Assembly: GCA_034226945.1 (NCBI GenBank)
Contig: CP120456.1
Coordinates: 1 to 64,000 of the forward strand
Length of the DNA stretch: 64,000 nucleotides
Direction of reading: 5' to 3'
DNA from: Picochlorum sp. SENEW3
Lineage: Eukaryota
Shown: positions 1 through 64,000 of the stretch, one piece after another
How positions within the stretch are numbered: the first letter of the stretch is position 1
How the letters are laid out: each line of letters starts with the position of its first letter
The notes under the pieces: model-generated
Seen by the model: the letters and a program-made list of their open reading frames with translations, nothing else
Database searches by the model: none
Told to the model about the DNA's origin: nothing
Translations under genes and position numbers: made by a program

Positions 1-1700
1 GCGTATATATTGACGAAACATTGTGAGAGGGCCGAAATCAAAATATGAGAGACGTTGCAGATCCTGAGTCTTTAGCTGGGGTGGACGAGTCTCTCAGGCA
101 GTAACTCGGCTCTTACTCGATACTGCCTGAAGAGGTTGATAAAGGGCTTTCTTCTTCAAGGCAGAGTGCTCGGCAGGAAGTTTTCATTGGCTTTATCGGG
201 GATAGTGAGCCTTGTTGCCCAGAAGGTGGAGGTAGTGTTAGCATGTTGCTGTCTTTCATGCGCTCGTCATTCTCAAAGAAGAATTGGCCCAGGATGTCAT
301 AGGGCACGTATTTGGAATTGGATCCTTGGTGAAGAGTGACATTCCGATGTCTCCAGAGGATGTCATTTGTATGAGCAATGATCTGCTGGAGTTGGCGAAC
401 TCAAAATCTTTTTTGTCACAGAGGCCTGTGGTACATGAAGAGGACAAGAAGTAGATTTAATTATTCTTATTTTTCTTTCGTATAACGTATCGCTTATCAT
501 GTGCAGTGGAGGTGATGGTTGAATTAGCCTACAGGACAAAAAGAAGATGCTTGGACAAAGTTGGGTCAACTCTTTTCCTCCTCAAAGTTACAAGGAAATC
601 ATTGGTTCTGGAGAGAAAGGGTCGCATCTCTCTCCTGAAATGTTTATTGTGTATATATTTATGGCCTTTGATGCCCAAAGATGTTTCCAAGAGGTGTCAC
701 GTCGTTCCAAAAGGAGTGCCTGGGCCATCCCAAGATGTATTACTACATACGTGTTCCTACTCCAAACAGTATTCTGGGTTCAACAGCAAAGCTCAGCATT
801 CTTCAAGGAAGACCACATAGAAAAAATACGGCATCTGCTAAAAAATACGACCTATTGTCATCCACGGCTCCACAGCTTGTTGGTTTGTGTTGTTGAAACT
901 GCTGGTTCCAGGATATGGAGAGACACTCCTCTAGGTGCACCATCGACTTGGAATCTCTAGGAAATTTCTGGAATATTATGGTTGAGAAAGAGTTATTCAA
1001 CAGCTCTTCTTCTCATGAGAAGAAGTATCTGGGTATTCTACTTTTCAATAGGCTGTGCCATGCTTGGAGTCACGTTGCAATGGATTATCGTGGTTGTGGT
1101 CGTACAAAATGCTGTATCAACAAGAAATTCTCTGCAGGGATGATGCGGTATCTTCTCTTATTACTCCAAAATTCATCAAGTGTTTGGGTAATAATTCAAA
1201 CAACAGACATTACTTGAACAAGGCCAGTAATCAGAACTACAGAAGTTATCAGAGAGTAAAAGATCTCCCATCTCCAGGTTGCAGACGAGGTTGTATCTAA
1301 AAATCAGCAACTATAGCGGCAATCAGTTAGGACATTACTTTAAGATTAGATTCAACGTAATGGTATGCAATCTAGTGGAGATGTGTGCTTTTTACCCCCA
1401 TGTGATTGATATTTTCTTGATTGTAGCAGGATGACAAATCGATGGAGGTTTGGCGGCAACCGTAAACAGGTCTACGAAAATTCTCTGCAAAAGATAGAAT
1501 CGTATGTTCATCATTTGCCTAAAATTCCGGGAATCAAAAAGAAATTTCAAGGAATCAGCCAGAGAAACTGTGACAGATCTTTTTCAAAATTTCATTGATG
1601 CATATCTCAAGAGGTATGTTGCTATTGCGTCTCTGGAATTGCTTGTACTGAAGGGAAGTAGAGCCACACGTCTTGCCATTCTGTAGGGTGCATCATTGCT
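1..1700 (+). pseudogene. Disrupted DNA polymerase phi / MYBBP1A (POL5)-like gene fragment
   Basis: Family-like blocks occur in order but in different frames with stops: YCLKRLIKG / SSSRQSARQ / FSLAL (~121-200), LLKNTTYCHPRLHSL (~835-880), FWNIMVEKELFNSSSSHEKKYLGILLF (~966-1046). Frameshifts fall inside conserved blocks. The right boundary is approximate. Confidence 0.6.
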
Positions 1701-1821
1701 TGACAGCGACGAGGAGCCGACGGACGGACGAGCATAAATCATGGGTGCTTTTGATGAATGGACTTGGGAGTCTTTCCAAAGCTGACAATTCTATCAGTAC
1801 TTCGTTCAGTTACGTATTGCT

Positions 1822-2870
1822 CCCTATACCCTATACCCTGTGCATACCGTCGTTCCTTGGCAGTGAGGGTAATGAGGGTATATAACACCATATTCACCCC
1901 ACTCCCACCACACAAACAAAAATAAACACAATTTCTAAATTAAATAATATACAAACTACCCAAAAATAAGAAAATATCCAAAAATCAAAAATAAAGCCAA
2001 GAAAAACACCACCAACAAGACCAAAATACCTAACCAAAAAACACACCAACCAAAAAAACATCCAAAAACACCACCAAAAGAACGAGAATATACAATACAA
2101 TATCAAGAAGAATAATAAGTAGTATAATAAGCACCTATACTATATATACAACAACAACAACGACAACAACAAAAGACACGGCACACCACAAGCTCTGCTA
2201 CTATTACTGCTCCTCCTCCTCCTACTACAACAACAAGAGAAGACAATAACAACAACAGCAACCAACACAAAAGAAGCAAAGCAAACCAAAATGGAAAGAT
2301 AAAAATCCCCGCTAATAATCATAATGACACAACAATCTAGACGAGCAATCAACAGGACAGAACAGACCAAAACACACACACAAGAAGAGAACAACCTGGA
2401 GATAGACTCACAGACAACATATAGTCATATGAGATAGTAGACGTATATATGAAAAGAATGCGTAAAAGGGATGAAACAAGAAAGAATGGAAAAGAGAATT
2501 GTCTTTGTTTCACAACAGCAAGCAAGCAAGTAGCAAGATGTGGCAAGCACCTTGTCCTTTGTAGCACCATTGCTGGAACAAGTATGTCAATATCATCATC
2601 ATGCATCGCATGCTTACTTATGTTGGTTTCATGTGTTGCTGGAATGAGGGTAGCATATAAATGCGACGCTTCGTGGGAAAAAAATGGGAAGATCTGGTCG
2701 TGCTTTACACCAAAGAAAGACTGCTGTGCTCCACATATCCAGGCGCCCCCATCAGAGGAGGTCTTCGATAGGAGAATAGGGAGAAGAGGGAGGATAGGAA
2801 AAACAAACACACGTGTTCGTAACCACGTGTTTTTTTCGCCCGTCAAACTCCTCTCGTGATGGGAGATGGG
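1822..2870. repeat. A/C-rich duplicated block, copy A, starting with telomere-like CCCTATA-CCCTATA-CCCT
   Basis: CCCTGTGCATACCGTCGTTCCTTGGCAGTGAGGGTAATGAGGG and the following ~400 bp are near-identical to sequence from 10582. Similarity then continues patchily (e.g. GTCAAACTCC..GTGATGGGAGATG at ~2842-2868 and ~12147-12173). Confidence 0.85.
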
Positions 2871-3307
2871 GGCAGGATCTTCACAGCCACAACGCCCAAA
2901 AGTCCGTAAAAAGACACAATAAAAAAAGATGACCCTGGGAGCCCCCCTGTGCCAATCTCGAACTTTGTGGAGAGGGCAATGAGGCTACATAAGCCAATAG
3001 TACACACACCTCCGCAACACGAACACAAACACACACGCAGGACGCAAACATAATTAACTAATCGCTTGAACTACTCTTCAGCATGAACACATCTTCGCAA
3101 CCAACAAAAAAACAGCAAAATGCACCACCATGCGCACACAAAATACCCTAAGATATACCCTACCCAAACCCACACTAAGGCACCCTACCCTTTCTTCACT
3201 GGAGAAGAAGAAGAAACAATACCGAGCGGAAAAGACAACAACAATAAAATCTACGAATAAAATATCGCACAGCAAAACAGCCCGACCCATTCCTCTGCTA
3301 CACTTCT

Positions 3308-3594
3308 TGTGGCAGCGTACATTGCCAGTCGTGGCCTGGACTTCCTTCGCAGGTTACACAACGTACTGCCAATACACTCTCGTGTCGTTGCCAACACAGA
3401 GCGTTCAACCTTCACACGCAGTGAGGTTCGATAGAAGAGGATGGAATAGAATACCAACCAATGTACAGAGGGTTCTCTCTTCCTTCACAAGATAGTTTGA
3501 ATTAGAAGTTGTTACATGAGAATAAATCTTCTCAGTATATGAAATTGACCATGATGACCAGATCTCTCCTACAGGGATGTAGCTCTCTGCTACA
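3308..3594 (-). mobile_element. Diverged solo LTR related to the Gypsy LTRs at 14907 and 20518
   Basis: TGT...TGCTACA termini. It shares GAGCGTTCAACCTTCACACGCAGTGAGGTTCGA, TTGAATTAGAAGTT and GTAGCTCTCTGCTACA with the 296-bp LTRs. No clean TSD. Confidence 0.8.
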
Positions 3595-4856
3595 ACTTGT
3601 GCATGCTTTTTCACAGCTGGCTGTCCTCGCCCTCCTCCACATCCAGGCTCCCATCAGACCAGGTCTTGGATCGAAGGAGGAGGAGATCACAAGAACAAAA
3701 TCTACCACTTCTTTTCCGTCGCCGGTCCAACACCCCTTGTGGATGGGGGTAGGGTAGAAGAAGAATGAAAGAACATGCCAGCCAGCGAAAACCACGAGCC
3801 ACCATTAGACAAGGCAGACGTGGTCTCAGGAGACATGGTGGTCGCCCTTTTTTATTGTCCTCATTTACGGAGAAATTCTCGATGGACACAAGCTGCCGTA
3901 CGAGACTACACCAGGGCGCTGTCACGGGCATGGGAGGCGCCCTGTCCACATCAGCAAAAAGTCCGTAAAAAGACACAATAAAAAAAGAGGACCACCCATG
4001 AGGCCGGATGTTGTCTGACGAGGACAAGCTGGGCAAAAAACTCGGGCCATGGTCGCACAGGGTGGTCGTGATTTTTTATTGTGTTCAATTACAGAAAGGT
4101 CGACCACTCGCGCGACTCTCGACTTCTGTGCCATCCAACACGGCGACAGGGTGCAGGTGCCGTCTGGTAGAATAGTTCATCTGAATTGAAGTACCCTCAA
4201 TAATGTATCTGCACGAACTATCACGCCTACCCTGCTTCTGCCACGGTGTTGCGTGCCACGGCATGCCATGTCGACACACCACGGTGACAGGCGTGTGAGG
4301 GATGGAAGACATGCGCTTCGTTCCATTGTATGCAATCTTGAGACACATATAAACGATATTGAACAGCAGTCCACCCGGCAACGGGGGGCAGATCCTGAGG
4401 TGTCGTGCCTCCACATACATTTCGAAAATGTTCTATTTAAGCAGTGTCTGCTGCTCTCTCTCTCTGTGTGTCCTCTCCTGGTGAGCCCTTGCCCTGGCCA
4501 AGGCCACCCCCACTGTGGATGGATGGGCATTCGAAAATTCAAATTGAAACTCGCGGACGTGCTGGCAGCCCACTTCGTGACCTGCCCGCCCGTTGCTCGT
4601 CCTCAATTTGAAGTGTTTTTCTCGGTACTACTCGTCGAGGTGAAAGGGGGGTGGTGGTGTTGATCCGACTGTCGCCTGCCGTTGTTGTGCGTGTGGTCAC
4701 GTCGCCTCCGAGCCCGGAGCGAGTCCTCGTAGAGACCGTCGAGGAGTTTGCCTATATATCTTTAGATATATATATATACTACTATTAGTTTACGTCGCTG
4801 CTGCTGGTGCTGCTGGTGCTGCTGGGGAGCCAGGTGCTTTTCCTTGTTGTTGATCT

Positions 4857-6617
4857 TTGTGGCCGTGCGTCCCTGCTATGGCCCGTGTCTCGGACTCCGA
4901 TTTGACGAGTCGCCAGGTGGTGTACACCCGGTGGCGACTGCGTGGTTTGTGTGTAGGTTCTCGCCGTGGGGCTGCGGAGGTGGTGCACAAGGTGTTTGAT
5001 CGTGGCACTGGAGCTGGGCGTGTTCGTGTGAAGCGTGTGTGGCTGGGTCGTCGTCGTCGGGGGAGGGTTGGGTCGGGTTTTTTGCCTGTCATGTTTGAAA
5101 TCGAGCCGCCAGGGGTGTCCGCACGCCGGATGCAGGACCTGGTGGCCGTGTTTGTGGGGGACCACCGCCGGGCGGGCAGCTATGCTGGCGCTCGGTGGAC
5201 GGTGCGTCCTGGTGTGTATTGCCGTGGGGGTGGGGAGGAGCGCGACTCGCCGGTGCAAGCCAGGCATCGTGCTCGGGTGATGAGCTGGAACTGCGCGGGG
5301 TGGGGCAAAGGGGCACAGGCGGGCAAGCGCAAGGCGTTTGTGCGCCTGCTGCGGCGCGAGCGTCCGGCGGTGGTGGGGCTGCAGGAGACCCACGTGGGGC
5401 TGACAGACCGCCAGGTCGAGGTCCCGGGGTACTACACGTTGAGTGCCCCGGTTCAGGATGACCTGGCGGGGTGTTGGGGGATGTGCATGCTGGTGGCACG
5501 GGGGCTGCACGTCCGAGCGTTGGACACTGGGGATGCCAACGTCCAGGCCGTGCTGGCAGGGGAAGGGGTGGTGGTGGATGCCCAGTGCGTCCTGGTGAAT
5601 GTGTACATACCAACAAGGGGGGCAGGGGGGAAAGAAACGCGACGAACCCAGGTGGTCAAGAGGCTGGGCAGCCTGGTGCAGCAGTGGTACGCCAGGTATG
5701 GAGACGCCCTGGCCGTGGTGGTCATGGGAGACTTCAACTGCCCCGACAGGGGCGACCTGGACGAGCTGCTCACCAGAGGGGAAGTTATGCTGCACCCTGG
5801 CCCGCTTCACATGACAGTAGTGGCCAACCAACACCCCACGAGGGTGTTGAAGTGCAAGGATGGTGTCAAGGAGACCACCCTGGACCACTTCATGGTGAAC
5901 ACGCCTGCTCGGAAACTGTTCAACAAACACGCCACCAGCCTACTGTCCTGCCGCGAGGACCTGCAATCGGATCATGCACCTATTGTCGTTGGCTTCAGGA
6001 GCCCAAAGGCGAAGCAGAGACAGCGAACACGAGAAGAAGGGCCCCCCTCAGCGAGTGGGGAGGAGGCCCTTGTAGAAGGACGACAGGAGGCTGCTGGAGC
6101 AGGAGGCTGGGCTGGAGCTGGAGCTGGAGATGCTGTAGAGTCGACTCACCGTGTCGGAGCGACTCCATTGGTAGACCTGGACCTCGTGGCAGCCAGGGAA
6201 CAGCAGATTGTGCATGACCCAGAGTGGCTCCACGTCGCCGTGGTCATCCATCAGGACAGAGAAGGAGGACAGCTGAGACAGGGACTGGAAGGAGCAGAGG
6301 CGCCGCCCAGCATCGCCAATCCACCCGAAGTATTTTATAGAACGGCGATGCGGGTGCTTCGCCGCCATGGGTGCATCAAAGACCCCAGAGACAGGAGGGA
6401 CCGCAGCAGACTGCAGGACAAGGACGAGCTTGGACAGAGGAAGAGGAAGAGGAAGCGCATGTCGTTGGCAGTGGCCAACGCGGTGCAAAAACGCATTAGA
6501 ATACGGAAACGAATAGAGAAAAAGAGTTCGGCCAGAACAGGGGCGCCTAGTACAGAGGAAGATGCCCAGGCACTGAGGGAGGCCACCACCAAGGCCAAAG
6601 ACCAAGGCCAAAGCTAG
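4857..6617 (+). CDS. LINE ORF segment 1: apurinic/apyrimidinic-like endonuclease
   Basis: Motifs MSWNCAG, GLQETH, VNVYIP, MGDFN, LDHFMV, SDHAPI. The segment ends because of a 13-bp tandem duplication at 6588-6613. Confidence 0.9.
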   Translation: MWPCVPAMARVSDSDLTSRQVVYTRWRLRGLCVGSRRGAAEVVHKVFDRGTGAGRVRVKRVWLGRRRRGRVGSGFLPVMFEIEPPGVSARRMQDLVAVFVGDHRRAGSYAGARWTVRPGVYCRGGGEERDSPVQARHRARVMSWNCAGWGKGAQAGKRKAFVRLLRRERPAVVGLQETHVGLTDRQVEVPGYYTLSAPVQDDLAGCWGMCMLVARGLHVRALDTGDANVQAVLAGEGVVVDAQCVLVNVYIPTRGAGGKETRRTQVVKRLGSLVQQWYARYGDALAVVVMGDFNCPDRGDLDELLTRGEVMLHPGPLHMTVVANQHPTRVLKCKDGVKETTLDHFMVNTPARKLFNKHATSLLSCREDLQSDHAPIVVGFRSPKAKQRQRTREEGPPSASGEEALVEGRQEAAGAGGWAGAGAGDAVESTHRVGATPLVDLDLVAAREQQIVHDPEWLHVAVVIHQDREGGQLRQGLEGAEAPPSIANPPEVFYRTAMRVLRRHGCIKDPRDRRDRSRLQDKDELGQRKRKRKRMSLAVANAVQKRIRIRKRIEKKSSARTGAPSTEEDAQALREATTKAKDQGQS

Positions 6618-6708
6618 GCAGAGAGGCTGGACAGAGGCCACACGCAAGGCCACTGAGGCAGCCAAGAGGGGCGACTGGGAACAAGTATGGAAATACATCA
6701 AGAAGACG

Positions 6709-8721
6709 GTGAAGAAACAGGTGGGGAGCCCCTTGGGTGTGCCGCTGCGAGACCCCGCCACAGGGCAGCTGGTGTATGACGAGGACAGCAAGGCGGGAGT
6801 CCTCATGGCCCACTTCGCACACCTGGCGGTGGACCCGCACCCACAGAGCAGAGAGTGGTGGGAGCAGCAACACCCGCTGCCCGAGGAAGGAGAATGCAAG
6901 GAGCTGGATGTGGAGGTGAGCTGGCCAGAGGTGTCGACCGCCTTGGCAAGGGCAACCACCTCCAAGGCACCTGGGCTGGATGGCCTGCCAAACGAAGTGC
7001 TGAAAATGTGCAAGGGGCCGCCCACGGCGATGGAGCCGCCCAATCCGATGGCAGCAGCACTTCTGGAGCAGTGCCAAGCGATGCTGGATGGACAGGTGTC
7101 TCAGGAACTCAACACCAGTGTGTTGGTAGCTCTGGACAAGCCGGGGAAAGATGCCCAGGAGGTGGGCAACAAGAGAGGCATCAGCCTCATGCCGACGCTG
7201 CTCAAACTGGCTACCAAAATAGCAGCGAATAGAATACAGAACCATACCCCCGAGGTGGCCAAGGAGCAGGCGGGCTTCAGGCCAGGAGAGGAATGTCTGC
7301 AAAACGTGGCAGCCCTCCACGAGGTGTGCCACTTGAGAAGGCACCACTGGGGGCAGCCCACCTACGTGGCCTTCATGGACCTCAAAAAAGCGTTCGATAC
7401 AGTACCTCATGCCGCAATGCTACACGTGTTACATGCCAAAGGGGTGAGGGGAAAAATATACAGGTTCATAGACAAGGTGTACCAGTCGGGCTCATTCGTG
7501 CTCCAACACCACCAGCAAGGTACCACCACCGCACCAGCACCCATCCAGCGAGGGGTCCGACAAGGGGACACATTGTCACCACTATTGTTTAGTCTGTTCA
7601 TTGACCACGCCATGGACGGCCTGGAGGGGGTGGAGGTGCCAGACAGACAAGGAAGGACGGTGGGCCACATGCGAGGGCTGTTGGTGGCCGACGACGCCGT
7701 GCTCCTGGCCCCACACGCTGAGGGCATCCAGGCAGCTCTTGCCAAATTTCAGACTTGGTGTGACACCTATCACATGCAAGTAGGCCACGACAAATGTGGC
7801 CTCATGGTGCCCCTCCCAGAGTTCCAACACCTGCAGGCCCAAGCCAAGGAAGCGCCAGATCAATTCATGTGTCAAGGCCAGCCCATCCCTGTAGTAGATC
7901 AGTACACATACCTGGGGCTCCAAATTGATCTTAATCTTAGCACAGACACATTGAGAAAAGGTAGACTAGAAGCTGGAGAGCAAGCGCTGCGGGCTTTGGC
8001 GCCAATGCTTGCTAATGCCCGAGTCCCACTGGCTCTCAAGGCGGTGTGCATCAAAGGACTGTTGCTGCCCACCCTCACATATGGGGCCGAAATTTGGGGC
8101 GCTGGGCCCTGCCAGGACCACACAGATATTCACACAATTTATAGCGATGCCATGCAACTAGCCATAGTGGGCACCAGAAAAGCCAAAGCCACCTACAGAA
8201 GAGACTCGGCCACAATTGAGCTGGGACTGCCATCGATCCAAGCCGCCATCACCACCGCGCCTACCAGAGCTATTAGGAAATGGACACAGTCAAAAACATG
8301 GATACAGGACCTTCTCCTCCACCACGACCATAGACAAATACTAGAGGCAGCTGTGACAGCGCTGCACACACCACCACCACATGCCACAGACACCTCGCCA
8401 GAGGCCCAGTACCAGCAATGGATCTGGGAACTGACTCAGCCAGCAATTACCACCACCTGCAACACAACATGGATCCACAAAGCCACCAAAGGAGCACTAC
8501 AGCAACTTGCCAACACCCACAGGACAATTGCCCATCACCACCACCAACCATTCTATGACCTGCAACAACCCACCACCACCACCATACCCACCACCAAGGA
8601 GCTGACGAAACACATAAAAAGACAGAGAGGATTAGAAGGGTCATTACGACCTGCCAAAGAGCAAAATCCACAGTGGCAGTGCCATATCAATACTGCCTCG
8701 CGACAGCAACCGCACTATTGA
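6709..8721 (+). CDS. LINE ORF segment 2: reverse transcriptase
   Basis: KAPGLDG, RGISL, QAGFRPG, DLKKAFDTVPH, GVRQGDTLSPLLF, VADD, YTYLG, LTYGAEIWG. Confidence 0.92.
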   Translation: MKKQVGSPLGVPLRDPATGQLVYDEDSKAGVLMAHFAHLAVDPHPQSREWWEQQHPLPEEGECKELDVEVSWPEVSTALARATTSKAPGLDGLPNEVLKMCKGPPTAMEPPNPMAAALLEQCQAMLDGQVSQELNTSVLVALDKPGKDAQEVGNKRGISLMPTLLKLATKIAANRIQNHTPEVAKEQAGFRPGEECLQNVAALHEVCHLRRHHWGQPTYVAFMDLKKAFDTVPHAAMLHVLHAKGVRGKIYRFIDKVYQSGSFVLQHHQQGTTTAPAPIQRGVRQGDTLSPLLFSLFIDHAMDGLEGVEVPDRQGRTVGHMRGLLVADDAVLLAPHAEGIQAALAKFQTWCDTYHMQVGHDKCGLMVPLPEFQHLQAQAKEAPDQFMCQGQPIPVVDQYTYLGLQIDLNLSTDTLRKGRLEAGEQALRALAPMLANARVPLALKAVCIKGLLLPTLTYGAEIWGAGPCQDHTDIHTIYSDAMQLAIVGTRKAKATYRRDSATIELGLPSIQAAITTAPTRAIRKWTQSKTWIQDLLLHHDHRQILEAAVTALHTPPPHATDTSPEAQYQQWIWELTQPAITTTCNTTWIHKATKGALQQLANTHRTIAHHHHQPFYDLQQPTTTTIPTTKELTKHIKRQRGLEGSLRPAKEQNPQWQCHINTASRQQPHY

Positions 8722-9443
8722 AACAAGGCCTCAAATCAGGAACAAGGGAGGGAATCTTCATTACACCATTAATAAGAGCAAGACTTAATGGATATGGTAA
8801 TCTTCTATACAGACAGAGACATTTTGCACCTGCAGTTCAAACCAATCTTCGCATTAATGGAATCAAAAGCGACCATTACTGCTGCTCGTGCAAGACACAA
8901 ACCAAAGACACCCTTCACCACCTAGGCATGGAATGCACAGCCTATGCAGAATTGAGAAATACGTACCTAAACAGCATGCTAGACCACTTTAGAGCATTAC
9001 TAAATGTAGAGGGCATCATGGATACAGACGAGGATCTCTGGATGCTCTGCCTTGGAGGCACCGGGTTAATCGCTGACAAATATTGCAACAATGATCTCTT
9101 CACAGAACTGACCAAATACTGGCTGTATGCAGATCCAGAAACACCATCACCACCACCACCAGAGAATGAGATAGAACCCCCATCACCAGCACCGCCGCCA
9201 TACCAACAAACGGCAGCATTTATCAAAAGTGTCATGACGAGACACACTAGAGCCATAGACAAGTTCCTTCGCCGCCATGAACGTAAAACAACCAAGAAGA
9301 CTCCACCACCAAGACAGCCATCATCATCAAGATCAGAGAGAGAGGGTCCAAGCCATGCTGCAGGCCACGGGTCCCAGAAACCCGAGACCACTCTCAAACA
9401 GTCAAAGATCACCTCCCTGTGGAGGAGAGCTCTGGCTCCATAA
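8673..9443 (+). CDS. LINE ORF segment 3: C-terminal zinc-knuckle-like region (frameshifted)
   Basis: LIRARLNG...CCSCKTQTKDTLHHLGMECTAYAELR resembles the CxxC..H..C motif at LINE ORF2 C-termini. Confidence 0.75.
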   Translation: MAVPYQYCLATATALLKQGLKSGTREGIFITPLIRARLNGYGNLLYRQRHFAPAVQTNLRINGIKSDHYCCSCKTQTKDTLHHLGMECTAYAELRNTYLNSMLDHFRALLNVEGIMDTDEDLWMLCLGGTGLIADKYCNNDLFTELTKYWLYADPETPSPPPPENEIEPPSPAPPPYQQTAAFIKSVMTRHTRAIDKFLRRHERKTTKKTPPPRQPSSSRSEREGPSHAAGHGSQKPETTLKQSKITSLWRRALAP

Positions 9444-10581
9444 CAGCCTCAGGACTGGGCAATTTCCTGAGTCTCGCGCCCCATTAGTATAGTTCTGGAT
9501 ACACTGAAGTAGGAGCGCGAGCATCCAGGTCCCTTGAGGATCTGGATAAGCCAATGCCACTGGTACGGCCTGGCTGTGGATCTCCCTGGGCACACTGATC
9601 CTTGGAGACTGAGCAAAGAGGGATGAAAGACAAGCTGTGACCCCTGGTGAAACATGGGACTCTTTTCCCTCGACGACGAGAAAACATCAAGAGCAAACAG
9701 CACAGACAATGAAGCCACGACATGATGCATGCTTTGGCGAAGAATTGCAGTGCAGTTTGAAACACATCGTCGTCGAGGTTTTCTTGCCCATGTCCCTCCC
9801 AGGAAGAGAAACAACCGACTCACCACTCATGTCAACCGTTTCTTGGAACTCTGGCGCTGGAATAGAGGATGCTGGGAGCTGGAATTGTGTCTGAAACTGT
9901 GGGCATGAGAGGAACCATGACAGGAGCCAGTGCTGCCTCCTGGCTCCTCTCTCATGCTACCTGGGCTGGCCTGTACCTGACTAGGACTGCCTCCACAAGA
10001 CATTAGGAATTATTGCACTGAAATGGGACGTCTGGGTAGTCAACATAGGTGGGGAACACTAGAGTCCCCCTCACCCATGGAGCACCGTGCATGCCTGCAC
10101 AGACTGCTCGTGGTAACCAAGCAGTGACAACCCACACAACCCAGAAATAGCACAAAAATTCCTAATGGTGTCCGAAACGGACACGGAGGAGGATGCATAT
10201 CGAGTGGGCTGGATGGGAGATGATAGCTGCCCCCATAGTAGGATAGCACCAGGCTCCAAGGGAACCTTATCCATACTATGGGCAGAGAATCTAAAAGATT
10301 CGAGCGCGCCCTCCTAGACAAGCTGACTCAGCAGAATCCGCGCCCCAGGAACTCTCCTAGCGAGGCGCCCTCCTCTGGGAGTCACGTCATCCAGTCACAA
10401 CACAGCCAACCGGGGCGAGGATTTGAACCCTGGCCCTAGGGGCAACATCCGCCCTTAGCCCATAGTAGACCCCCACCCTTCAACACAACCCAACCCCAAC
10501 ATTTTCTCACCCCTTCCTTAGCCCAAATGTTCCACATTTTGTTCATATAGCTATATCTTCATCTCTATTGTAAAAAAAAAA

Positions 10582-12175
10582 CCCTACCCTGTGCATACCG
10601 TCGTTCCTTGGCAGTGAGGGTAATGAGGGTATATAACACCATAGTCACCCTACTTCCCACCACACAAACAAAAAATAAACACAATTTTCAAATAAAAATA
10701 ATAATAAACTACCCAAAAATAAGAAAATATCCAAAAAATCAAAAATAAAGCCAAGAAAAAACACCACCAACAAGACCAAAATACCCTAACCAAAAAAACA
10801 CACCAACAAAAAAAACATCCAAAAACACAACCAAAAGAACGAGAATATACAATACAATATCAAGAAGAAGAATAAGTAGTATAATAAACACCTACTATAT
10901 ATACAACGACAACGACAACAACAAAAGACACGGCATACCACAAGCTCTGCTACTACTACTGCTCCTCCTCCTCCTCCTACTACTACAACAAGAGAAGACA
11001 ACAACAACAGCAACCAACACAAAAGAAGGAAGCAAAACCAAAATCAAAAGATAAAAATCTCATAATAATCATAATGACACAATAACAATCTATACTATGC
11101 TAGGCTATGCATGAATGAAAAGAATCTCTGTCTTCTTCTTCACAACAACAACAGCAACAACAGAAGGACACAATATTAAGTAAGTAAGTAAGTAAGAAGA
11201 ATACCAGTAATAATAATAATAATAAACACCCATCATTAAAAAAAAGCGTCGCACACCCAGTGCAAAACAAACAGTGGTCTGCTGCCACATGTCTGAAGAA
11301 GAGGGAGCAGCTCGGAACAGGAAGAATGGCGATCTTCCCATCACCCCTTGACTTGACTGGGACCACCACCAAAAACATACCAACCAAACCAAGTAAGGGT
11401 GTAGAAAACAGCCACCCTACATAACAACAACAATAAGAATACAATAAATCAACAACCATCTAGCATTCACACCACCACCACTACTACTACTACTGCTGCT
11501 GCTGCTACAGAACATGAGACAACACACCAACAAAGAAGCAAAGCAATCAAAAGGAGAAAGTAGATATCTCATAATAGTAGTAGTAGTAATAATGATAATA
11601 ACATGCACAACAATCGACACGAGCAACGATAACAACCAATAATAACAGAACAGAACAAAGCACACAAGTCTCATGCACACAAGAAGAACAACAAGGAGCT
11701 ACCCTACACAGACAACATATGAGATAGAGAGAGGTATAATAGTAGTAGTATATATAAAAAGAATAAATAGAAGACATGAAACAAGAATAAAATGAAAAGA
11801 AATCGTCGTCTTCACAACAACAACAACAAGCAAGCTGAGATAAGCACCAGAGGAACATTGCAGCAGCTGCAATGCTGGAGCATCTCTCAATATCATCATC
11901 ATGCGAGGCACGCGTACTTACTTACTTACATAGACTTCATGAGTTGCAATTAGGATAGTAATAGTAGTATATAACTGCGCAGCGTCTTTGAATGGGGAAG
12001 ATCTCGTCGTGTTTTTACAGCAAAGAAAGACTGCTCATCAGCTCTCCTCCTGACTGCTGTGTGCTCCACATATCCAGGCGCTCCCATCAGAAGGGGTCTT
12101 CCATCGGACAAAGGAAACCAACATCGAAAAGAAACTACCACCACCGGTCAAAACTCCATTGTGATGGGAGATGAA
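10582..12175. repeat. A/C-rich duplicated block, copy B, with CAA/CTA microsatellites
   Basis: Begins CCCTACCCTGTGCATACCGTCG directly after the LINE poly(A). Homologous to 1822-2870 with an internal expansion. Confidence 0.85.
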
Positions 12176-14906
12176 AAAAGCCACAAAAAGCACGCTGAGT
12201 GTGGCCGAGCGGTTAAAGCGTGTGGTTTTGATGGTCGTCCTTTTTTATTGTCCTCATTTACGATGGACACGCCTGAAAAAAATTAGAAGTCCGACCTTAT
12301 CGATCGGTCCAATACCACGTCGGACCGATGCCTTCAGTCTATCTACCCTATGAGAGGGAGACCTTGGAAGAAAGAAAAGCTCTACTACTACACCTTTTGT
12401 TCTTCTTCTTCTCTACAACTATTACTGTTGGTTTACTACGACTACTACGACTACTACGACTACTAAATAACAACAATAATCAGTGCCATTGTTACCCGAG
12501 AGGTAGAAACAACGAAGAGAGGGGTAGTAGCAATAGCAATAGCACACAATGTGTGCTCACCCACCGTCCACAGACTCAACCAACAAAACAGCAAAACAGC
12601 TCCATACACACACTGATTCGTGGATTCAGAAAACACAACAATAACACGAATAATCAAAAAATATGTTCTAATCGATCTATTCTATCGTATGGTAAGCAGA
12701 ACAACGTGTGAATACAGGATGGATGTGGACATTCACACAGAGATCTGTTGGGGGAATCATGCAAAGACACCCTGCTGTCCTGACACGCGACTGCTTTTTG
12801 AGCAGTATTTCTAGTAGTATGTCGTATCCTTGTACAAAATGAACAGAACAAAAGATGTATAGCAGAATCAATCTGGTTTTGATTGAAATGATAGGTGCTG
12901 CCTGTCCACCAATAGACTAGGGAATGTGGCCATCACAAGAGCTGCTCTGACCTGGATGAATGAATGTAGGAGCTACAACTACAGAAGAAAAAAAGAAAGG
13001 CTTCTCTGCTACACAACAACAAACAAAACGAAAACAAAGAACAAACAGAATGTATTCCCATGCGTTTCTTTACCAATCAACATTGATTGGAACAACAATA
13101 CAAAGAGAGCCTGTGACAAGAAAGGAGGTGGCTCACCCTCACCAATAGGTTGGTTGTTGAATGGGGCTCCACTAGTATTTGACACCGTGTCGAATAGTCG
13201 AGATTCAAATGACCGCCAAGAACGAAGAAAAGGAGTTGAAAAGATGATTGCAACAGCAGGCAAAGCCCCAAACCGAGGCAAGAGAAGAAAAAAGAAGAAG
13301 CCACGCGCCAGGCTCGCAGGACAAATCGATCCATCTGTTCGAAAAGGAAAAACAAAAGAAAGAGCGGAAAGCACAGAGCGAAAGAGCAACGTTCGACGAC
13401 AAACAATAGGGGTAGGTTCACCACAAGAGGCCCAGAGGATGCATCCCACAGGCCTACAACATGCACTGTCCATACTGGGGGCAGACTATCGCCTGATAAG
13501 ATCTATGTACCGTCATAGAAGGAATAAATATAATTCAATGCCCCTCAATATTGCCGTCACTGCCCCCAACTGGGCATGGGCACAGCATACCTCACAGGAT
13601 GCGTCATCATACCTCGTGATGCGAAATCAGTCTGTGAATTTGGAACAAGCATGCGTCACACATGCGTTATTGCCACCACTGTATCTGGGACCTCATCACG
13701 CAAGGGACCGCAACATTCGACGCATCAAAAATTTGGCATTGCGACATGAGCTAATGTTCTATGTTTCTACTACTATAGAATATCCTGTATATCGTCGTCA
13801 ATTCCACTAGCATCGCAGCAGATAGGAGTCGCTCCCCAAGGGGGGTAAGAAAAAGAAGAGCCATGAAGACGATTCATGTATTCATAATAATAATAAATCA
13901 ATTTTGATAGTATAGCACCAGCGCATGGCTACAGAGGGAGAAAACTGTCCCCAACCGTTCACGACAAAGCCATGGCAACATGCTGCGACGTCGAGGAGCC
14001 TCTTCTCCTCGTGGATTTTTGTATTTATCGTTGATTGTCACTCCACCATCTAAAATAGTATCGAATGAAGTCAAGGAGACGACAGAAGAAAGCAAACCAA
14101 GCTCAAGCAGGCGGGTGGCAGTGAGTGTGTTGCGCCAAGAGCACGCTAGCTTGTTCAACCCTGTGGCTCTCTCACTGAACTGTGGTGCGCTCCTGTCATC
14201 CATTCGACCGGAGACACAATTTCAGAAGCAAAACGCTCGTCGTGATATTAGTCCGTAAAAAGACACAATAAAAAAGACGACCACGCGACAAGTTTGACAA
14301 GTTTGGCAAGGTCACGATTTTTATTGTGTTCAATTACAGCACAAAACACTGGGGTGAAATCGTTGAAATTGTCGTTAAATCTGAAAGGTCACGATTTTTT
14401 ATTGTGTTCAATTACAGCAGAAAAACACTTGGGTACTTGGGAGTGTGTATCGATCAGTCTAGAGTGTCCAATTGCATCGAACATGGAATTATACTTGCAT
14501 AAACGTATAATCCCTGCTGACACCGCGACGAATGAAAGTCCCTATTAAAAACACAGCCTGTGTGGGTGGTCGTCGTCAATTCCGTTCGCGTCACATTGGT
14601 TGGGAGGAGGAGGAGGGGCCTGCAGAGCTGTCACCCATGGGCAGGAAGGGCCATTAATATGATTCATACTAAACCAATTATACCACCCATGTATGGCTAC
14701 TTCCAGAGAGCGAGCGAGAGCGAGAGAGTGGTGTCCTTGACCGTTCCACGGCATTGCCTTAGCAACATGCCCCGACGTCCAGGACCTTCTTATGGTGGGT
14801 TTCTGTACGAATCGCTCATTGATTTTCATTCCAACCCCTCTGAATGAAATCAAGGAGACGCCAGACTACTCCAAAGCTCAAGGAAGCGAATGGTTGTGTG
14901 TGTGTT

Positions 14907-15202
14907 TGTAACAGCATGTCGCCAGTGTGGTTCTGGACTTCCTTCCAGAGTGACACGGCATGCTGCCAACATGCGCTCGCCAGCCGTTGTCGACAGGGAG
15001 CGTTCAACCTTCACACGCAGTGAGGTTCGACTATAGTGTGGATTGCATAGCAATTAATCATACAGTGGGTATCTCTCATATTCACTAAAAGTACTTGAAT
15101 TAGAAGTTACATGAGAAATAATGATTCTCAGTATATGAAGATGCTGATGATGACAGATCTCCCCAGAGATCTCTTCCCACAAGGACGTAGCTCTCTGCTA
15201 CA
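14907..15202 (-). repeat. 3' LTR
   Basis: Identical by eye to 20518-20813. Confidence 0.95.
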
Positions 15203-15276
15203 ATTCCTCCCTGCCAAGAACAAACCAAATGTCCTCATTTGGAACAGGGCATGTTTACCTCCCTGCCAAGAGCAGG

Positions 15277-16560
15277 TTATTCATCATCCAAAGGAATGAT
15301 CAAATCATCATCATCTGAATTCATAGTGGTGTCGTCGGAAGCATGAACCTTGTCGTTTTGAGGAAATTCCTCTGCATTTTCTGCTGTAGAATCATCCCAT
15401 TCTCTTTCCAATTGATGGTTCATTGTATCAATATTCATTCGGGAATGATAATGCTTCACTCGATCCACATTGACGACTGGGTGGAAAGCATAGCCTTGTT
15501 GCTTGGAATTCAATTCAACAGCATTGTTGGGAATCACCCTCACAACCGTGAATGGTCCAATCCAGCGAGGTTGCAGCTTTTTGAATTGCTTTCCTTCCCA
15601 CTTCAATTTGTGATTGGAGAGCAGAACTTGATCTCCTTCCTTGTAGACAGCCACTCTTCTGGATTTGTTGGCATAATGAGCTTGTCTCTGTTGTGCCACC
15701 CTCATGTTGTGGGTTGCAGCCTGATGGCAACGAAATAACACATCCAAATATTCAGAGCTCGCTGTAGTCTTCTCAGTGTCTTCCAGACCTAAAGCAATGG
15801 TATGGGGCTTTCTGGGATGACGACCATAATTCAAATAAAATGGAGTGAACTTGGTCGATTGCTGATACGAATCATTGTAAGCAAACTCCAGAGGCCATAA
15901 CAATTCATCCCACGTATTCGTGTATTCATCACAGTAGCATCGAATCATATCTTCCAGCACTCGATTCACTCTTTCAGTCTGCCCATCCGTCTGTGGATGA
16001 TAGGCAGTGGATTGCAACTTCTGGCAACCCAGCTGGCTCATGAGCTCGATCCAGAACTGACTCGTAAACTTTGGATCTCTGTCTGACACAATGCTCGACG
16101 GCATGCCATGCAAACGATACACATACTGCAGAAAGATGGAAGCAGTACCTTTGGCATCCAACGACGCAGGTGCTGGTGCAACGGTGAGACATTTGGTGAA
16201 CTTGTCCACCATCACCACAATCTGAGAATTCTTTCTGGCAGTCAACGGCAAATCTGTGATGAAATCAATTGTAACCTGGTCCCAAGGCTTGGCAGGAACA
16301 GGCAATGGCTGTAACAATCCAGCAGCAGGCTGATTCAGGCTCTTGACACTCTGGCAGACAGGACACTCTTTGACATACTTGGCCACATCATCTTGCATTC
16401 GAGGCCAAAAGTAGTACCTGGCCAGATCCTTGCACATCTTGTCCCTTCCAGGATGACCACTGAACATGCTGTCATGATGCAGCATCAACAACTCAGTCTT
16501 GAACGAAGCATTGTCTGGAATGATCAACCGTTTTGGGTGCTGAGGTGATGGGCCATACAC
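15277..16560 (-). CDS. Gypsy integrase (frameshifted from pol)
   Basis: HHCC zinc motif (HHDSMFSGHPG..CPVC), DDE core (IDFIT, SDRD, QTERVNR), GPF motif WIGPF. Confidence 0.95.
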   Translation of the reverse strand: MYGPSPQHPKRLIIPDNASFKTELLMLHHDSMFSGHPGRDKMCKDLARYYFWPRMQDDVAKYVKECPVCQSVKSLNQPAAGLLQPLPVPAKPWDQVTIDFITDLPLTARKNSQIVVMVDKFTKCLTVAPAPASLDAKGTASIFLQYVYRLHGMPSSIVSDRDPKFTSQFWIELMSQLGCQKLQSTAYHPQTDGQTERVNRVLEDMIRCYCDEYTNTWDELLWPLEFAYNDSYQQSTKFTPFYLNYGRHPRKPHTIALGLEDTEKTTASSEYLDVLFRCHQAATHNMRVAQQRQAHYANKSRRVAVYKEGDQVLLSNHKLKWEGKQFKKLQPRWIGPFTVVRVIPNNAVELNSKQQGYAFHPVVNVDRVKHYHSRMNIDTMNHQLEREWDDSTAENAEEFPQNDKVHASDDTTMNSDDDDLIIPLDDE

Positions 16561-19500
16561 CCAAAACGTGGATAATACAGCAATCCATTGTGTTCAGTCA
16601 CAGCATCCATGTTGACGTGATTCAGAATGGAGGGTACTGGAACTCGTTGCTTATAGCACTTTCGAATCGACCCAATAAACTTGTCTGTCTTGTACAACTG
16701 CCTCAATCTGTTGAGCAGAGCCTCATCCAGCTGCAAGCCCACGGCCACAGAATTCAATACCACTTCTGGAGGTCTGCTGAGCAAATCAGCAATACAATTC
16801 TTCTTTCCCTCAATGTACTGAATATCCAGATTAAAATCAGCCAGCTTGTTCAGCCATCTAATTTGCACACCATTCAGATCCTTTTGAGTGGGCAAATGAG
16901 TCAAGGGCCTGTGATCAGTAAAAACCACATTCTTTGGCTGCCCCAGCAAGTAACACCTGAAACGCCACACTGTGAGTTTCATAGCAAGAAATTCCTTGTC
17001 ATACACAGAATATCTGAGCTCGGCGCCTTCCAGCTTCTTCGAATAATATCCAAGAGGATGATACATGCCATCCACCAGCTGTGTGAGAACTCCTCCCACG
17101 GCATACTCCGAAGCATCTGTGAATACATGAAATGGCTTGGACATATCCACCAATCTCAAGACTGGATACGTCGTCAAAGCGTTCCTGAGAATTTCGTACG
17201 CTTGCTGAGCCTCCTGGGTCCATACAAAAGGCACCTCCTGCTTTGTCAATGATGTCAAAGGCAGGGCAATCTTGGCAAAATCTTTAATGAACCTTCTGTA
17301 AAATCCCACAGCTCCCAAAAAGGACCTAATCTGCCTCTTATTGGCAGGTCTTGGAAACGTAGCTATCTTTTCCACGAGTCTCTGGTCAGGCTTGATGCCC
17401 TCGGATGTCACCACAAATCCTAGAAACTTGGTGCTCTGTCGAAAGAACTCGCACTTCTTCATATTCAAATATACTTTGTTTTTCTTCAGACACTTCAAAA
17501 CAGTCCGAACATGCTCCTTATGCTTTTTCTTGGTCTTGCTAAAGATGAGAATATCATCCAGAAACACCACCACAAAGGCATCCATGTGGGGCTTGAGCAG
17601 CTTATTCATCCAGGCTTGAAACGTTGCCGGAGCATTGGTCAACCCAAATGGCATCACTCGAAACTGATATGAGCCATACCTCGTTCTGAAAGCTGTTTTG
17701 TGTCTGTCTTTCCTTGCTACAGGAATCTGGTGATACCCCGAATTGAGATCCAGTGCTGTGAAGTACTTGGCTCCAGACAGTTGATCCAACAACTCGTCAA
17801 TGTTGGGCAAGGGATAACTGTCCTTGACTGTCTGCTGATTGAGCATCCTGTAATCTACGCACATGCGCAGATCACCATTCTTCTTCTTGACGAACAACAC
17901 ATTGGAACCAAAAGGCGACGTGGATGGTTCAATAATCCTCTTGTCCAGGAACTGCTGCAACTGCTTGCGAAGCTCTCCCAGCAACGTAGGAGACATCCTC
18001 CTCAACGGTTGCACCTTGGCTTTTGTTCCAGGGACCAAGTCAATGTGATGTTCCACAGCATATGGTCTACCTTCAGAAGCATCTGGAGGCAATTGCCCCT
18101 CCAGCATAATGTCACCATACGAATCTTTCAATTCCTGTAGAAACTTTTTCTGGTCTTCCTGCTCTGCTCCCATTTCCAGAGCATGAAGACCCTTTTCATC
18201 TGTCGCACGACCAAGTGGCTGTTCACGTCGAGTGCTCACGTGAATCATATACATTTTCTCCACGCCCGAGACAGATTGGCATGTCTTTTTCATAGCAGAA
18301 GCAGTCAGCAGCAGGTCATCTTCCTGGGCATGCAGAACTCTTTGGGTCGGCTTTCTCAACAATACAGACATGGATTGATAGCACAAACTAGCTCCTTGTG
18401 CCTTCAACCACGGCTGGCCTAAATACACATCATACTTGCTGTTCAAGGGTGCCACTCGGAGGGCCACATGGGTCACACACTCCTGAGCTCCATGTTGCAC
18501 AATCCTCAAAGAACAATTTAGGACTTGATCAATACTCCTTCCAGATGACCCGTCTGGAAGCTTAAGCACTAGCGATCGACCTGTCGTCACATTCAATCCA
18601 CTAGTCCTGGTGAGGAAATTCTCAGCCACGAAGTTTTCCTCAGCGCCCGAATCCATTAATATTCGCACTCTATATCCTTTGATGTAGCCGTCGAAAGAGA
18701 ATATCAACCCTTTATCACCTTTCTTCGACTCCTGGAGATGGTATAAATCTCGATCCTTGGAAACACAGTCCCCATCATGAACACCAGCTTTGGTCAAAGC
18801 GGCCGTACTGTGCGATTCCTCAACAATCTCATTTTTGTTACTATTGGACTCCAGGGGTGGTCCAGGCGTTTCTTGAATACAATCCCCTGTTCCTAATCGA
18901 TCTCCAGATCCTTTTGTTGTGAATTCCTCCTCGCCTGGGACAGCGACCTCACAGTGTTGCAGCGATGTGGACTGGCCACCCTTCGGTGCCCAACAAGGGC
19001 AGCGACGGCCCAAGGCCAATTGATCCTTTCCACATCGCGAGCACAACTTCCCATATCTGTCAGCAGTCTTGACACAGAAATGAGTGGGATCCCATGCTGC
19101 ACCACAACATTTGCACTGTCCCTTGACAAACTTCTTTGGCTTCTTCCTGTTCTTCGTCTGCGTCTCCTGGCCACTCACATGATGAATGACCACTTCCGTG
19201 GACGACGACGACGGCGACAAATGAGAAATCCAATGCGACAAGTAAGCAATCAGTCTGTCCAATCTACTTCTAGACTGCACCTGTGGAGTGGTCTCCACCT
19301 CTTTGGCCAGCTGCTCTCGTTCATATTCCAACGCCTTGGCTTTGAATGCTGGCGTCAACGAGTTGATAAAGGTCTTGAACACGTGAATTTCAGAGTCTTT
19401 ACTACCCATCATTTCCAGCTGGTCCAGCAATTGACGAAATGCCCCGAGATGACGATCGAAATCATCCGCCGACTTCATGGTCAGCGAATTAAACTTGTCA

Positions 19501-20033
19501 TACAAGGCCTCCACTGTCCTGACTCCAGCGTATTTACGAAAAACCTCCTGGGTGAGAGCATTCCATGATTCGAACGAGCCGTTCTCTCGTACAGCCGATT
19601 CATACCAAAGACGGGCACTATCCCGAAACAACAGCTTGACCTCCTTCAACCAGCGAGCCTCATCGTCTTGAAAACGATCCGACATATATATCTTGGCGCT
19701 GGTGGTCCATCGAATCACGCCGTCTAGGTCATTATGCTTCTCACCATAGAAGACGGGAGCCTCCAGCTTGGGCAGCTTGTACCCCAGCGACGCACTCGTC
19801 TCTTGATCGTCCGACATCTGCCTGGGGCCTGTCTGCGATTGCATCGACAACTGTTTCACCATGGCTTTCAATTGTGCGATCTCCTCATACAAATTGGCGA
19901 CCTCCGTGGTCCCCTGGCTCACCGCGCCCAGGTCATCAGAGTCGAAAGCATCATTCTCCCGCAGGCGTATCTCGATGTCCGGTGGACTCCCATGTCCAGC
20001 CACTGGGCTCTCATTGCCCGGATTACTCGACAT
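16524..20033 (-). CDS. Gypsy gag-protease-RT-RNase H polyprotein
   Basis: Cys-rich gag knuckles, protease LMDSGA, RT LRMCVDYR / MPFGLTNAPATFQ / FLDDIL, RNase H TDASEY..DKEFLA..TDHRPL..ADLLSR. Confidence 0.97.
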   Translation of the reverse strand: MSSNPGNESPVAGHGSPPDIEIRLRENDAFDSDDLGAVSQGTTEVANLYEEIAQLKAMVKQLSMQSQTGPRQMSDDQETSASLGYKLPKLEAPVFYGEKHNDLDGVIRWTTSAKIYMSDRFQDDEARWLKEVKLLFRDSARLWYESAVRENGSFESWNALTQEVFRKYAGVRTVEALYDKFNSLTMKSADDFDRHLGAFRQLLDQLEMMGSKDSEIHVFKTFINSLTPAFKAKALEYEREQLAKEVETTPQVQSRSRLDRLIAYLSHWISHLSPSSSSTEVVIHHVSGQETQTKNRKKPKKFVKGQCKCCGAAWDPTHFCVKTADRYGKLCSRCGKDQLALGRRCPCWAPKGGQSTSLQHCEVAVPGEEEFTTKGSGDRLGTGDCIQETPGPPLESNSNKNEIVEESHSTAALTKAGVHDGDCVSKDRDLYHLQESKKGDKGLIFSFDGYIKGYRVRILMDSGAEENFVAENFLTRTSGLNVTTGRSLVLKLPDGSSGRSIDQVLNCSLRIVQHGAQECVTHVALRVAPLNSKYDVYLGQPWLKAQGASLCYQSMSVLLRKPTQRVLHAQEDDLLLTASAMKKTCQSVSGVEKMYMIHVSTRREQPLGRATDEKGLHALEMGAEQEDQKKFLQELKDSYGDIMLEGQLPPDASEGRPYAVEHHIDLVPGTKAKVQPLRRMSPTLLGELRKQLQQFLDKRIIEPSTSPFGSNVLFVKKKNGDLRMCVDYRMLNQQTVKDSYPLPNIDELLDQLSGAKYFTALDLNSGYHQIPVARKDRHKTAFRTRYGSYQFRVMPFGLTNAPATFQAWMNKLLKPHMDAFVVVFLDDILIFSKTKKKHKEHVRTVLKCLKKNKVYLNMKKCEFFRQSTKFLGFVVTSEGIKPDQRLVEKIATFPRPANKRQIRSFLGAVGFYRRFIKDFAKIALPLTSLTKQEVPFVWTQEAQQAYEILRNALTTYPVLRLVDMSKPFHVFTDASEYAVGGVLTQLVDGMYHPLGYYSKKLEGAELRYSVYDKEFLAMKLTVWRFRCYLLGQPKNVVFTDHRPLTHLPTQKDLNGVQIRWLNKLADFNLDIQYIEGKKNCIADLLSRPPEVVLNSVAVGLQLDEALLNRLRQLYKTDKFIGSIRKCYKQRVPVPSILNHVNMDAVTEHNGLLYYPRFGCMAHHLSTQNG

Positions 20034-20517
20034 CCTTCTGTAGATAAGGACAACGATTCAGACATGCTTATCAAGGTTGACTTGCCGAACAACTAATCAA
20101 TGTACCTGTGAATAGAGAGAAACGATATCTATATATTTCACTGCTCTTCTGGCATGTGAAATGTATCACCCACAACCACTGTTCGTATTGTTCGAACTAG
20201 TGCATGTATGATCAGCTGTTTCGGCGGAATAGAATGTTTTCCGAATGACCTACCGCAAGAACGAGGCTCACTCTTCTGCATCAGATGGCGGCGGAGCGCG
20301 TGCCACCCACGCGTTTGCATGGTCCAAGATCATGCACGTGGCCCAGCACGTGCCAGACTGATGCACGTGTCCCAAACGCGTTTGTGAGACGCGCCTGGCA
20401 CGCGTCCGACGCCGAGTCGAGACGTTCCCAGTTTCTCAAACGGTTGCGCAGAAACATTCTAAACCAGCCAAAACAAGCACACAATACTTAAAAGTATTTT
20501 CTCAGAGCTGAAACCAA

Positions 20518-20813
20518 TGTAACAGCATGTCGCCAGTGTGGTTCTGGACTTCCTTCCAGAGTGACACGGCATGCTGCCAACATGCGCTCGCCAGCCGTTG
20601 TCGACAGGGAGCGTTCAACCTTCACACGCAGTGAGGTTCGACTATAGTGTGGATTGCATAGCAATTAATCATACAGTGGGTATCTCTCATATTCACTAAA
20701 AGTACTTGAATTAGAAGTTACATGAGAAATAATGATTCTCAGTATATGAAGATGCTGATGATGACAGATCTCCCCAGAGATCTCTTCCCACAAGGACGTA
20801 GCTCTCTGCTACA
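20518..20813 (-). repeat. 5' LTR
   Basis: Identical by eye to 14907-15202. Confidence 0.95.
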
Positions 20814-22759
20814 GTGTTGGCACGAATGCCAACAACTAATGCCAAGCTTGCTTGTTGAGAGGAGTATCTGTGGTCGGCTCGCAAAATTGTGGACACGTAA
20901 ACCATGTAACAGGTTAATAATGGTGTTTATTACCTCTGGGAGTAGGAGTACTTGGGTACTTGATGGGAGCGGAGTAGAGAGTCTGTGTGTTGGTCTCACT
21001 GACAGTGTCCGCTCCTGGCATCCATTCGACGAGAGACATCACGCATACTACTTCTCGTCGTCTCTCCGTCCGTAAACAGACACAATAAAAACAGGCGACC
21101 ACCACACCGGCACACCGGCCATGGGTCACGATTTTTTATTGTGTTCAATTACAGCAGGAGAAAAAAAAACACTTGGGTACTTGGGAGTGTGTATCGATCG
21201 CTCTAGTGTTCAATTACATTGAATATGGGATTATTATACTTGCAAAAACGTCCTGCCGACACCGCGACGAATGAAAGTCCCCATTAAAAACACAGGTGGT
21301 CGTCGTCAATTCCGTTCGCGTCACATTGGTTGGGACGAGGAGGAAGGGCCTGCAGAGCTGTCACCCTTGGGCAGGAAGGGCCATTCATATGATTCATAAT
21401 AAGTCCATCATACGACCCACGTATGGCCACATTCACAGAGAGGGGCCCGTAGCCGTTCCACGGGAATGCCTTGGCGATCACAGTGGACAGAGCCACGACG
21501 TCCAGGACCTCTCTTTCTCCTGATGGGTTTCTGCATGAATCGTTGATTGACATTGCAATACTTTTGAATCAAATCAATGAGGCGGCAGAAAAACAAAACC
21601 AAGCTCAAGCAGGCGGGTGGCAGTGAGTGTGTTGCGCCAAGAGCACGAATGCCACGCTTGCTTGTTGAGAGGAGTATCTGTGGTCGGCTCGATTTCTGGA
21701 AGTACACCATGTTATAGGTTCATAGTAATACGGGTAGAAGGAAGCGTGTTTGTTGCCCAGCATTACAGGGAAAGGAGACTTTGATTGGGTATTGAGAGCG
21801 GAGGGTAGCCACAGGGTCTCTTTTCTTTGAGAGATGGCCGCTCCTGGCATCGATTCGACCGGAGACATAATTTCAAACGCAAAACGCTCGTCGTGTTTCC
21901 GTCTGTAAAAAGACACAATAAAAAAAGACGACCACGGGCCAAAACTGGACAGTTCGTTGACATTGGCGTCGAATAAGCTACTTTTCGACGCGAACCACGG
22001 AGACGCACGATGGTCCGGTCCATCAAACTACTGGACCGGAAGAAGAAGCCACGTTGGTTGCTCTCTTCGTTCGTAAAAAGAGACAATAAAAAAAGGTGAC
22101 CAGTTAGACTGCCATTATCACGACTGTTATAGAAGGGAGAGACGTGGGTCGACAAAATTTCATTGCGTTCATTTCCGATAACGGGAGTGACGTCTACTGC
22201 ACGGCTTTTTTACACACAGCAAAAAGACGAAAACAGCATTTTTTACAGCAACAAACAGCAAACAGTTCCATCTGAATATCGTTTCTTGATGGGCAGGGTC
22301 ACACAGCAAGACCTCATCGCGGCACTTTTCAACTGATGGTCCGCCAAACTGGAATGCTGCGTCGAATCTCCCCCAATGTCTGTTGCAAAAGCAAGAAATC
22401 TCCACTCTCAGATTCTCGTCGGAGGACGATTCTCTGTCACCATGGAGAATGAGGCCTCTGTTGGCTTTTCCCATTGACTTGTTTTGCTCTTTCCTGACTG
22501 CAGGGTGCACCACTGGAGGGGCTTCTTCCGCCCAAGCGATCCTGAAATGCCATTGCATTCTCTAGACTGTGATCCGATCGCTGTCAAAAAGTTCCTCACC
22601 ACTTCAAATCGCCATGCCACGCTTCGTTGGCAACAATCTTATCCTCAAGATGGAAGATTCGAAATCGTTCCAGGAGGAACAAGAATTTGGTGGAGGGCAC
22701 ATGGGCGGGGGTACCATATATGCTAATATTAGGGGAAATTCGATAGCACACAGTACAGT

Positions 22760-23875
22760 ATGAGCAAAGCTGTGAGCGTCACAAGGCCGAGAATCGGTGG
22801 AGCGAGAGTTGGACGTCCATCGCTGTGTGGCTTTCGTGCCAGGGGGCGACGGTATGGGGTCCAAGTAAAGGCATTCTTTGATTTATTCAATGGTAAAAAG
22901 AATCAAAACAGATCATCGGGAAGGCGAGACGAATTGATCGAGGAATTGTTGAGGGCGACTGCAAACAGCAATGGTGGTCTGGGTGTGAGCGCGAGCGGGA
23001 GGAAGGAGATTAGCAATCTGGTTGAAGAGCTCCAAAATTATTGCATGAATGATCCTTTGGGGTCGGAGAACATCTTCGGGCGCTGGGAAGTACGCTATGC
23101 GTCTAAACCCGAGACAGCAGGGGGCCCATTCAGGACACCCGTGGGTAGGCTGGTTTTCCCTGGACAGCGTGCGATCCAAATCATTGAAGAGCCTAACGTA
23201 TGCGTCAATCAGATCGAGTTCAAAACGCTGGGGTTCATTCCTGGGAGTGTCACCCAGGAAGGAACCGTGGAGCCAGTCGATGGACGGACTTTTGAAATCA
23301 CATTCACCACGAATACAGGCAAGAATCTCGGGGGTCCACCCAAGAGATTGATCGAGATTTTGTATCTAGACGAGAATATTAGGATTGCCAGGGCTGTTCC
23401 CTTGGAAGATAATAAGGAACCGGGATTCTATGTATTCACAAGGGAAGGCATCCAATACCAGGTGGAGGAGGCTGAGGAAGAAGTAGATTTGGTCGATAAT
23501 GAGGCTGGGCCTTCCAAAGCCGAACTGGCTGCGATGCAAAGGCAGAGACTGGCTGCGGCGAGGGCGGAGGCGAAGGAACTCTATGCCGAACTCAGTAGCA
23601 AGGTGAAAGAGTTGACATTGGATGCCCAGGAGACAGCTAGCCAACTGTCCTCTGTTGAGAAGGAAGCCGCGGGCGCCATTAGAGAGGCGGCTACCGCGAG
23701 GAGACTGATAGAAAAATCAGAAGGCATTGGAGAATCTCTGGAAGACAGACTTTCTCAAGCTCAGGAGAGGGAAGTCACCCTGGAGAAGGAGATTCTTTCC
23801 TTGCAAAGAGAGAGCAACTCGATACGACAGCAATTGATATCAACAAAAAAGTCGTTGGGTCCTGCGATAAAATGA
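22760..23875 (+). CDS. PAP/fibrillin-domain plastid protein with C-terminal coiled coil
   Basis: Transit-like N-terminus, GRWEVRYAS, ILYLDENIRIARA..FYVFTR, E/K/A/L-rich helical tail. Confidence 0.8.
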   Translation: MSKAVSVTRPRIGGARVGRPSLCGFRARGRRYGVQVKAFFDLFNGKKNQNRSSGRRDELIEELLRATANSNGGLGVSASGRKEISNLVEELQNYCMNDPLGSENIFGRWEVRYASKPETAGGPFRTPVGRLVFPGQRAIQIIEEPNVCVNQIEFKTLGFIPGSVTQEGTVEPVDGRTFEITFTTNTGKNLGGPPKRLIEILYLDENIRIARAVPLEDNKEPGFYVFTREGIQYQVEEAEEEVDLVDNEAGPSKAELAAMQRQRLAAARAEAKELYAELSSKVKELTLDAQETASQLSSVEKEAAGAIREAATARRLIEKSEGIGESLEDRLSQAQEREVTLEKEILSLQRESNSIRQQLISTKKSLGPAIK

Positions 23876-23886
23876 TAATAAAATAA

Positions 23887-25107
23887 TTATGTAGTAGTAA
23901 TATGGCTATATGCACCACTGAGTATCTGCCAGAGCAGCGTGTTGAAGGCGGGAACCACATGGGTCCCGTCGCGATAGCACCAATCCATGCAAGCTTCTGC
24001 CATGCTATAGAGATCTATGGGGTATACCGGACCCTCCGGTGCCATAAATCCAGCATCGATGAGCACGGAATTGAACTTTTTCAAACTATACATCCACGTC
24101 ACGTTCTCATCGTCCCTTGTGAAGGGTTCCTTGAAAGGAGGGGATATCATCCAGAACACAGGCTTGCCCTCCCCAAACTGCACTCATAATGGTCCTCGCA
24201 TCATCATCATCATCATCATCAAAGGAGAATCTAAACATGTGCATGCAACGCACCATACGATGGTATTTTGTGATCGACTCGACGAGCCCTGGGACTTCTC
24301 CTTTGAACTCGGTAAAATTCCTCGCCCATTTGGCCTGGTGGGCAGAAGGGTCCAAAACGAGCAGGTCTGGAGCTGTCCTCTGTTCCAGCCATTCGTCCAA
24401 CAGGGTCGTTGCTGTTATCACATTTGCTCTCCAATAAAATTCCACAGAAGTTTTCGTCTTCTTTACTTTCCATTTGAAGTCCTTGTGCTCCTTCTTGTCG
24501 TAGGTGGGAGCTTCAGATATGCTTTCATCTGCACATGTGATGTCGCTTAGTTCGAGGATGGTTGAAGAATATTTCTTTCTGGTGCGAATGGCGATGCTTC
24601 ATCCCCGACGTACCTTCTAAAAATGATCCTAAATAACCATATAATTTTCTGAGGTGCGAATCACCCACCAGAGCAATGCGTTTCCCACGGAACAACCGGG
24701 ATACGGTTGTGTACTCCAGTCTCCTGGGAATGCAACTCGCTGCTGTATCTCCCCCCGCCCAAACCCATTGTCTTGGATACTCAGTGTTCTCATTATTGCA
24801 CGATGTCAAACTTCCTTTCTTGGATTTGGGGCACCTGCAAGGTAACCATTGCAACTGGTCTCTCTCCCTCTCTCTGGCAGTCAAGTAGTAGCACGCTCAA
24901 CGTACCCATCCGTCATCAACTCCCACCTACCATTGCTCAATTCGAGCAAACAAGATTTATCTTTAATTCTATTTGTAGTTGTTCGTAGCGCTACTGCTGA
25001 TTGAAAATCGCACGATGCGCTGGCAAGCAGCACTCCAACCGTAACTAGAAATGCAGTGCCGGTCGTGAGGACTATCAGTCTTTTCGACAATAGTCCTCTC
25101 TGAGTCA
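23887..25107 (-). CDS. SGNH/PC-esterase (TBL/CAS1-like) protein, multi-exon
   Basis: N-terminal hydrophobic anchor, FRGKRIALVGDSHLR (GDS), RDGTH (DxxH). The ORF pieces are separated by short GT-AG introns. Start approximate. Confidence 0.65.
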
Positions 25108-25489
25108 TACTACACAGTGTGTTGGCACATATGAGAGAAAATACAGCTTCCTGGTGGGCGAACATGCGCGGATACGCGACCTCCCTCCAGAGTCGAGAGG
25201 GGGCAAGGGCGACAATGTCGCCGACCGTACGGCACGCGTGCTTGACGGGAACCCCACACCGACCTCATCAACTTCACCGGGATGCATGTGTGAACAACAT
25301 TTCAGATAGCATGAAACATTAGACAGCATATGATTTATATGTCTTGTGTGTTGTAGTGCGGATCAGGGGGAGCAGGCCGCCTCTGTCGTTGCAATTCATG
25401 TGCTCCCACCTCGGGAGGTTTCAAATTGGTGTAGAAGGCACGGGGCCGTCGGGCAGATTTAAATTCGCTTGCCGGTACAATAGTTTAAA

Positions 25490-27070
25490 TTGAAGGATAC
25501 ATGCGTGCTGTTTATGGGCGCACCTGACGTAAGGATGCCGAGCGAGAGGGAGCCAACTGGCCACTTCGCCATTCGCTTGCTGGATGAAGCGTCCAGCGAT
25601 TCCGACTCAGAGGTGTCCTACGACTACAAACGAGTTCAAATGGCGACCGTATTGCAGCAGTATGCCTGGGACATGAGCGGAGATTCTTCAGACGAGGAGA
25701 GTTGCTTCTCGGACTCGAAGATTCACCAGAGGGTCGCGAGTCTGGAGCAGGACATGGCGAACATCCAGCAAGAGGAAATGGAAGCTCTTCGATCATCGCA
25801 GTCGAGGGTGGACTCTCTGCAAACGTTCTTGATGAAGGATTCCATGACGAAGAGCCGATCAGAGCAGGTGCTCCAGGCCATCAGGCAACAGCACCAGGCA
25901 GCATATTTGAGGGATCAGGCAGCGGTCCAAGCGGTCGAACAGGAGATGGAAATGAAGATGAAGGCAAAACGAGCAGAGGAGGAGAAAAAGAAACAGAAAG
26001 AAAAGGCTGAGAGGCAGAGGCAGGAGGAGGAGCAGAAGCGACGGCAGGCAGCGGAGGAGGAAAGGCTCCAGGAGTTGAAAAAGATGGAAGAGCGACGGGT
26101 CCAGGAGCAGAAAGAATTGGAAGAGAAAGAAAAAGAAGCATATCGTCTCGTTCAGATTTCTGAACCAGACGCTACGGCGTATCGACAGCGCCAGGCCGCT
26201 GTGCTCCAGGAGTACAATACGAGCCTCAAGGCTTTTTGTGAAGATGCCTCCATGAAAGATGCGAGAAGAGGTATTAAAAAATTCATTACATTGTCCGTGC
26301 AGCAGATATCGGCCACTCAGGAGCAAGTGAATAAAAAGTCGAATAGTTTGTTGCACTTCCTGTCCGAGCAGCACGATCTTCAAAGGAAGTTTTCCCTGGT
26401 GACATTGGCATCCAAGATGCTGAGCCAGTGCGAGGTGCAGATCACGAGGTTGCACTCGTTTGCATTTCCCCTAGGCGAAGTTTCAGTTTCAATCGGTCGC
26501 CAATATCCGGAGTTTCTAAATGTTCTGGTTGGGATGCTGCACAATGAATGCCCGTTGAGTATTCCCCTTGTCTTCCGTCCAGGTCCCAAAGGCTCAAAGG
26601 ATGTGAAATATTTCAGAGCAATGCGTTTTAAAGTCGAAACAACAGAAGCATCATCCGTTTCAGTAGAGAATGAAGAAGAATATGTAGGTCGGCTGCAAGG
26701 GTATATCAGATTGTATGCCGCCATCTTGCAGAATGATAGCCCAGCAACTGATTTTGGGATGAGTGAAGCGTGGTCATATGTCGCCTTGCTGTTGAATGGA
26801 ATTCCCTCGTCTCGATACAGTGCGAGCGCTCTTGATGCGTTCCTGTCAATCGCAGGTTTCAAAATGTACACAAGGTTTAGGAGGCAGTTTGAAAAGTTGC
26901 TAGCATATGTGACTGCGTATTTCTTGCAGGATCTGAAGGATACAAATGATCCAGATGCAAACGCGGTTGCGGCGCGCCTCGAGTCATATATCCAGTCAAA
27001 GGTATTCCTCCAGCCTCCCGAAGGTCGCTCCATGCCGGTGCGGGACGAATCTAGCTACAGCAGGGCTTGA
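25490..27070 (+). CDS. GLE1: mRNA export factor GLE1
   Basis: Coiled-coil N-half, then AFPLGEV, CPLSIP, GYIRLYAAI, AWSYVALLLN, AGFKMYTRFRRQFEKLL, PPEGR. The true start is probably a downstream ATG. Confidence 0.85.
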   Translation: MKDTCVLFMGAPDVRMPSEREPTGHFAIRLLDEASSDSDSEVSYDYKRVQMATVLQQYAWDMSGDSSDEESCFSDSKIHQRVASLEQDMANIQQEEMEALRSSQSRVDSLQTFLMKDSMTKSRSEQVLQAIRQQHQAAYLRDQAAVQAVEQEMEMKMKAKRAEEEKKKQKEKAERQRQEEEQKRRQAAEEERLQELKKMEERRVQEQKELEEKEKEAYRLVQISEPDATAYRQRQAAVLQEYNTSLKAFCEDASMKDARRGIKKFITLSVQQISATQEQVNKKSNSLLHFLSEQHDLQRKFSLVTLASKMLSQCEVQITRLHSFAFPLGEVSVSIGRQYPEFLNVLVGMLHNECPLSIPLVFRPGPKGSKDVKYFRAMRFKVETTEASSVSVENEEEYVGRLQGYIRLYAAILQNDSPATDFGMSEAWSYVALLLNGIPSSRYSASALDAFLSIAGFKMYTRFRRQFEKLLAYVTAYFLQDLKDTNDPDANAVAARLESYIQSKVFLQPPEGRSMPVRDESSYSRA

Positions 27071-27099
27071 ACTTGGACAAACATCATGGGCCCTTCCAA

Positions 27100-27957
27100 T
27101 TACATTTTTTTAAATGACATCCGATACGTGTAAATTGTCACTGGTTTCCCTAAAGACTGCAAGATGGTTGCCTTCTGGTCGTAAGGGCTTAGGAAATCGC
27201 TAATCACCTGGGTTGCGACGATGGTGGGCACATTGTCAGCCGGCCCATCAGCCTCTCTCCACCGCCATTTTGTGTATGCCCGGCTTGCTTTCAGGCGGAC
27301 ATTCTGCATCTGGGCACTGTCCACCAACTGCTGATAGAATTCCGAAGTCTCCAGCAGGTCATCTGATAGCAGTTCCTGGCTGCGCCTCGTGACATCCGAA
27401 GTCACTCGCAGACCTCCTGGCATCGAAATCTCCAAATGGTCTGGACTGCTTGCCTTCCACTGAATTCGGCTCATCACATCCTCCAGGCTCATACCGGTAT
27501 ATATTTCTAGCATAGCCGCAGTGTTGTATTTTCTATCTAAGATAACCGAGCCATTCGCATTTCTCTGAAAATGTATTGGGTATTTGACAATCTTGTCCAA
27601 GTCTTCTGCCTGAGCCCTTTTCACAACGGCAAGGTCTGGCACCGCCTCCTCTCCGAAAGGCAGCTCTACCTTCGTCAAAACAGACTCAACTTTCCAGTGC
27701 CCCTCGAAAACATCGGGGAAGGACAAGTCTCGAGGGGCCATGCCGAGCGCTGCCAAGGAGTTTGAGTTCTGCTCAAAAGTTGCTGCCGTGGCTGGGGGGG
27801 AGGCTAGCAGGGACAGCCCGCCGATGCTCACCAGCGCCAACATATCCCTTCGTCCGTTCAATCTAGCGTCATTATTGCACCCCTGGTGGAATCGCCGGCC
27901 CGGTGGGCTCTGAACTGTATTACAAACGTTCAGCCACTCACGAACCAAACCAGCCAT
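27100..27957 (-). CDS. Conserved plastid/thylakoid-targeted protein (DUF6816-like)
   Basis: Twin-arginine RRDML plus hydrophobic stretch and AxA site; FPDVFEGHWKVES, DRKYN, SEFYQQ. Confidence 0.55.
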   Translation of the reverse strand: MAGLVREWLNVCNTVQSPPGRRFHQGCNNDARLNGRRDMLALVSIGGLSLLASPPATAATFEQNSNSLAALGMAPRDLSFPDVFEGHWKVESVLTKVELPFGEEAVPDLAVVKRAQAEDLDKIVKYPIHFQRNANGSVILDRKYNTAAMLEIYTGMSLEDVMSRIQWKASSPDHLEISMPGGLRVTSDVTRRSQELLSDDLLETSEFYQQLVDSAQMQNVRLKASRAYTKWRWREADGPADNVPTIVATQVISDFLSPYDQKATILQSLGKPVTIYTYRMSFKKM

Positions 27958-28174
27958 ATCTACGACGTCTGCCGACTTTTATGTGCGACCCATGGACTAA
28001 AATGCTGTTTCTTGGATTTGCGAATCCCGGATGCCATCCCACTCCGCGCAGAGAGTAAAAAATGCAATTGTCGGACCGTTCATCAAACGGCCCTTTTTCC
28101 AATGCCAGCCACAAAATGATGGGAATCAGAATTCCAGGGTGACTCAGTAAACTCTTAGAATAGCAATATCTGCC

Positions 28175-28960
28175 TTGTATCATGGCATTCGGCCATCCCG
28201 AATGCAAACAATGAGTTTCCTGTACCCTGTTTGTGCGGTTCGGCCTGCCGGTCGTCCAGCCGTGCGGGCCTCTGCAGCGGCACCCTTCTCGAACGACACT
28301 GAAATTGCTAAGAAAAGGTTCTTGGGCGCCGTGCGAGACACGCAGCGCGGCAATCAGACGGACAGTCTCGAACGAGGGGAGATTGAAGAGGCTCAAGTGT
28401 CACTGGAAACTACAGTGGCGGGGGAGCGCATCGACTGGAGTCTCTTGGCAGGGACGTGGGATGTGGTATATACAACCGCCAGGGATGTCAGGGGCATCGT
28501 TGGGGAGGAGCCATTCTTCTCGTGCAGGTCACGAGTGGTCGGACAGAGGTATGGAGCTCCTGTCAACGGTCTGGGACGGGTGACTAATATCATTGAGCTC
28601 GAATTTGATGTTCCATTTCTGCGGGGAACGACAGTATCGATCAATGTAGAGGCGGACTATAAAATAGATAACATCCGTAGCATAGGGCTGCTGTTCAAAT
28701 CGGCAAGCATTGGGCAAATACAGCCAGGGACAGCCTTCCAGGATGCCTTGACTCCTGCGGTTCTACCGAGAGGCTGGTGGAATCTGGCTGTACTGAACTA
28801 TCTGCGGGATTTCAAGATAGGATTCGAATTCCCCGGGGTCTCGAGGGCGACAGAGACTGTGATTCCTCCCAGCCTGTTTGTCACCTACTTGGATGAAGAC
28901 ATGTTCATCGGCAGGGCTCAACAAGGCGGGGGCGTATATGTGTATCGACGAATTGAATGA
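28175..28960 (+). CDS. PAP/fibrillin family protein
   Basis: TQRG..EIEEAQVSLE, LAGTWDVVYTTA, TYLDEDMFIGR..VYVYRR. Confidence 0.85.
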   Translation: MYHGIRPSRMQTMSFLYPVCAVRPAGRPAVRASAAAPFSNDTEIAKKRFLGAVRDTQRGNQTDSLERGEIEEAQVSLETTVAGERIDWSLLAGTWDVVYTTARDVRGIVGEEPFFSCRSRVVGQRYGAPVNGLGRVTNIIELEFDVPFLRGTTVSINVEADYKIDNIRSIGLLFKSASIGQIQPGTAFQDALTPAVLPRGWWNLAVLNYLRDFKIGFEFPGVSRATETVIPPSLFVTYLDEDMFIGRAQQGGGVYVYRRIE

Positions 28961-29002
28961 ATTGAATTTTGTCTTGTAAGCGAGTCATTGGAATCATCAA
29001 AG

Positions 29003-29875
29003 ATGGTGAATTGTCGTAGCGGTGAGGACATCCTCAACGAACTGACCGCGCTCGTGCAGGACGACATGCAGATAGCAACGTACAAGTATATTTCGAAGCG
29101 ATTTAATATCCCATTCGACGCGTCAAAGTCTTTGTTGCACGCCTTTCTGAAGGCACACGAGGATGTAGGTCTACGCTGTCTGTTCGCGTTTTGAGTTTGA
29201 ATTTTGAGCGCGTCTACTCTTCTTCTTTGCACGACGCGACTGCTAATTTCGTTGACATACGTACAGGATGTAGAGGCAACGTATTTATTGAGTGGTTGGA
29301 CCAAAGGGGAGAAGGGAAAGCACGTGGTCAAAGTGGTCCGAGGGGCTTGCTTGGAAAACGAGAAGGAGAGCTTCAGTCGTATCGACGCGCTACACGTGTA
29401 CAGTGTCCAGCCAAAGGCGTATAGGGGTGGGCACTCTTTATACGAGGTAGACATGGGCCCGGTGGAAGCGGAGGCTGGACGTCCATTGGGCAGGGTGGTC
29501 ATGGTGGTTGCCCCAGTGAGGACAAAGTCTGGAGCAGACAGTGCTCTACCGGTGCCGGCGAAAAGGGCACCGTCGGAGACAAAGCGGGAACCCGTGTCCA
29601 CCACCGGCAAGGCACAGCAAGGTAAAAGGAAGATGCAGACTATCGAATCGGATGATGAAGATGGCACTGGTGCTCCAGAGTCCACAGCAAAAAAATACAA
29701 AACATACATCAACGACAAAGGCGAAGAAGTAACTGAAGTAGAAAATGTGAAAGAGACATCCAAAGCAGCCGAGAAGAAACCTACGGCTAGGTCAGCAGAA
29801 AACAAAGGTAGCAAGTCTTCAGGAAAGGCCACCAAGCAGAAAGGGATTGCATCCTTCTTCTCTAAGAAAAAGTAA
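29003..29875 (+). CDS. POLD3: DNA polymerase delta subunit 3 (Cdc27/p66)-like, 2 exons
   Basis: N-terminal IATYKYISKRFNI..SKSLL, ATYLLSG, HVYSVQP. C-terminal PCNA PIP box QKGIASFF. Intron at ~29165-29266. Confidence 0.8.
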
Positions 29876-29910
29876 TAGCGCGACTCTTGCAGTTCTTCTC
29901 CAAGGAGCTG

Positions 29911-31268
29911 TTATAGATAGTTATTTTTAATTTCATCTGTAAATGCTTCGATGTGGCTGTTCACAGTCTGAGGGCAGTCTTGCTGTGCCCAGTGAGAGCA
30001 GTTGGCAAGTCTGACCAGAGCCACGTGCTTTTTCGAGAAGGAGCACGTCTCGAACATGGACGGAAGAAATGCTCCGTCCCGATCGGCATATAATTGCAAA
30101 ATAGGGATGCCTGGAGGGGAATTCGCCTGTAGGGTCCTGCATGTGATACACAGAACTCAGCTTGCCCCTCACATGTCAGCAGATGATCAATTATTGCATT
30201 TGCGTTCATCACCTGGAACGTGTGGATGCATCATACCTGTCCAGAAATCTCTTTGAGCGCTTTGAAGACGCCATCATGGCAGCTCGATAATAGTTCAATC
30301 CAGCAGTAAGCCTTCCTGGTCGGGATAGGGCAGACACATAGTATTCAATGTCTTCCTCTGTTAATGCCCCAACTGACACAATGCCCATTGGGCCTGTCAC
30401 GAGCAATTCTCGCACTCTAGCTCCATTTCCCGATTTTAAATATAATTCTGGAAGGGATGGTGTAGTAAAAAAGAGGAAATAGCTGGACAGGTACGCTTGC
30501 CTCAAGGTGAAACAGGCGCTTTCCTGGTATGCTAGAGGGTGTGGGGAGCACAGCGTCACCAGGCCCAAGATGATATCCGGAAAATTTGCCGCCACATTCC
30601 ATGCAACCATACCTCCCCAATCATGTCCTACAAGAATACACTCTTCATATCCGCATGCTTTGACAACAGCGCAAACGTCAAGACACAACTCATCGATCAG
30701 GTAATTTTCAAGGCCTGTTGGGGCATCCGAGTCTCCAAACCCCCTCATGTCAAGAGCGACAACTGTGTAAGAATGCCTAAAGTGATTCATCTGATTCCTC
30801 CATGAGTACGAATTCTCAGGGAACCCATGGAGGAAGAGCATGAGTGGCTTGGATGGAGCATGGTTGTCATTCCTCAGTGCATGCAGCCTGCAGGCAAGAA
30901 TACCGAATATTCATCACTACAGAGTTTGTACAACTCGCCACGACAAAACTCACCGTATTTTTGATGTTTGAATGAAAAAGCTTTCGGTGCCTGGGATGTC
31001 TGGCCTCCGTTTACGCCCGTCGCTGACTGCCAGAGTATGTCTGGGGCTGCAGTGATGCATGGCACCATCAGTATCAGAAGCATGCATGGATGCCAAGGTG
31101 GTGGTACAAACATGGTAGATATATGTCGAAGGCTTGGGAACAGTTCTCGTACCTGAGTACAAAGTCTTTCAGGAGGGAGAAGGATACACAGACACAATAG
31201 ACAAGTGTGAGTGCCCCAAACACCAAAGACAAACATGCGTTGAGAAAACCAGATACCAGACCCATCAT
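29911..31268 (-). CDS. Alpha/beta hydrolase, epoxide hydrolase-like, multi-exon
   Basis: FLHGFPE..SWR, DMRGFGDS, GHDWGG, LNYYRA, SHWAQQDCP. Confidence 0.88.
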
Positions 31269-31478
31269 CTTTGTGTGTTCGCCAAAAACAGACGAACTAC
31301 CTTGCTTCTCAAAGTGTGTTCACTCGCGGCGAAACACACCGTGTCACTCGCTGACCATCCTCGATGCTTCCATCGAGGCTGCATGCACAGAGCTGTATCT
31401 TGGTCTCACAAGCATTAAGAATCGAGAAAACGCGAGACCTCTGAGAGGCAGAGCTTTCGATGCGGCAAGAAGAAAAAA

Positions 31479-32162
31479 ATGATTGAAAAATTGGATATAG
31501 AAATCGACCCTTTGGAGGAGGGTTTAGAGATTGGTGGCGTCGTGGTTGGGAAACCGGTAGCACTCGCCCAGCATGCCGACCAAAACCTCGTCGCTGTGAG
31601 CTCGACAGATGGTGTTCCCATTGGCACATTCACGTTGAGCACTTTGAATGCAGATATGAATGAAATTATGGACCAATACGAGGCTGAGATTCGTAGCGTC
31701 AGGCGAAATACTGCTGGTCAACCCAGTCAAGTAGTCATTCGAGTGCGACGAAAACCCGAGGAAGCAGGTTCGTTCCACTGTATCCGCTATCCATATTTGT
31801 ATAGATCATTGACCAACGGTTGCTCTGGTTTCCGTCGCAGGACCGGTCCCTGACCTGCATCAGCAGGAGGAAGAAGAAGAGGTGGAGCTGCTATCAAGGC
31901 GTCAGCTTTCCGTCATCGGTGCGTATGGCCCTGCATATCTGCCAGTGACACAAAGATTTCATGCATGTTATTGTTGGATGCAGGCTCCAACCCGTCCTTT
32001 CGGAATGCCTTCAGAGACACAGGTCTGAGGGAGTGGGCAGAGAGAGTGGTCAAGGCTCCTGAGAAGGACCGGGAGTCCATCATGTCCCAGGCGCTCAGCG
32101 ACCCGCAGTGTGGTCCAATGATAGAGTCTCTTATGGATGAGTTTGTCGAGACGTGTCGGTGA
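31479..32162 (+). CDS. Hypothetical protein, probably 3 exons
   Basis: Coding-like ORF pieces joined by GT..CAG introns. No family recognised. Confidence 0.45.
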
Positions 32163-32435
32163 TCATACCCATATACCCTGAAAAAAAATAATTTTGCCTT
32201 GTTGCGTTAACTCTGTGTGAATATGCTCGCATGCTCAGCAGAGTTTGCCCCTGAATTCTGGGAATCCATTCATTCGGGCGATTAGTATTTATTCTAAAAT
32301 TTAGTAATATAGATTGATGATAGGCCTGGCTAGCCCTTCATAGAGGGCATACGTCTGAGAAGAGCGTTCGCCTGTTGCACCTGCTGTTTTCTTACCGTGT
32401 GAGGCGAGGTAACTAACCGTGGCGTTCTCCTGATC

Positions 32436-33595
32436 ATGGGTTCGGAGAATGCGAAACAGCCACTGTGGCACGGATTGGTCGCGGGAGGATGCGCGGCGAT
32501 GGTATCGAGAGTGTTTACTTGTGCGTGCATGTGACTTGACTCCTCGGGGACTGTGATGATGATTCCCTGGCCACAATGCATGGATTTCAACCTTGATCGA
32601 TGGCATTGCAGATCCGCCTGATACCGTAAAAGCGAGGCTTCAGGTGCAGGAGTCCAGCGGACGTCTGAAAAGTTCGAGTTACAACGGCACTGTCGATGCC
32701 TTCTTCAAGGTGCGTGTAGCCAGTGCTCTACTCGATCAAAGTCACAGTGACACATGTATAACAATATAAGTATGCAGATTGCTGAGAGGGAGGGCATTCG
32801 AGGCTTTTACCGAGGATTTGGGGCTTTGTTAGTCACTGTGGTGCCTGCAAATATGTGCTACTTTTCGTACGTTTTTCTCACGTGGGTCTTGTGTATGATC
32901 CCAAATGAAAATCTTACCTGTGGGTTGTGACGTGGATGTGCAGTGGATATGAAATAGGCAAGCGAATATCACCCAAGAGCTGGAAGGTAGGCAGCGACGT
33001 TGTAACTGCTGTCTTTGCCCAAGCCCTGGCAGGAATCGTCTACTGCCCGATCGACATTGTGAAGCAAGCGGTGCAAACATCTAGTATCATGCATGGAGAC
33101 CAGGTTCTCAGTCCGACGCAAGCAGCGCAGAGTATATGGCGCTCACAGGGAATACGAGGGTTTTATCGAGGATTCCTTGCCATGAATACCCTGTGGATGC
33201 CATGGAACTTGATCTACTTGACCATGTATGAAGCATCGAAACGCAGAGCGTATGAATGGAAATTAGGGAATTCCAAGTATCCAGGGACGTCGAAGAGAGG
33301 CGAGCCTGATGGATTGCCTCCATGGGTCTACCCTGTCTGCTCCTCATCGTGTGCTGCTGTTGCTGCCATAGTGACCCATCCAATAGACGTTGTGAAAACG
33401 AGACTGCAAGTGATTAGTGCACGATCGGGGAAGGCTCCGTCGTCGATGGAGGTTGCACGCGAACTTTGGGGGAGCCAGGGGTTGGCTGGATTTCGGAGAG
33501 GCATGAGTGCACGAGTCATGACCATGTGTGTGGGCACCTCATTCAGCTGGTTTGTGTATGAAACGGTGAAGAAAAAATTAAATTCGACAATGTAG
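32436..33595 (+). CDS. Mitochondrial carrier (SLC25) family protein, multi-exon
   Basis: Three Px[DE]xx[KR] repeats: PPDTVKARLQ, PIDIVKQ, PIDVVKTRLQ; also GIRGFYRG. Confidence 0.9.
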
Positions 33596-33605
33596 TGTAG
33601 TCAAC

Positions 33606-35696
33606 CTATCGTCTATCAGCCGTGCCCTTGGGGCGCTTGCCTGAAAACAAATGTTTTGGTTTGAGATCCGGAATGTGACGATCACCCTCACCTTTCCTTG
33701 CCATCCTTCCTATCCTCTTCTGAGCTCTATCGTTCATCTTTATCGCTTTATTACGCTGGATTATATCTTTGATGCCCTTTCCAGGTTCTGGCTCCGCCAA
33801 AGAGAGCGCTCTGCCTCGTGACATTGACCGGGACTTGCTGCTTCTCACCCTCACTTCTGTACCGTCCGCTACATTAGCCACCGAGGCTGATTGACTTCTA
33901 GCTCGCTTCTTGCGCAACTCTCTACCTCTGCTCTGGCTTCGGGCACGATTGATTGCAGCCGTCGGATCCAATCCCATGCTCGACAGTTCGTCCTTCATCC
34001 TTGCAGCAGTGCGGCTCCTCTCTGTGTCGGCAAGGCGTGGCACGATTGCAGCATTGGTACCTGTCTTCCTTTTCCTTCTATGTTCTGAGACGAGTTTCGC
34101 CTTTCTAGATCTGATGGCGGCCAAAGTTTCGGCCTCCTCGGGAGTCAAATGCTCCTCTTCCATGGCATCCATGGCAGGGGCATTGGCAGCTTGTTCCTCC
34201 TCCTCGCGCTCAAGCGCTTCCAGCTTGGCATCGATATCGGGATCGATGAAATCAGCCACATTATGCCCATCCCAAATCTCTGGCATGGCATCGTATTTCC
34301 ATTCCTCCTTCGCCAAGTCCCATCGCTTTCTGACATCTTGGGAGTACACACCAGCACCCCCCAGCTCCTCCTGCAAGTCCTTCTCCGTCTTCTTCCTCTC
34401 GCCTGCGTCTCTCCCCAACCTAGCCTCTTCAACTCCGGATGGAATGCAAGGCGGTCTCGATACAGCATCGCGCTGTTTCGGCATCGCGACGTGCAGTCTG
34501 TCTGCCACGTCGTGGACCCGCTTGCTCTTGAGTTTCACCTCCACACGGCTCGCAAGGAGCCTATCGCATGCCACCGTTTTGACATGGCTGACCCCTTCTT
34601 CTGTCAAAGTACTCATTGGAACCAAAATATCGCTCATGTCGGCGGTGAATGCGGCTCCTGCAGCTGCACCGGCAGAGACCTTTGCTGCCTCGTTTGCCAT
34701 CTTATCCAACACCTCCCTTTGCTCTGAGGATAACTCGTCAACGCTTTTCGCATCTATTTTGTTCATCACAATCATAACTGGTTTGTTGGCGAACAAAGGA
34801 CTGATCGAATGGAAGAGCGTTGCCTGCTGCTCCAGAGTGAATCCACATTGCTCAGAGATGTCCACGACATAGAGCACTGCTGCTCTCAGATGGGCCAACG
34901 CGGTTATACTTTGCATCTCGATCGTATTTCTCTCCTCTAAAGGTCTATCTAATATTCCCGGCGTGTCAATCACTTGCCACCGAAGGTATTTGTAATCTGT
35001 GTGCCCCACAAAGAGACTCTTTGTTGTGAAGGCATATGGCTGGACTTCGACATCTGCCCTGGTGACCTTGTTCATGAAGGAGGATTTCCCCACATTAGGA
35101 TAGCCACATACTAGAAGAGTTCTCGTGTTCGGGTCAATGGACGGAAGCCTCGACAAGTGCTGCCTGACCTGCTCCAAGTATGCAAGTGATGGGGCCTGGC
35201 GCTTCATCAGCGTGCACATGCGGCCAAGCGCAGCTCTTTTGAGCTGTTTGCACCTGTATAAACTATCTCCATATTTTAAAAGTCTCACATAATCTTGTGC
35301 AACTTTGTCCATGAGATTTTTCGCAGTATGAAGCTGCCCAAGAGCCAATTTGTAGTGATCCTTGTCGTACAAGACATTCATGAGATCAGCATAAAAAGGG
35401 TGGACCTCATCAACCTTTGGAAACTCTGTCAAAATCGCAGTCAATCGATCGTTCCAATTGCTCTGGGTGTACTTGACTTTGCGCATATAGAACTGCCTGA
35501 TTCTTTGGATGGCCCAACCTGCACAAGACAACTACAGGGTCAGCCATGGCAAACCGGGACCACGTGAACTCAGCGACTCCGACGTACCATTATGAACGAC
35601 AGTGGGGGTTTGTCTCTGAGTTTTAGACAGGATTATATCAATAAAGTCACTCGCCGTCGGTACAGGCTGAATGCTTTTGAAGTTGTACAGCGGCAT
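33606..35696 (-). CDS. NOG1: Nucleolar GTP-binding protein 1 (NOG1/GTPBP4), 2 exons
   Basis: [19 protein letters not shown] exon, [28 protein letters not shown]-terminal [10 protein letters not shown]. Confidence 0.96.
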
Positions 35697-36275
35697 GCCG
35701 ACCAAAATACTATGACCCACGAACTTGTCAAGGAACGCCTTCTTTGAATTCCTGAATTTTCAAACTATGCTAAAAATTTTAATAAATTTAAAGATGGCCA
35801 ATCGCAGAGTGGGAAGGGTGAGATCTCTGTTTGGTCATGCACTCTGGCAACTACACAGTATGTATGGCCTCCTGCTCGTTATGACTTCACAAGAGGATTT
35901 TTAAACAAGAGTATTCCTCACAGATATTTTTGTACGCTTGCATTGCAAACCTCTGACGCTTGGAGCAGTATCAAATCAGTCATCTGGCATTGCAACAAAT
36001 AGTGCCGGTCATAGAACATGGCCGATAGGAAGGTATGCTGTCCTTCTTGCAATCCCCGTCTCGGATGAATTTGGGCCGCAGATGTCGGTCGGAAGATAAT
36101 TGATTGCACATCGTTGTCTAGAGTTTGGGAGTAAATCAAACGGGCCGGATATAGCAAAAGGAGTTGGCTCTGTAAAACACAGCATGTCGACGCCCGCTAT
36201 TTGCAGAGCGCTACGCTGCACGACCGCGCCAGGGATCGCATCTAATCCTACGAAAGGATATTTTAGTAAAAATGT

Positions 36276-37106
36276 GTGTATTTGAGGACTCGTTGTGTGG
36301 GAAAATTGTCCTTTGATTGCTGCCTGTCGTTGTGGGTGGGTGAGAGGGCCAAGAAAGATTTTCTCTACGGATCGACCCCGCGGAGCATTAATTTTTTATA
36401 TTGTACTGTCCAGGCCATCAATTCATCGAGATTATATAGACGATGGGGTCAGCCAAGTCCAACCCCCCTCCAAATATCTGCGGCGTTTCGGGGTGGCAGC
36501 AGAGGGGGCAGAGGGGGTGGCAGAGGGGGTGGCAGAGGGGGTCGCGGAGGCAACAGAAATTTCGGCCGCGACAAAAAAAAGGATTGCATAATGAATGAGG
36601 AGATCGATGCATCCGAAGTGCGGGTGATTGGAGAAGACAAGGAGCCTTTGGGGATCATGAGCAGGAGTGAGGCACTGCAGATGGCAGAAGACCAAGAGGT
36701 GGACTTGATTCTTGTTGTGCCCGGGGCAACGCCCCCGGTTTGCCGTCTCATCGAATACTCAAAATTCAACTACGAGAAGACAAAGGCAGAAAAGGATGCC
36801 AAGAAAAAACAGAGGGAGAATGCGATCGAAACGAAAGAGCTGAAGATGCGTCCTGGTACAGATGTGCATGACTATCAGGTCAAAGTGCGTGCTGCCCAAA
36901 AGTTCATTGACAAGGGTTTCCGCGTGAAACTAACTTTGCAGTTCCGCGGGAGAGAGATGGAGTTTAAAGACATTGGAAGAGAGATGTTCGATCGATTTGT
37001 GGAAGACTTGGGTGGCCCAGGTGAGGTGTCAATCGAGCAGGCAGCAAAAATGCAGGGCAGGCAAATGAACATGATTCTTGCCAAGAAGGAGGTGGTCCAA
37101 GCATAA
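36276..37106 (+). CDS. Organellar translation initiation factor IF-3 (5' structure uncertain)
   Basis: MNEEIDASEVRVI, DLILV..PPVCRLIEYSKF, KELKMRP..HDY, QFRGRE. Confidence 0.92.
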   Translation: MYLRTRCVGKLSFDCCLSLWVGERAKKDFLYGSTPRSINFLYCTVQAINSSRLYRRWGQPSPTPLQISAAFRGGSRGGRGGGRGGGRGGRGGNRNFGRDKKKDCIMNEEIDASEVRVIGEDKEPLGIMSRSEALQMAEDQEVDLILVVPGATPPVCRLIEYSKFNYEKTKAEKDAKKKQRENAIETKELKMRPGTDVHDYQVKVRAAQKFIDKGFRVKLTLQFRGREMEFKDIGREMFDRFVEDLGGPGEVSIEQAAKMQGRQMNMILAKKEVVQA

Positions 37107-37149
37107 AATCGCATCATCAATTGAAATAATAATTTAAATTGCAGCTGCT

Positions 37150-39117
37150 TCAAGCTTTATTTTTTCCCTTTCTAGCCTTCTTGCCGGCAGGTGCAGCATT
37201 GAAGGCCTTGGCTTTCTCCTTCTTCAGGGCAGCCTTCTCTGCTTTTGACATTTTTGATTTGGCTTTCACATTTGTTTTAGCAGCTTCACGTTCCCTTTCC
37301 TCAAGTTTCTCCATTTTTTTCTTCTCAGACCGATTTTCAGACAAGAACGTGTTGTAATCTCCCTCGTGGTCCACCAGCTTGCCATTCTCTACAGTCACTA
37401 CTCTGGTTGCGATGCGTTTGAGGAAATATCGGTCATGAGACACCGCAATCACCGAACCTTCGAACTGTTCCACGGCTTCCTCCAACGTTTCTTTGGTTGG
37501 AATATCCAAATGATTCGTGGGCTCGTCCAAGATGAGCAAGGTTCCATCGGTGAGCATGAATTTGGCCATGGCCAGCCGGGCTTTCTCTCCTCCACTAAGA
37601 ACATCTACCTTCTTCTCCATTGCCGCGCCGTTGAACATCATTTTTCCAAGAAGAGATTTAATGTCATTCAACTTTGCGTCGGGGGCGGCGTGCTGAAGGG
37701 TTTCGATGGCTGTCTTCTCGAGGTCGAGAGCCTCTGCCTGATTTTGCTCAAAGTAGTTTGGAACAATTCCATGCTCACCCATACTGACCTGCCCCTCGAC
37801 GGGCTCCTCCTGCCCCATGATCAATCGCAAAAGGGTACTCTTTCCAGCACCATTGGGGCCGATGATGGCCACTCTCTCTCCCTTTTCAATTTCAAGATGT
37901 GCATCTTCAAACAGCGTTTTGCCATTGTATCCGTGAGTCAGGCCATCAATCTTGATTGCAACCCGCCCCATCCGCTCTGCTGATGGAAACGAGAAACTTC
38001 TTTTCCTTGGAACAAATGGTTTTTCCACATAGGTGCCCTCAGCTTTCAACTTCTCTATTGCCTTCTCTGCCGTAGAAGCTCTCCCAGAGTTGGCTCCAGC
38101 TGCCAGCCTTCTTGCAATCTCCTTCTGCCTCTCCAACTCTTTTTGCTGTTTTTCCCACGCCGTCCACTGCTGGGCTACTCTCTCTTTCTTTTGGGCTTGG
38201 AATTCGGAATAATTCCCTTTGTATGTGTGCGTGACGCCTCGTTCGGTTTCGACAATCTTGGTGCACAATGCATCCAGGAACTGCCTGTCATGTGACACAA
38301 TCACCATCGGCACCTCCTGCTCCCTCAGATAGTTTTCGAGCCACCCGATAGCATCTAGATCTAAGTGATTTGTAGGCTCATCCAGGAGAAGAAGATCAGG
38401 CTCTTGCAGAAGAATCTTGCCCAGACACATGCGCATCTGCCAGCCACCAGAGTATGAGGCTACAAGCCTGTCGTTGTCCTCCAAGGAAAATCCTAGCTCA
38501 GGCATCATTTGGTCGATTTTCTTATCCAATAAATTCGTATCTAAATCAACAGCAACTTTTGAAAGCTCGTTCAACTCATCCAAAAGGTCACCCATCCTTT
38601 CCATATCCTCCCCACACTCCTCAAGCTCTCTCTGCACTGCCTCTTGCCTTTCGATGACATGCAGTTGGTCGGAGAAGGCACTCATGAATTCCTCTCTCAC
38701 AGTTCTAGTGGGCTCTACATCGAACTCCTGCGTCAGATACGCTATGCGCATTCCCTGCCTAGCTTTCACCACTTCACCAGAGTCTGGAACAAGAGCCCCT
38801 GTGATTACTTGCAACTGCGTCGTCTTCCCTGCACCATTCACTCCAACAAGCCCCACACGTTCCCCCTTTTTGACCTCCCAACTTGCATTCTTCAGCACCT
38901 GGTGGTTTTTGAAGGTGACTGCGACTTCCTCCAAGCGTATCCCAGAGCCAATGCCCGAGGAAGTCTGCTTCGAACCTGCCTCCTGAGCCTCTGCCGCAGC
39001 GACCACGGCAGTAAATCTGCAGCAATTCTGTTGATTCCCTCCGATTCTGAGGGGAGAAGAAATCTTGTTCCTGCACAGATAGCCAAGTCCACGTGAGAAC
39101 CCACGTCGAAGCAGCAA
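37150..39117 (-). CDS. ABC-F family ATPase (plastid ABCF5-like)
   Basis: Two ABC cassettes (GVNGAGKTT / SGGWQMR / LDEPTNHLD and GPNGAGKST / LSGGEKAR), no transmembrane domain, transit-like N-terminus. Confidence 0.95.
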   Translation of the reverse strand: MLLRRGFSRGLGYLCRNKISSPLRIGGNQQNCCRFTAVVAAAEAQEAGSKQTSSGIGSGIRLEEVAVTFKNHQVLKNASWEVKKGERVGLVGVNGAGKTTQLQVITGALVPDSGEVVKARQGMRIAYLTQEFDVEPTRTVREEFMSAFSDQLHVIERQEAVQRELEECGEDMERMGDLLDELNELSKVAVDLDTNLLDKKIDQMMPELGFSLEDNDRLVASYSGGWQMRMCLGKILLQEPDLLLLDEPTNHLDLDAIGWLENYLREQEVPMVIVSHDRQFLDALCTKIVETERGVTHTYKGNYSEFQAQKKERVAQQWTAWEKQQKELERQKEIARRLAAGANSGRASTAEKAIEKLKAEGTYVEKPFVPRKRSFSFPSAERMGRVAIKIDGLTHGYNGKTLFEDAHLEIEKGERVAIIGPNGAGKSTLLRLIMGQEEPVEGQVSMGEHGIVPNYFEQNQAEALDLEKTAIETLQHAAPDAKLNDIKSLLGKMMFNGAAMEKKVDVLSGGEKARLAMAKFMLTDGTLLILDEPTNHLDIPTKETLEEAVEQFEGSVIAVSHDRYFLKRIATRVVTVENGKLVDHEGDYNTFLSENRSEKKKMEKLEEREREAAKTNVKAKSKMSKAEKAALKKEKAKAFNAAPAGKKARKGKNKA

Positions 39118-39685
39118 CCTAGTGATACAGTAGTGTTGATTGGGGCATTAATTAGTGATATGAATCAATATAAAGCCAAATGAATGGGAAATCAGGTGAA
39201 TGCATGGCACTGCCATGCCTGCAGGAGAGCAAACGCACCGTGCGCCACACATTGAACCGACACTACCCTGTGTCCCTACCACACCTGCATTGCATACAGA
39301 GAACCTCTGCCTCGGAATTCTAGGCCTAGAGTACTGCACTTGGGAATGCATTTGTGTTCCAGAGGTTTCTCTTGCCCTTGTCGGTGCAGTGAAAGCAGAA
39401 AGTTTCTTTGAGTGCAACATGGCCACGTTCACGTCATTAAATTGTTTTCGCACAAGCCGTTCTGAGGAATATCTTGTTTCAAAAACTAACATCTGGTTGC
39501 GGCTGAATGCTTCATGGCCATGCATGGCGCATGCTGGGACCATCTGCAGATGGTCTACCTGCAGCAAGCTGGGAATCTCCGGATTGATGACCATTCATGA
39601 TGAATGGTCCTTGAAATCCACTCGACCGAGCAGACATGGACCATTCATTTTATGTAGTCCTTCCAGGAGCCGGCACAATTGTGCC

Positions 39686-42049
39686 ATGTTTTTGCGAATT
39701 TCCAACCGTTCCGTTGTCGGACATGTGGGTGCATCCTCTTGCAGAGGACATCTCGGGGCGAGATGTACGCAGTATACGGGAGTCATGGGCGTTAGCAAGC
39801 GTTTGTATGTGACGGAGTATCGATGCAGAGTCCGAGTCGGTGCTGCGGGACCCCGACCGCGTGGCGACGTGGAGGTTGCAAAAAAGGTGACCAGGGGCAT
39901 TGTCGCAGCTGAAAGCTTTGAAGAGATATGCAAAGTATTGCACGAGCATGAGACCATGTTGGGTTTGAGACATTTCACGACGGCTCTGTATTTCATGGCA
40001 AAGAAGGACAGCGTGAACTCGCCCTCTCCTTTGGTGGAGAGGGAGTTGAGGTGGATGTCAAAGTGCATCATTGAGGATCACCACGAGGTATTGTGGAGCT
40101 CCACAAGCGTGGCGAACGTCTTACAGGCGTGCAGAAAGATTAAAAATATCTCCTTAGATCCTCTGATGTCCGAGGCTATGAGAAAGCTGGTTCACGGGGA
40201 GAAGGAGGTGGCCCAGAGAGAAGTGATGACCATTTTATCATGTTTGGTTCGAGTACCTGAATCTGATGCCAAGAAGAGGGCGTGTCAGGAATTAGAAGAA
40301 GCTATTCTAGGAACTTCTAGTGTTATAGTATTACAGAGAGGTCTGGAGGGGTTTCGTCGGCAAGATATGGGCCCTCTTGCATGGTTCCTCACAGAGTTGA
40401 AATGCCACCCTAGGACTGCAAGGTCTGTTTTCTTGCACTGCCGGGATGTGATAGGGCTGGAAAATTTGAGCACCCCGTCCCTTTGTCTTGTGTGTCGAAT
40501 GCTATCATTGCAGATAGACAGCACATGTGAAGAGATTGATGAGGATGTAGATGCAATTATACAGTGTCTCATATGTGAGCGCCGTGGTGTGGCCAGGATG
40601 GATAGTTTGAAAGACAGTTCCATGATGCTTCTGAGCCTGGCTCGCCTGATCAAAGCTAGATGTGAGGATGATATATTAACTGAGAAATCTATTATAGCGG
40701 GAATGAAATGGACTCACGCTGTGTCTGCTTACCGGACAGCAAACCCATCCATTAACAGGGCCATTCACGGGCTTTTGGAGCACATTTGCCCACACCTGCT
40801 GGGCGGATCGACTATGGCTGGGCAAGGAGTGCTTTCAAGCATCTTATATTCTTTATCCCTCCTTCAATATCAGGCTTTTGAGATCATTGCTGCTTGTACT
40901 CGAGGAATTGAAGCTCAGAAGGAGACCCTCACACTTCGGACCATCTCTACGTGCTCTTGGTCTCTATCTGTCCTTCGATACGAGGACAAGAGGTTATTGG
41001 AAGATGTGTTCGTCGACCGTATTCTGGATGGAAATTTACTGATGAATGTTAGGGATGCCGAGAAAGAGTTTGCCCAATCTTTGAGTATGATCCTGTACTC
41101 CTTTGCTGTGCTCAACATGTTTCAATCGCTCAAGAGCAAGAATCTCCTGAAAGCGATCATGCAAGTCGCAGAGCAGTCCATACCATATTTAAATACCGAG
41201 TCATTGCCAATTTTTGGCTGGTCGATTGTAGTAGCATACTCAAACATGGACATGGGCGACGGTGCTTTTGGCTCTGTCATGAAGAAATGGAGGAGTTCCG
41301 TGACAGAAAACTTTAACAGGATACCAAAGGGAACCATGGCGATGATTCAGCACACAGAAATAGCCTTGAAAATAGAAGCACCTGAGTTGGGCCTGGAGGA
41401 TAATATTCCATACAAATCCCTGTTTTCCTCACTCTACCGACATGGACGGCTGAGGCGATCCACTGCTCGGGAGTGGAATTCACAGCAACCCCAGAAATTA
41501 GACGCGATCGCGCTTGATGGGATATCTTTGTTCCAAAAACAAGTCTACGAGGCGGCAGAAGCAGTCATTCCTGGCTGGATACTCGAGTACTGGGACAGTG
41601 ACTTGCAGTATCCCGTGGACATGGCTCTGCTTTCTCACAGAATCGTCATCGAAGCAGACGGCCCCACGCACTTTACCTTGAATACACAGAAGCCTCTGGG
41701 AGCGACATCTCTAAAAAAGAGATTACTGAGACGGATTGGCTGGCATCTGATCACAATCCCGTACTTTGAGTGGAGCATCAAGGGCTCTGGCAGTGAACAC
41801 ATTGACCACCTCTCTCGATTATTGACCCCGTACTTGCAGTCCACGGATCAAGAAAAACCTCTTCTGTACCAGAGAGCACAAGGGGAGACTGCACGAGAAG
41901 CAGATGACCAACACACAGGCGCACAACCGTCACCAGATGACGAACAGCCAGTCAAAAAGAATGCAGCAACCATGGATATCATCAAAGCGAGCCGGGGTAA
42001 AATGTCGCTGAATGATGCTGTTAGGAGGCAAATTTTTCGAAAACAGTGA
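39686..42049 (+). CDS. RAP-domain helical-repeat organellar RNA-binding protein
   Basis: C-terminal VDMAL..IEADGPTHF..LKKRLLRRIGWHLITIPYFEW, OPR-like helical repeats, transit-like sequence from ATG 39686. The frame is open from 39200. Confidence 0.8.
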   Translation: MFLRISNRSVVGHVGASSCRGHLGARCTQYTGVMGVSKRLYVTEYRCRVRVGAAGPRPRGDVEVAKKVTRGIVAAESFEEICKVLHEHETMLGLRHFTTALYFMAKKDSVNSPSPLVERELRWMSKCIIEDHHEVLWSSTSVANVLQACRKIKNISLDPLMSEAMRKLVHGEKEVAQREVMTILSCLVRVPESDAKKRACQELEEAILGTSSVIVLQRGLEGFRRQDMGPLAWFLTELKCHPRTARSVFLHCRDVIGLENLSTPSLCLVCRMLSLQIDSTCEEIDEDVDAIIQCLICERRGVARMDSLKDSSMMLLSLARLIKARCEDDILTEKSIIAGMKWTHAVSAYRTANPSINRAIHGLLEHICPHLLGGSTMAGQGVLSSILYSLSLLQYQAFEIIAACTRGIEAQKETLTLRTISTCSWSLSVLRYEDKRLLEDVFVDRILDGNLLMNVRDAEKEFAQSLSMILYSFAVLNMFQSLKSKNLLKAIMQVAEQSIPYLNTESLPIFGWSIVVAYSNMDMGDGAFGSVMKKWRSSVTENFNRIPKGTMAMIQHTEIALKIEAPELGLEDNIPYKSLFSSLYRHGRLRRSTAREWNSQQPQKLDAIALDGISLFQKQVYEAAEAVIPGWILEYWDSDLQYPVDMALLSHRIVIEADGPTHFTLNTQKPLGATSLKKRLLRRIGWHLITIPYFEWSIKGSGSEHIDHLSRLLTPYLQSTDQEKPLLYQRAQGETAREADDQHTGAQPSPDDEQPVKKNAATMDIIKASRGKMSLNDAVRRQIFRKQ

Positions 42050-42060
42050 AAGTATTCACT

Positions 42061-42600
42061 CTATAATTCTTGGATCCCTGGGTGGACTGCACCAGTCCCA
42101 TCCCCCTCATGCTTCTTCTCATCGCTGCATGTAGCAGAAGACGGAGCGTCGGCACCCGCCCTCATGTTTCTTTCTGCTGCTTCTACTGCTGCCTCATCCT
42201 TGAGATCAAACATGCCACACGCTAAATCCAACTCGACGTGTTCCCCTTCATGATCACTGCAGCAAAGAAACTCGTCCTTTGTCAACCATTGTTCAACACA
42301 CACGTGACCATGACAAAAAAACCTACTCGGGCAACTCTATACCGGGCTCATTCTCGTTCAAAGCACCTTCTAATCTCTCTGTAGAGCTTTTGAACTCCGG
42401 AAGGAACGCGTTCAGCCGATTTATGAGGGACACATTAGTCTGAACTGGACCAATGTCGGGCTTTGTCCTTGGATGTACCAGCAAGCTCTGACCTGATGAA
42501 CACAATTGACTTCCATGTTAGTGGCCAGAGAGAAAATGAAGGAAGGCATGAAGCAACGTACGATAGTCAGAACTTGAACCAATTTCCAAGAGTTCAGTGT
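42061..42600 (-). CDS. NOPCHAP1/C12orf45 (DUF4598)-like small protein, multi-exon
   Basis: LINRLNAFLPEFKSSTERL and HVELDLACGMFD motifs. Start approximate. Confidence 0.6.
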
Positions 42601-42883
42601 CATGCGTCTCTTCCTTGGATTCCATTCCTCAGACTACCATGTCATTTACAAATACTTGAATATGTTCAAATAGTACTCTGTACCAGGGTCAGAAATTGAA
42701 ATTCTCCAGAATTGTCTTTTTTTTGTTCATTGCCAATGCTGATCAGCAAACTCAAGTTCATGTGAATATCCAAGTCCATTTGACCGCTAGATGAAACTGA
42801 TTATTGCATTAATTGTATTGAACGAATATTTAAGTAAGGATTAGTACGTATATGTCCATCAGCACAACACCAGTACACGTATC

Positions 42884-44529
42884 ATGTTGAGGAGGGCCAC
42901 ACGGTTCCCCAGACTGCTTCACGCCCTTCCTGGGTCTTTGTGTGCGGTTGGTGAGAAGACAAGAGAAATATGGTGTGGTATGAACCTGGGTGAGGATGTG
43001 CAGCGGCTCGGGTGCCTCCAAGGTGTCACTGATTTTCGCCTTGACAGCGCAACTCGAGGTTTCGCGTCCTTGGGGAGCGAGCAAGAGGTCGAAAGGAACG
43101 AAGATGTACGAAAATATGTCATACATGCGGTTGTTGTTGGGTGTATGTGGAGTTCATGGCGGACTGGTGTGCAGGTGGCCCCGAGGGGCGTGGAGGGTAC
43201 ATTCGTGGCAGCGGGTGCTGCAAATGGGAACGGAGAGGTCGTGGGGCGATTTCATGATAAAATGGACAATTTGAAGAAGAAGAGGAAAAAAGTACCGCTG
43301 ATGTCTGGCGAGGTGCGTTTTTTGGGGTGGGTTGGTGTAGGGTGTAGGCTGATACCTCACGAGTGTCTCGAATGGTGCAGAGTTTTGAGGAGTGGCTGGA
43401 AAAGCATGACGAAACTCTAGAGCCGCTGAGAGACTTTTTCAGAGTCCATGATATGGATGGCGACTGGGCGATTGCAGAGCTCTACAAGAATGGATACTGG
43501 GGCAAAAAACTCATGAGGACAGTGTCTGACAGTGGTGGTGCTGAGCAGGAGGGATCGTATCCATGGGAGGAATCTCTTGAAGTATGGACAAAAGCATTCG
43601 AAGAGGAGAATTTACCTCATTCACCTCTCGATATCATGCGACGCTGGCCATCATTGTTGTGTAAGACTCCTGATTGCCTTCCAGGAACAGTTGCTGTCCT
43701 CAAAGCTGCCATCCCCGACGAAGAGGCCCTCCACGAGACAATTGCCATGTTTCCCAGGGTTCTCGTACAGAGTCCCGTGAAGCTGCAACATCGTGTGTTG
43801 GCTCTGCAGATGGCGTGTGGGATGGATCTTTCTCGAATCCTTCCGAGAAATCCACAGATGTTTTACAGGAATTTGGATTCAATAATGGCTAATATTAGGT
43901 ATCTGAGAGACCACTCCTGGTCCCTGGAGCATTTTGAAAGTTTGATAGATTACCGACCGACGGTGCTGACGATGCATCCAGATGTGGTGAAAAGGAATAC
44001 AGAGTCATCCTTGGAAGCTGTTCAGATGATTCTCCCAGAAGGGTGTGATCCAAAATTGGTGATTCAGGCAAAGCCCCAGTTGATTTTGATACCTCCTTCT
44101 CATATCGCGGAGCGATGGGAAGTTCTGACGAATTTGACCAATCAGGTCCCAGAGTGGAAGGAAGAGGTCCAGGATGCCATCGCCGATATTGCCAAGGCAG
44201 CCAAATCTTCTACATCCGAGCCCAATGCCCCAAGCACAGACCCAGTCAAAGATACCTTTGGTGCGGAAAACGCAAAGGAGAAGGAGGCCCCATCAAAGGA
44301 GGAAGACATCCCGGTCGATGAGTGGGAAGCAGGAGAGTGGGGTAGTACCACGTTGGGCGCAGCCATCTGGGCTCACCCCAAGCGACACCAGCGCCTGGAA
44401 TTCTTAATCACTGTGGTTGGAGACGGTGCAGGAGAACTTTCTTTCGTCGATGCATTGACTGTGCATTACCACCGCTTCAACCATCGCTATGATCAGTTTG
44501 ATGAATGGGTTCGAGAAAATTACAATTAA
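42884..44529 (+). CDS. mTERF-like organellar protein, multi-exon
   Basis: Repeated ~35-aa units ending RRWPSLL, MFPRVL, RNPQMF, YRPTVL, AKPQLI; presequence-like N-terminus. Confidence 0.65.
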
Positions 44530-44553
44530 TTACAACGAATGCAACTGCTTTAT

Positions 44554-45033
44554 TCAGTTTTTTATGTCAACGAGCTCCACGTCAAAAACGAGGACACTGT
44601 TTGGTGGAATGACGGGTGGGAAACCCTGGGCACCGTATGCATACTCGGGTTGACACGTAATCACAGCCTTTTCGCCCAAACTCATCGTGAGGACACCTTC
44701 ATCCCAGCCCCTGATGACCATGCCTTTGCCAACTCGGAACTCCAGCGGCTGGCCCCTGTCGTGGCTGCTGTCGAACTTCCTCCCGTCCGTGAACTTGCCC
44801 GTGTAATGGACGTGCACCAAATCTCCGACCTTGGGCTTTGGCCCATTCGTTTCGTGCGTGATCTCTTTGGTGAATCCCTGCGCAGCACAAGAAACTCTGA
44901 AACCTGTCCTGAACGGACGAGCTTGCGTGCCTGCCGACCTCGACAGGAAAGGATTTGCACGCTGAACAATCTTCATCACACCCACCGTCATGATATTTAG
45001 TAGTACTAATAGTAGTATGACTGCGAGGAGCAA
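44554..45033 (-). CDS. FKBP-type peptidyl-prolyl isomerase with N-terminal targeting extension
   Basis: [48 protein letters not shown]. Likely start is an ATG near 44991. Confidence 0.93.
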
Positions 45034-45251
45034 TCGCCGCCATCCTTGCCTGTGGTGGGTGGTCGGACGTGCCGTTGCCGCGAGGTTGTGGTACTGCGAA
45101 TATAATTCAATTTTCGCAGTACCAACCGCCTGTTGCGGTTGAGAATCGATCGCTCAAGTCCAACCGGACTCTATCGAGCCATCAAACCCGATATTTGAAT
45201 TCTTTCAATTTATGTGATCGTATTGACGACGACGAAGGCCCCAAGTAAGTA

Positions 45252-46616
45252 ATGGAATACCGTTCGGGGCGCAGATCAGCGGAATCTCCGCTGGAAGAGG
45301 CTGGGCCAATGGGAAGAGAAATCCTCCTGCGAGCTAAAATGAACAGGGATGCTCTCATGTATGAAAAAGATGTGAGTTTGAAGTTGAATAAATTGGATGA
45401 AGTCACCGCGGGTGTGGGACAAGAGACAAAGGATAAGCAACAGTCGTGGTCGTTGTTGGCCGCTTGGGGTGGCGATGAGAATGCCTGCATGTCGCAAGGC
45501 GAGAACCGGGCAATGCCTCCCTGCCAACATCCACGACTGACATCCTTGGCAGGGGACTCCGATGATGACGCATCGATTGCTTCCAAAAGCACGTACGCGG
45601 TGACCAGAAGCGATTGCACCGGCAAGGTTTCTTCGCCAGGGGCATACCTTAGGTTGCAGAGCATCGCCACGGCGCCAGCTCCACACCCGCTGCCTGACCT
45701 GCTTCGATTAACGGCTTCTAGACACCAAATACCTATGGAAACAATCATTCATAGCATGGCAAGTCTGTCCAGGGCAGGGAAAGAGCGGGGTAAAAAAAAG
45801 ATAAACCAGGATAGCTGCTTTGCATTCAGGCAATTTGTTCACGCCCATCAGGCAATAGCTGGGGTGATGGATGGACATGGGCCCAATGGCCACGCTGTTT
45901 CTAGGTTCATCCGCAAGAGATTGCCGGCCGCCATTGCGGAAGAGATCAAAGCGAAGGGTGAAGTCGCTGTGCAGCCTGTGCTTCGCTCCTCGTTTATTCA
46001 GGCTCACGAGGACCTGAGATACGCGCCCGAGAGCATCAATGCCCGTCTAAGCGGCTCCACTGCGCTTGTAACATTGCTTCAAGGCAAGCGAGTCACAGCT
46101 GCATGGGTTGGGGACAGCAGGGCCATCATCGTCAGGCAGGAAGAAGCTGGTGTCTGGAGAGGCATTCCTCTAACCCAGGACCACAAGCCATCAGTGACAG
46201 GAGAGTACAACCGCATCTTGAATTATGGAGGCCGTGTCGAAAAGTTGGCGGATTCCTCTGGACGTGAAATTGGGCCGTATCGTGTGTGGCTGCCACGCGC
46301 ATGGGTGCCTGGGCTGGCCATGAGCCGAGCCATTGGAGATTTTGTGGCTCACAGTGTTGGTGTCATAGCTGACCCCGAAGTTGTCATTCACGAGGTGGAA
46401 GATCGCGACACTTTTCTCATCCTGGCTTCTGACGGTGTATGGGAGTTTATGTCCATCCAAGATGTCGCCACCCTGGTTGCCCCGTGCATCTCAGCAGAGG
46501 AGGCATGCCGTCTCATTGTGCAGGAGGCCACCTCCAGGTGGCAAGCAGTGGACGAAGGAGTAATAGATGACATTACAGTGGTCGCGACCAAATTTTTGAA
46601 ACAAAGGTGTCTCTAA
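45252..46616 (+). CDS. Protein phosphatase 2C
   Basis: NQDS, VMDGHG, SGST, VGDSRA, DHKP, GLAMSRAIGD, LASDGVWE, DDITV. Confidence 0.94.
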   Translation: MEYRSGRRSAESPLEEAGPMGREILLRAKMNRDALMYEKDVSLKLNKLDEVTAGVGQETKDKQQSWSLLAAWGGDENACMSQGENRAMPPCQHPRLTSLAGDSDDDASIASKSTYAVTRSDCTGKVSSPGAYLRLQSIATAPAPHPLPDLLRLTASRHQIPMETIIHSMASLSRAGKERGKKKINQDSCFAFRQFVHAHQAIAGVMDGHGPNGHAVSRFIRKRLPAAIAEEIKAKGEVAVQPVLRSSFIQAHEDLRYAPESINARLSGSTALVTLLQGKRVTAAWVGDSRAIIVRQEEAGVWRGIPLTQDHKPSVTGEYNRILNYGGRVEKLADSSGREIGPYRVWLPRAWVPGLAMSRAIGDFVAHSVGVIADPEVVIHEVEDRDTFLILASDGVWEFMSIQDVATLVAPCISAEEACRLIVQEATSRWQAVDEGVIDDITVVATKFLKQRCL

Positions 46617-48102
46617 ATTTCCAAACTCTGGAAACCTCCCGTCGCGACAGGGCAGTCAGAACTATGGCTCCTATCGTACAAGGAACAAGATACAAAAGGG
46701 CAGGCTGCCCCAGACCAGTCACCTCATTTGCCGCAAAAGCTGCTGATAGACCGACAATGTACGCAATCACGACGCTGACGAAGTAGGTGCGGTTCTGAAG
46801 CACTGCGTCCGACACAGTGAAGACTGTATTGTTTTCAGATGACAACCCTTGACTTCTGTCTTGCTGCTCCAGTTCCAGGTTGGCAATTCTATCGTATGCA
46901 TCCTCCGCTGCTGTGCCAGTTAGAGTTGCAACCTCATCACCAGATTCCTGACCAGTGAGGCACCCAATCGCCTCGGTGATTGCATCGGCTGCTGCAATGC
47001 CTCGGGCCCTCATGTCAATCGACCTCGATGCATCGTATCGAAGAGCAAGACAACAGAGTAATCCAGGAATGGCTATATCTCCCAGACCCAACAAGGCAAA
47101 TGGAAAGGAACTTGCTTCCCCCAAGGAACCTGGGATGCGAGGAAACAACAACCTGGTTGGCCCCACCACAGCATCCGAAGTGGCAACCTTTAACATGACG
47201 TTTTCGCCGATCGCTGCTGGCGATGCAAAAACCCACGTGACGTCATATAAGAGCATCCCAATTAGTAAAACTCCAGCTACGCGAAACGAAGAGAGCCCAA
47301 TCAACTGCATGATGTCTGCAGCAATCAGGCATGCTATCAGGTTGTTGACGGTAAAGTTGCCATGGTGTGATACCATGTCCAAAGTAGCCAAGGAAATGCC
47401 GAGAACTGCTACGAATATATCTGTCAGATACAAATGAAGAGATGTCACCTTCTCTCCGTCCGGTCCTACGGCACCCAGGAACTCGGGGACATTGACATGC
47501 ATCACAGACTGCAGATTTGATTTCTTTCCCAAAGCCTTCATGGGATCTCTGAATGCTCCAATCGTGGCAAAACATGCCAACAACCAAAAATATATATCCA
47601 AAAGCGTCTGTAAGTTGAGATCGGGAAAGTATTTCGTGATCGCATAGAGCGTGAGCAAGGCTGCGGAAGCAAAGACTGGTGCAAGCACCCCTTGCTTGAG
47701 GGTGACTGCTTGTCTTTCTTTCGAATTGAGCCCTCTGTGCGCCCCCATGTAGATCGTCGTCACTGCTAACGAAATGAAATAAAACAAATCTCCTATTTTG
47801 CTCTCCTGAACGGCTGGCAAAAGACCAAGGAGCAAAACAGCACTGAAAACCGAGTACGTTCTTGTCGCGTCTGCTGATTCGTTCCACTGCCACACATCCG
47901 CTGCTGCTGGAGCAGCGATCTCATCGCTCACCGTTCGATTTCCATTCGTCACAGATACCGTGATTGCTTTCCGCCGCCTGCGACCCGGGAGTTGTTCCAG
48001 TCCACGCCTCCTCTGTCCACCGAGATGAAGGGCGAAACGCCTCAAGTTGGAGTTGGAGAGTGACCCCAACCTCAACGTGTCGTTTACAAAACATTGCATC
48101 AT
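46573..48102 (-). CDS. Signal peptide peptidase-like aspartyl protease (A22B)
   Basis: LLYDVTWVF (YD), LGLGDIAIPG, QPALLYLVP, multiple transmembrane helices. Confidence 0.92.
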   Translation of the reverse strand: MMQCFVNDTLRLGSLSNSNLRRFALHLGGQRRRGLEQLPGRRRRKAITVSVTNGNRTVSDEIAAPAAADVWQWNESADATRTYSVFSAVLLLGLLPAVQESKIGDLFYFISLAVTTIYMGAHRGLNSKERQAVTLKQGVLAPVFASAALLTLYAITKYFPDLNLQTLLDIYFWLLACFATIGAFRDPMKALGKKSNLQSVMHVNVPEFLGAVGPDGEKVTSLHLYLTDIFVAVLGISLATLDMVSHHGNFTVNNLIACLIAADIMQLIGLSSFRVAGVLLIGMLLYDVTWVFASPAAIGENVMLKVATSDAVVGPTRLLFPRIPGSLGEASSFPFALLGLGDIAIPGLLCCLALRYDASRSIDMRARGIAAADAITEAIGCLTGQESGDEVATLTGTAAEDAYDRIANLELEQQDRSQGLSSENNTVFTVSDAVLQNRTYFVSVVIAYIVGLSAAFAANEVTGLGQPALLYLVPCTIGAIVLTALSRREVSRVWKFRDTFVSKIWSRPL

Positions 48103-48287
48103 TCATTCATGTAAATTATAAAGTCAATCAAAAACCTATTGATCTAATCAACCTAGAACCTTTGATTGTCAGATCCCATGCGATCTAAAATTGATACGTA
48201 TCCATCCTCAGCTGAGGCCACAGCCATGAAAAGCACAAAAATCTTCCTCCTGACTCAGTCCTGAGCATGAAATCGTTACAATTGTAA

Positions 48288-49034
48288 TCAATCGTACAAT
48301 TCATCTATCGCCTCCTTTTCCATTTCCAATCTAGACTTTCTCCTCTGCACTGGCATTACTGGTTCTCCATTTCTCTGGCTCTCCTGAAAAGCCATCTTGT
48401 CCCTCTCAAGGCGACCCACATGTTTTTTGAGGTCAAGGCTTTCAGGTTCTGAGCCCTCCTTGGCCCCTGTGCTCTTCAAAGATGGCGCATACTTTTGCGT
48501 TAGAGCGGCGTCTTTTTTCCTCTTCTCCATCACACACACGTGGGACCTGAACACCTCTTCCAGGGGAGGTGCTGGCTCCTCGTGCTTCTTCTTGGAAAGC
48601 ACATGTGTAGTTGTTTCATTCTCTGCACAGTTTTCGAGTTTTTCGCGTTCTAACCTACTCAAATGGGGTCTTAGTATTGAGTTCAACGGCTCGCGCGTGT
48701 CGATTGGCCTCGTTGGGCTCTTCCGTGGCTCATTCTTCTCAAGAGCTTCCTTCTTCCTCCTCTCCAACACAGACTCGTGACGAGGAAGATCATCCAACCT
48801 GATGCCTCCGAATGCCTTTGCGGTGGGAATATATTCCCGATGTCCATCATCCGCTGAGACAGGGTTGGACCCTCTTCCGTCGACGGTCCCAGGGCTTTGT
48901 CGGTCCTCCGCAGACTCTGCCTTCTTGACAGCCGCGGTCGACTCAATGTGCGCAATCATCATGAAAATAATTTTCTTTGACTGTGTTTCGTGGAATCGAC
49001 GCAAATTCTCCCTCGTATCGGGTGCAAATGTCAC
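48288..49034 (-). CDS. Hypothetical hydrophilic protein with five internal H-x-S-R-L-E-like repeats
   Basis: Long ORF filling the gap between known genes, with a repeated peptide motif. Confidence 0.6.
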   Translation of the reverse strand: MTFAPDTRENLRRFHETQSKKIIFMMIAHIESTAAVKKAESAEDRQSPGTVDGRGSNPVSADDGHREYIPTAKAFGGIRLDDLPRHESVLERRKKEALEKNEPRKSPTRPIDTREPLNSILRPHLSRLEREKLENCAENETTTHVLSKKKHEEPAPPLEEVFRSHVCVMEKRKKDAALTQKYAPSLKSTGAKEGSEPESLDLKKHVGRLERDKMAFQESQRNGEPVMPVQRRKSRLEMEKEAIDELYD

Positions 49035-49498
49035 TCACGACGAGGCTATTGTGTCCCAATTCTGAATTGATCAGTGCTCAATACGAAATGAAATCCCTGT
49101 GATGATGATTAAAAAAAAATTAAATTTGCAATTCTCTCCTGGCATATGCCAATGCATTGGTGGCTTTGTTGCCTCGAATGCCTCGCAATTCGCGATCATC
49201 ACGGTACCCACCGGTGGGTACCCAACATCGAAGGCAGCGATGAGTGCAGCACAGGCTGGATCGCGGCATTTTTATTGAATCACAATGCGACATTTTGGTT
49301 TGCTTCGAGGAAGAGGTGTGCCTGAAGCCTCTCGAATGCCAAGGTGCAGTGTTGCACGCCTTGGTTGCGGTGGACAATGGTATGATGGCGCATTGTACTA
49401 TTCATGGCGGAAACTTTGGGATCTGTCTGATGTGAGTTTTCTCTTGTGGCTGCAGCGCGACTGTACGAGTTCTTCAGAGACGCCGAGCGAGGCAGCAG

Positions 49499-51154
49499 AT
49501 GGATAGGTTGGCAGTGTGCAGAGCTGCCACGAGTGCAGCGGCTTCTGCGGACATCAGCGGCAAAGAATATGACGCAATTGTTATTGGTGGGGGTATGGGG
49601 GGGCTCACCACGGCCGCAAAGTTGGCCGAGGCTGGCTGTTCTGTCATTGTCCTTGAAAAATACATCATCCCAGGGGGGTCAGCAGGGCACTTTGAGAGAA
49701 ATGGTTTCGTGTTCGACGTCGGGTCTTCTATGATGTTTGGTTTAGGAGACGAAGGGACTACAAATCTGATAACCAAGGCGCTGGAATCCGTCGGTAAGAA
49801 GCTGGACACGGTGCCAGACCCCACCCAGATACACTATCATTTGCCGTCTTCCAAGGCCCACCCTGGGGGCCTCGAGGTGAAAGTATGGAGGAATTACGAG
49901 GAGTTTATTCTCGAGCTATGCTCCAAGTTTCCACATGAGAGGGAGGGAATCCGAAAATTTTACGATGACTGTTGGAAAGTGTTCAACTCGCTCAACTCGA
50001 TAGATTTGAAATCGTTGGAGGAGCCCAGGTATCTCATGCAGCAGTTTGTCAAGCAGCCTGTATCTTGTCTGACCTTGGCTTCTTTCTTAGGGTCCAACGC
50101 TGGTGATGTAGCTCGAAAATATATCAGAGATGAGGAATTGTTAAATTTTATAGACATTGAGTGCTACTGTTGGAGCACGGTGTTGGCAAAAGATACTCCA
50201 ACGATCAACGCCGGAATGGTGTTCTGTGACAGACACTTTGGCGGAATTAATTATCCTGTGGGAGGTGTAGGTCGAATTCCGGAGCTCATGGCGGAAGGGA
50301 TTGTAGAAAAAGGCGGGCACGTCGAGTACAAGGCCAACGTGAAAAAGATTGTGGTCCAAGATGGGCAGGCATGTGGGGTCGAGCTCGCAGACGGGAGGCT
50401 GCTGCGTGGTAAGAAGGTTATAAGCAACGCAACTCGATGGGATACATTCGAAAATCTGCTGAAGGATGCCCCAGAGGGCGTGCGAATGCCAGAGTCTGAA
50501 GTGTCCTTCAGGGACAAGTACAAAATGAGCCCATCCTTTGTGTCGATTCACATGGCAATCAAAGAAAACGACTCTGTATCGAGAACATTAGGCACTGAAT
50601 GTCATCATATTATCGTGGAAGAATGGAACGAAATGATGGATCCACTCGGCACCCTGTTTGTGTCCATTCCGTCCTTGCTTGACCCATCCCTGTCCCCAGA
50701 GGGAACTCACGTCTTCCATGCATTTTCACCAGATTGGATGGAAAATTGGGATTTGAAAGGGGACGAATATTTGCAAAAGAAGGACGAGGTCGCCAACACC
50801 TTCATCAAGAGGCTGGAAAAGGTATTCCCCGGACTGTCAGAGTCCATCATCTTCAAAGAGGTAGGCACACCTCGCACCCACAGGAAATTCCTCAATAGAA
50901 TCGATGGGACATACGGCCCAATACCATCAAGAAGACCATTTGGCATGGTGGGGATGCCATTCAACACAACCGATGTACCTGGGCTCTATTGTGTGGGAGA
51001 CTCCACCTTTCCTGGCCAGGGCGTCAACGCTGTCGTCTTCTCAGGGTTTGGTTGTGCCCACCGCGTCCTTTGCGATCTTGGCAAGGAATCATCCTGGCCA
51101 GCAGTAGACAGTATATTCAATGCGGGTCTCCGAGCCGCAAGGAATGCCGTTTAA
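49499..51154 (+). CDS. CRTISO: Prolycopene (carotenoid) isomerase
   Basis: IGGGMGGL FAD motif, LEKYIIPGGS, FDVGSSMMFG, DRHFGGINYPVGG, GDSTFPGQG. An upstream transit-peptide exon is possible. Confidence 0.92.
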   Translation: MDRLAVCRAATSAAASADISGKEYDAIVIGGGMGGLTTAAKLAEAGCSVIVLEKYIIPGGSAGHFERNGFVFDVGSSMMFGLGDEGTTNLITKALESVGKKLDTVPDPTQIHYHLPSSKAHPGGLEVKVWRNYEEFILELCSKFPHEREGIRKFYDDCWKVFNSLNSIDLKSLEEPRYLMQQFVKQPVSCLTLASFLGSNAGDVARKYIRDEELLNFIDIECYCWSTVLAKDTPTINAGMVFCDRHFGGINYPVGGVGRIPELMAEGIVEKGGHVEYKANVKKIVVQDGQACGVELADGRLLRGKKVISNATRWDTFENLLKDAPEGVRMPESEVSFRDKYKMSPSFVSIHMAIKENDSVSRTLGTECHHIIVEEWNEMMDPLGTLFVSIPSLLDPSLSPEGTHVFHAFSPDWMENWDLKGDEYLQKKDEVANTFIKRLEKVFPGLSESIIFKEVGTPRTHRKFLNRIDGTYGPIPSRRPFGMVGMPFNTTDVPGLYCVGDSTFPGQGVNAVVFSGFGCAHRVLCDLGKESSWPAVDSIFNAGLRAARNAV

Positions 51155-51403
51155 GTTGCACAAAAAAATAAAATGTAAAACATCCTATCCAAGGGACCTC
51201 ATAAGCGGGAATCTCTCATCAGAATGAGAGGCCAATGGCCCCCACCCATCCACCACCCGCCTTGACCGGATATCCAATCGGAATCACACATCATCGGTGC
51301 CGGCTATGACGGCAGGTCTTCGAATAGAGGCGATCCCTCCCTCCCCTCCACCTCTCATTTGATATAAATTTCTGAACGCAGCTTGTATCAAAGAAGTATT
51401 ATA

Positions 51404-52975
51404 ATGGCTGCTGCACGTCCTCTTGTGGCCGTGCAAGGATTAGACGGCACTGCCGTGGGACAGGTACGCCGACTGTGGAATTGAGGCGACGGCCAGCACC
51501 ACCTCGCGACATCCCTGCAATATATGCCATGCAAATGATCAAACAATTAATCTATATTATTTTTATACACAGGTCGAGCTTCCTGCCGTGTTCTCCGCCC
51601 CCATCCGTTCTGACATTGTCCAGACCGTCCACACCAACATGAACAAGAACAAGCGTCAGGCATACGCAGTTTCATCAAAGGCTGGTCATCAGACCGCAGC
51701 TGAATCTTGGGGTACTGGAAGGGCTGTTTCTCGTATTCCACGTGTTCCAGGAGGAGGAACTCACAGAGCAGGTGCGTTCTGTCTCGAAGGGGTCGGCCAG
51801 GATGGAAGTGGAGGCTGTCTCCACCTATCGCTGCATCCAGTGGCCCAGTATATTGAAATGTTGAAATGGTTGGGGATTTTGAATATTAGGATGGGGATTG
51901 TCTGATCATCAGATGTGGGTCACCTGCGGTCGGCTGCGCCGACTCGGGAGTCTGCAATGGGAACAGCTTTCATGTGGGTTGAAACGGGTCAATCCTGACG
52001 AATGAAGTTGACATGTTTTGATTTGTGATGACTGCAGGACAAGGAGCTTTCGGAAACATGTGCCGAGGAGGACACATGTATGCTCCAACCAAGACTTGGC
52101 GAAGGTGGCACAGAAAGATCAACGTGAACCAGAAGCGCTACGCTGTTGTGTCGGCTTTGGCCGCTTCTGCTATTCCAGCCCTGGTGATGGCTCGTGGGCA
52201 CAGGGTGGAGAACATCCCAGAGATTCCATTGGTGGTTGACGATGCTGTGGAGAGCATCACCAAGACCAAGGCTGCCATTCAGCTTTTGGCTGCCATTGGA
52301 GCCAACGACGATGTGGAGAAAGCACGTGCCTCCAAGAACCTCCGCCGTGGTAAGGGTAAGATGCGTAACCGTAGATATGTGGCCCGCCGCGGACCACTTG
52401 TGATCTCAGGAGGGTCTCCAGAGGTTGCTCGCTCCTTCCGCAACATCCCAGGAGTGGAGGTGGCAAATGTGGACAGCCTCAGCTTGCTCCAGCTCGCCCC
52501 AGGAGGTCATTTGGGTCGATTCATTATCTGGACCAAGAGTGCATTTGCTAGGCTGGACGAAATCTTCGGCACCAGTGAGACAGAGTCTTCTGTGAAGAAG
52601 GGATACAAAATCCCACGCAACATCATGACCAACCCGGATTTGGCCCGTCTGATTAACAGTGACGAGGTTCAGAGCGTAGTAGCAGCTCCAAAGGAGGGAG
52701 GACGCAAGGCTCCATTGAAGAAGAACCCACTGAGAAATCTCGGTGCCCTTCTGAAGTTGAACCCAGCTGCCAAGGCCCAGCGCCGAGCAAACTTGTTGGC
52801 TTCTGAAGAGTCTAGAGCAAAGAAGGCCAGAGAAGCCAAGCTTCAGGCTGCTAGAGCTAACCGTAATGCTGTGAAGAAGGTTTCCAAGGAATTCTACAGC
52901 AAGATGGTGACAGATGCGGACTACATTGGAGAGGATTACGATGTCTTCTCTAGATGGTTGGGTACAACCCAGTAG
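51404..52975 (+). CDS. RPL4: 60S ribosomal protein L4 (uL4); exons 51404-51463, 51573-51771, 52038-52975
   Basis: [44 protein letters not shown]. The two GT-AG introns keep the frame. Confidence 0.97.
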
Positions 52976-53068
52976 ATGGTTTTGATAGCACGAGTAAAAG
53001 TACAAAAACATAGTCAACTATTTTTATCAATCTAAGAAAATCAACATGATGTTTCTTATGTAATGGTA

Positions 53069-53204
53069 CAGTAAAAATTATAAATTTCATTAGGCCCAAT
53101 GGAAACTTCCACCGCAGGCCTCCTGTATCTTTGAGTGATGCACTGCCTGATGCTCATGTAAAAAAACCACAAACACGTGTCAGACAGCGACTGACACACC
53201 GAAT
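53069..53204 (-). ncRNA. Candidate Fanzor omega-RNA scaffold region
   Basis: Lies directly 3' of the Fanzor stop. Hairpins at 53177-53197 (7-bp perfect stem) and 53092-53121 (~12-bp bulged stem). The call rests on position and structure only. Confidence 0.4.
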
Positions 53205-54278
53205 TCATTCATCACAGCCTCTCTTCCTTTTGAATGGACTGAGCCGTTCTCCCTCGCCATTATCTTTCACTGAATAACAGTAATGGAGAAACAAATTCAA
53301 AATATTAATAGAGGCATTGATATCTCTATCCCAAACTGTTCGTATGCAATCGTTTTGTAAGCAACGTTTCATCCTGAACTGTTTTCGTAATTGGGACATT
53401 ATACCATGGCAGCAACTGCAGAGTTTGGAGGTTCTGAATTCATTCGTGACCACCACTCTACAATTCTCTGATACCTTTTTAAACAATTTTGTTGACATCA
53501 TTGGAGCGGTTCCTCTCAAAGTGCCATTTTTATCACCGTCACCATATGCAATTATCACCTTCTTCTGTTCTTCTTTATTCTTCGTGCCAGCAATTTTTGC
53601 AACAACATCTTCCATGGCTTTCTGGCGCTTACAGAACTTCCTCATCCTTTGTTTTTGGAACCACTTTGACCCATGAAAAAAGGCATTATTTATCTGAGGC
53701 CATAACTCAACTTGCTTTCTATATGCAGCAAGTGTTCTTTCAATATCTACTGTCTTGGTGGATGACAAACTTCTCCATGATGGGCAGAAAGCCGTCATTC
53801 TCTTGTTCATCTTTGCCGTATACTGTTTTTGCCCTGATAAATACCTCCATTCACCTCCTCCAATGCTGCCACTGTCGTACCTTTCTTCCTTCATTGTTTT
53901 TTCCCCTTCATCTCCTTTCCATTTTTTATGTTTAGTTTGTTTCAAAGGATCATGGTACACCCAGGTCGCAGCACTCTTTTTTCCAGGGTCCAACCCAACA
54001 ACTTTGCATTTTGCATAGTAGATTCCATCAACTTTTTCTAGTTGCATCAGATCTTTGATATCTTCATGGATCAGTGTTTGGTCATTTCTCTTGTTTATAC
54101 CAGCTAACAGATTCATCCTTTTCCGTTGTAAGCCGTCAATCAATGGATAGATCCGGGAGAACAGAACAAGGAAATCAACAGGCAATGTGACCTCTCCAAT
54201 AAGATCCTTCGGTCTTGGAAAGAGAGCAGTTGCATCATCACCCATCCCTTTTTTGCCTCGCATCTGACACACCTCCAA
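53205..54278 (-). CDS. Fanzor (eukaryotic TnpB-family RuvC endonuclease), Fanzor1-like, N-terminally short
   Basis: RuvC-I VVGLDPG, IIAYGDG, rearranged RuvC-II NEFRTSKL next to zinc ribbon CSCC..CLQNDC, RuvC-III WDRDINASINI. AT-richer than its neighbours. First ATG at 54263. Confidence 0.88.
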   Translation of the reverse strand: MEVCQMRGKKGMGDDATALFPRPKDLIGEVTLPVDFLVLFSRIYPLIDGLQRKRMNLLAGINKRNDQTLIHEDIKDLMQLEKVDGIYYAKCKVVGLDPGKKSAATWVYHDPLKQTKHKKWKGDEGEKTMKEERYDSGSIGGGEWRYLSGQKQYTAKMNKRMTAFCPSWRSLSSTKTVDIERTLAAYRKQVELWPQINNAFFHGSKWFQKQRMRKFCKRQKAMEDVVAKIAGTKNKEEQKKVIIAYGDGDKNGTLRGTAPMMSTKLFKKVSENCRVVVTNEFRTSKLCSCCHGIMSQLRKQFRMKRCLQNDCIRTVWDRDINASINILNLFLHYCYSVKDNGEGERLSPFKRKRGCDE

Positions 54279-54311
54279 GCACCATTTTCCATACGTAATG
54301 GTAATTTAACT

Positions 54312-56050
54312 TTAATTCGAAGTCTCCTTCGAGCTCGATACATGTATTTGTTTTGCACTAGTATCCTCTTCTGCTTTCTCGGGTTCTTCCAATTCTTGCT
54401 TCTCCTCGTGCTCCTCCATGTCTGCTGGAACTTCGTCTGAGAACAGGATTCTTGCTGCGACTTTCAGATCACCACCTGCTCGAACCGCAGCTGCAAAAGC
54501 AGGCAACGACTCTCGAGCAACGACTCGAAGAGTTTTCCAGTTGTACATGATGTCCTTGGAAACGCTAAACATTTCATCCTGCTCGGGATCGTTCATCTCA
54601 TCGATAACAGGGCCCATAAGCTGCCGCAAGTTTGTGAATCCTCCTCTGTCGTCAGCTGCCAACACTGCACACATATTCAAGATAATGCATTGAAAAATTT
54701 CCATCAGGATACAACAATACCGACTCCTGCGTGTAGCAACGTACTTGTGAGGTTGTCCTCGGTTTGATTCCATAGCCTTGTGAGTTCAGGGACCCCAAGA
54801 TCTACCCCAAACACTGCATCAGGCGATTTCTTCATCTTTTTTGGCTCGGGATATAAACGCACATCTTTCAATTGCTCTACATCGTATTTTTGAGAAGTTT
54901 GGAAAGCCTCTGCTGGACAACCAGCCTGCTTCCATAGATTCCATGCCATCTCTCCATCCAAGACCTTTCGAATCGCATCTGCAAATGTGACTCCATTCTC
55001 TGGAGTTTGTTTCAACTGATGATAGATCTTTTGCTTCATATGGATCATGCTTCCAAGAACTCTCTCAGTCGGCTTTTTGCTCACCCAATCTTTCAGCAAT
55101 GGATCCTCCATCCACCCTATCAAAATCAGGCTCTGCACCAGAATCGTTCTCCGAAACGTGGCATCCCTGATTTGAAGGGGCAGAAGACGAGCGCTGCTGA
55201 GGTACTTGACAGATGAACCATCACCACTTTTGCAGAGATTGTCTTGAATACTTGTGTTCGATCCTGCGGCTTCCGTAACTGTCACACTGGTGGAATTGAA
55301 TTTTTTGAGAACCAACTTGAGAGACTCCGAGATGGAATCCCAAGCCCCAGGGGACAACGCTAATCGGGGATCAGAGAACCATTTCTGCAGTCCCCAAAAT
55401 GTTTTGTAAAATTCTATATCTATAGGCCGTCCTTCGGCATCCAAACTGCCCTCCTTGACCTCCTCAAGGGGTGTCATGTTGTCTATGTGGAAGCTGCCAT
55501 ACATGTTCACCCCAGACCTTTCAGTCAATGGCAAAAATTTTGCTAGGAATATCAGAACCCTGCCACACAACTCTGCGTCCTGACTTTTTGACAATCTCTT
55601 CAGCAGCACATTGCAGGTCCTTAGCAGGGTATACTGAGATTTCTGCCGCACCCCTGGCGTGGTGAACATGTCCATTCGGGAGTCCAAGTAGTCAAATATA
55701 TCAATACTGTTCATTGTCGTAGTTACCTCCATCAAAACCTCCAAGCACATCGCTGGAGCGGATAAATCAATCAGAGAGGAGTGGTGGAGAGCCATATTCA
55801 TCACTGAATCGATGAAGAAACTGACCATCCCCACCCCATTCTCCTCCAGTTTCATGACTGAGCACCCCTCTTCCCTGGCCATCCGGGCAAGCTGTAACAC
55901 TGTTGCCTGTAGAGCGTGGGATAAGAGAAATGCATCGTCACCTGTAAGTGCATCCACCGTCTTACGGCCCCTGGTGTCACACAAAACTCTAATGAACTCT
56001 TCTCCGCACTCCCCAGACGAGTCACTGGACTCGCTTGCATGCGTCTTCAA
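54312..56050 (-). CDS. THOC1: THO complex subunit 1 (THOC1/HPR1); intron 54744-54665; 5' end uncertain
   Basis: LLRTCNVLLKRLSK..CGRVLIFLAKFLPLTERSGVN, FYKTFWGLQKWF, KYLSS..LQIRDATFRR, LGVPELTRLW, YNWKTLR. Confidence 0.92.
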
Positions 56051-56477
56051 GCCGACTAAGATCTTATCCTACGAGTACATATCAATTTATGAGATCATGT
56101 GGATCCCCATATTGTGGATTGACACCAAAAAGCGCACCCTCAACCCCACAACCGATGTCTCATAGCTCATACTGTCACCATGCACCGGTTAATCACTTCC
56201 CATCTCGATATTTGTAATATTCGTATCCCCTTTGATCGTCATTCAAATCGGAGTAAGCTCAAACGCGAGCACGGGTTCCTTAATACGTACTTTTAAATCG
56301 CCAAGTCGATCCACCAGTCCTCGGGTGATCGATCCTTTCAACGACTCTCGTCCATGGTGCGCGTTCACCTGTATCCCCCATGGCGTGGGTCAACCGACGC
56401 CTGAGAGTCCCTCCGCAAGACCACCTTCTGCTATTGATAATTTGCAAGAATATACCTATAAAAACAATTCCTGCAAC

Positions 56478-57804
56478 ATGGGGGCTGGTTGGAGGCGATT
56501 CTCGGAGCAGGTACGTTTGCCTAGAGACCAACGGCACAGCCAGATTCTCGCTGTTGACCGACGAGTTCGACGGATCACCGCCGATTAGAATCAGAGCGCT
56601 GGTCACCTATCATTACTTAGTGCAATTCTGTCCGGTTGGAGTGGGTTTCCGGGACTTTGAGTGGTGTCGTGGGGTGGAGCGTTGACGGTTGGTTGGATGG
56701 GCGTGACGCCTCGGGAACGAGTACTGATTGGGGCTTGTGAACGATGTGCAGGCTCGTCAAAAATGGGGTATTGGAGATAGAGAATTTCAGGTGACTCCAA
56801 ATACGAGGAACGAGCTCATGCTGAAGGAAGCGACAGAGTTCTCTGTGCACCTCAAGAGGTGCGAGAAGGACATTAGGGCTCTGAAAGTGGCCACCGAGGG
56901 GCTTTTGGTGACATCCAAGGTGGTGCTCACATCCTCTCTTCCACGAGTCTTTGAGGAGACTGGTGGGGGCAAAGTGGTGCCCGTGCCCACTGGCCCAGTC
57001 GGCTCATCTGGAGTTGCTGCGATTGGTGGGGGAGACTTTTCACCAGAAGAATTGGCCAGAATTTCGAAAGAGACTGGGTCAAAAATCGAAACTGAAGTGT
57101 TAGCTCCAATGGAGAGGTGGATGAATGCGTTCTCATTGGTGCAGAACCGCATGTCCAAGCTCGAGGCCTTGAGGTTAGAAGTTGACTCAAGGAGAAGGAC
57201 TGTTGCAAAGTTGGGGAAAAAGGTCGATGTCCAGCGGGCCCAGCTTCCACAAACGAGAGCAAGGGGTGAATATGACATGGAAAACACCATCAAGGTGCTC
57301 CAGCACAAGGAAGCAAAGTTGTCAGCATGCAGACAGTCCTACAAGGAACACGAGGCCCTCGTGTACCATCAGCTGACAAATCTCATCCGAGACACAGTAT
57401 GGCTGAAATCGTACCTCTCTGCGGTTCTTCGAGTGGAATCAGAAGCCTTCCAGGTGGCCAATGTCGCTCTTGGATCCATGAAGGCGGCGTTGCCATCCTC
57501 TGCCTCACCAAGTGAAGCAGATCCGATCCAGATGAATGGAATGAATGCCATGCATGATTCTTTGAGCGATGATGGCATACCTGCTGCAAGAAGCGATGTC
57601 ATGTCCCGTCATAACCACCAGAAATCTATTGAAAATGGGCTGAAAGGCTCTCCAGCAAGGAAAGCAAAAGATTCCATGTATACCATTGATGCTTCCAGCG
57701 AACAGAGGGGAGGTGTGGCTGGAGGCATCCCTGCCCAGCGAGAGCCATATGCAGCATACGGGGCTTCTGAGGAGTATACCAGACCTCCCGTGTCTGCTTG
57801 GTAA
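56478..57804 (+). CDS. BAR-domain-like coiled-coil protein; exons 56478-56510, 56752-57804
   Basis: Amphipathic N-terminus MGAGWRRFSEQARQKWG, IETEVLAPMERW, LRLEVDSRRR helices. Phase-0 GTACGT..TGCAG intron. Confidence 0.6.
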
Positions 57805-57845
57805 TTCGTTTGCATTACAATGTAATTCTATAACTCTAACATTCT

Positions 57846-58202
57846 TCATTCAAACATCATGGTTCTCTCAAGCAGCAACGTGATATGCTTGGACATTTGG
57901 TCCATCACACGAGCTTGACATAAAACAACATCTTCTAATTCTTCAATGCGCTTCACCGCATCCAACATGCTTGCGCTCGAATGATCTGCTTCGTCACTCT
58001 TTTCTGTTGTAGGGTGTTGTTGGAGACTACTTGCTGCACCCGTCTCCAACAAGTCACACGTGCTATCACCGTCGAACTGTCTCATCATAATTTCATGATA
58101 ATGGCTCATCTTGTCAACAGGTCTGCCAATGTCCGACTCCATCGACGCTCGACCAAACTGGGTGAAAAGTGGGTCTATATCTGCCTTTGCACACCCCGTC
58201 AA
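57846..58202 (-). CDS. Small hypothetical coiled-coil protein (possibly a last exon)
   Basis: Coding-like composition, convergent with the BAR-like gene. No family recognised. Confidence 0.35.
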   Translation of the reverse strand: MTGCAKADIDPLFTQFGRASMESDIGRPVDKMSHYHEIMMRQFDGDSTCDLLETGAASSLQQHPTTEKSDEADHSSASMLDAVKRIEELEDVVLCQARVMDQMSKHITLLLERTMMFE

Positions 58203-58522
58203 ACCTTTCTACGTACTTGTCGAATATAAATCATTCAAAGCTATGACATACGACGTAACATGTTGATACATAATGCCTCGTTACTCGTAACAATGCTCTT
58301 GTTGTTCCCGTACACGACTCGAGCAGCTTCGGTGAATCTTCCGCTTGCCCGGCCGGGCGCCCCCGTGAGAGCACCAACTCCATGCATTGCCATGAGGCCT
58401 CATGACACAGACAGTGGTCTATTTTACCTGCTTGAATGTCAGTTTCATGAATATCAGTCGGCTTCTACCCAGTCGTGGTATTTTTACATTATATCAATGG
58501 CATATGAAACAGCAAGCAAACT

Positions 58523-61500
58523 TCACGCCTCTTTGGCGGACACTTGCACAAGAGACTTCCAAGCAGAGACAGCTGCAGATGTCAGCGCAAAGGTCTCAGT
58601 CAGATTTTCTCTCTCGTGCAACAAAGCTACCTTCCTCATCTTGAATTCATCATCAGACTCGTCTCCGTCATCAGTCGCAGCGATCATGCTTTTGAAAAAG
58701 CTAAACGTGCTCGGGAATCGAGAGTCGTCCTGGTGATGTGTCTCCTCTGTGGTCGCACTGTCGTCGATGCCACTCATGGACAGAGGAGAACCCACGGGCG
58801 TCGCTCGTCCTCTAGTCAGTTGACTCACCAAATCGTGTTCGTGTCCATGCATGGGAGAGATGACTTCCGCTACGTCCGAAGCGAAATGGAAATGGAGGAC
58901 GACGTCTTGTGGAGACGACAAGGACGCCGATTTTGCCGAAGGCAATGTCACTGTGCTCACAATAAGCGCGATTGTGTGGCCACTCCAAGAAATTCCAGAG
59001 TACGCAGCATGGATACCGCCCGAAACTGGTAGCAAAACCTTTGACGAGCACGCCAAGCCGGCAGATTCAATGGCCGACAAGACCATCATGACACCTCGCA
59101 TGCCTCTGCCTTTTGGGGTGACATAGGCATTGGCCCGGTGCGGGAATGTCTGCCACATTTGGAAAAATTCCGCGGCATAGATTGGTCGATTCGACTTCAG
59201 AATTAACTCCAGAGGAGATACCGAGTAAGGCTTGCATCGCACTGCACCTGGCTGCAAGCTCTGTCCTGCTGATGCACACTCGACTGGCAACGCAATGACA
59301 GCCTGCACCACAGGCCAGCCAAACGTGAGGCAACGGCAAGGGATCTCCCATTCATGAAATTCTAATGCCTTCAATGTCCTAATTTTGTACACAAGTGGTC
59401 GTCTATGCATGGCAATCGGTCCTCCCATCAACAAATGAACCTCAAGCCCAGATATCTTTTCAGATGTTTTGTTCTCAATGCGACAGCGCAATCTGATCGT
59501 ACTGGATGATGGCTCTAAAAAGTGACAGAAGCATAGGGAAAATGGACTGAATATTCCAGTCACTTCAACCCAAGGATTCTGTTTCCTGGACCCTGTGTCA
59601 AGGACTTCAAGAGCTGTGCTGAGGCTAGGAAGCCCCACATTTGCATCTACATCTTGGCTGTTGGAAATGTCTTCCCCGGACGGGTCATCCGAGGACACAA
59701 TAGCGGACTGCAAGTCACCTAAAAACTCCTGATATCTGCGTACAATGTTACTATGGATCAACGAGGGTGAGGCAGGTACTGTGCAGGGGTATGAGACAAA
59801 TTTGGTTGAGAAATCCTCATCATCCAAATCTACCACGACCGTTTTCTCGATTTTTTCTGTCTGCTTGTCGCCTTTGACAATTGAAACGGTGCTGTGGCGA
59901 ACACTGATCGTCGTGGCCCTGCCAGTAGTGTCCTCCGCCGTTGCTTTGCCTGAACTGGCTACAGGAGCCAGTAATTTCTTTATCCTTTCCAGTCGTTGAT
60001 ATGATGCTGGGGACAAATGCCCCGTTGAAATACACATGGAAGCTAACGATTCCAAGAGCTTGGCAATGTCCGCCAGACGGCCTCTCAGTGTTCCCTTGTG
60101 GTTCTTAGCCAGTAAATTGGCCAATCGTTCCATGGCAAGAACTCCGATCTCCTCCGTCTCCCCAGCTGCTGCTGCTACAAAGGGGTCGTGCATTGAACAC
60201 TTCTTCCTATCCGTCACGGGGAATGATTTGATGCTTCCTTCTGCAACTGAAGTAAAATACTTTGTCGGACCCGCTGAACCAACATGTTCTGCTTCAACAA
60301 GCAGAGATTTCAAAGCATCTGCCAAAGAGTTCCAAGCAATATCCAAGGCACTTCTGAACCTCAGGTTGAATGCACAGACCCAAATCGCTCTTGGGCGCAC
60401 AACTGGGTGAAGTGCACGCCAATTGGCTGCAATCTGAAGAAGAAGGGCCTGAAATTCCACCTCCAGGACTGCAGATTGGCGCTTCAAGACTGGGATCAGG
60501 TTGGAAATTCCACTTGCAGGCTCCTCCTCTTCACCTGTTTCTGTACCTGAGCTTTGCTTTTCATCTTGCTCTTCACCCTTATTCAAAGGACCATCTGGAA
60601 GCTTTCTCAGTCGCTCTTTCAATTGCGACGAGACACTAATACACCTCAGAAGTAACTGAAGCCACAAGTCAACACAGACAGTTGCTCCTGTGGTGCTCAC
60701 TCCCACGACTCTGTCCCATCCAAGACATGGTTTTGTATTTTGGAGCGATGATTTTGATGTCAAAAGCCAGTCTAATGCGGATCCTGCAGCCTGAATACCT
60801 GCAGCAGTTATTAATGCTGAATTTGCTGCCGTCTGCCCCAAGCAGGTGCTATTTGCAAGCCCTGTGATGGGCCCAGGATGCGTGAGTAAGACATACAGCA
60901 ACGATCCTACAACTTCCTCTCTAAAAATTGGGTCTTGATATCGTGGATGTGGTACGTGAGTATCTTCTATTCTTTGTGGATCTTTGCTTGGCAATCCTGC
61001 AACGCAATCCTTCATAGATTTCTCCAGTAAAATGTGCTGAATTTCTGAAGCGGGAGATGAGGATTTATCACTTTTTTCCTCAATGATACCATTGATCACA
61101 GAATTCAGATTCCAGTCATAGGACGCCACGGAGTACCACAGCTTGACAAAGGCTTTTACCCTCTGCCTCGAAGATGGCACAGTTGCAATCATCAGCGGCA
61201 GTTTACCAAAAAGCGCCACCTGCTGTGCTGGAGGCAAGGCATCCATATGCGAAAGAAATGTATCCAACAAACCTTGTTGTGCAACGTGCTGGTAGCGGCC
61301 TTCTAAGGCACTGATGCTATCTATTGAGGCTTGGATGGACAGAGGGACTTGAGAGTACAAGGATGCGGAGGATTTGTCAATCTGTGGTGCAAAATTAAGC
61401 CCAGTGACTCTAGGATCGAATGAAAAACAATCAACAGAAGGAAGACACATACCTTAACAAGGGACAAGAGTGCCTTGGTCGATTCCACAACCAGAGAGGG

Positions 61501-62457
61501 ATCAAAGCTCGCTGAGCACTCTGCAAAGAAATTCACGACCTCATCCATTTGGTGTCCAAGAATCTCCCCTGGTCTATGGTCGAATAGGTTCAATGAATAA
61601 ATAAGAACTTTTGCATCCAAGTAAGACACCAGGAATCGCAGCACCTGTCGTTTAGAATTCAAACTCAAAGAGTGCAGGATTGGCAGCATCTCAGCAAACA
61701 TGCCATCTACTGTTAGAACAATGTCCTCACACACTGACAAGGCCAACATGGTGGCCTGAGAATAATGTGACGCGGGTTCCGTTGCATTTATCTTTGCTTT
61801 ACCCAAAGAGATATAACCAGACTTGACTTTTTTGCTCATTGTCTCCAGGAGGGACTGAAGAGATAGCGCTGCGGCCAGAGTCAGTTCGGCCGCGGGATGA
61901 ACAAGCATATTTGCTACGTTCTTCACAAAATTTTCAAACATCTTCTTTAGATCTTTCTGCTCCGTCAATAGCTTCATCATGGTATCAAAACTCATCACCA
62001 TGGCAATACATTGTGCACTTGCTGCCCTCACTGGTATGGGTGACGTATACAAGTGCTGCCGAACTAGTGCAACAAAATCCGAATCACTCATCAAACCAAT
62101 CAGCCGATGACTTGGCAGCAATCGCAGGGCAAAGAAAGCCGCAGACTGAATAGCTTCGTTCGCAGCCGTAGCGTCGAGTCGCAAGTCGCATGCTATTCCC
62201 TCGGATAGCCTGGATGCATCCATATCACTCAAACTACTGCCTTTGATGATGTCATACGCTCGCACACGGAGCGCCAAAGGAACGCTCGCATTGCCGACTA
62301 TATGGTGACAAATCTGAGATACATACGCAGTAATGTCCCTCCCTGCGGACATCAGCGCAATCACGGCGAGCAAAGCATTCTCCTGGCGAGCAGACTCTGC
62401 AGAAGCCAAGTCAGACGCAATATCCACCTGAGGTGCTCCGCTTTTCACGCCACTCAT
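58523..62457 (-). CDS. TPLATE: TPLATE (TSET complex beta-adaptin-like subunit); intron 61452-61382
   Basis: N-terminal IASDL..RQENALL..AGRDI..AYDII, FREEVV, appendage VRCKPYSV..LEL..AEFFQMW. A 71-nt phase-0 intron joins the two long ORFs. Confidence 0.75.
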
Positions 62458-63098
62458 GCTTATGGACTACACAATCTATCAATCTAAAACAAATATCGAG
62501 TATGTGGCTAAATTCGGCGTAGTGATTTCCTAAGGGCCACTTTGAAACACGCTTTCAAACTATCGAATTCTCTTTCACAGCTATTCTTCTCAACCTACAC
62601 AATTTATAACAAACCAAATTCAGTTAAAGAAGAATATCTCAATCTTGAGGAGGCCACAGGATTCCGCAGGTAAAGTGAAACACATGATCACAACGTCCAC
62701 TCACTTCTGAGAGTTTAGATCCAACACAAGATCCATATAGAGCCACCTAGTTCAAGAAATTTCCTTTTTGGTCAGCGAGGAAAGAGATAGTTCTGAAACC
62801 ACGCGCATTCCAGTCTACACACCTGAGAGTGACACTGCAATAGACCTTTGCTAAATGCTACTGTGTATCGCTCGGATAAAGAGCTCATATTTTTTAAAAT
62901 AATAGCGGACGCATCGCGCGCGTGCCGCACTTAACGTAACATGTTCCGATGGGCGAATGATGGAGGATGGCGATCACAGGTCAGAGAGATCTCTCTGGCT
63001 AGACACTGGTTGTACTTACATTCAAGTAATACTGACGATGACAACCAAACAAAAGTTCAGTCTACTCGTTTCTATTCATCCAATCGAATGCCGACCAC

Positions 63099-63704
63099 TT
63101 AATATCCAACCTTGGACAAGACAGAAGCAAGGGCAGACTGCATATCAGCAAGCTCTTTGGTGGCACTGTCCTGGTTCTTCTTGCGGATGGCGAAATCCAA
63201 GGCACTGACCTCAGTCTTGAAGGCCTTCTTAAGTTCTTCTGCTGCCTTGCGGTCAGCCTTTGGGAGCTGGGCGGCGAGGGTGTTAATATCAAAGCTCAAA
63301 GTTCCAACCTGGCGACGGAGCTCCTCGCGGGCCTCAGTCCAGTACTTCTTCTCAATGTATCCGGCGAGCTTTCCCTCGATGCGTCCTTTGGACTCAGCGA
63401 TGCGCTTCTTGGTCAGCTCAATATCTCCGCGGGCCTGGTACAGTCCATCACGCTCTCCCTGTGGCAAGTCGAGATCACGGGCCTCGTAGATGATGTCGAA
63501 TCCCTTGGCCTTAGCCTTGCGGTCATCGATGATATCAACGGCGTTGGCAGCTGGGGCGCTGATGGCAGCGAGTCCACCGAGAACGAGTCCTCCGAGCACG
63601 GCACGACGGCTGTCCTCAGCACGGGCAACAACAGCAGCTCTGGCCTTGTTGGCGCGTGGCTGGGCAGATGCCACGGTGGTGAGTCTGCACAGACAATGGT
63701 ACAC
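63099..63704 (-). CDS. psbQ: Photosystem II oxygen-evolving enhancer protein 3 (first exon upstream)
   Basis: Tat signal SRRAVLG..ANA, GFDIIYEARDLDL, YWTEAREELRRQVGTL. Confidence 0.95.
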   Translation of the reverse strand: MYHCLCRLTTVASAQPRANKARAAVVARAEDSRRAVLGGLVLGGLAAISAPAANAVDIIDDRKAKAKGFDIIYEARDLDLPQGERDGLYQARGDIELTKKRIAESKGRIEGKLAGYIEKKYWTEAREELRRQVGTLSFDINTLAAQLPKADRKAAEELKKAFKTEVSALDFAIRKKNQDSATKELADMQSALASVLSKVGY

Positions 63705-64000
63705 ACGTTAATCAGCGATTAGCTTACGCAACATAGGCAATCATTCCAGGCAATGTCCCGCCAGTAACGACACCCAGGCAATCGCCAATCGAGGAGGCGA
63801 TAGGGTCTCTTGTTCCCATCAACACCTCCCTCCAATGGGACCTTTGTGCGGATCCCCAGATTTCGAGATAATGTATCCGATTTTATCCTTGACAAAATGA
63901 CACACGATACGCCTGCCCCCCTCCACATCCACTCAGTTTAGATCACTGAGCATTAAGTAACCCGATCTACACCACGATGACAACCAAGCCGTCTATGCAG

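Follow-up and report, generated by a model that had tools for sequence, protein, structure and literature searches.

A polar motif of near-fixed spacing borders subtelomeric units in Picochlorum sp. SENEW3

Organization of the chromosome end

The DNA analysed here (the window) is a 64-kb stretch of Picochlorum sp. SENEW3, CP120456.1 positions 1-64,000, the repeat zone of which is a subtelomere. The true chromosome end lies at about position 1822, behind a residual Oxford Nanopore ligation adapter (1800-1821, forward strand) that was identified through 10.1101/2022.07.07.499093, where this sequence is named as the ONT ligation adapter. An identical tag marks 22 ends or mis-joins in the assembly, and positions 1-1799 are probably a chimeric-read artefact outside the true end. 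The telomere comprises about 2.5 CCCTATA repeats (1822-1839, forward strand) at the start of a shared terminal unit. CCCTATA has been predicted to be the Picochlorum telomere repeat (PMC8287931); in this assembly, the tract measures only 17-20 bp at all 22 adapter-marked ends, and telomere length in this alga thus seems to be a mere 18 bp or so.

Further inward, a LINE with APE endonuclease and RT frames (4854-10584, forward strand, 5' limit unmapped; Pfam PF03372 and PF00078) is a passenger whose poly(A) meets an eroded telomere remnant at 10582. It is followed by a terminal unit common to nearly all chromosome ends (10585-12232) and by a 2-kb non-coding unit found near contig ends only (12233-14282). 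A Ty3/Gypsy LTR retrotransposon (14907-20813, reverse strand), also a passenger, has identical LTRs of 296 bp and a 5-bp target duplication; its empty site is present in contigs of three of four outside runs.

The motif that recurs in this zone has the layout GTAA-N6-ACAATAAAAA-N5(4)-GACC, with near-fixed spacing. Read from its tip, it becomes GGTC-N5-TTTTTATTGT-N6-TTAC(R-G-A), with one terminal block followed inward by two inner blocks. An earlier note on this DNA had listed 12 copies, all 12 of which are present, its 31-mers and coordinates matching ours once the two bases before GTAA are included. Copy 1 (2906-2934, forward, AAAGAC type) has its GACC tip facing the centromere. Copy 2 (3840-3868, reverse, ATGAGG type), with its tip facing the telomere, and copy 3 (3965-3993, forward, AAAGAC type) form the left and right ends of a bracketed unit of 154 bp, and 70 bp separate copy 3 from the facing copy 4 (4064-4092, reverse, TTGAAC type). 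The terminal unit stops at the GACC tip of copy 5 (12233-12261, reverse, ATGAGG type), the left end of the 2-kb unit (2050 bp), which has copy 6 (14255-14282, forward, AAAGAC type) as its right end. Beyond copy 6 lies a facing gap of 27 bp (14283-14309) that holds a 9-bp unit twice and measures 18, 27, 45 or 46 bp at other ends. Copies 7 (14310-14337) and 8 (14387-14415), both reverse and of TTGAAC type, are the outer and inner members of a same-direction pair, and copy 8 also bounds on the left a 0.8-kb unit that the LTR retrotransposon interrupts. Copy 9 (21072-21100, forward, ACAGAC type) faces copy 10 (21124-21152, reverse, TTGAAC type) across 23 bp (21101-21123) holding an 8-bp unit twice, of which another end has four copies (36 bp). 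Copies 10 and 11 (21905-21933, forward, AAAGAC type) are the left and right ends of an 810-bp unit, and copy 12 (22073-22101, forward), 139 bp past copy 11 in the same direction, is the last intact copy before the gene-rich core. The three gaps (70, 27 and 23 bp) and three bracketed segments described previously were thus confirmed. Absent from that description were a fourth bracket (14387-21100, about 0.8 kb minus the LTR retrotransposon), the same-direction pairs 14310/14387 and 21905/22073, and a decayed 13th copy at the inner border of the subtelomere (about 22147-22176, reverse, 45 bp from the facing copy 12), which scores 5.6 against a background best of -5.0 in 255 windows.

A weight matrix returned no copies between 23 and 64 kb of the window, and the fixed-spacing pattern with up to two mismatches gave 10 matches in the window versus 0.00 in 100 shuffles. 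The earlier claim that the flanks diverge stands in part: flanks in the window belong to homologous families (14387-14906 and 21124-21633 are 76% identical, 14188-14291 and 21839-21942 88%), whereas across all DNA analysed the sequences next to the motif still form 22 clusters on the inner side and 21 on the outer.

Distribution and polarity

The genome contains 102 exact copies of the motif, versus none for a reversed control, and among the matches listed 96 of 100 exact copies are no more than about 50 kb from a contig end. With a relaxed pattern, 147 of 156 matches fall within the 775 kb analysed and nine lie elsewhere, versus ten for the control; chromosome interiors hold motif matches at control level only. 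Four exact copies are interior, one of them beside an adapter mis-join and two within captured pieces of subtelomere in which the outer flank is also present. Orientation towards the telomere is fixed for each variant (147 of 147 copies). A copy is present within 7.6 kb at 20 of the 22 adapter-marked ends, and within 2.2 kb at 18 of them; two ends with a 10-kb terminal block in common lack any copy over 17-20 kb. Subtelomeric units were also found in contigs of all four outside runs.

Among the identities proposed earlier, that of a subtelomeric element is borne out by these clusters and by the adapter-marked ends. Centromere and general replication origin are refuted by the same distribution, the clusters standing at both ends of most contigs and never as one per chromosome. 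A viral or bacterial origin was likewise rejected: viral contigs gave no exact match and, once the pattern was loosened, 83 single matches that are unrelated, and prokaryote genomes gave 0 and 20 single matches. The literature listings and passages searched hold no description of this motif; they did not include the supplement of PMC8287931, which tabulates promoter and telomere motifs per species.

Conservation of the motif

The number of extra alleles per column is 0.25 in the fixed blocks, 0.46 at the N positions and 0.54 in the flanks; the fixed blocks therefore vary about half as much as the flanks, as the proposal of a constrained site had it, in a test that is partly circular because these very copies served to define which positions are fixed. 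N positions are more variable than fixed blocks (p ~0.015), and left and right variants differ at most of them, making the ends imperfect. In the AAAGAC and TTGAAC families, diversity is 0.14-0.18 on the GTAA side but jumps to 0.52-0.55 over the 30 bp beyond GACC. Conservation has its exceptions: one family in which motif-lacking rows were kept has no lower diversity (0.153 vs 0.139), the motif is missing in four rows of the pooled families, it decays at inner borders that few ends share, and both GTAA and GACC carry many single changes. Variants are exchanged between contexts, and in some contexts a variant accompanies its GACC-side flank.

Bracketed units

Behind the telomere lies a stack of non-coding units of 0.15-2 kb, which have a motif end on each side and in some cases two ends pointing the same way. 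There are 37 neighbouring reverse-forward brackets with inverted ends around a unit, and none of the 37 segments is surrounded by a target-site duplication (TSD); flush direct repeats reach at most 2 bp in all 37, and at most 5 bp when offsets of up to 4 are allowed. The 2-kb unit has 59 matches, all near contig ends, and 14 copies of it display neither codon bias nor a shared open frame, ruling out a coding role. Unit bodies are old paralogues that can barely be aligned; their end blocks persist.

The earlier idea of a terminal inverted repeat (TIR), if taken to belong to a family whose dispersed copies have target duplications, is therefore supported on neither count, and a search for an autonomous element bounded by the motif found none near the transposase-type genes examined. 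Because TSDs, dispersed copies and a transposase with these ends are all lacking, the motif does not mark an ordinary MITE. The reverse polarity, in which facing pairs would be tiny MITEs with GTAA outside, was rejected as well, since these have no shared flank and it is the GACC side that is variable.

Breakpoints and short duplications at the GACC tip

Alignments between chromosome ends stop preferentially at the GACC tip, with 91 alignment ends at motif positions 26-49 versus 22.3 expected, a homology break at four times expectation, although such ends are non-independent events. On the GTAA side, too, they reach twice the expected number (42 vs 19.5), inside the motif they are depleted (12 vs 23.2 expected), and a 30-mer in common itself draws alignment ends to its edges. 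Perfect tandem duplications of 7-13 bp occur in 18 of 70 distinct outer 50-mers versus 4 of 60 inner ones, against a background of 5 in 819 core windows and 50 in 4682 other subtelomeric windows. Hairpin-type palindromes with an arm of 5 are not clearly enriched (11 of 70 versus a 12% background). In two of seven independent interstitial telomere seeds, the repeats join DNA just outside a tip, at distances of 2 bp and 38 bp.

Facing gaps span 18-227 bp across 29 facing pairs. Tandem arrays of 8-11 bp units fill 13 of 24 distinct gaps, and 12 of these 13 begin 0-7 bp from one tip. The units comprise seven different sequences, five of them at one junction type, which therefore implies repeated new seeding. 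The succession of unit variants is compatible with gain one step at a time, as slippage would also predict; it does not match growth by doubling of whole arrays, though no three-copy array was seen.

The earlier proposal of a recombination site or transposon end is thus partly supported, because junctions and short duplications accumulate at the GACC tip. Such repeated duplication and re-joining suggests that a protein acts beside the tip and reshuffles chromosome ends.

Candidate enzymes and other identities

Merlin elements have a 5'-GG tip and a TIR of 24-462 bp; a GGTC tip and an end of about 30 bp would fit, but the tip here is inferred from junctions rather than TSDs. A Merlin identity was rejected, as the 8-9 bp TSD is absent (only tandem gap units of 8-11 bp occur) and no transposase gene was found: a loose search for IS1595/Merlin (DDE_Tnp_IS1595) genes, which divergent genes may escape, had no match in this genome. 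A MULE TIR was suggested by a copy beside a MULE transposase on C3, where an interior motif pair lies directly against both a truncated TIR of a MULE and an orphan gene; one MULE sits between two motif copies. Neither the ten MULE element ends inspected nor the eight ends aligned natively contain the motif. This identity was abandoned because sister elements have unrelated TIR tips and the motif has replaced the TIR tip on C3. The orphan gene was also dismissed as a motif-binding protein, having few relatives and no Pfam or PHROG family of weight; its model combines a small beta domain with a coiled coil, lacks a nuclease fold and matched no known fold at E 0.001.

No motif was found near the MULE, hAT (two loci), Harbinger (one locus), tyrosine-recombinase (one locus) and Fanzor genes examined. 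Fanzor has 18 matches in the genome, with no weight-matrix match of at least 6 bits around the interior copies, and Fanzor-carrying elements were rejected, their ends being different and unrelated. Of 285 subtelomeric frames, the 26 selected for analysis matched no family of DNA transposases. For the other DNA transposon superfamilies (Tc1/mariner, CACTA, piggyBac, Helitron, KDZ, P, Sola), the lack of motif copies away from chromosome ends narrows the room for a cognate transposase, though one that has lost its own ends may exist. Targeting to tRNA genes was dismissed: tRNA-like boxes occur in some flanks without enrichment (B box 10 near, 80 far), and neither ARAGORN nor Rfam found a tRNA.

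Interpretation

A terminal block followed by inner blocks is the layout of transposase-bound ends in IS and TIR elements. We tentatively favour, as the leading reading though one held at a little under even confidence, a transposon-end-like site that is still bound and cut at its tip and has spread between chromosome ends by recombination. The motif would behave like a transposon end that no longer travels. A putative protein, be it a transposase or a host protein of transposase descent, would bind the inner blocks and nick or cut at the GACC tip or a few bases beyond; repair of the staggered break could then add 8-11 bp duplications and small indels, and occasionally join the tip to other DNA. 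Copies would move between chromosome ends via ordinary terminal exchange rather than dispersive cut-and-paste, and polarity would be kept because they pass in this way. In its favour count the junction peak, the step in diversity and the tandem duplications at the tip, the different unit sequences at one junction type, the persistence of end blocks on barely alignable unit bodies and the telomere repeats fused beside tips; the gap units also match the target duplications of Merlin (8-9 bp) and MULE (9-10 bp) elements in size. Against this reading stand the lack of TSDs, of dispersed copies and of a cognate enzyme among the genes examined, the replaced TIR tip of the one MULE that a motif pair abuts, the GTAA-side junction doubling, the non-independence of alignment ends and their attraction to the edges of a common 30-mer, the co-travel of variant and GACC-side flank, the palindrome result and the slippage-compatible unit order.

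The main rival, possible though rather unlikely, is a host subtelomeric binding site that acts without cutting, akin to SPE2/PfSIP2 of Plasmodium or the yeast X core. A putative sequence-specific protein would bind there to form chromatin at the ends, to anchor them or to block replication forks, in an organism with very short telomeres; tip instability would then be secondary to stalled forks or to chromatin being open. Strict subtelomeric restriction, polarity, the low variability of the fixed blocks, a copy near most adapter-marked ends and the recurrence of units in every outside run all favour this explanation, and SPE2 is itself described as bipartite and 94% subtelomeric (PMC2829057). 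However, the two ends without a copy do not fit, binding alone predicts neither a sharp one-sided junction peak nor 8-11 bp units, and the pairs bracket paralogous units as element ends do.

Less probable still are dead transposon ends that have no present protein partner and are kept alike by gene conversion among about 160 copies. The motif would then be a passive 30-bp microhomology for exchanges between ends, and the gap arrays would be ordinary minisatellites that slippage had expanded out of old target duplications. The swapping of variants between contexts is consistent with this, as are the loss and decay of the motif, the family without lower diversity and the many changes in GTAA and GACC. 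Conversion should, however, homogenise the N positions, which instead mark stable variants and vary more, and the different unit sequences at one junction type speak for repeated new seeding.

It is similarly improbable, to a shade greater degree, that the motif is a domesticated cut site, at which a host nuclease or former transposase would deliberately break DNA just outside the tip, so that chromosome ends are exchanged, extended and capped anew. If true, this would constitute sequence-programmed, telomerase-supplementing end maintenance, of which the literature searched holds no description.

A tyrosine-recombinase crossover site consists of two inverted arms around a fixed spacer of 6-8 bp. 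Very improbable, despite the T-rich core, the inverted pairs, the single tyrosine recombinase gene and a GTAA block resembling the algal snRNA upstream element CCCRTAA (PMC8287931), are a centromere element, an ORC-type general origin (clusters at both ends, interiors at control level), an snRNA-type promoter (U6 upstream DNA has CCCATAA and a TATA box without the motif) and such a crossover site (gaps that are not fixed, and no motif within 20 kb of the recombinase locus).

Significance

Picochlorum-type algae were reported to be without the usual telomere repeat, and an alternative end-maintenance system was suggested (PMC6141220); the CCCTATA prediction (PMC8287931) came after that report. 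What emerges here is very short telomere repeats backed by a modular subtelomere that is punctuated by one polar site. The motif provides a defined pull-down bait and a position for break mapping, and the upkeep and reshuffling of ends therefore become testable. Should it turn out to be no more than the relic of a transposon, it would still add a new, if modest, repeat family and help as a landmark when chromosome ends are finished.

Comparison with known systems

Chlamydomonas Sultan/Spacer and Coccomyxa Subrel are, like the present units, species-specific repeats common to green-algal chromosome ends; unlike them, they are tandem arrays of a whole unit, and the available text of PMC8287924 describes no short polar site and lacks the words 'inverted' and 'Picochlorum'. 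SPE2 of Plasmodium falciparum, the site of PfSIP2, is multipartite, fixed in spacing and almost only subtelomeric, a likeness of layout and location with no sequence likeness seen; it differs in having a known binding protein, and the available text of PMC2829057 reports neither a hypervariable tip nor inverted bracketing.

MULEs of the same genome share GG tips and have target duplications of 9-10 bp, but their TIRs of 100-280 bp share nothing with the motif, and they are dispersed and TSD-flanked. Further likenesses are found in non-autonomous Merlin/IS1016 elements, which have a GG tip, an end of about 30 bp, TSDs of 8-9 bp (the size of most gap units) and imperfect left and right ends (PMC8101967). 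The motif departs from these in its lack of TSDs, dispersal and a detected DDE_Tnp_IS1595 gene, and in its fixed polarity at chromosome ends. In reversed-ends transposition of maize Ac/Ds, the facing ends of neighbouring elements serve as substrate, and duplications and rearrangements stop exactly at the termini, much as at the motif; the Ac/Ds products are long and carry matching TSDs, whereas the gains seen here are units of 8-11 bp inside short gaps (PMC3744419).

A constrained motif in the window

The earlier note described 12 copies of a motif in which GTAA, a middle block and GACC keep near-fixed spacing, and all 12, together with the three gaps between facing copies and the three bracketed segments, were recovered. 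Ten copies match the fixed-spacing pattern, versus 0.00 in shuffles; the A-run is one base shorter in the other two, and a decayed 13th copy (about 22147–22176) faces the last intact one. Representatives of unrelated inner flanks (GTAA side) gave the consensus T-C-Y-GTAA-N6-ACAATAAAAA-A-N4-GACC, about 32 bp, a profile that is partly by construction because its 22 copies were selected by the weight matrix.

For analysis of constraint, families were set by the inner flank alone and then extended across the motif. In six pooled families, with four rows carrying a replaced motif removed first and a seventh, overlapping family excluded, extra alleles numbered 27 over 108 fixed columns, 30 over 65 variable spacer (N) columns and 361 over 667 flank columns (binomial p about 0.015 for fixed versus N positions and 1e-5 for fixed versus flanks). 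A separate diversity run gave core values of 0.014–0.047 versus 0.12–0.18 in three families, the core value of each being equalled by about 9–10% of flank windows; one family in this run showed no core/flank difference when motif-less rows were kept. Because the fixed positions vary less than both N positions and flanks, the motif is more conserved than its surroundings, contrary to the outcome that the earlier note had named as fatal; the effect is roughly twofold rather than absolute, and it was measured on related copies, which are not independent.

The chromosome end and its assembly

The window opens contig C4 of an assembly of 13.85 Mb in 14 contigs. At most contig ends an invariant tag precedes CCCTATA repeats; passages of two sources identify them as a nanopore ligation adapter (10.1101/2022.07.07.499093) and the telomere repeat predicted for Picochlorum (PMC8287931), respectively, and the repeat points to a green alga of this genus. 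Because the adapter lies at 1800–1821 in the window, the true chromosome end is at about 1822, and the earlier repeat zone is subtelomere; positions 1–1799 are probably an artefact. From 22.7 kb onward the window is gene-dense, with plastid-type genes including PAP fibrillins. DNA beyond an adapter is also seen inside C1 (about 384 kb) and at C3 right, C6 left, C10 right and C12 right, and these stretches, like window 1–1799, are probable chimeric-read mis-joins because they are located past a nanopore adapter; the C12 extension repeats window 1.8–10.6 kb with small errors. At window 1800–1839 and at 21 other adapter-marked ends or mis-joins, only 17–20 bp of CCCTATA repeat precede the subtelomere; telomeres are extremely short if this length is real, though consensus collapse or base-calling could also produce it. 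Since the assembly retains adapters and mis-joins at its ends, the arrangement and count of the distal modules, like the short telomere, are provisional.

Inward from the telomere, a common terminal unit is followed by bracketed non-coding units of 0.15, 0.6–0.8, 1 or 2 kb, separated by short gaps, each with a reverse copy on one side and a forward copy on the other; at some unit ends the copy is paired with a second one in the same direction, 35–170 bp away. Unit bodies are old paralogues sharing only scattered similar blocks; unit ends persist. The 2-kb unit shows no codon bias and is confined to regions near contig ends, and contigs of four outside runs (labelled as three cultured organisms and one metagenome) also cover the units. 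The subtelomere also holds two later passengers, a LINE and a Ty3/Gypsy element. The LINE (4854–10584) has its poly(A) joined to an eroded telomere remnant, and its 3' end faces the centromere, as that of telomere-extending retrotransposons does. In the young Ty3/Gypsy element (14907–20813) the two 296-bp LTRs are identical; the element has a 5-bp target duplication, and its site is empty in contigs of three outside runs; a diverged solo LTR lies at 3324–3595. Some outer flanks (beyond the GACC tip), at 12193–12232 and beside ATGGGA-type copies, contain stretches with tRNA-like A and B boxes, without overall enrichment; no tRNA was called.

Distribution and polarity

Genome-wide, 102 exact matches were found against none for the reversed control, and 96 of the 100 listed are located at most about 50 kb from a contig end, which bears out the subtelomeric placement proposed earlier. 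Allowing two mismatches yielded 156 matches versus 10 for the control; because 147 of these fall in the 775 kb examined closely, the remaining 13 Mb is at control level. Among the four interior exact copies, one adjoins an adapter at a mis-join within the contig, two others represent captured fragments, 60 and 180 bp long, with the outer flank included, and the fourth is a diverged motif pair adjoining a MULE. The concentration at contig ends and the nature of these interior copies thus exclude a centromere element, a general replication origin (chromosome interiors being at control level) and a dispersing MITE.

The weight matrix located 159 copies in 27 regions (arms and interior). With arms trimmed at the adapter, all 147 copies hold a variant-specific orientation: GACC points towards the telomere in the ATGAGG, ACAAAC and TTGAAC types and towards the centromere in the AAAGAC, ACAGAC, ATGGGA and TAGAAT types. 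A copy lies within 2.2 kb at 18 of 22 adapter-marked ends and within 7.6 kb at two more; the C9 right and C7 right ends have no motif in 17–20 kb. Over 10 kb these two ends are 99.6% identical, and a long 153-bp satellite comes next.

Junctions and duplications at the GACC tip

Alignments between chromosome ends stop at motif positions 26–49 in 91 of 1172 clusters versus 22.3 expected, with a peak at 29–36; stops within the motif number 12 (23.2 expected) and those on the GTAA side 42 (19.5 expected). Perfect 7–13 bp tandem duplications occur in 18/70 distinct outer 50-mers versus 4/60 inner ones (background ~1%), representing fewer independent cases than counted because each facing gap is counted from both sides. 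Of 24 distinct facing gaps, 13 contain arrays in which a unit of 8, 9 or 11 bp is present in 2–20 copies, and nearly all of these arrays stretch between the two tips, leaving a few bases at either side; seven unit sequences are represented, five of them at the AAAGAC/TTGAAC junction. Same-direction pairs also show gains of 10 and 12 bp beside the tip. Seven independent interstitial telomere seeds were counted, two of them outside a tip: telomere repeats fused 2 bp from it on C11 left (9953–9967), and a head-to-head seed 38 bp from another on the C11 right arm (4315). Both record breaks that were healed by telomere repeats and then re-joined.

Counting against a classical element, target duplications flank none of 37 bracketed segments, palindromic footprints show no clear enrichment, and a motif variant sometimes travels with its outer flank.

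Candidate partner enzymes

MULEs have 21 genome matches at about 11 loci, but their TIRs are unrelated to the motif. One with SWIM and Ulp1-protease frames lies among AT-rich orphan genes (C3:600–609 kb); there the right TIR tip has been replaced by the diverged motif pair, which carries its own 8-bp triplet repeat. The orphan gene adjoining this pair has neither a recognisable family nor a recognisable nuclease fold. Merlin has no match in the genome, and no motif lies near the hAT and Harbinger genes examined or near the single tyrosine-recombinase-like gene (C5:576829–578607, 592 aa), whose N-terminus resembles, by eye, an organelle transit peptide. Fanzor element ends are likewise unrelated. 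A 1034-aa Fanzor family has left 5'-truncated 3' fragments at five inner subtelomere borders (C7 left 5526–5984, C4 right, C11 right, C1 right and C7 right), all pointing to the centromere and reflecting about three independent events. In the window, a TnpB/Fanzor-type frame (PF07282, 53208–54305, minus strand) shares 60% identity with two 801-aa copies on C7, both bounded by short, mariner-like inverted ends. Searches of viral and prokaryote collections returned chance singletons only.

Readings of the motif

We tentatively favour a transposon-end-like site that a protein putatively still binds and cuts at the tip, while exchange between chromosome ends spreads its copies. Such a site would explain why copies bracket units and why junctions peak on one side, as well as the GG tip and the 8–11 bp units. 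The absence of target duplications and dispersal indicates that the motif no longer moves as an element. The earlier suggestion of a transposon terminus is partly supported, in that the motif works like one. Assignment to Merlin, to MULEs or to a MITE family is not made, because tests for target duplication, for dispersal and for a partner among the enzymes above failed.

A putative host binding site without cutting, which we regard as less likely, would explain the subtelomeric restriction and the constraint equally well, but the tip features less well. That the motif is a passive relic maintained by conversion seems improbable. The boldest reading, also improbable, is a domesticated cut site that would maintain chromosome ends with telomeres of about 18 bp; a passage of PMC6141220 leaves the mode of end maintenance open.

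No account of the motif was found in the literature searched, and the term 'subtelomer' is absent from passages of PMC11092101. Other algal subtelomeres, as covered in sections of PMC8287924, have no such site described. Filling-in of staggered nicks generates tandem duplications, which fits the favoured reading of a bound and cut tip. Facing ends, for their part, are known as reactive in Ac/Ds, according to passages of PMC3744419.

Follow-up and report, generated by a model that had tools for sequence, protein, structure and literature searches.

The window analysed here, a 64-kb stretch of DNA from Picochlorum sp. SENEW3, contains two convergent host genes: THOC1 (Pfam efThoc1), which is read on the minus strand and ends in a TAA stop at 54314-54312, and RPL4, which is read on the plus strand and ends in a TAG stop at 52973-52975. 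Between them lies a fragment made up of a 5'-truncated copy of a Fanzor1 gene and an intact 3' non-coding end, with a 12-bp direct repeat on either side of it (Table 1), and once the 1223-bp fragment and one copy of the repeat are removed, the spacer between THOC1 and RPL4 is reduced to 101 bp. The non-coding end is 136 nt long, counted from the stop codon of the Fanzor1 reading frame to the repeat, and contains several potential stems on the minus strand.

Table 1. Features of the insertion between THOC1 and RPL4, in minus-strand order (positions are those of the window)
Feature	Position	Strand	Basis
Direct repeat (12 bp), left copy, TACCATTACGTA, putative target-site duplication (TSD)	54292-54303	minus	
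Whole insertion, 5'-truncated Fanzor1 copy with intact 3' non-coding end, 1223 bp	53069-54291	minus	
ORF, Fanzor1 NUC lobe (RuvC and TNB zinc finger)	53208-54290	minus	Pfam, profile, Foldseek
Stop codon of the ORF, TGA	53207-53205	minus	sequence reading
Leader between stop and first hairpin, ATTCGGT, 7 nt	53204-53198	minus	sequence reading
Candidate SL1, perfect 7-bp stem, GTGTCAG (53197-53191) with CTGACAC (53183-53177)	53177-53197	minus	
Loop of candidate SL1, 7 nt	53190-53184	minus	
Competing long hairpin, 10 + 8 pairs, loop containing the T7 run, excludes SL1	53141-53189	minus	folding
T7 run	53166-53160	minus	
Terminal bulged stem-loop, AGGCC/TGC/GGTGGA/AGTT/TCCATTG/GGCCT	53092-53121	minus	folding
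AT-rich unstructured tail from last stem to end of insertion, 23 nt	53069-53091	minus	
Right copy of the direct repeat, TACCATTACATA	53057-53068	minus	
Flank that would template a 20-nt guide, 74-93 nt past the RPL4 stop	53049-53068	minus	element end and published guide positions

The ORF next to this interval is a genuine Fanzor1-type TnpB homologue. Its reading frame (54305-53208, minus strand) is open for 366 codons with no frameshift relative to its relatives, and it carries the Pfam domain Cas12f1-like_TNB (PF07282) with a match above the cut-off (E 2.2e-8). Twelve relatives were found among 834 candidates, and a family profile made from ten of them matched the solved Fanzor1 proteins in the PDB, namely GtFz1 from Guillardia theta (1.1e-11), SpuFz1 from Spizellomyces punctatus (5.3e-11) and PpFz1 from Parasitella parasitica (5.7e-8), GtFz1 being the best sequence match and thus the closest solved relative by this profile. 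A single-sequence phmmer search of the PDB gave no Fanzor at E <= 1 and just three weak matches to RING2. An AlphaFold model of the ORF, of moderate quality (mean pLDDT 63.2), had SpuFz1 as its top Foldseek match (E 1.8e-7), followed by Cas12f, Fanzor2, GtFz1, PpFz1 and TnpB, and the TM-scores for SpuFz1 of 0.43 by query and 0.28 by target indicate that the model spans about half of a Fanzor. Conserved RuvC residues could be placed by alignment at D106 (in GLDPG), E289 (in NEFRTSK) and D328 (in DRD), and the zinc-finger cysteines C296, C299, C315 and C320 are invariant. At the canonical RuvC-II position the alignment has a glycine (G255 in AYGDGD), with the conserved glutamate about 35 residues further on; this matches the rearranged catalytic pattern of Fanzors, with Gly or Pro at the canonical site and a later Glu, given in PMC10530073. 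Four peptides of this family had no occurrences in eight of the nine supplementary files of PMC10432273.

The sequence-only reading had named the ORF a Fanzor, and Pfam, profile and Foldseek results bear this out and place it in Fanzor1, but it is a 5'-truncated copy without REC/WED. Relatives from the same 90% clusters are 706, 784, 797, 852 and 856 aa long, and the full-length ones have KKRK near the N-terminus, an extended helical region and a TDGVSVS strand. One relative (P0009) covers such a protein's N-terminal 557 aa, and just its last 77 residues (481-557) match the window, aligning to 54290-54051 with identity in 52 of 80 alignment columns, so that the window copy sets in near residue 481 of a ~830-aa protein; P0009 has a Leu where the ORF has its first Met. 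The N-terminal parts of the relatives had no match elsewhere in the 64-kb window. Judged by these alignments, the ORF has kept no more than ~45% of a 706-856-aa protein, at its C-terminal end, and has lost the REC/WED lobe and the N-terminal NLS. As the REC lobe (REC and WED) of Fanzor1 grips the TAM duplex and sets the guide in place (PMC11423790), a protein that lacks it cannot use an adjoining RNA in cis. The copy is nonetheless young, since its 366-codon frame is still open and its flanking repeats differ at just 1 of 12 positions, and its 3' end should therefore still mirror that of the parent element. Within the window there is no second copy of the locus, tblastn and blastn returning only the locus itself.

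The left copy of the repeat stops 1 nt short of the first homologous codon and the right copy directly abuts the 136-nt interval, the two matching at 11 of 12 positions. When 32 nt at the left breakpoint were compared with the 229 nt that separate the Fanzor stop from the RPL4 stop, a match as good as this was reached by 21 of 2000 shuffles and by 4 of 542 real control windows (p ~0.01). This is suggestive of a target-site duplication bracketing the fragment, and we infer the 3' boundary of the element from it, with support at p ~0.01 and no better. Among the 25 pairs of terminal inverted repeats listed (of 35 found), none connects the ends of the fragment. The left repeat begins 8 nt past the THOC1 stop (the bases directly ahead of it being AAAT) and THOC1 lies on the same strand as the insertion, so that THOC1 transcripts must run into it.

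In the 136-nt interval the sequence-only reading had described, on the minus strand, a hairpin GTGTCAG-(7 nt)-CTGACAC placed 7 nt past the stop, a T7 run, a bulged terminal stem and an AT-rich stretch; the hairpin is present, exact to the base, and so are the others as they were given. The hairpin, our candidate for a Fanzor1 RNA's first stem-loop (SL1), begins 8 nt after the stop; two G-U pairs could lengthen its stem to 53199-53175, and a G/T-rich stretch lies on its 3' side on the minus strand. The terminal stem-loop can be extended to 53088-53125 and was present in the minimum free energy (MFE) structure and the centroid of all folds computed. It is followed by the 23-nt tail, AATGAAATTTATAATTTTTACTG.

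Folded as minus-strand RNA, the 136 nt have an MFE of -41.4 kcal/mol, compared with a mean of -31.9 for dinucleotide shuffles (z -2.83), and only 1 of 200 shuffles folded as well. The terminal stem region on its own gave z -3.01 (0 of 200 shuffles) and the first hairpin on its own z -2.18 (6 of 200), and a GC-corrected energy equal to or better than that of the interval was found in 1.2% of 5110 windows of 136 nt from both strands of the 64 kb. Across 27 windows of 60 nt running from 53400 to 52951, z <= -2.5 was reached only in the four that cover 53205-53071, the other 23, in the upstream coding sequence and the downstream flank, giving z from -1.12 to +0.90. The RNA structure is moderate in strength and is sharply confined between the stop codon and 53069. 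Perfect 7-bp stems with a loop of 6-7 nt occur 16 times in the 64 kb, which puts the expected number at 0.01 for a span of 40 nt next to a given stop.

The stem of SL1 had a pair probability of just 0.002 in the ensemble of the free RNA and was absent from both the MFE structure and the ensemble, which use the competing hairpin (53189-53141) with pair probabilities of about 0.7-0.998. Enforcing SL1 costs 3.6 kcal/mol (-37.8 vs -41.4) and produces a fold with four stem-loops across the 136 nt. Of the scaffold originally proposed, the terminal stem is thus found in every fold, but SL1 is disfavoured and the 5' half prefers other pairing. The plus strand of the interval likewise folds better than its shuffles do (z -2.29, 4 of 200), so folding does not tell on which strand a functional RNA would lie, and the difference in raw MFE between the strands (-41.4 for minus vs -29.7 for plus) largely comes from the G+U richness of the minus strand. 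Strand asymmetry was also considered as an argument for a minus-strand RNA, and is a weak one (z -2.83 vs -2.29). With DNA folding parameters the minus strand was not significantly structured (z -1.33, 17 of 200).

The position and layout of these stems can be compared with those of known Fanzor1 RNAs. The SpuFz1 RNA lies in the stretch from the stop codon to the right inverted repeat and reads a 14-15-nt guide from the flank, and the omega-RNA of G. theta overlaps the last 17 codons of its gene (PMC10432273). Omega-RNAs of 150 nt for GtFz1, 90 nt for SpuFz1 and 75 nt for PpFz1 have been described, all three of these solved RNAs having a 7-bp first stem-loop that is bound by RuvC/TNB, with the remainder varying (PMC11423790). 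Experimentally defined RNAs given in Supplementary Table 3 of PMC10432273 were parsed by eye, and not computed; parsed in this way, the entries from Spizellomyces, Parasitella, Guillardia and Dishui Lake virus have an SL1 with a 7-bp stem and a 6-7-nt loop, which starts 5-7 nt from the 5' end of the RNA. The Picochlorum interval resembles the RNAs of GtFz1, SpuFz1 and PpFz1 in being a structured region between the 3' end of a Fanzor1 ORF and the right end of the element, in having a 7-bp first stem-loop near its 5' end with variable stem-loops after it, and in having a flank from which the guide would come. With a guide of 15-20 nt its 136 nt would make an RNA of about 150 nt, as in GtFz1. It differs from all three in that the adjoining gene is truncated and that no sequence similarity could be seen by eye, and from SpuFz1, where by-eye reading of the table has the last stem abutting the guide, in having 23 unpaired nt before the would-be guide.

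Searching positions 52000-56500 against Rfam at a permissive threshold gave nothing in the interval and one weak, unrelated match outside it (psaA RNA, E 0.43). A homology scan of bacterial and archaeal contigs yielded 16 loci, the best of which (L001, 24% identity) encodes a Fanzor1 of 564 aa with an IS630/Tc1-type DDE gene as its neighbour, and its contig was binned into a Flavobacteriaceae MAG; the other loci were bacterial TnpBs with ~48 matching residues. In L001 a hairpin starts 10 nt past the stop (z -2.78, 3 of 200; modelled as 10 bp with a 3-nt loop), and we count this for an omega-RNA at the Picochlorum locus, as it is a similarly placed hairpin in a distant Fanzor1. Another relative (P0008) reads through the position of the stop and was used as a proxy for the 3' region: it is identical at 7 of the 14 residues after the stop, and beyond those 14 residues nothing in it could be aligned to the window in any of the three frames.

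A guide attached to this scaffold had been predicted to read toward the 3' region of RPL4, and the flank from 53068 to 53049 does lie there, 74-93 nt past the RPL4 stop, so that the putative guide would be templated by the spacer and not by the RPL4 coding sequence. The would-be guide starts at 53068 with TACCATTACATAAGAAAC..., and with up to 3 mismatches allowed its first 18 nt (53051-53068) occur nowhere else in the window. The right copy of the repeat makes up its first 12 nt, and because these 12 nt are the duplicated target, the guide would be matched in full by the spacer of an allele without the insertion; such a guide, matching the empty site, would follow the homing logic of TnpB. The left flank directly before the repeat reads TTAAAT, which is close to the GtFz1 TAM, listed as TTAAN in PMC10432273, with the register off by one; that TAM is the one of GtFz1 and not necessarily that of the family to which this copy belongs.

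Set beside the observed anatomy, truncation, flanking repeat, restriction of structure to the interval and Fanzor1 identity of the ORF, the reading that we favour, and to which we give about an even chance, is that the interval is a Fanzor1 element's right end and encodes its omega-RNA. The sequence-only reading had suggested such an RNA, and the Fanzor1 ORF, the position of the interval and the 7-bp SL1 all speak for it, but the truncated protein cannot use it in cis and free-energy folding does not favour SL1 in the free RNA. Also weighing against it are the lack of an Rfam match in the interval, the 23 unpaired nt that follow the last stem, the plus-strand z of -2.29 and the 7 of 14 residues that P0008 shares past the stop with nothing alignable after them. 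We propose that a 5'-truncated Fanzor1 copy was inserted, with a 12-bp target-site duplication, into the 101-bp spacer between THOC1 and RPL4, and that its intact 3' end would encode a scaffold consisting of the 7-bp SL1, one or two weaker middle hairpins near the T7 run, the terminal stem and the tail, the flank from 53068 downward (TACCATTACATAAGAAAC...) being read as the guide. The RNA would then be made, probably from THOC1 transcripts as a source needing no promoter of its own, SL1 may be adopted when the RNA is bound by protein, and the RNA would act only in trans with a full-length paralogue, since the ORF keeps the SL1-binding RuvC/TNB lobe and has lost REC/WED. Most likely, then, the candidate omega-RNA sits on a dead copy, as a relic or an orphan guide module and not as part of a working system.

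The structure may instead have no function, the interval being a dead gene fragment's untranslated 3' end in the course of decay, with hairpins that are chance or leftover. We consider this rather unlikely, though it is the best placed of the alternatives. The excess over shuffles is only moderate at z -2.83, with ~1.2% of windows of the same size doing equally well after GC correction, SL1 is thermodynamically disfavoured and the copy could not make a working nuclease, all of which speak for this reading. Against it, the structure is sharply bounded by the stop codon and the repeat, a perfect 7-bp hairpin with a 7-nt loop sits exactly where the SL1 of a Fanzor1 is expected (base rate 0.01), and the copy, with 366 open codons and 1 mismatch in the 12-bp repeat, is young.

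Less probable still, and in our view unlikely, is that the hairpins are a DNA or RNA stem serving as a mobilisation signal of the 3' end of the element and not as a guide scaffold, either for one-ended rolling-circle copying of the Helitron2 type or for a LINE's target-primed reverse transcription. Since both functions fall to the right end in TnpB elements, the two roles need not exclude each other. LINE insertions share the 5'-truncated, TSD-flanked anatomy, and a LINE with APE and RT ORFs is present in the window at 4854-8718. Fanzor1c is reported to be associated with LINEs (PMC10530073), Helitrons are described as having 3' subterminal hairpins, and the Fanzor1 elements CRe-1, 2 and 3 show the same 5'-truncated, 3'-intact anatomy, flanked by repeats like the 12-bp one here (both PMC3627910). 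The interval is, however, unremarkable when folded with DNA parameters (z -1.33). Against Helitron2-type copying, the last 23 nt of the insertion are unstructured, with the stem upstream of them, the AAAT before the left repeat is not T-rich, and there is no Rep/helicase ORF among the 64 scanned ORFs of at least 150 aa; against a LINE, there is no poly(A) or simple-repeat tail, and blastn shows no similarity to the LINE or to the remaining window. Neither 3'-end-first copying as in Helitron2 nor retrocopying by a LINE fits the copy fully.

A speculative suggestion, to which we give little credence, is that Fanzor1 elements of this lineage may copy themselves 3'-end first, a transcript or a single strand that starts at the omega-RNA end, or is primed there, being copied into a break, and that variable stopping would leave 5'-truncated copies with flanking TSDs and with the omega-RNA module as the smallest unit passed on. 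Under such copying, the 23 unpaired nt (53091-53069) would be the guide of the parental copy carried along, and would then resemble the 'fuzzy' right ends that Replitron-1 has according to PMC10288648. The truncated copy would in that case be an orphan guide donor, driven by read-through from THOC1 and aimed at the empty THOC1-RPL4 spacer. It is very improbable that the stems work for the host genes, in forming the 3' ends or in the termination of the convergent transcripts from THOC1 and RPL4: the interval does lie between two convergent genes, THOC1 must now find its 3' end within or beyond the insertion and a scan for bacterial-style stem-plus-T elements flags the first hairpin, but the stems are within the inserted fragment and not in the original 101-bp spacer, and the scan uses a prokaryotic consensus for which we know of no meaning in the eukaryotic nucleus.

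If the RNA of our favoured reading is real, the layout of a 7-bp SL1 followed by variable stems would extend to an uncharacterised lineage of 700-850-aa Fanzor1 proteins in a photosynthetic protist, and the boundary between scaffold and guide would be defined. A Fanzor1 omega-RNA is an element of a kind already known, and as an annotation the finding is plausible and unsurprising; the anatomy of the copy is more interesting than the RNA itself. A 5'-truncated, 3'-intact, duplication-flanked copy lying 8 nt behind the stop of a housekeeping gene is the more useful by-product, as the pattern of truncated copies was described in algal Fanzor1 before RNA-guided activity was known and the mechanism behind it is still unexplained.

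Among known systems, the omega-RNA or reRNA of TnpB in IS200/IS605 elements is similar in that the nuclease gene's 3' end and the right end supply the scaffold, and the flank the guide; the Picochlorum copy differs in its eukaryotic host, in its rearranged RuvC-II glutamate and in the putative duplication made on insertion, IS200/IS605 elements making none. Copies without a working Fanzor gene are described for S. punctatus in PMC10432273, where 'partial Fz genes' and 134 'ghost' loci keep the omega-RNA end. As in these partial and 'ghost' Spu-1 loci, a right end with a candidate omega-RNA persists here and its activity would need a full-length copy in trans, but the 'ghost' Spu-1 elements retain both inverted repeats, whereas the Picochlorum fragment has lost its left end and is flanked by a direct repeat of 12 bp. 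The same anatomy is seen in the CRe-1, 2 and 3 elements of Chlamydomonas reinhardtii, Fanzor1 elements of the Helitron2 type which, in PMC3627910, are described as often 5'-truncated with the 3' end intact, flanked by TSDs of ~7-19 bp and inserted after a T-rich tetranucleotide, the truncation being read by the authors as one-ended rolling-circle transposition. The same source places the 3' subterminal hairpins of Helitron2 within the last 20-30 bp, and gives Mucor MCi-2 as having an 11-12-bp TSD and no terminal inverted repeat (TIR). The Picochlorum copy lacks the T-rich target tetranucleotide of CRe and has no hairpin in its last 20-30 bp, and the TSD pattern of MCi-2, ATAATTNNNN, is absent from it; it shares with MCi-2 a repeat of 12 bp and, among the 25 pairs listed of 35, the absence of terminal inverted repeats, and with CRe-1, 2 and 3 it shares a 5'-truncated, 3'-intact Fanzor1 copy and a putative TSD within the 7-19-bp range.

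The truncated Fanzor ORF, carried by the 5'-truncated Fanzor1 copy on the minus strand, is separated from THOC1 only by TAA-AGT-TAA (window 54304-54314). With the insertion beginning 8 nt past the stop codon of THOC1, this gene's 3' UTR and poly(A) site must now be located within or past the Fanzor fragment. Many cluster members among the relatives are C-terminal pieces (P0015, P0016, P0018, P0021, P0022, P0024 and P0026), of differing lengths from 138 to 503 aa and each reaching the normal C-terminus; the source contigs of some of them are 10-28 kb. This is consistent with 5'-truncated copies being common in this Fanzor family. Such pieces could alternatively come from gene calling or from contig ends. 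Coordinates of the features are collected in the table below.

Mobile-element features of the window, and the L001 locus
Feature	Position	Strand	Content or context
Non-LTR retrotransposon	4854-8718	+	endonuclease/exonuclease/phosphatase and reverse-transcriptase ORFs
Ty3/gypsy-type LTR retrotransposon	15280-20057	-	two long ORFs: gag, RT, RNase H, integrase
Truncated Fanzor ORF	53208-54305	-	same strand and same frame as THOC1
L001	1-2700		contig RFPP01000063.1, binned as Flavobacteriaceae MAG

The non-LTR retrotransposon is GC-rich (~59%); A-rich repeats flank it on both sides (2047-2083 and 10804-10840), with the common unit CAACCAAAAAAA.

On the L001 contig, an ORF for an IS630/Tc1-type DDE_3 transposase precedes a distant Fanzor1, which is eukaryote-style, 564 aa long and has the motifs TDGKSVS, GLDPG, DEFRTSKLC and DRDIN. 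The contig probably comes from a eukaryote or a virus and was put into a bacterial genome by mis-binning.

When 136-nt windows from all of the 64 kb are compared, the strongest GC-corrected RNA structure is found at ~45000-45210 (both strands) and 21026-21186 (minus strand), with residuals of -24 kcal/mol, a stronger structure than in the candidate omega-RNA interval (53069-53204). The first of these regions has an FKBP gene on one side and a PP2C gene on the other.

At the extreme C-terminus of the Fanzor ORF (window 53208-53222), GCDE-stop is also present in the relatives P0002, P0003, P0006, P0007, P0017 and P0021, at identities of just 39-59%, and the 15-30 residues preceding it differ among relatives in both length and sequence. 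Its retention could reflect a protein motif, or constraint by an RNA overlapping the ORF's 3' end, which is the case for GtFz1, the Guillardia theta Fanzor1. The target-adjacent motif (TAM) of GtFz1 is given as TTAAN (PMC10432273). The left flank abutting the direct repeat, the putative target-site duplication, reads AGTTAAAT (window 54304-54311), and its TTAAA is similar to this TAM, with the register shifted by one base.

Follow-up and report, generated by a model that had tools for sequence, protein, structure and literature searches.

A recent, 5'-truncated Fanzor1 transposon copy in the spacer between RPL4 and THOC1 of Picochlorum

Several described systems bear on the locus reported here. 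In SpuFz1 (PDB 8gkh, 9cey, 9cez), as Saito et al. describe it (2023; PMC10432273), REC and WED read the TAM and, together with RuvC, form the channel for the guide-target duplex. The element descriptions of Bao and Jurka (2013; PMC3627910) include elements with Mariner ends and TA duplications whose only gene is Fanzor1, such as PUl-4, as well as CRe-1, 2 and 3 of Chlamydomonas reinhardtii, which are often 5'-truncated with the 3' end intact, show duplications of 7 bp and up, have Helitron2-type ends and insert after T-rich tetranucleotides. A sequence pattern for Fanzors has been published by Yoon et al. (2023; PMC10711439). ISDra2 TnpB (PDB 8h1j) belongs to a bacterial IS200/IS605 element, which has no inverted repeats, and carries the canonical RuvC-II glutamate.

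Here we describe a Fanzor1 fragment in a 64,000-nt stretch of DNA from Picochlorum sp. SENEW3 (positions 1 to 64,000 of contig CP120456.1, assembly GCA_034226945.1; referred to as the window, whose numbering is used throughout). Like PUl-4 in the descriptions cited, the family to which it belongs combines a single Fanzor1 gene with Tc1/mariner inverted ends and TA flanks and has no transposase; it differs from the PUl-4 type in host group (marine green algae, metagenomes) and in being another sequence family, of which the window holds the right-hand 45%. The fragment shares 5' truncation and an intact 3' end with the CRe copies, but the ends of its family are CAGT/ACTG, next to TA, and not of the Helitron2 type.

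The open reading frame at 53205..54278 (minus strand) comprises 357 codons without a stop; TTG is its start in the list of open reading frames, and its first ATG is codon 6 (54263-54261, minus strand). We noticed in its translation a DPG motif at residue 97, GDGD at 246, E280-FRTSKL-C287-xx-C290, C306-x4-C311 and DRDINA at 317-322, which together mark the Fanzor1 NUC lobe (C-terminal RuvC and zinc ribbon) with D97, E280, C287/C290, C306/C311 and D317/D319 as key residues. The RuvC-I aspartate D97 lies within the DPG motif, in a column that is invariant across 30 aligned relatives; E280, six residues ahead of the first CxxC, is the rearranged RuvC-II glutamate, with GDGD on the canonical strand and a non-acidic residue at the canonical position; and C287, C290, C306 and C311 are the ligands of a C4 zinc ribbon that is followed by RuvC-III D317-R-D319. 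Comparison with 39 relatives revealed the family consensus at 41 of the 42 columns that are at least 90% conserved, the sole mismatch being Q308 in place of N. The Pfam model PF07282 (Cas12f1-like TNB) matched residues 271-326 (E 2.1e-8; 34.6 bits, above the cut-off of 26.3 bits), and NCBIfam TnpB models matched weakly (24.3 bits; cut-off 100). As written, the pattern of Yoon et al. (PMC10711439) matched none of the 40 family sequences, because 182 residues separate DPG from the glutamate and the second zinc pair is Cx4C, two features that also set the family apart from SpuFz1, where the RuvC-I-to-glutamate insert is shorter. When relaxed (wider spacing, C-x2-4-C), the same pattern matched 33 of the 40, the window's ORF included. 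The G+C content of the ORF is 0.38-0.42, compared with 0.55 for RPL4 and 0.46-0.48 for THOC1.

An AlphaFold model of the ORF reached a pLDDT of 80.9 and a pTM of 0.74. Searched against the PDB with Foldseek, it returned Fanzor1 structures at ranks 1-7 (SpuFz, PpFz, GtFz; E 6.7e-9 to 1.8e-6), followed by Fanzor2, Cas12f and TnpB. Superposition with VIA-align placed model residues 65-352 on residues 362-633 of SpuFz1 8gkh (Z 16.8, rmsd 3.9, 240 aligned) and residues 76-336 on residues 181-378 of ISDra2 TnpB, with which the RuvC/TNB core is shared (Z 10.2). Shared with SpuFz1 are the RuvC and NUC fold, the DPG aspartate, the glutamate six residues before the first CxxC, the zinc ribbon and the RD aspartate, although sequence identity is only ~15% and the window's copy has no equivalent of SpuFz1 residues 1 to ~360 (WED, REC). 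The model of a full-length relative, P0014 (pLDDT 79.7, with a low-confidence linker at 441-481), aligned with SpuFz1 end to end (model 33-801 on chain 18-633; Z 22.3), and scored 21.4 with PpFz, 18.6 with GtFz and 12.0 with the best non-Fanzor chain; the window's copy starts at the position of that linker. On these models the ORF is predicted to be the RuvC and zinc-ribbon (NUC) lobe alone. At the level of sequence, a phmmer search of PDB sequences with the ORF gave only chance RING2 matches (E 0.06-0.1), and a profile of the 30-sequence family alignment reached GtFz1 (E 5.1e-4).

Searching for proteins of similar length gave 12 matches among 844 candidates, and one of these, P0009, aligned with the first 80 ORF residues only and has ~480 further residues upstream. 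Among 1733 candidates from a search for longer proteins we found 61 relatives, nearly all 700-830 aa in length. The nearest relative with a named source is P0013, the hypothetical protein M9434_003399 of Picochlorum sp. BPE23 (KAI8112075.1; 731 aa), which is 99% identical over the whole query; in the 809-aa P0076 of the same cluster, residues 453-809 are identical to the ORF at 352 of 357 positions. Both thus match the 357 residues at 99% identity and differ from the ORF in including the N-terminal lobe. P0014 (806 aa) and P0015 (814 aa) are 92% and 82% identical to the ORF, respectively. In the 30-sequence alignment, full-length relatives consist of a K/R-rich N-terminus (KKRK), ~400 conserved residues and a linker of variable length, and the ORF begins within this linker. 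Missing from the window's copy are the K/R-rich nuclear localization signal seen in the full-length rows, WED and REC, ~445 residues in all. The REC lobe (WED and REC), present in the full-length relatives, is absent from the ORF and from the window as a whole, where tblastn with seven relatives showed no trace of the N-terminal Fanzor part (one locus was hit, the rest being no better than E 0.5). The window's ORF derives from a Fanzor1 gene of ~806-814 aa by loss of the 5' part and is a fragment rather than a complete member of the family. With P0014 as single query, none of 265 metagenome pattern matches was confirmed as a relative, nor was any of 14 in viral contigs, so that a giant-virus source was not seen.

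These results bear on an earlier note on this DNA, made from its letters alone, which had reported a "catalytically intact" but N-terminally short Fanzor. The stop-free 357-codon frame between RPL4 and THOC1 with all of its listed motifs was confirmed by the ORF list, the translation and Pfam, and its identification as Fanzor by the model, the seven top Foldseek ranks and the Z of 16.8 to 8gkh. The proposed loss of the REC/WED region agrees with the coverage of SpuFz1 by the two models (362-633 for the ORF, 18-633 for full-length P0014), and the search for longer proteins yielded the 61 relatives, P0076 among them. Catalytic intactness is true of the residues, since every catalytic and zinc ligand is retained, but not of the nuclease as a whole, from which the REC lobe is missing.

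The transposon-derived DNA, ~1,226 nt at 53069..54294 (minus strand), is 5'-truncated in the linker between REC and NUC and has an intact right end (...ACTG). Next to this end stands a TA (53067..53068, minus strand), the target-site duplication of the family, which also flanks the relatives L009, L012 and L007/L006. On either side of the insert we found one copy of a 9-nt direct repeat, TACCATTAC (minus strand): the left copy at 54295..54303 (repeat family D3; also in the X6 junction described below) and the right copy at 53060..53068, made up of the TA followed by seven bases of host flank. At the left junction, seven bases of the right flank thus stand behind the left TA and before the internal breakpoint, and the two junction regions remain similar beyond the nine exact letters, at 16 of 20 positions. 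Homology to full-length copies starts at 54295/54294 (minus strand), 17 nt past the THOC1 stop, and the window's copy ends in ...ACTG-TA exactly where other copies diverge.

We compared contigs of four sequencing runs (X5, X6, X7 and the metatranscriptome X15) with the window over 52500-55000. A 24,152-nt contig of X7, a run from a related organism, has an empty site, in which 5 other letters separate 53063 from 54312. X6 comes from another relative and gives two alleles. In the first, again an empty site, a contig joins 54295 to 53059, and 9 letters at the join are common to both sides; the second, also free of the insert, joins 53068 to 54331. The depths of the two alleles (130.4 and 101.7, against ~203-222 in the flanks) are those expected of two haplotypes. 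Contigs of X6, X7 and X15 with Fanzor sequence match the window down to 54294/54295 and then continue into upstream Fanzor coding sequence, their loose ends, when translated, continuing the upstream protein of P0014; contigs of X5 and X6 match down to 53066/53067 and then enter other flanks. Full-length copies therefore exist elsewhere, and 53067 is the true right end. The filled 3' junction was recovered in X5, where a 128-nt contig crosses it (52965-53092) with zero differences; another X5 contig of low depth (record 9, depth 2.6) ends at 53050, with letters there that agree with neither form of the site, filled or empty. For the filled 5' junction, the evidence is the window itself together with the word content of runs X1-X4, possibly the source sample, in which 0.95-1.00 of the words sampled across the window are present. 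Coverage in this comparison excluded 53004-53171 and positions beyond 54348 in X15, and 54096-54347 in X5. No full-length allele was seen at the RPL4-THOC1 site. Of the 24 differences listed inside the ORF, 12 are synonymous and 12 are not; thirty further differences stand outside that list and the comparison mixes lineages, so that these figures say nothing about the window's own copy.

Because of the empty sites, the copies elsewhere and the filled junction in X5, the insert is real, recent and not fixed. Of the two alternatives that the earlier note had left standing, the "recent truncated insertion" is the one that survives, given the empty RPL4-THOC1 sites in X6 and X7 and the near-identical copies of ~809 aa; the comparison of this interval among related algae, proposed in the same place, has now been made and shows contigs of two related organisms that join the flanks without the insert. 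The "minimal or domesticated Fanzor" fails on the same two grounds, and the stated absence of a transposase nearby holds for the 18 ORFs scanned in the 37-64 kb part of the window, none of which matched a transposase family (6 proteins and 12 ORFs, the latter set restricted to ORFs of at least 150 aa).

For the structure of the parent element, metagenome contigs were scanned with the family alignment, the peptide patterns being C-terminal, which gave 75 loci. Many of these contigs are 2.7-4.3 kb long and end 159-217 nt past the stop codon, as repeats do in assemblies. In the window, the conserved 3' non-coding region (53069..53204, minus strand) contains GAATTCGG at the stop (53199-53206), AAGATACAG (53123-53131) and the terminal ...ACTG (53069-53072); it is a candidate omega-RNA scaffold plus the right inverted repeat, with a fold z-score of -2.1 and, over 52900-54400, no Rfam match at E up to 1. 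The same layout, with the motif at the stop, AAGATACAG ~80 nt further on and a terminal ...ACTG followed by TA, was found in 8 of 11 sequences (the window, L001, L002, L006, L009, L010, L011 and L012), and L004, L005 and L014 deviate from this simple right-end pattern. Six loci had upstream DNA that could be searched for a left inverted repeat, the reverse complement of the right end; it occurs in three of them (L007/L006; L009, at 29 of 30 positions; L012), where 93-196 nt separate it from the ATG and TA always precedes it, and it was not found in the other three. L009, L012 and L007/L006 thus carry the structure TA-CAGT...ACTG-TA. A paralogous empty site of L012, 2.2 kb away (L012 5338-5385), revealed that insertion duplicates TA.

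Ends in CAGT/ACTG flanked by TA are a hallmark of Tc1/mariner elements. The family has such ends together with the TA duplication, and the window has the right end and the TA only. It is very probable that the parent is a ~2.7-kb non-autonomous transposon with Tc1/mariner-type ends and Fanzor1 as its sole gene, lacking a transposase, and that the window holds a truncated remnant of it. Three other assignments were set aside: a 22-nt duplication around the L012 element is a pre-existing tandem repeat, since it is present in the paralogous empty site, and is not a target duplication; a 9-bp transposase duplication of the Mutator or Merlin type does not go with family ends of CAGT/ACTG with TA; and a Helitron2 or one-ended rolling-circle origin is countered by right-end flanks that follow no T-T rule and by the existence of inverted repeats. 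Two more 5'-truncated copies with an intact right end are present among the metagenome loci, L011 and L016/L017. Near the junction of L017 there is a 10-nt repeat, but the right flank is not cleanly copied there. As the loci were found by C-terminal patterns, 3' parts would be over-represented in any case, and these copies say nothing on the frequency of truncation. A further candidate for simple truncation, L033/L034/L028, turned out to be one locus with a fold-back rearrangement.

The insert lies in a narrow spacer between two convergent genes. RPL4 (52025-52975, plus strand; PF14374, E 2.3e-26; PF00573, E 2.8e-23) runs towards it and has its stop codon at 52973-52975, 92 nt from the right TA. 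TGTAA at 53059-63 (plus strand), which we take to be a green-algal poly(A) signal, overlaps the right copy of the 9-nt repeat. On the other side is THOC1 (54312-56050, minus strand; PF11957, E 1.5e-63), two frames of which join over an 80-nt GT..AG intron at 54665-54744. Its stop codon TAA at 54312-54314 (minus strand) is 17 nt upstream of the first transposon-derived base, and a second in-frame TAA follows at 54306-54308 (minus strand), in the frame that is also that of the Fanzor ORF. A THOC1-Fanzor fusion or read-through protein was considered, as the frames agree, and rejected, as these two stops intervene and close off that frame. The wider neighbours are typical green-algal genes (ABC-F, RAP-domain, mTERF, PP2C, signal peptide peptidase, BAR-domain and PsbQ).

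What remains in the window is the NUC lobe, the 3' non-coding region and the right end, the left inverted repeat, promoter and 5' leader being absent. Without its own promoter, downstream of the THOC1 stop and coding for a product that would lack the regions for TAM recognition and for holding the guide-target duplex, the fragment most likely yields no working nuclease. It is presumably untranslated and inert as a nuclease, and the most fitting description is that of a young, neutral transposon remnant. Its intact 3' non-coding region, judged from conservation among the relatives, may provide an omega-RNA that full-length proteins could use in trans. THOC1 read-through or translation from the ATG at codon 6 may occur. 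The open frame and the conservation of 41 of 42 columns would be compatible with a functional product too, and are in any case expected of so young a copy.

Taken as a whole, the best explanation, which we hold with high confidence, is that the ORF is part of a recent, broken transposon copy that comprises the right-hand ~1.2 kb of the element, is not fixed and most likely makes no working nuclease. As to how it arose, the copy entered the 3'-to-3' spacer of THOC1 and RPL4 recently, in a lineage that includes the window and a single close relative, whereas other relatives have kept the empty site. A double-strand break at the site would have been repaired by copying a full-length element from its right end inwards, and copying would have stopped after ~1.2 kb, the end then being joined, either as abortive gap repair or as synthesis-dependent strand annealing with end joining. 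We infer a break-repair origin because the left breakpoint is internal to the element and a 7-nt copy of the right flank lies by the target TA. This junction fits break repair better than a cut by transposase, and the repair step is the most likely one; one junction cannot tell whether a transposase, an accident or the Fanzor nuclease itself caused the break. It is unlikely, but would be of interest if true, that the fragment is a by-product of Fanzor-guided homing. Here a full-length element would have stood at the TA of one homologue, with an omega-RNA guide equal to its right flank; the nuclease would have cut the empty homologue a few nt 3' of the TA, within the flank matched by the guide, copying through the right flank from the filled allele would have aborted at 1.2 kb, and the left end of the break would have kept 7 nt of target, giving the duplication. 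An exact right junction, an internal left junction and a 7-nt copy of the right flank after the TA are the traces expected of a break on the right-hand side of the TA, but breaks initiated by a transposase can give the same junction. The 16/20 similarity between the junction regions beyond the nine exact letters is in keeping with homing, and the two X6 alleles at about half the flank depth imply a diploid in which allelic repair would be possible, although no full-length allele was observed at the site. The descriptions of CRe-1, 2 and 3, often 5'-truncated and 3'-intact with variable duplications of ~7-19 bp (Bao and Jurka, 2013; PMC3627910), whose authors raised the question of whether the Fanzor protein is responsible, offer a parallel, as do the further truncated copies L011 and L016/L017, yet an excess of 3' parts follows from the C-terminal search patterns, and the L017 junction shows a nearby 10-nt repeat instead of a clean copy of the right flank.

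That a NUC-lobe protein of 352-357 aa is made from the fragment and selected, as a partnered nuclease or as a regulator of full-length copies, we consider very unlikely. The frame is open, the catalytic and zinc ligands are all kept, the C-terminal lobe is modelled with confidence and the whole 3' non-coding region might still supply a trans-acting omega-RNA; however, 99% identity to mobile full-length copies explains the open frame without selection, the REC lobe and nuclear localization signal are gone, and the ORF lies 17 nt behind the THOC1 stop with neither promoter nor leader. The empty sites of X6 and X7, moreover, show that the insert is not fixed at the orthologous site across related lineages, and the exact 352-aa product was not found among ~15 billion predicted proteins. 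Scarcely credible, and less probable still, is an assembly artefact by which a copy of the repeat was misjoined into the RPL4-THOC1 spacer. The element is multi-copy and contigs of other runs break at its ends, and two 1-nt length differences from all three other organisms (53160, in a T run; 54698, next to a T run within the intron of THOC1) point to some indel errors in the window; against misjoining, a contig of the independent run X5 spans the 3' junction without differences, runs X1-X4 hold 0.95-1.00 of the sampled words, and the exact 9-nt repeat found at either edge of the insert occurs once in the empty allele.

The fragment is an ordinary transposon remnant and a broken member of Fanzor1, and no new minimal nuclease; an intact-looking nuclease ORF among housekeeping genes need not mean domestication. 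As it stands, a young, broken Fanzor1 copy in a gene-dense algal genome is of little consequence. What the analysis does define is a Fanzor1 family of marine green algae: its proteins measure ~810 aa, its ends are of the Tc1/mariner type, its targets are TA and its 3' non-coding region is conserved. The titles listed by a limited literature search on Fanzor in Picochlorum do not concern such a family. Polymorphism of the insert among close relatives puts both filled and empty alleles within reach of experiments. The left junction, which repeats part of the right flank, resembles the truncated Fanzor1 copies described from Chlamydomonas and bears on the role of Fanzor for eukaryotic transposons. 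There is a small chance that the fragment is the fossil of a misfired Fanzor-guided homing event. If so, this case and that of the Chlamydomonas CRe elements would together suggest that Fanzor1 elements of green algae propagate or are maintained through copying that the nuclease starts and the right end anchors, irrespective of the transposase family of their ends, and homing would be testable through the filled/empty polymorphism in Picochlorum-like strains.

Contigs assembled from X15, a marine metatranscriptome run, were ~95% identical to the truncated Fanzor frame over window positions 53204-54294 and extended beyond it into full-length N-terminal coding sequence, with one of them terminating no more than 3 nt from the stop codon. 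These contigs may reflect transcription of a full-length relative in the sea, although DNA carried over into the run may also be their source.

Incomplete copies of the family were also seen at metagenome loci. Two truncated Fanzor copies (L011, 1215-1902; L017, 2885-3553) start at different points of the protein, near residue 335 in the former and residue 652 in the latter; the right end and ~125 nt of 3' flank are common to both, and their 5' flanks are unrelated. The L011 frame has acquired a new hydrophobic N-terminus (protein P0006). At L033 (2557-2814), which forms one locus with L034 and L028, we observed a fold-back fragment, in which the ~95 nt that normally lie 3' of the stop recur in inverted orientation immediately upstream of the final ~56 Fanzor codons. 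The elements at L004 and L005, two further metagenome loci, are 98% identical and then diverge abruptly straight after AAGATACA (L004: 3200-3220; L005: 4140-4165). Past this point their sequences differ, and each pairs back onto ATACA: L004 forms a perfect 18-nt palindrome, L005 a 6-bp stem. The divergence could represent either a variable terminal hairpin or distinct flanks.

THOC1 is encoded on the reverse strand by two overlapping frames (54704-56050 and 54312-54773), connected by an 80-nt phase 1 intron with GT..AG borders (54665-54744, reverse strand). Its final codons and stop occupy 54312-54330. In one allele of the related organism sampled in run X6 (contig over window positions 53040-54411), this segment is swapped for nine other letters; the C-terminal tail of THOC1 would then differ in that haplotype. 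Two single-base length differences lie outside the coding frames: at 53160, within a T run, and at 54698, adjoining one, the window has one base more than each of the other organisms compared (X5, X6, and X7; 3 of 3). Since 54698 is intronic, the THOC1 coding sequence is unaffected by the base missing from these organisms. The extra bases may be true differences or errors of homopolymer length in the assembly.

RPL4 is split between two forward-strand frames (51588-51905 and 52025-52975), and because the upstream one encodes the N-terminal part, one or more introns must interrupt the gene. Genes are densely packed in this genome, and introns are few and short. TGTAA, a poly(A) signal in other green algae, occurs on the forward strand at 53059-53063, 84 nt past the RPL4 stop, and is a candidate for the same role here. 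If it is indeed the RPL4 poly(A) signal, the insert follows it directly, and the 3' ends of RPL4 transcripts would now fall within the right end of the transposon.
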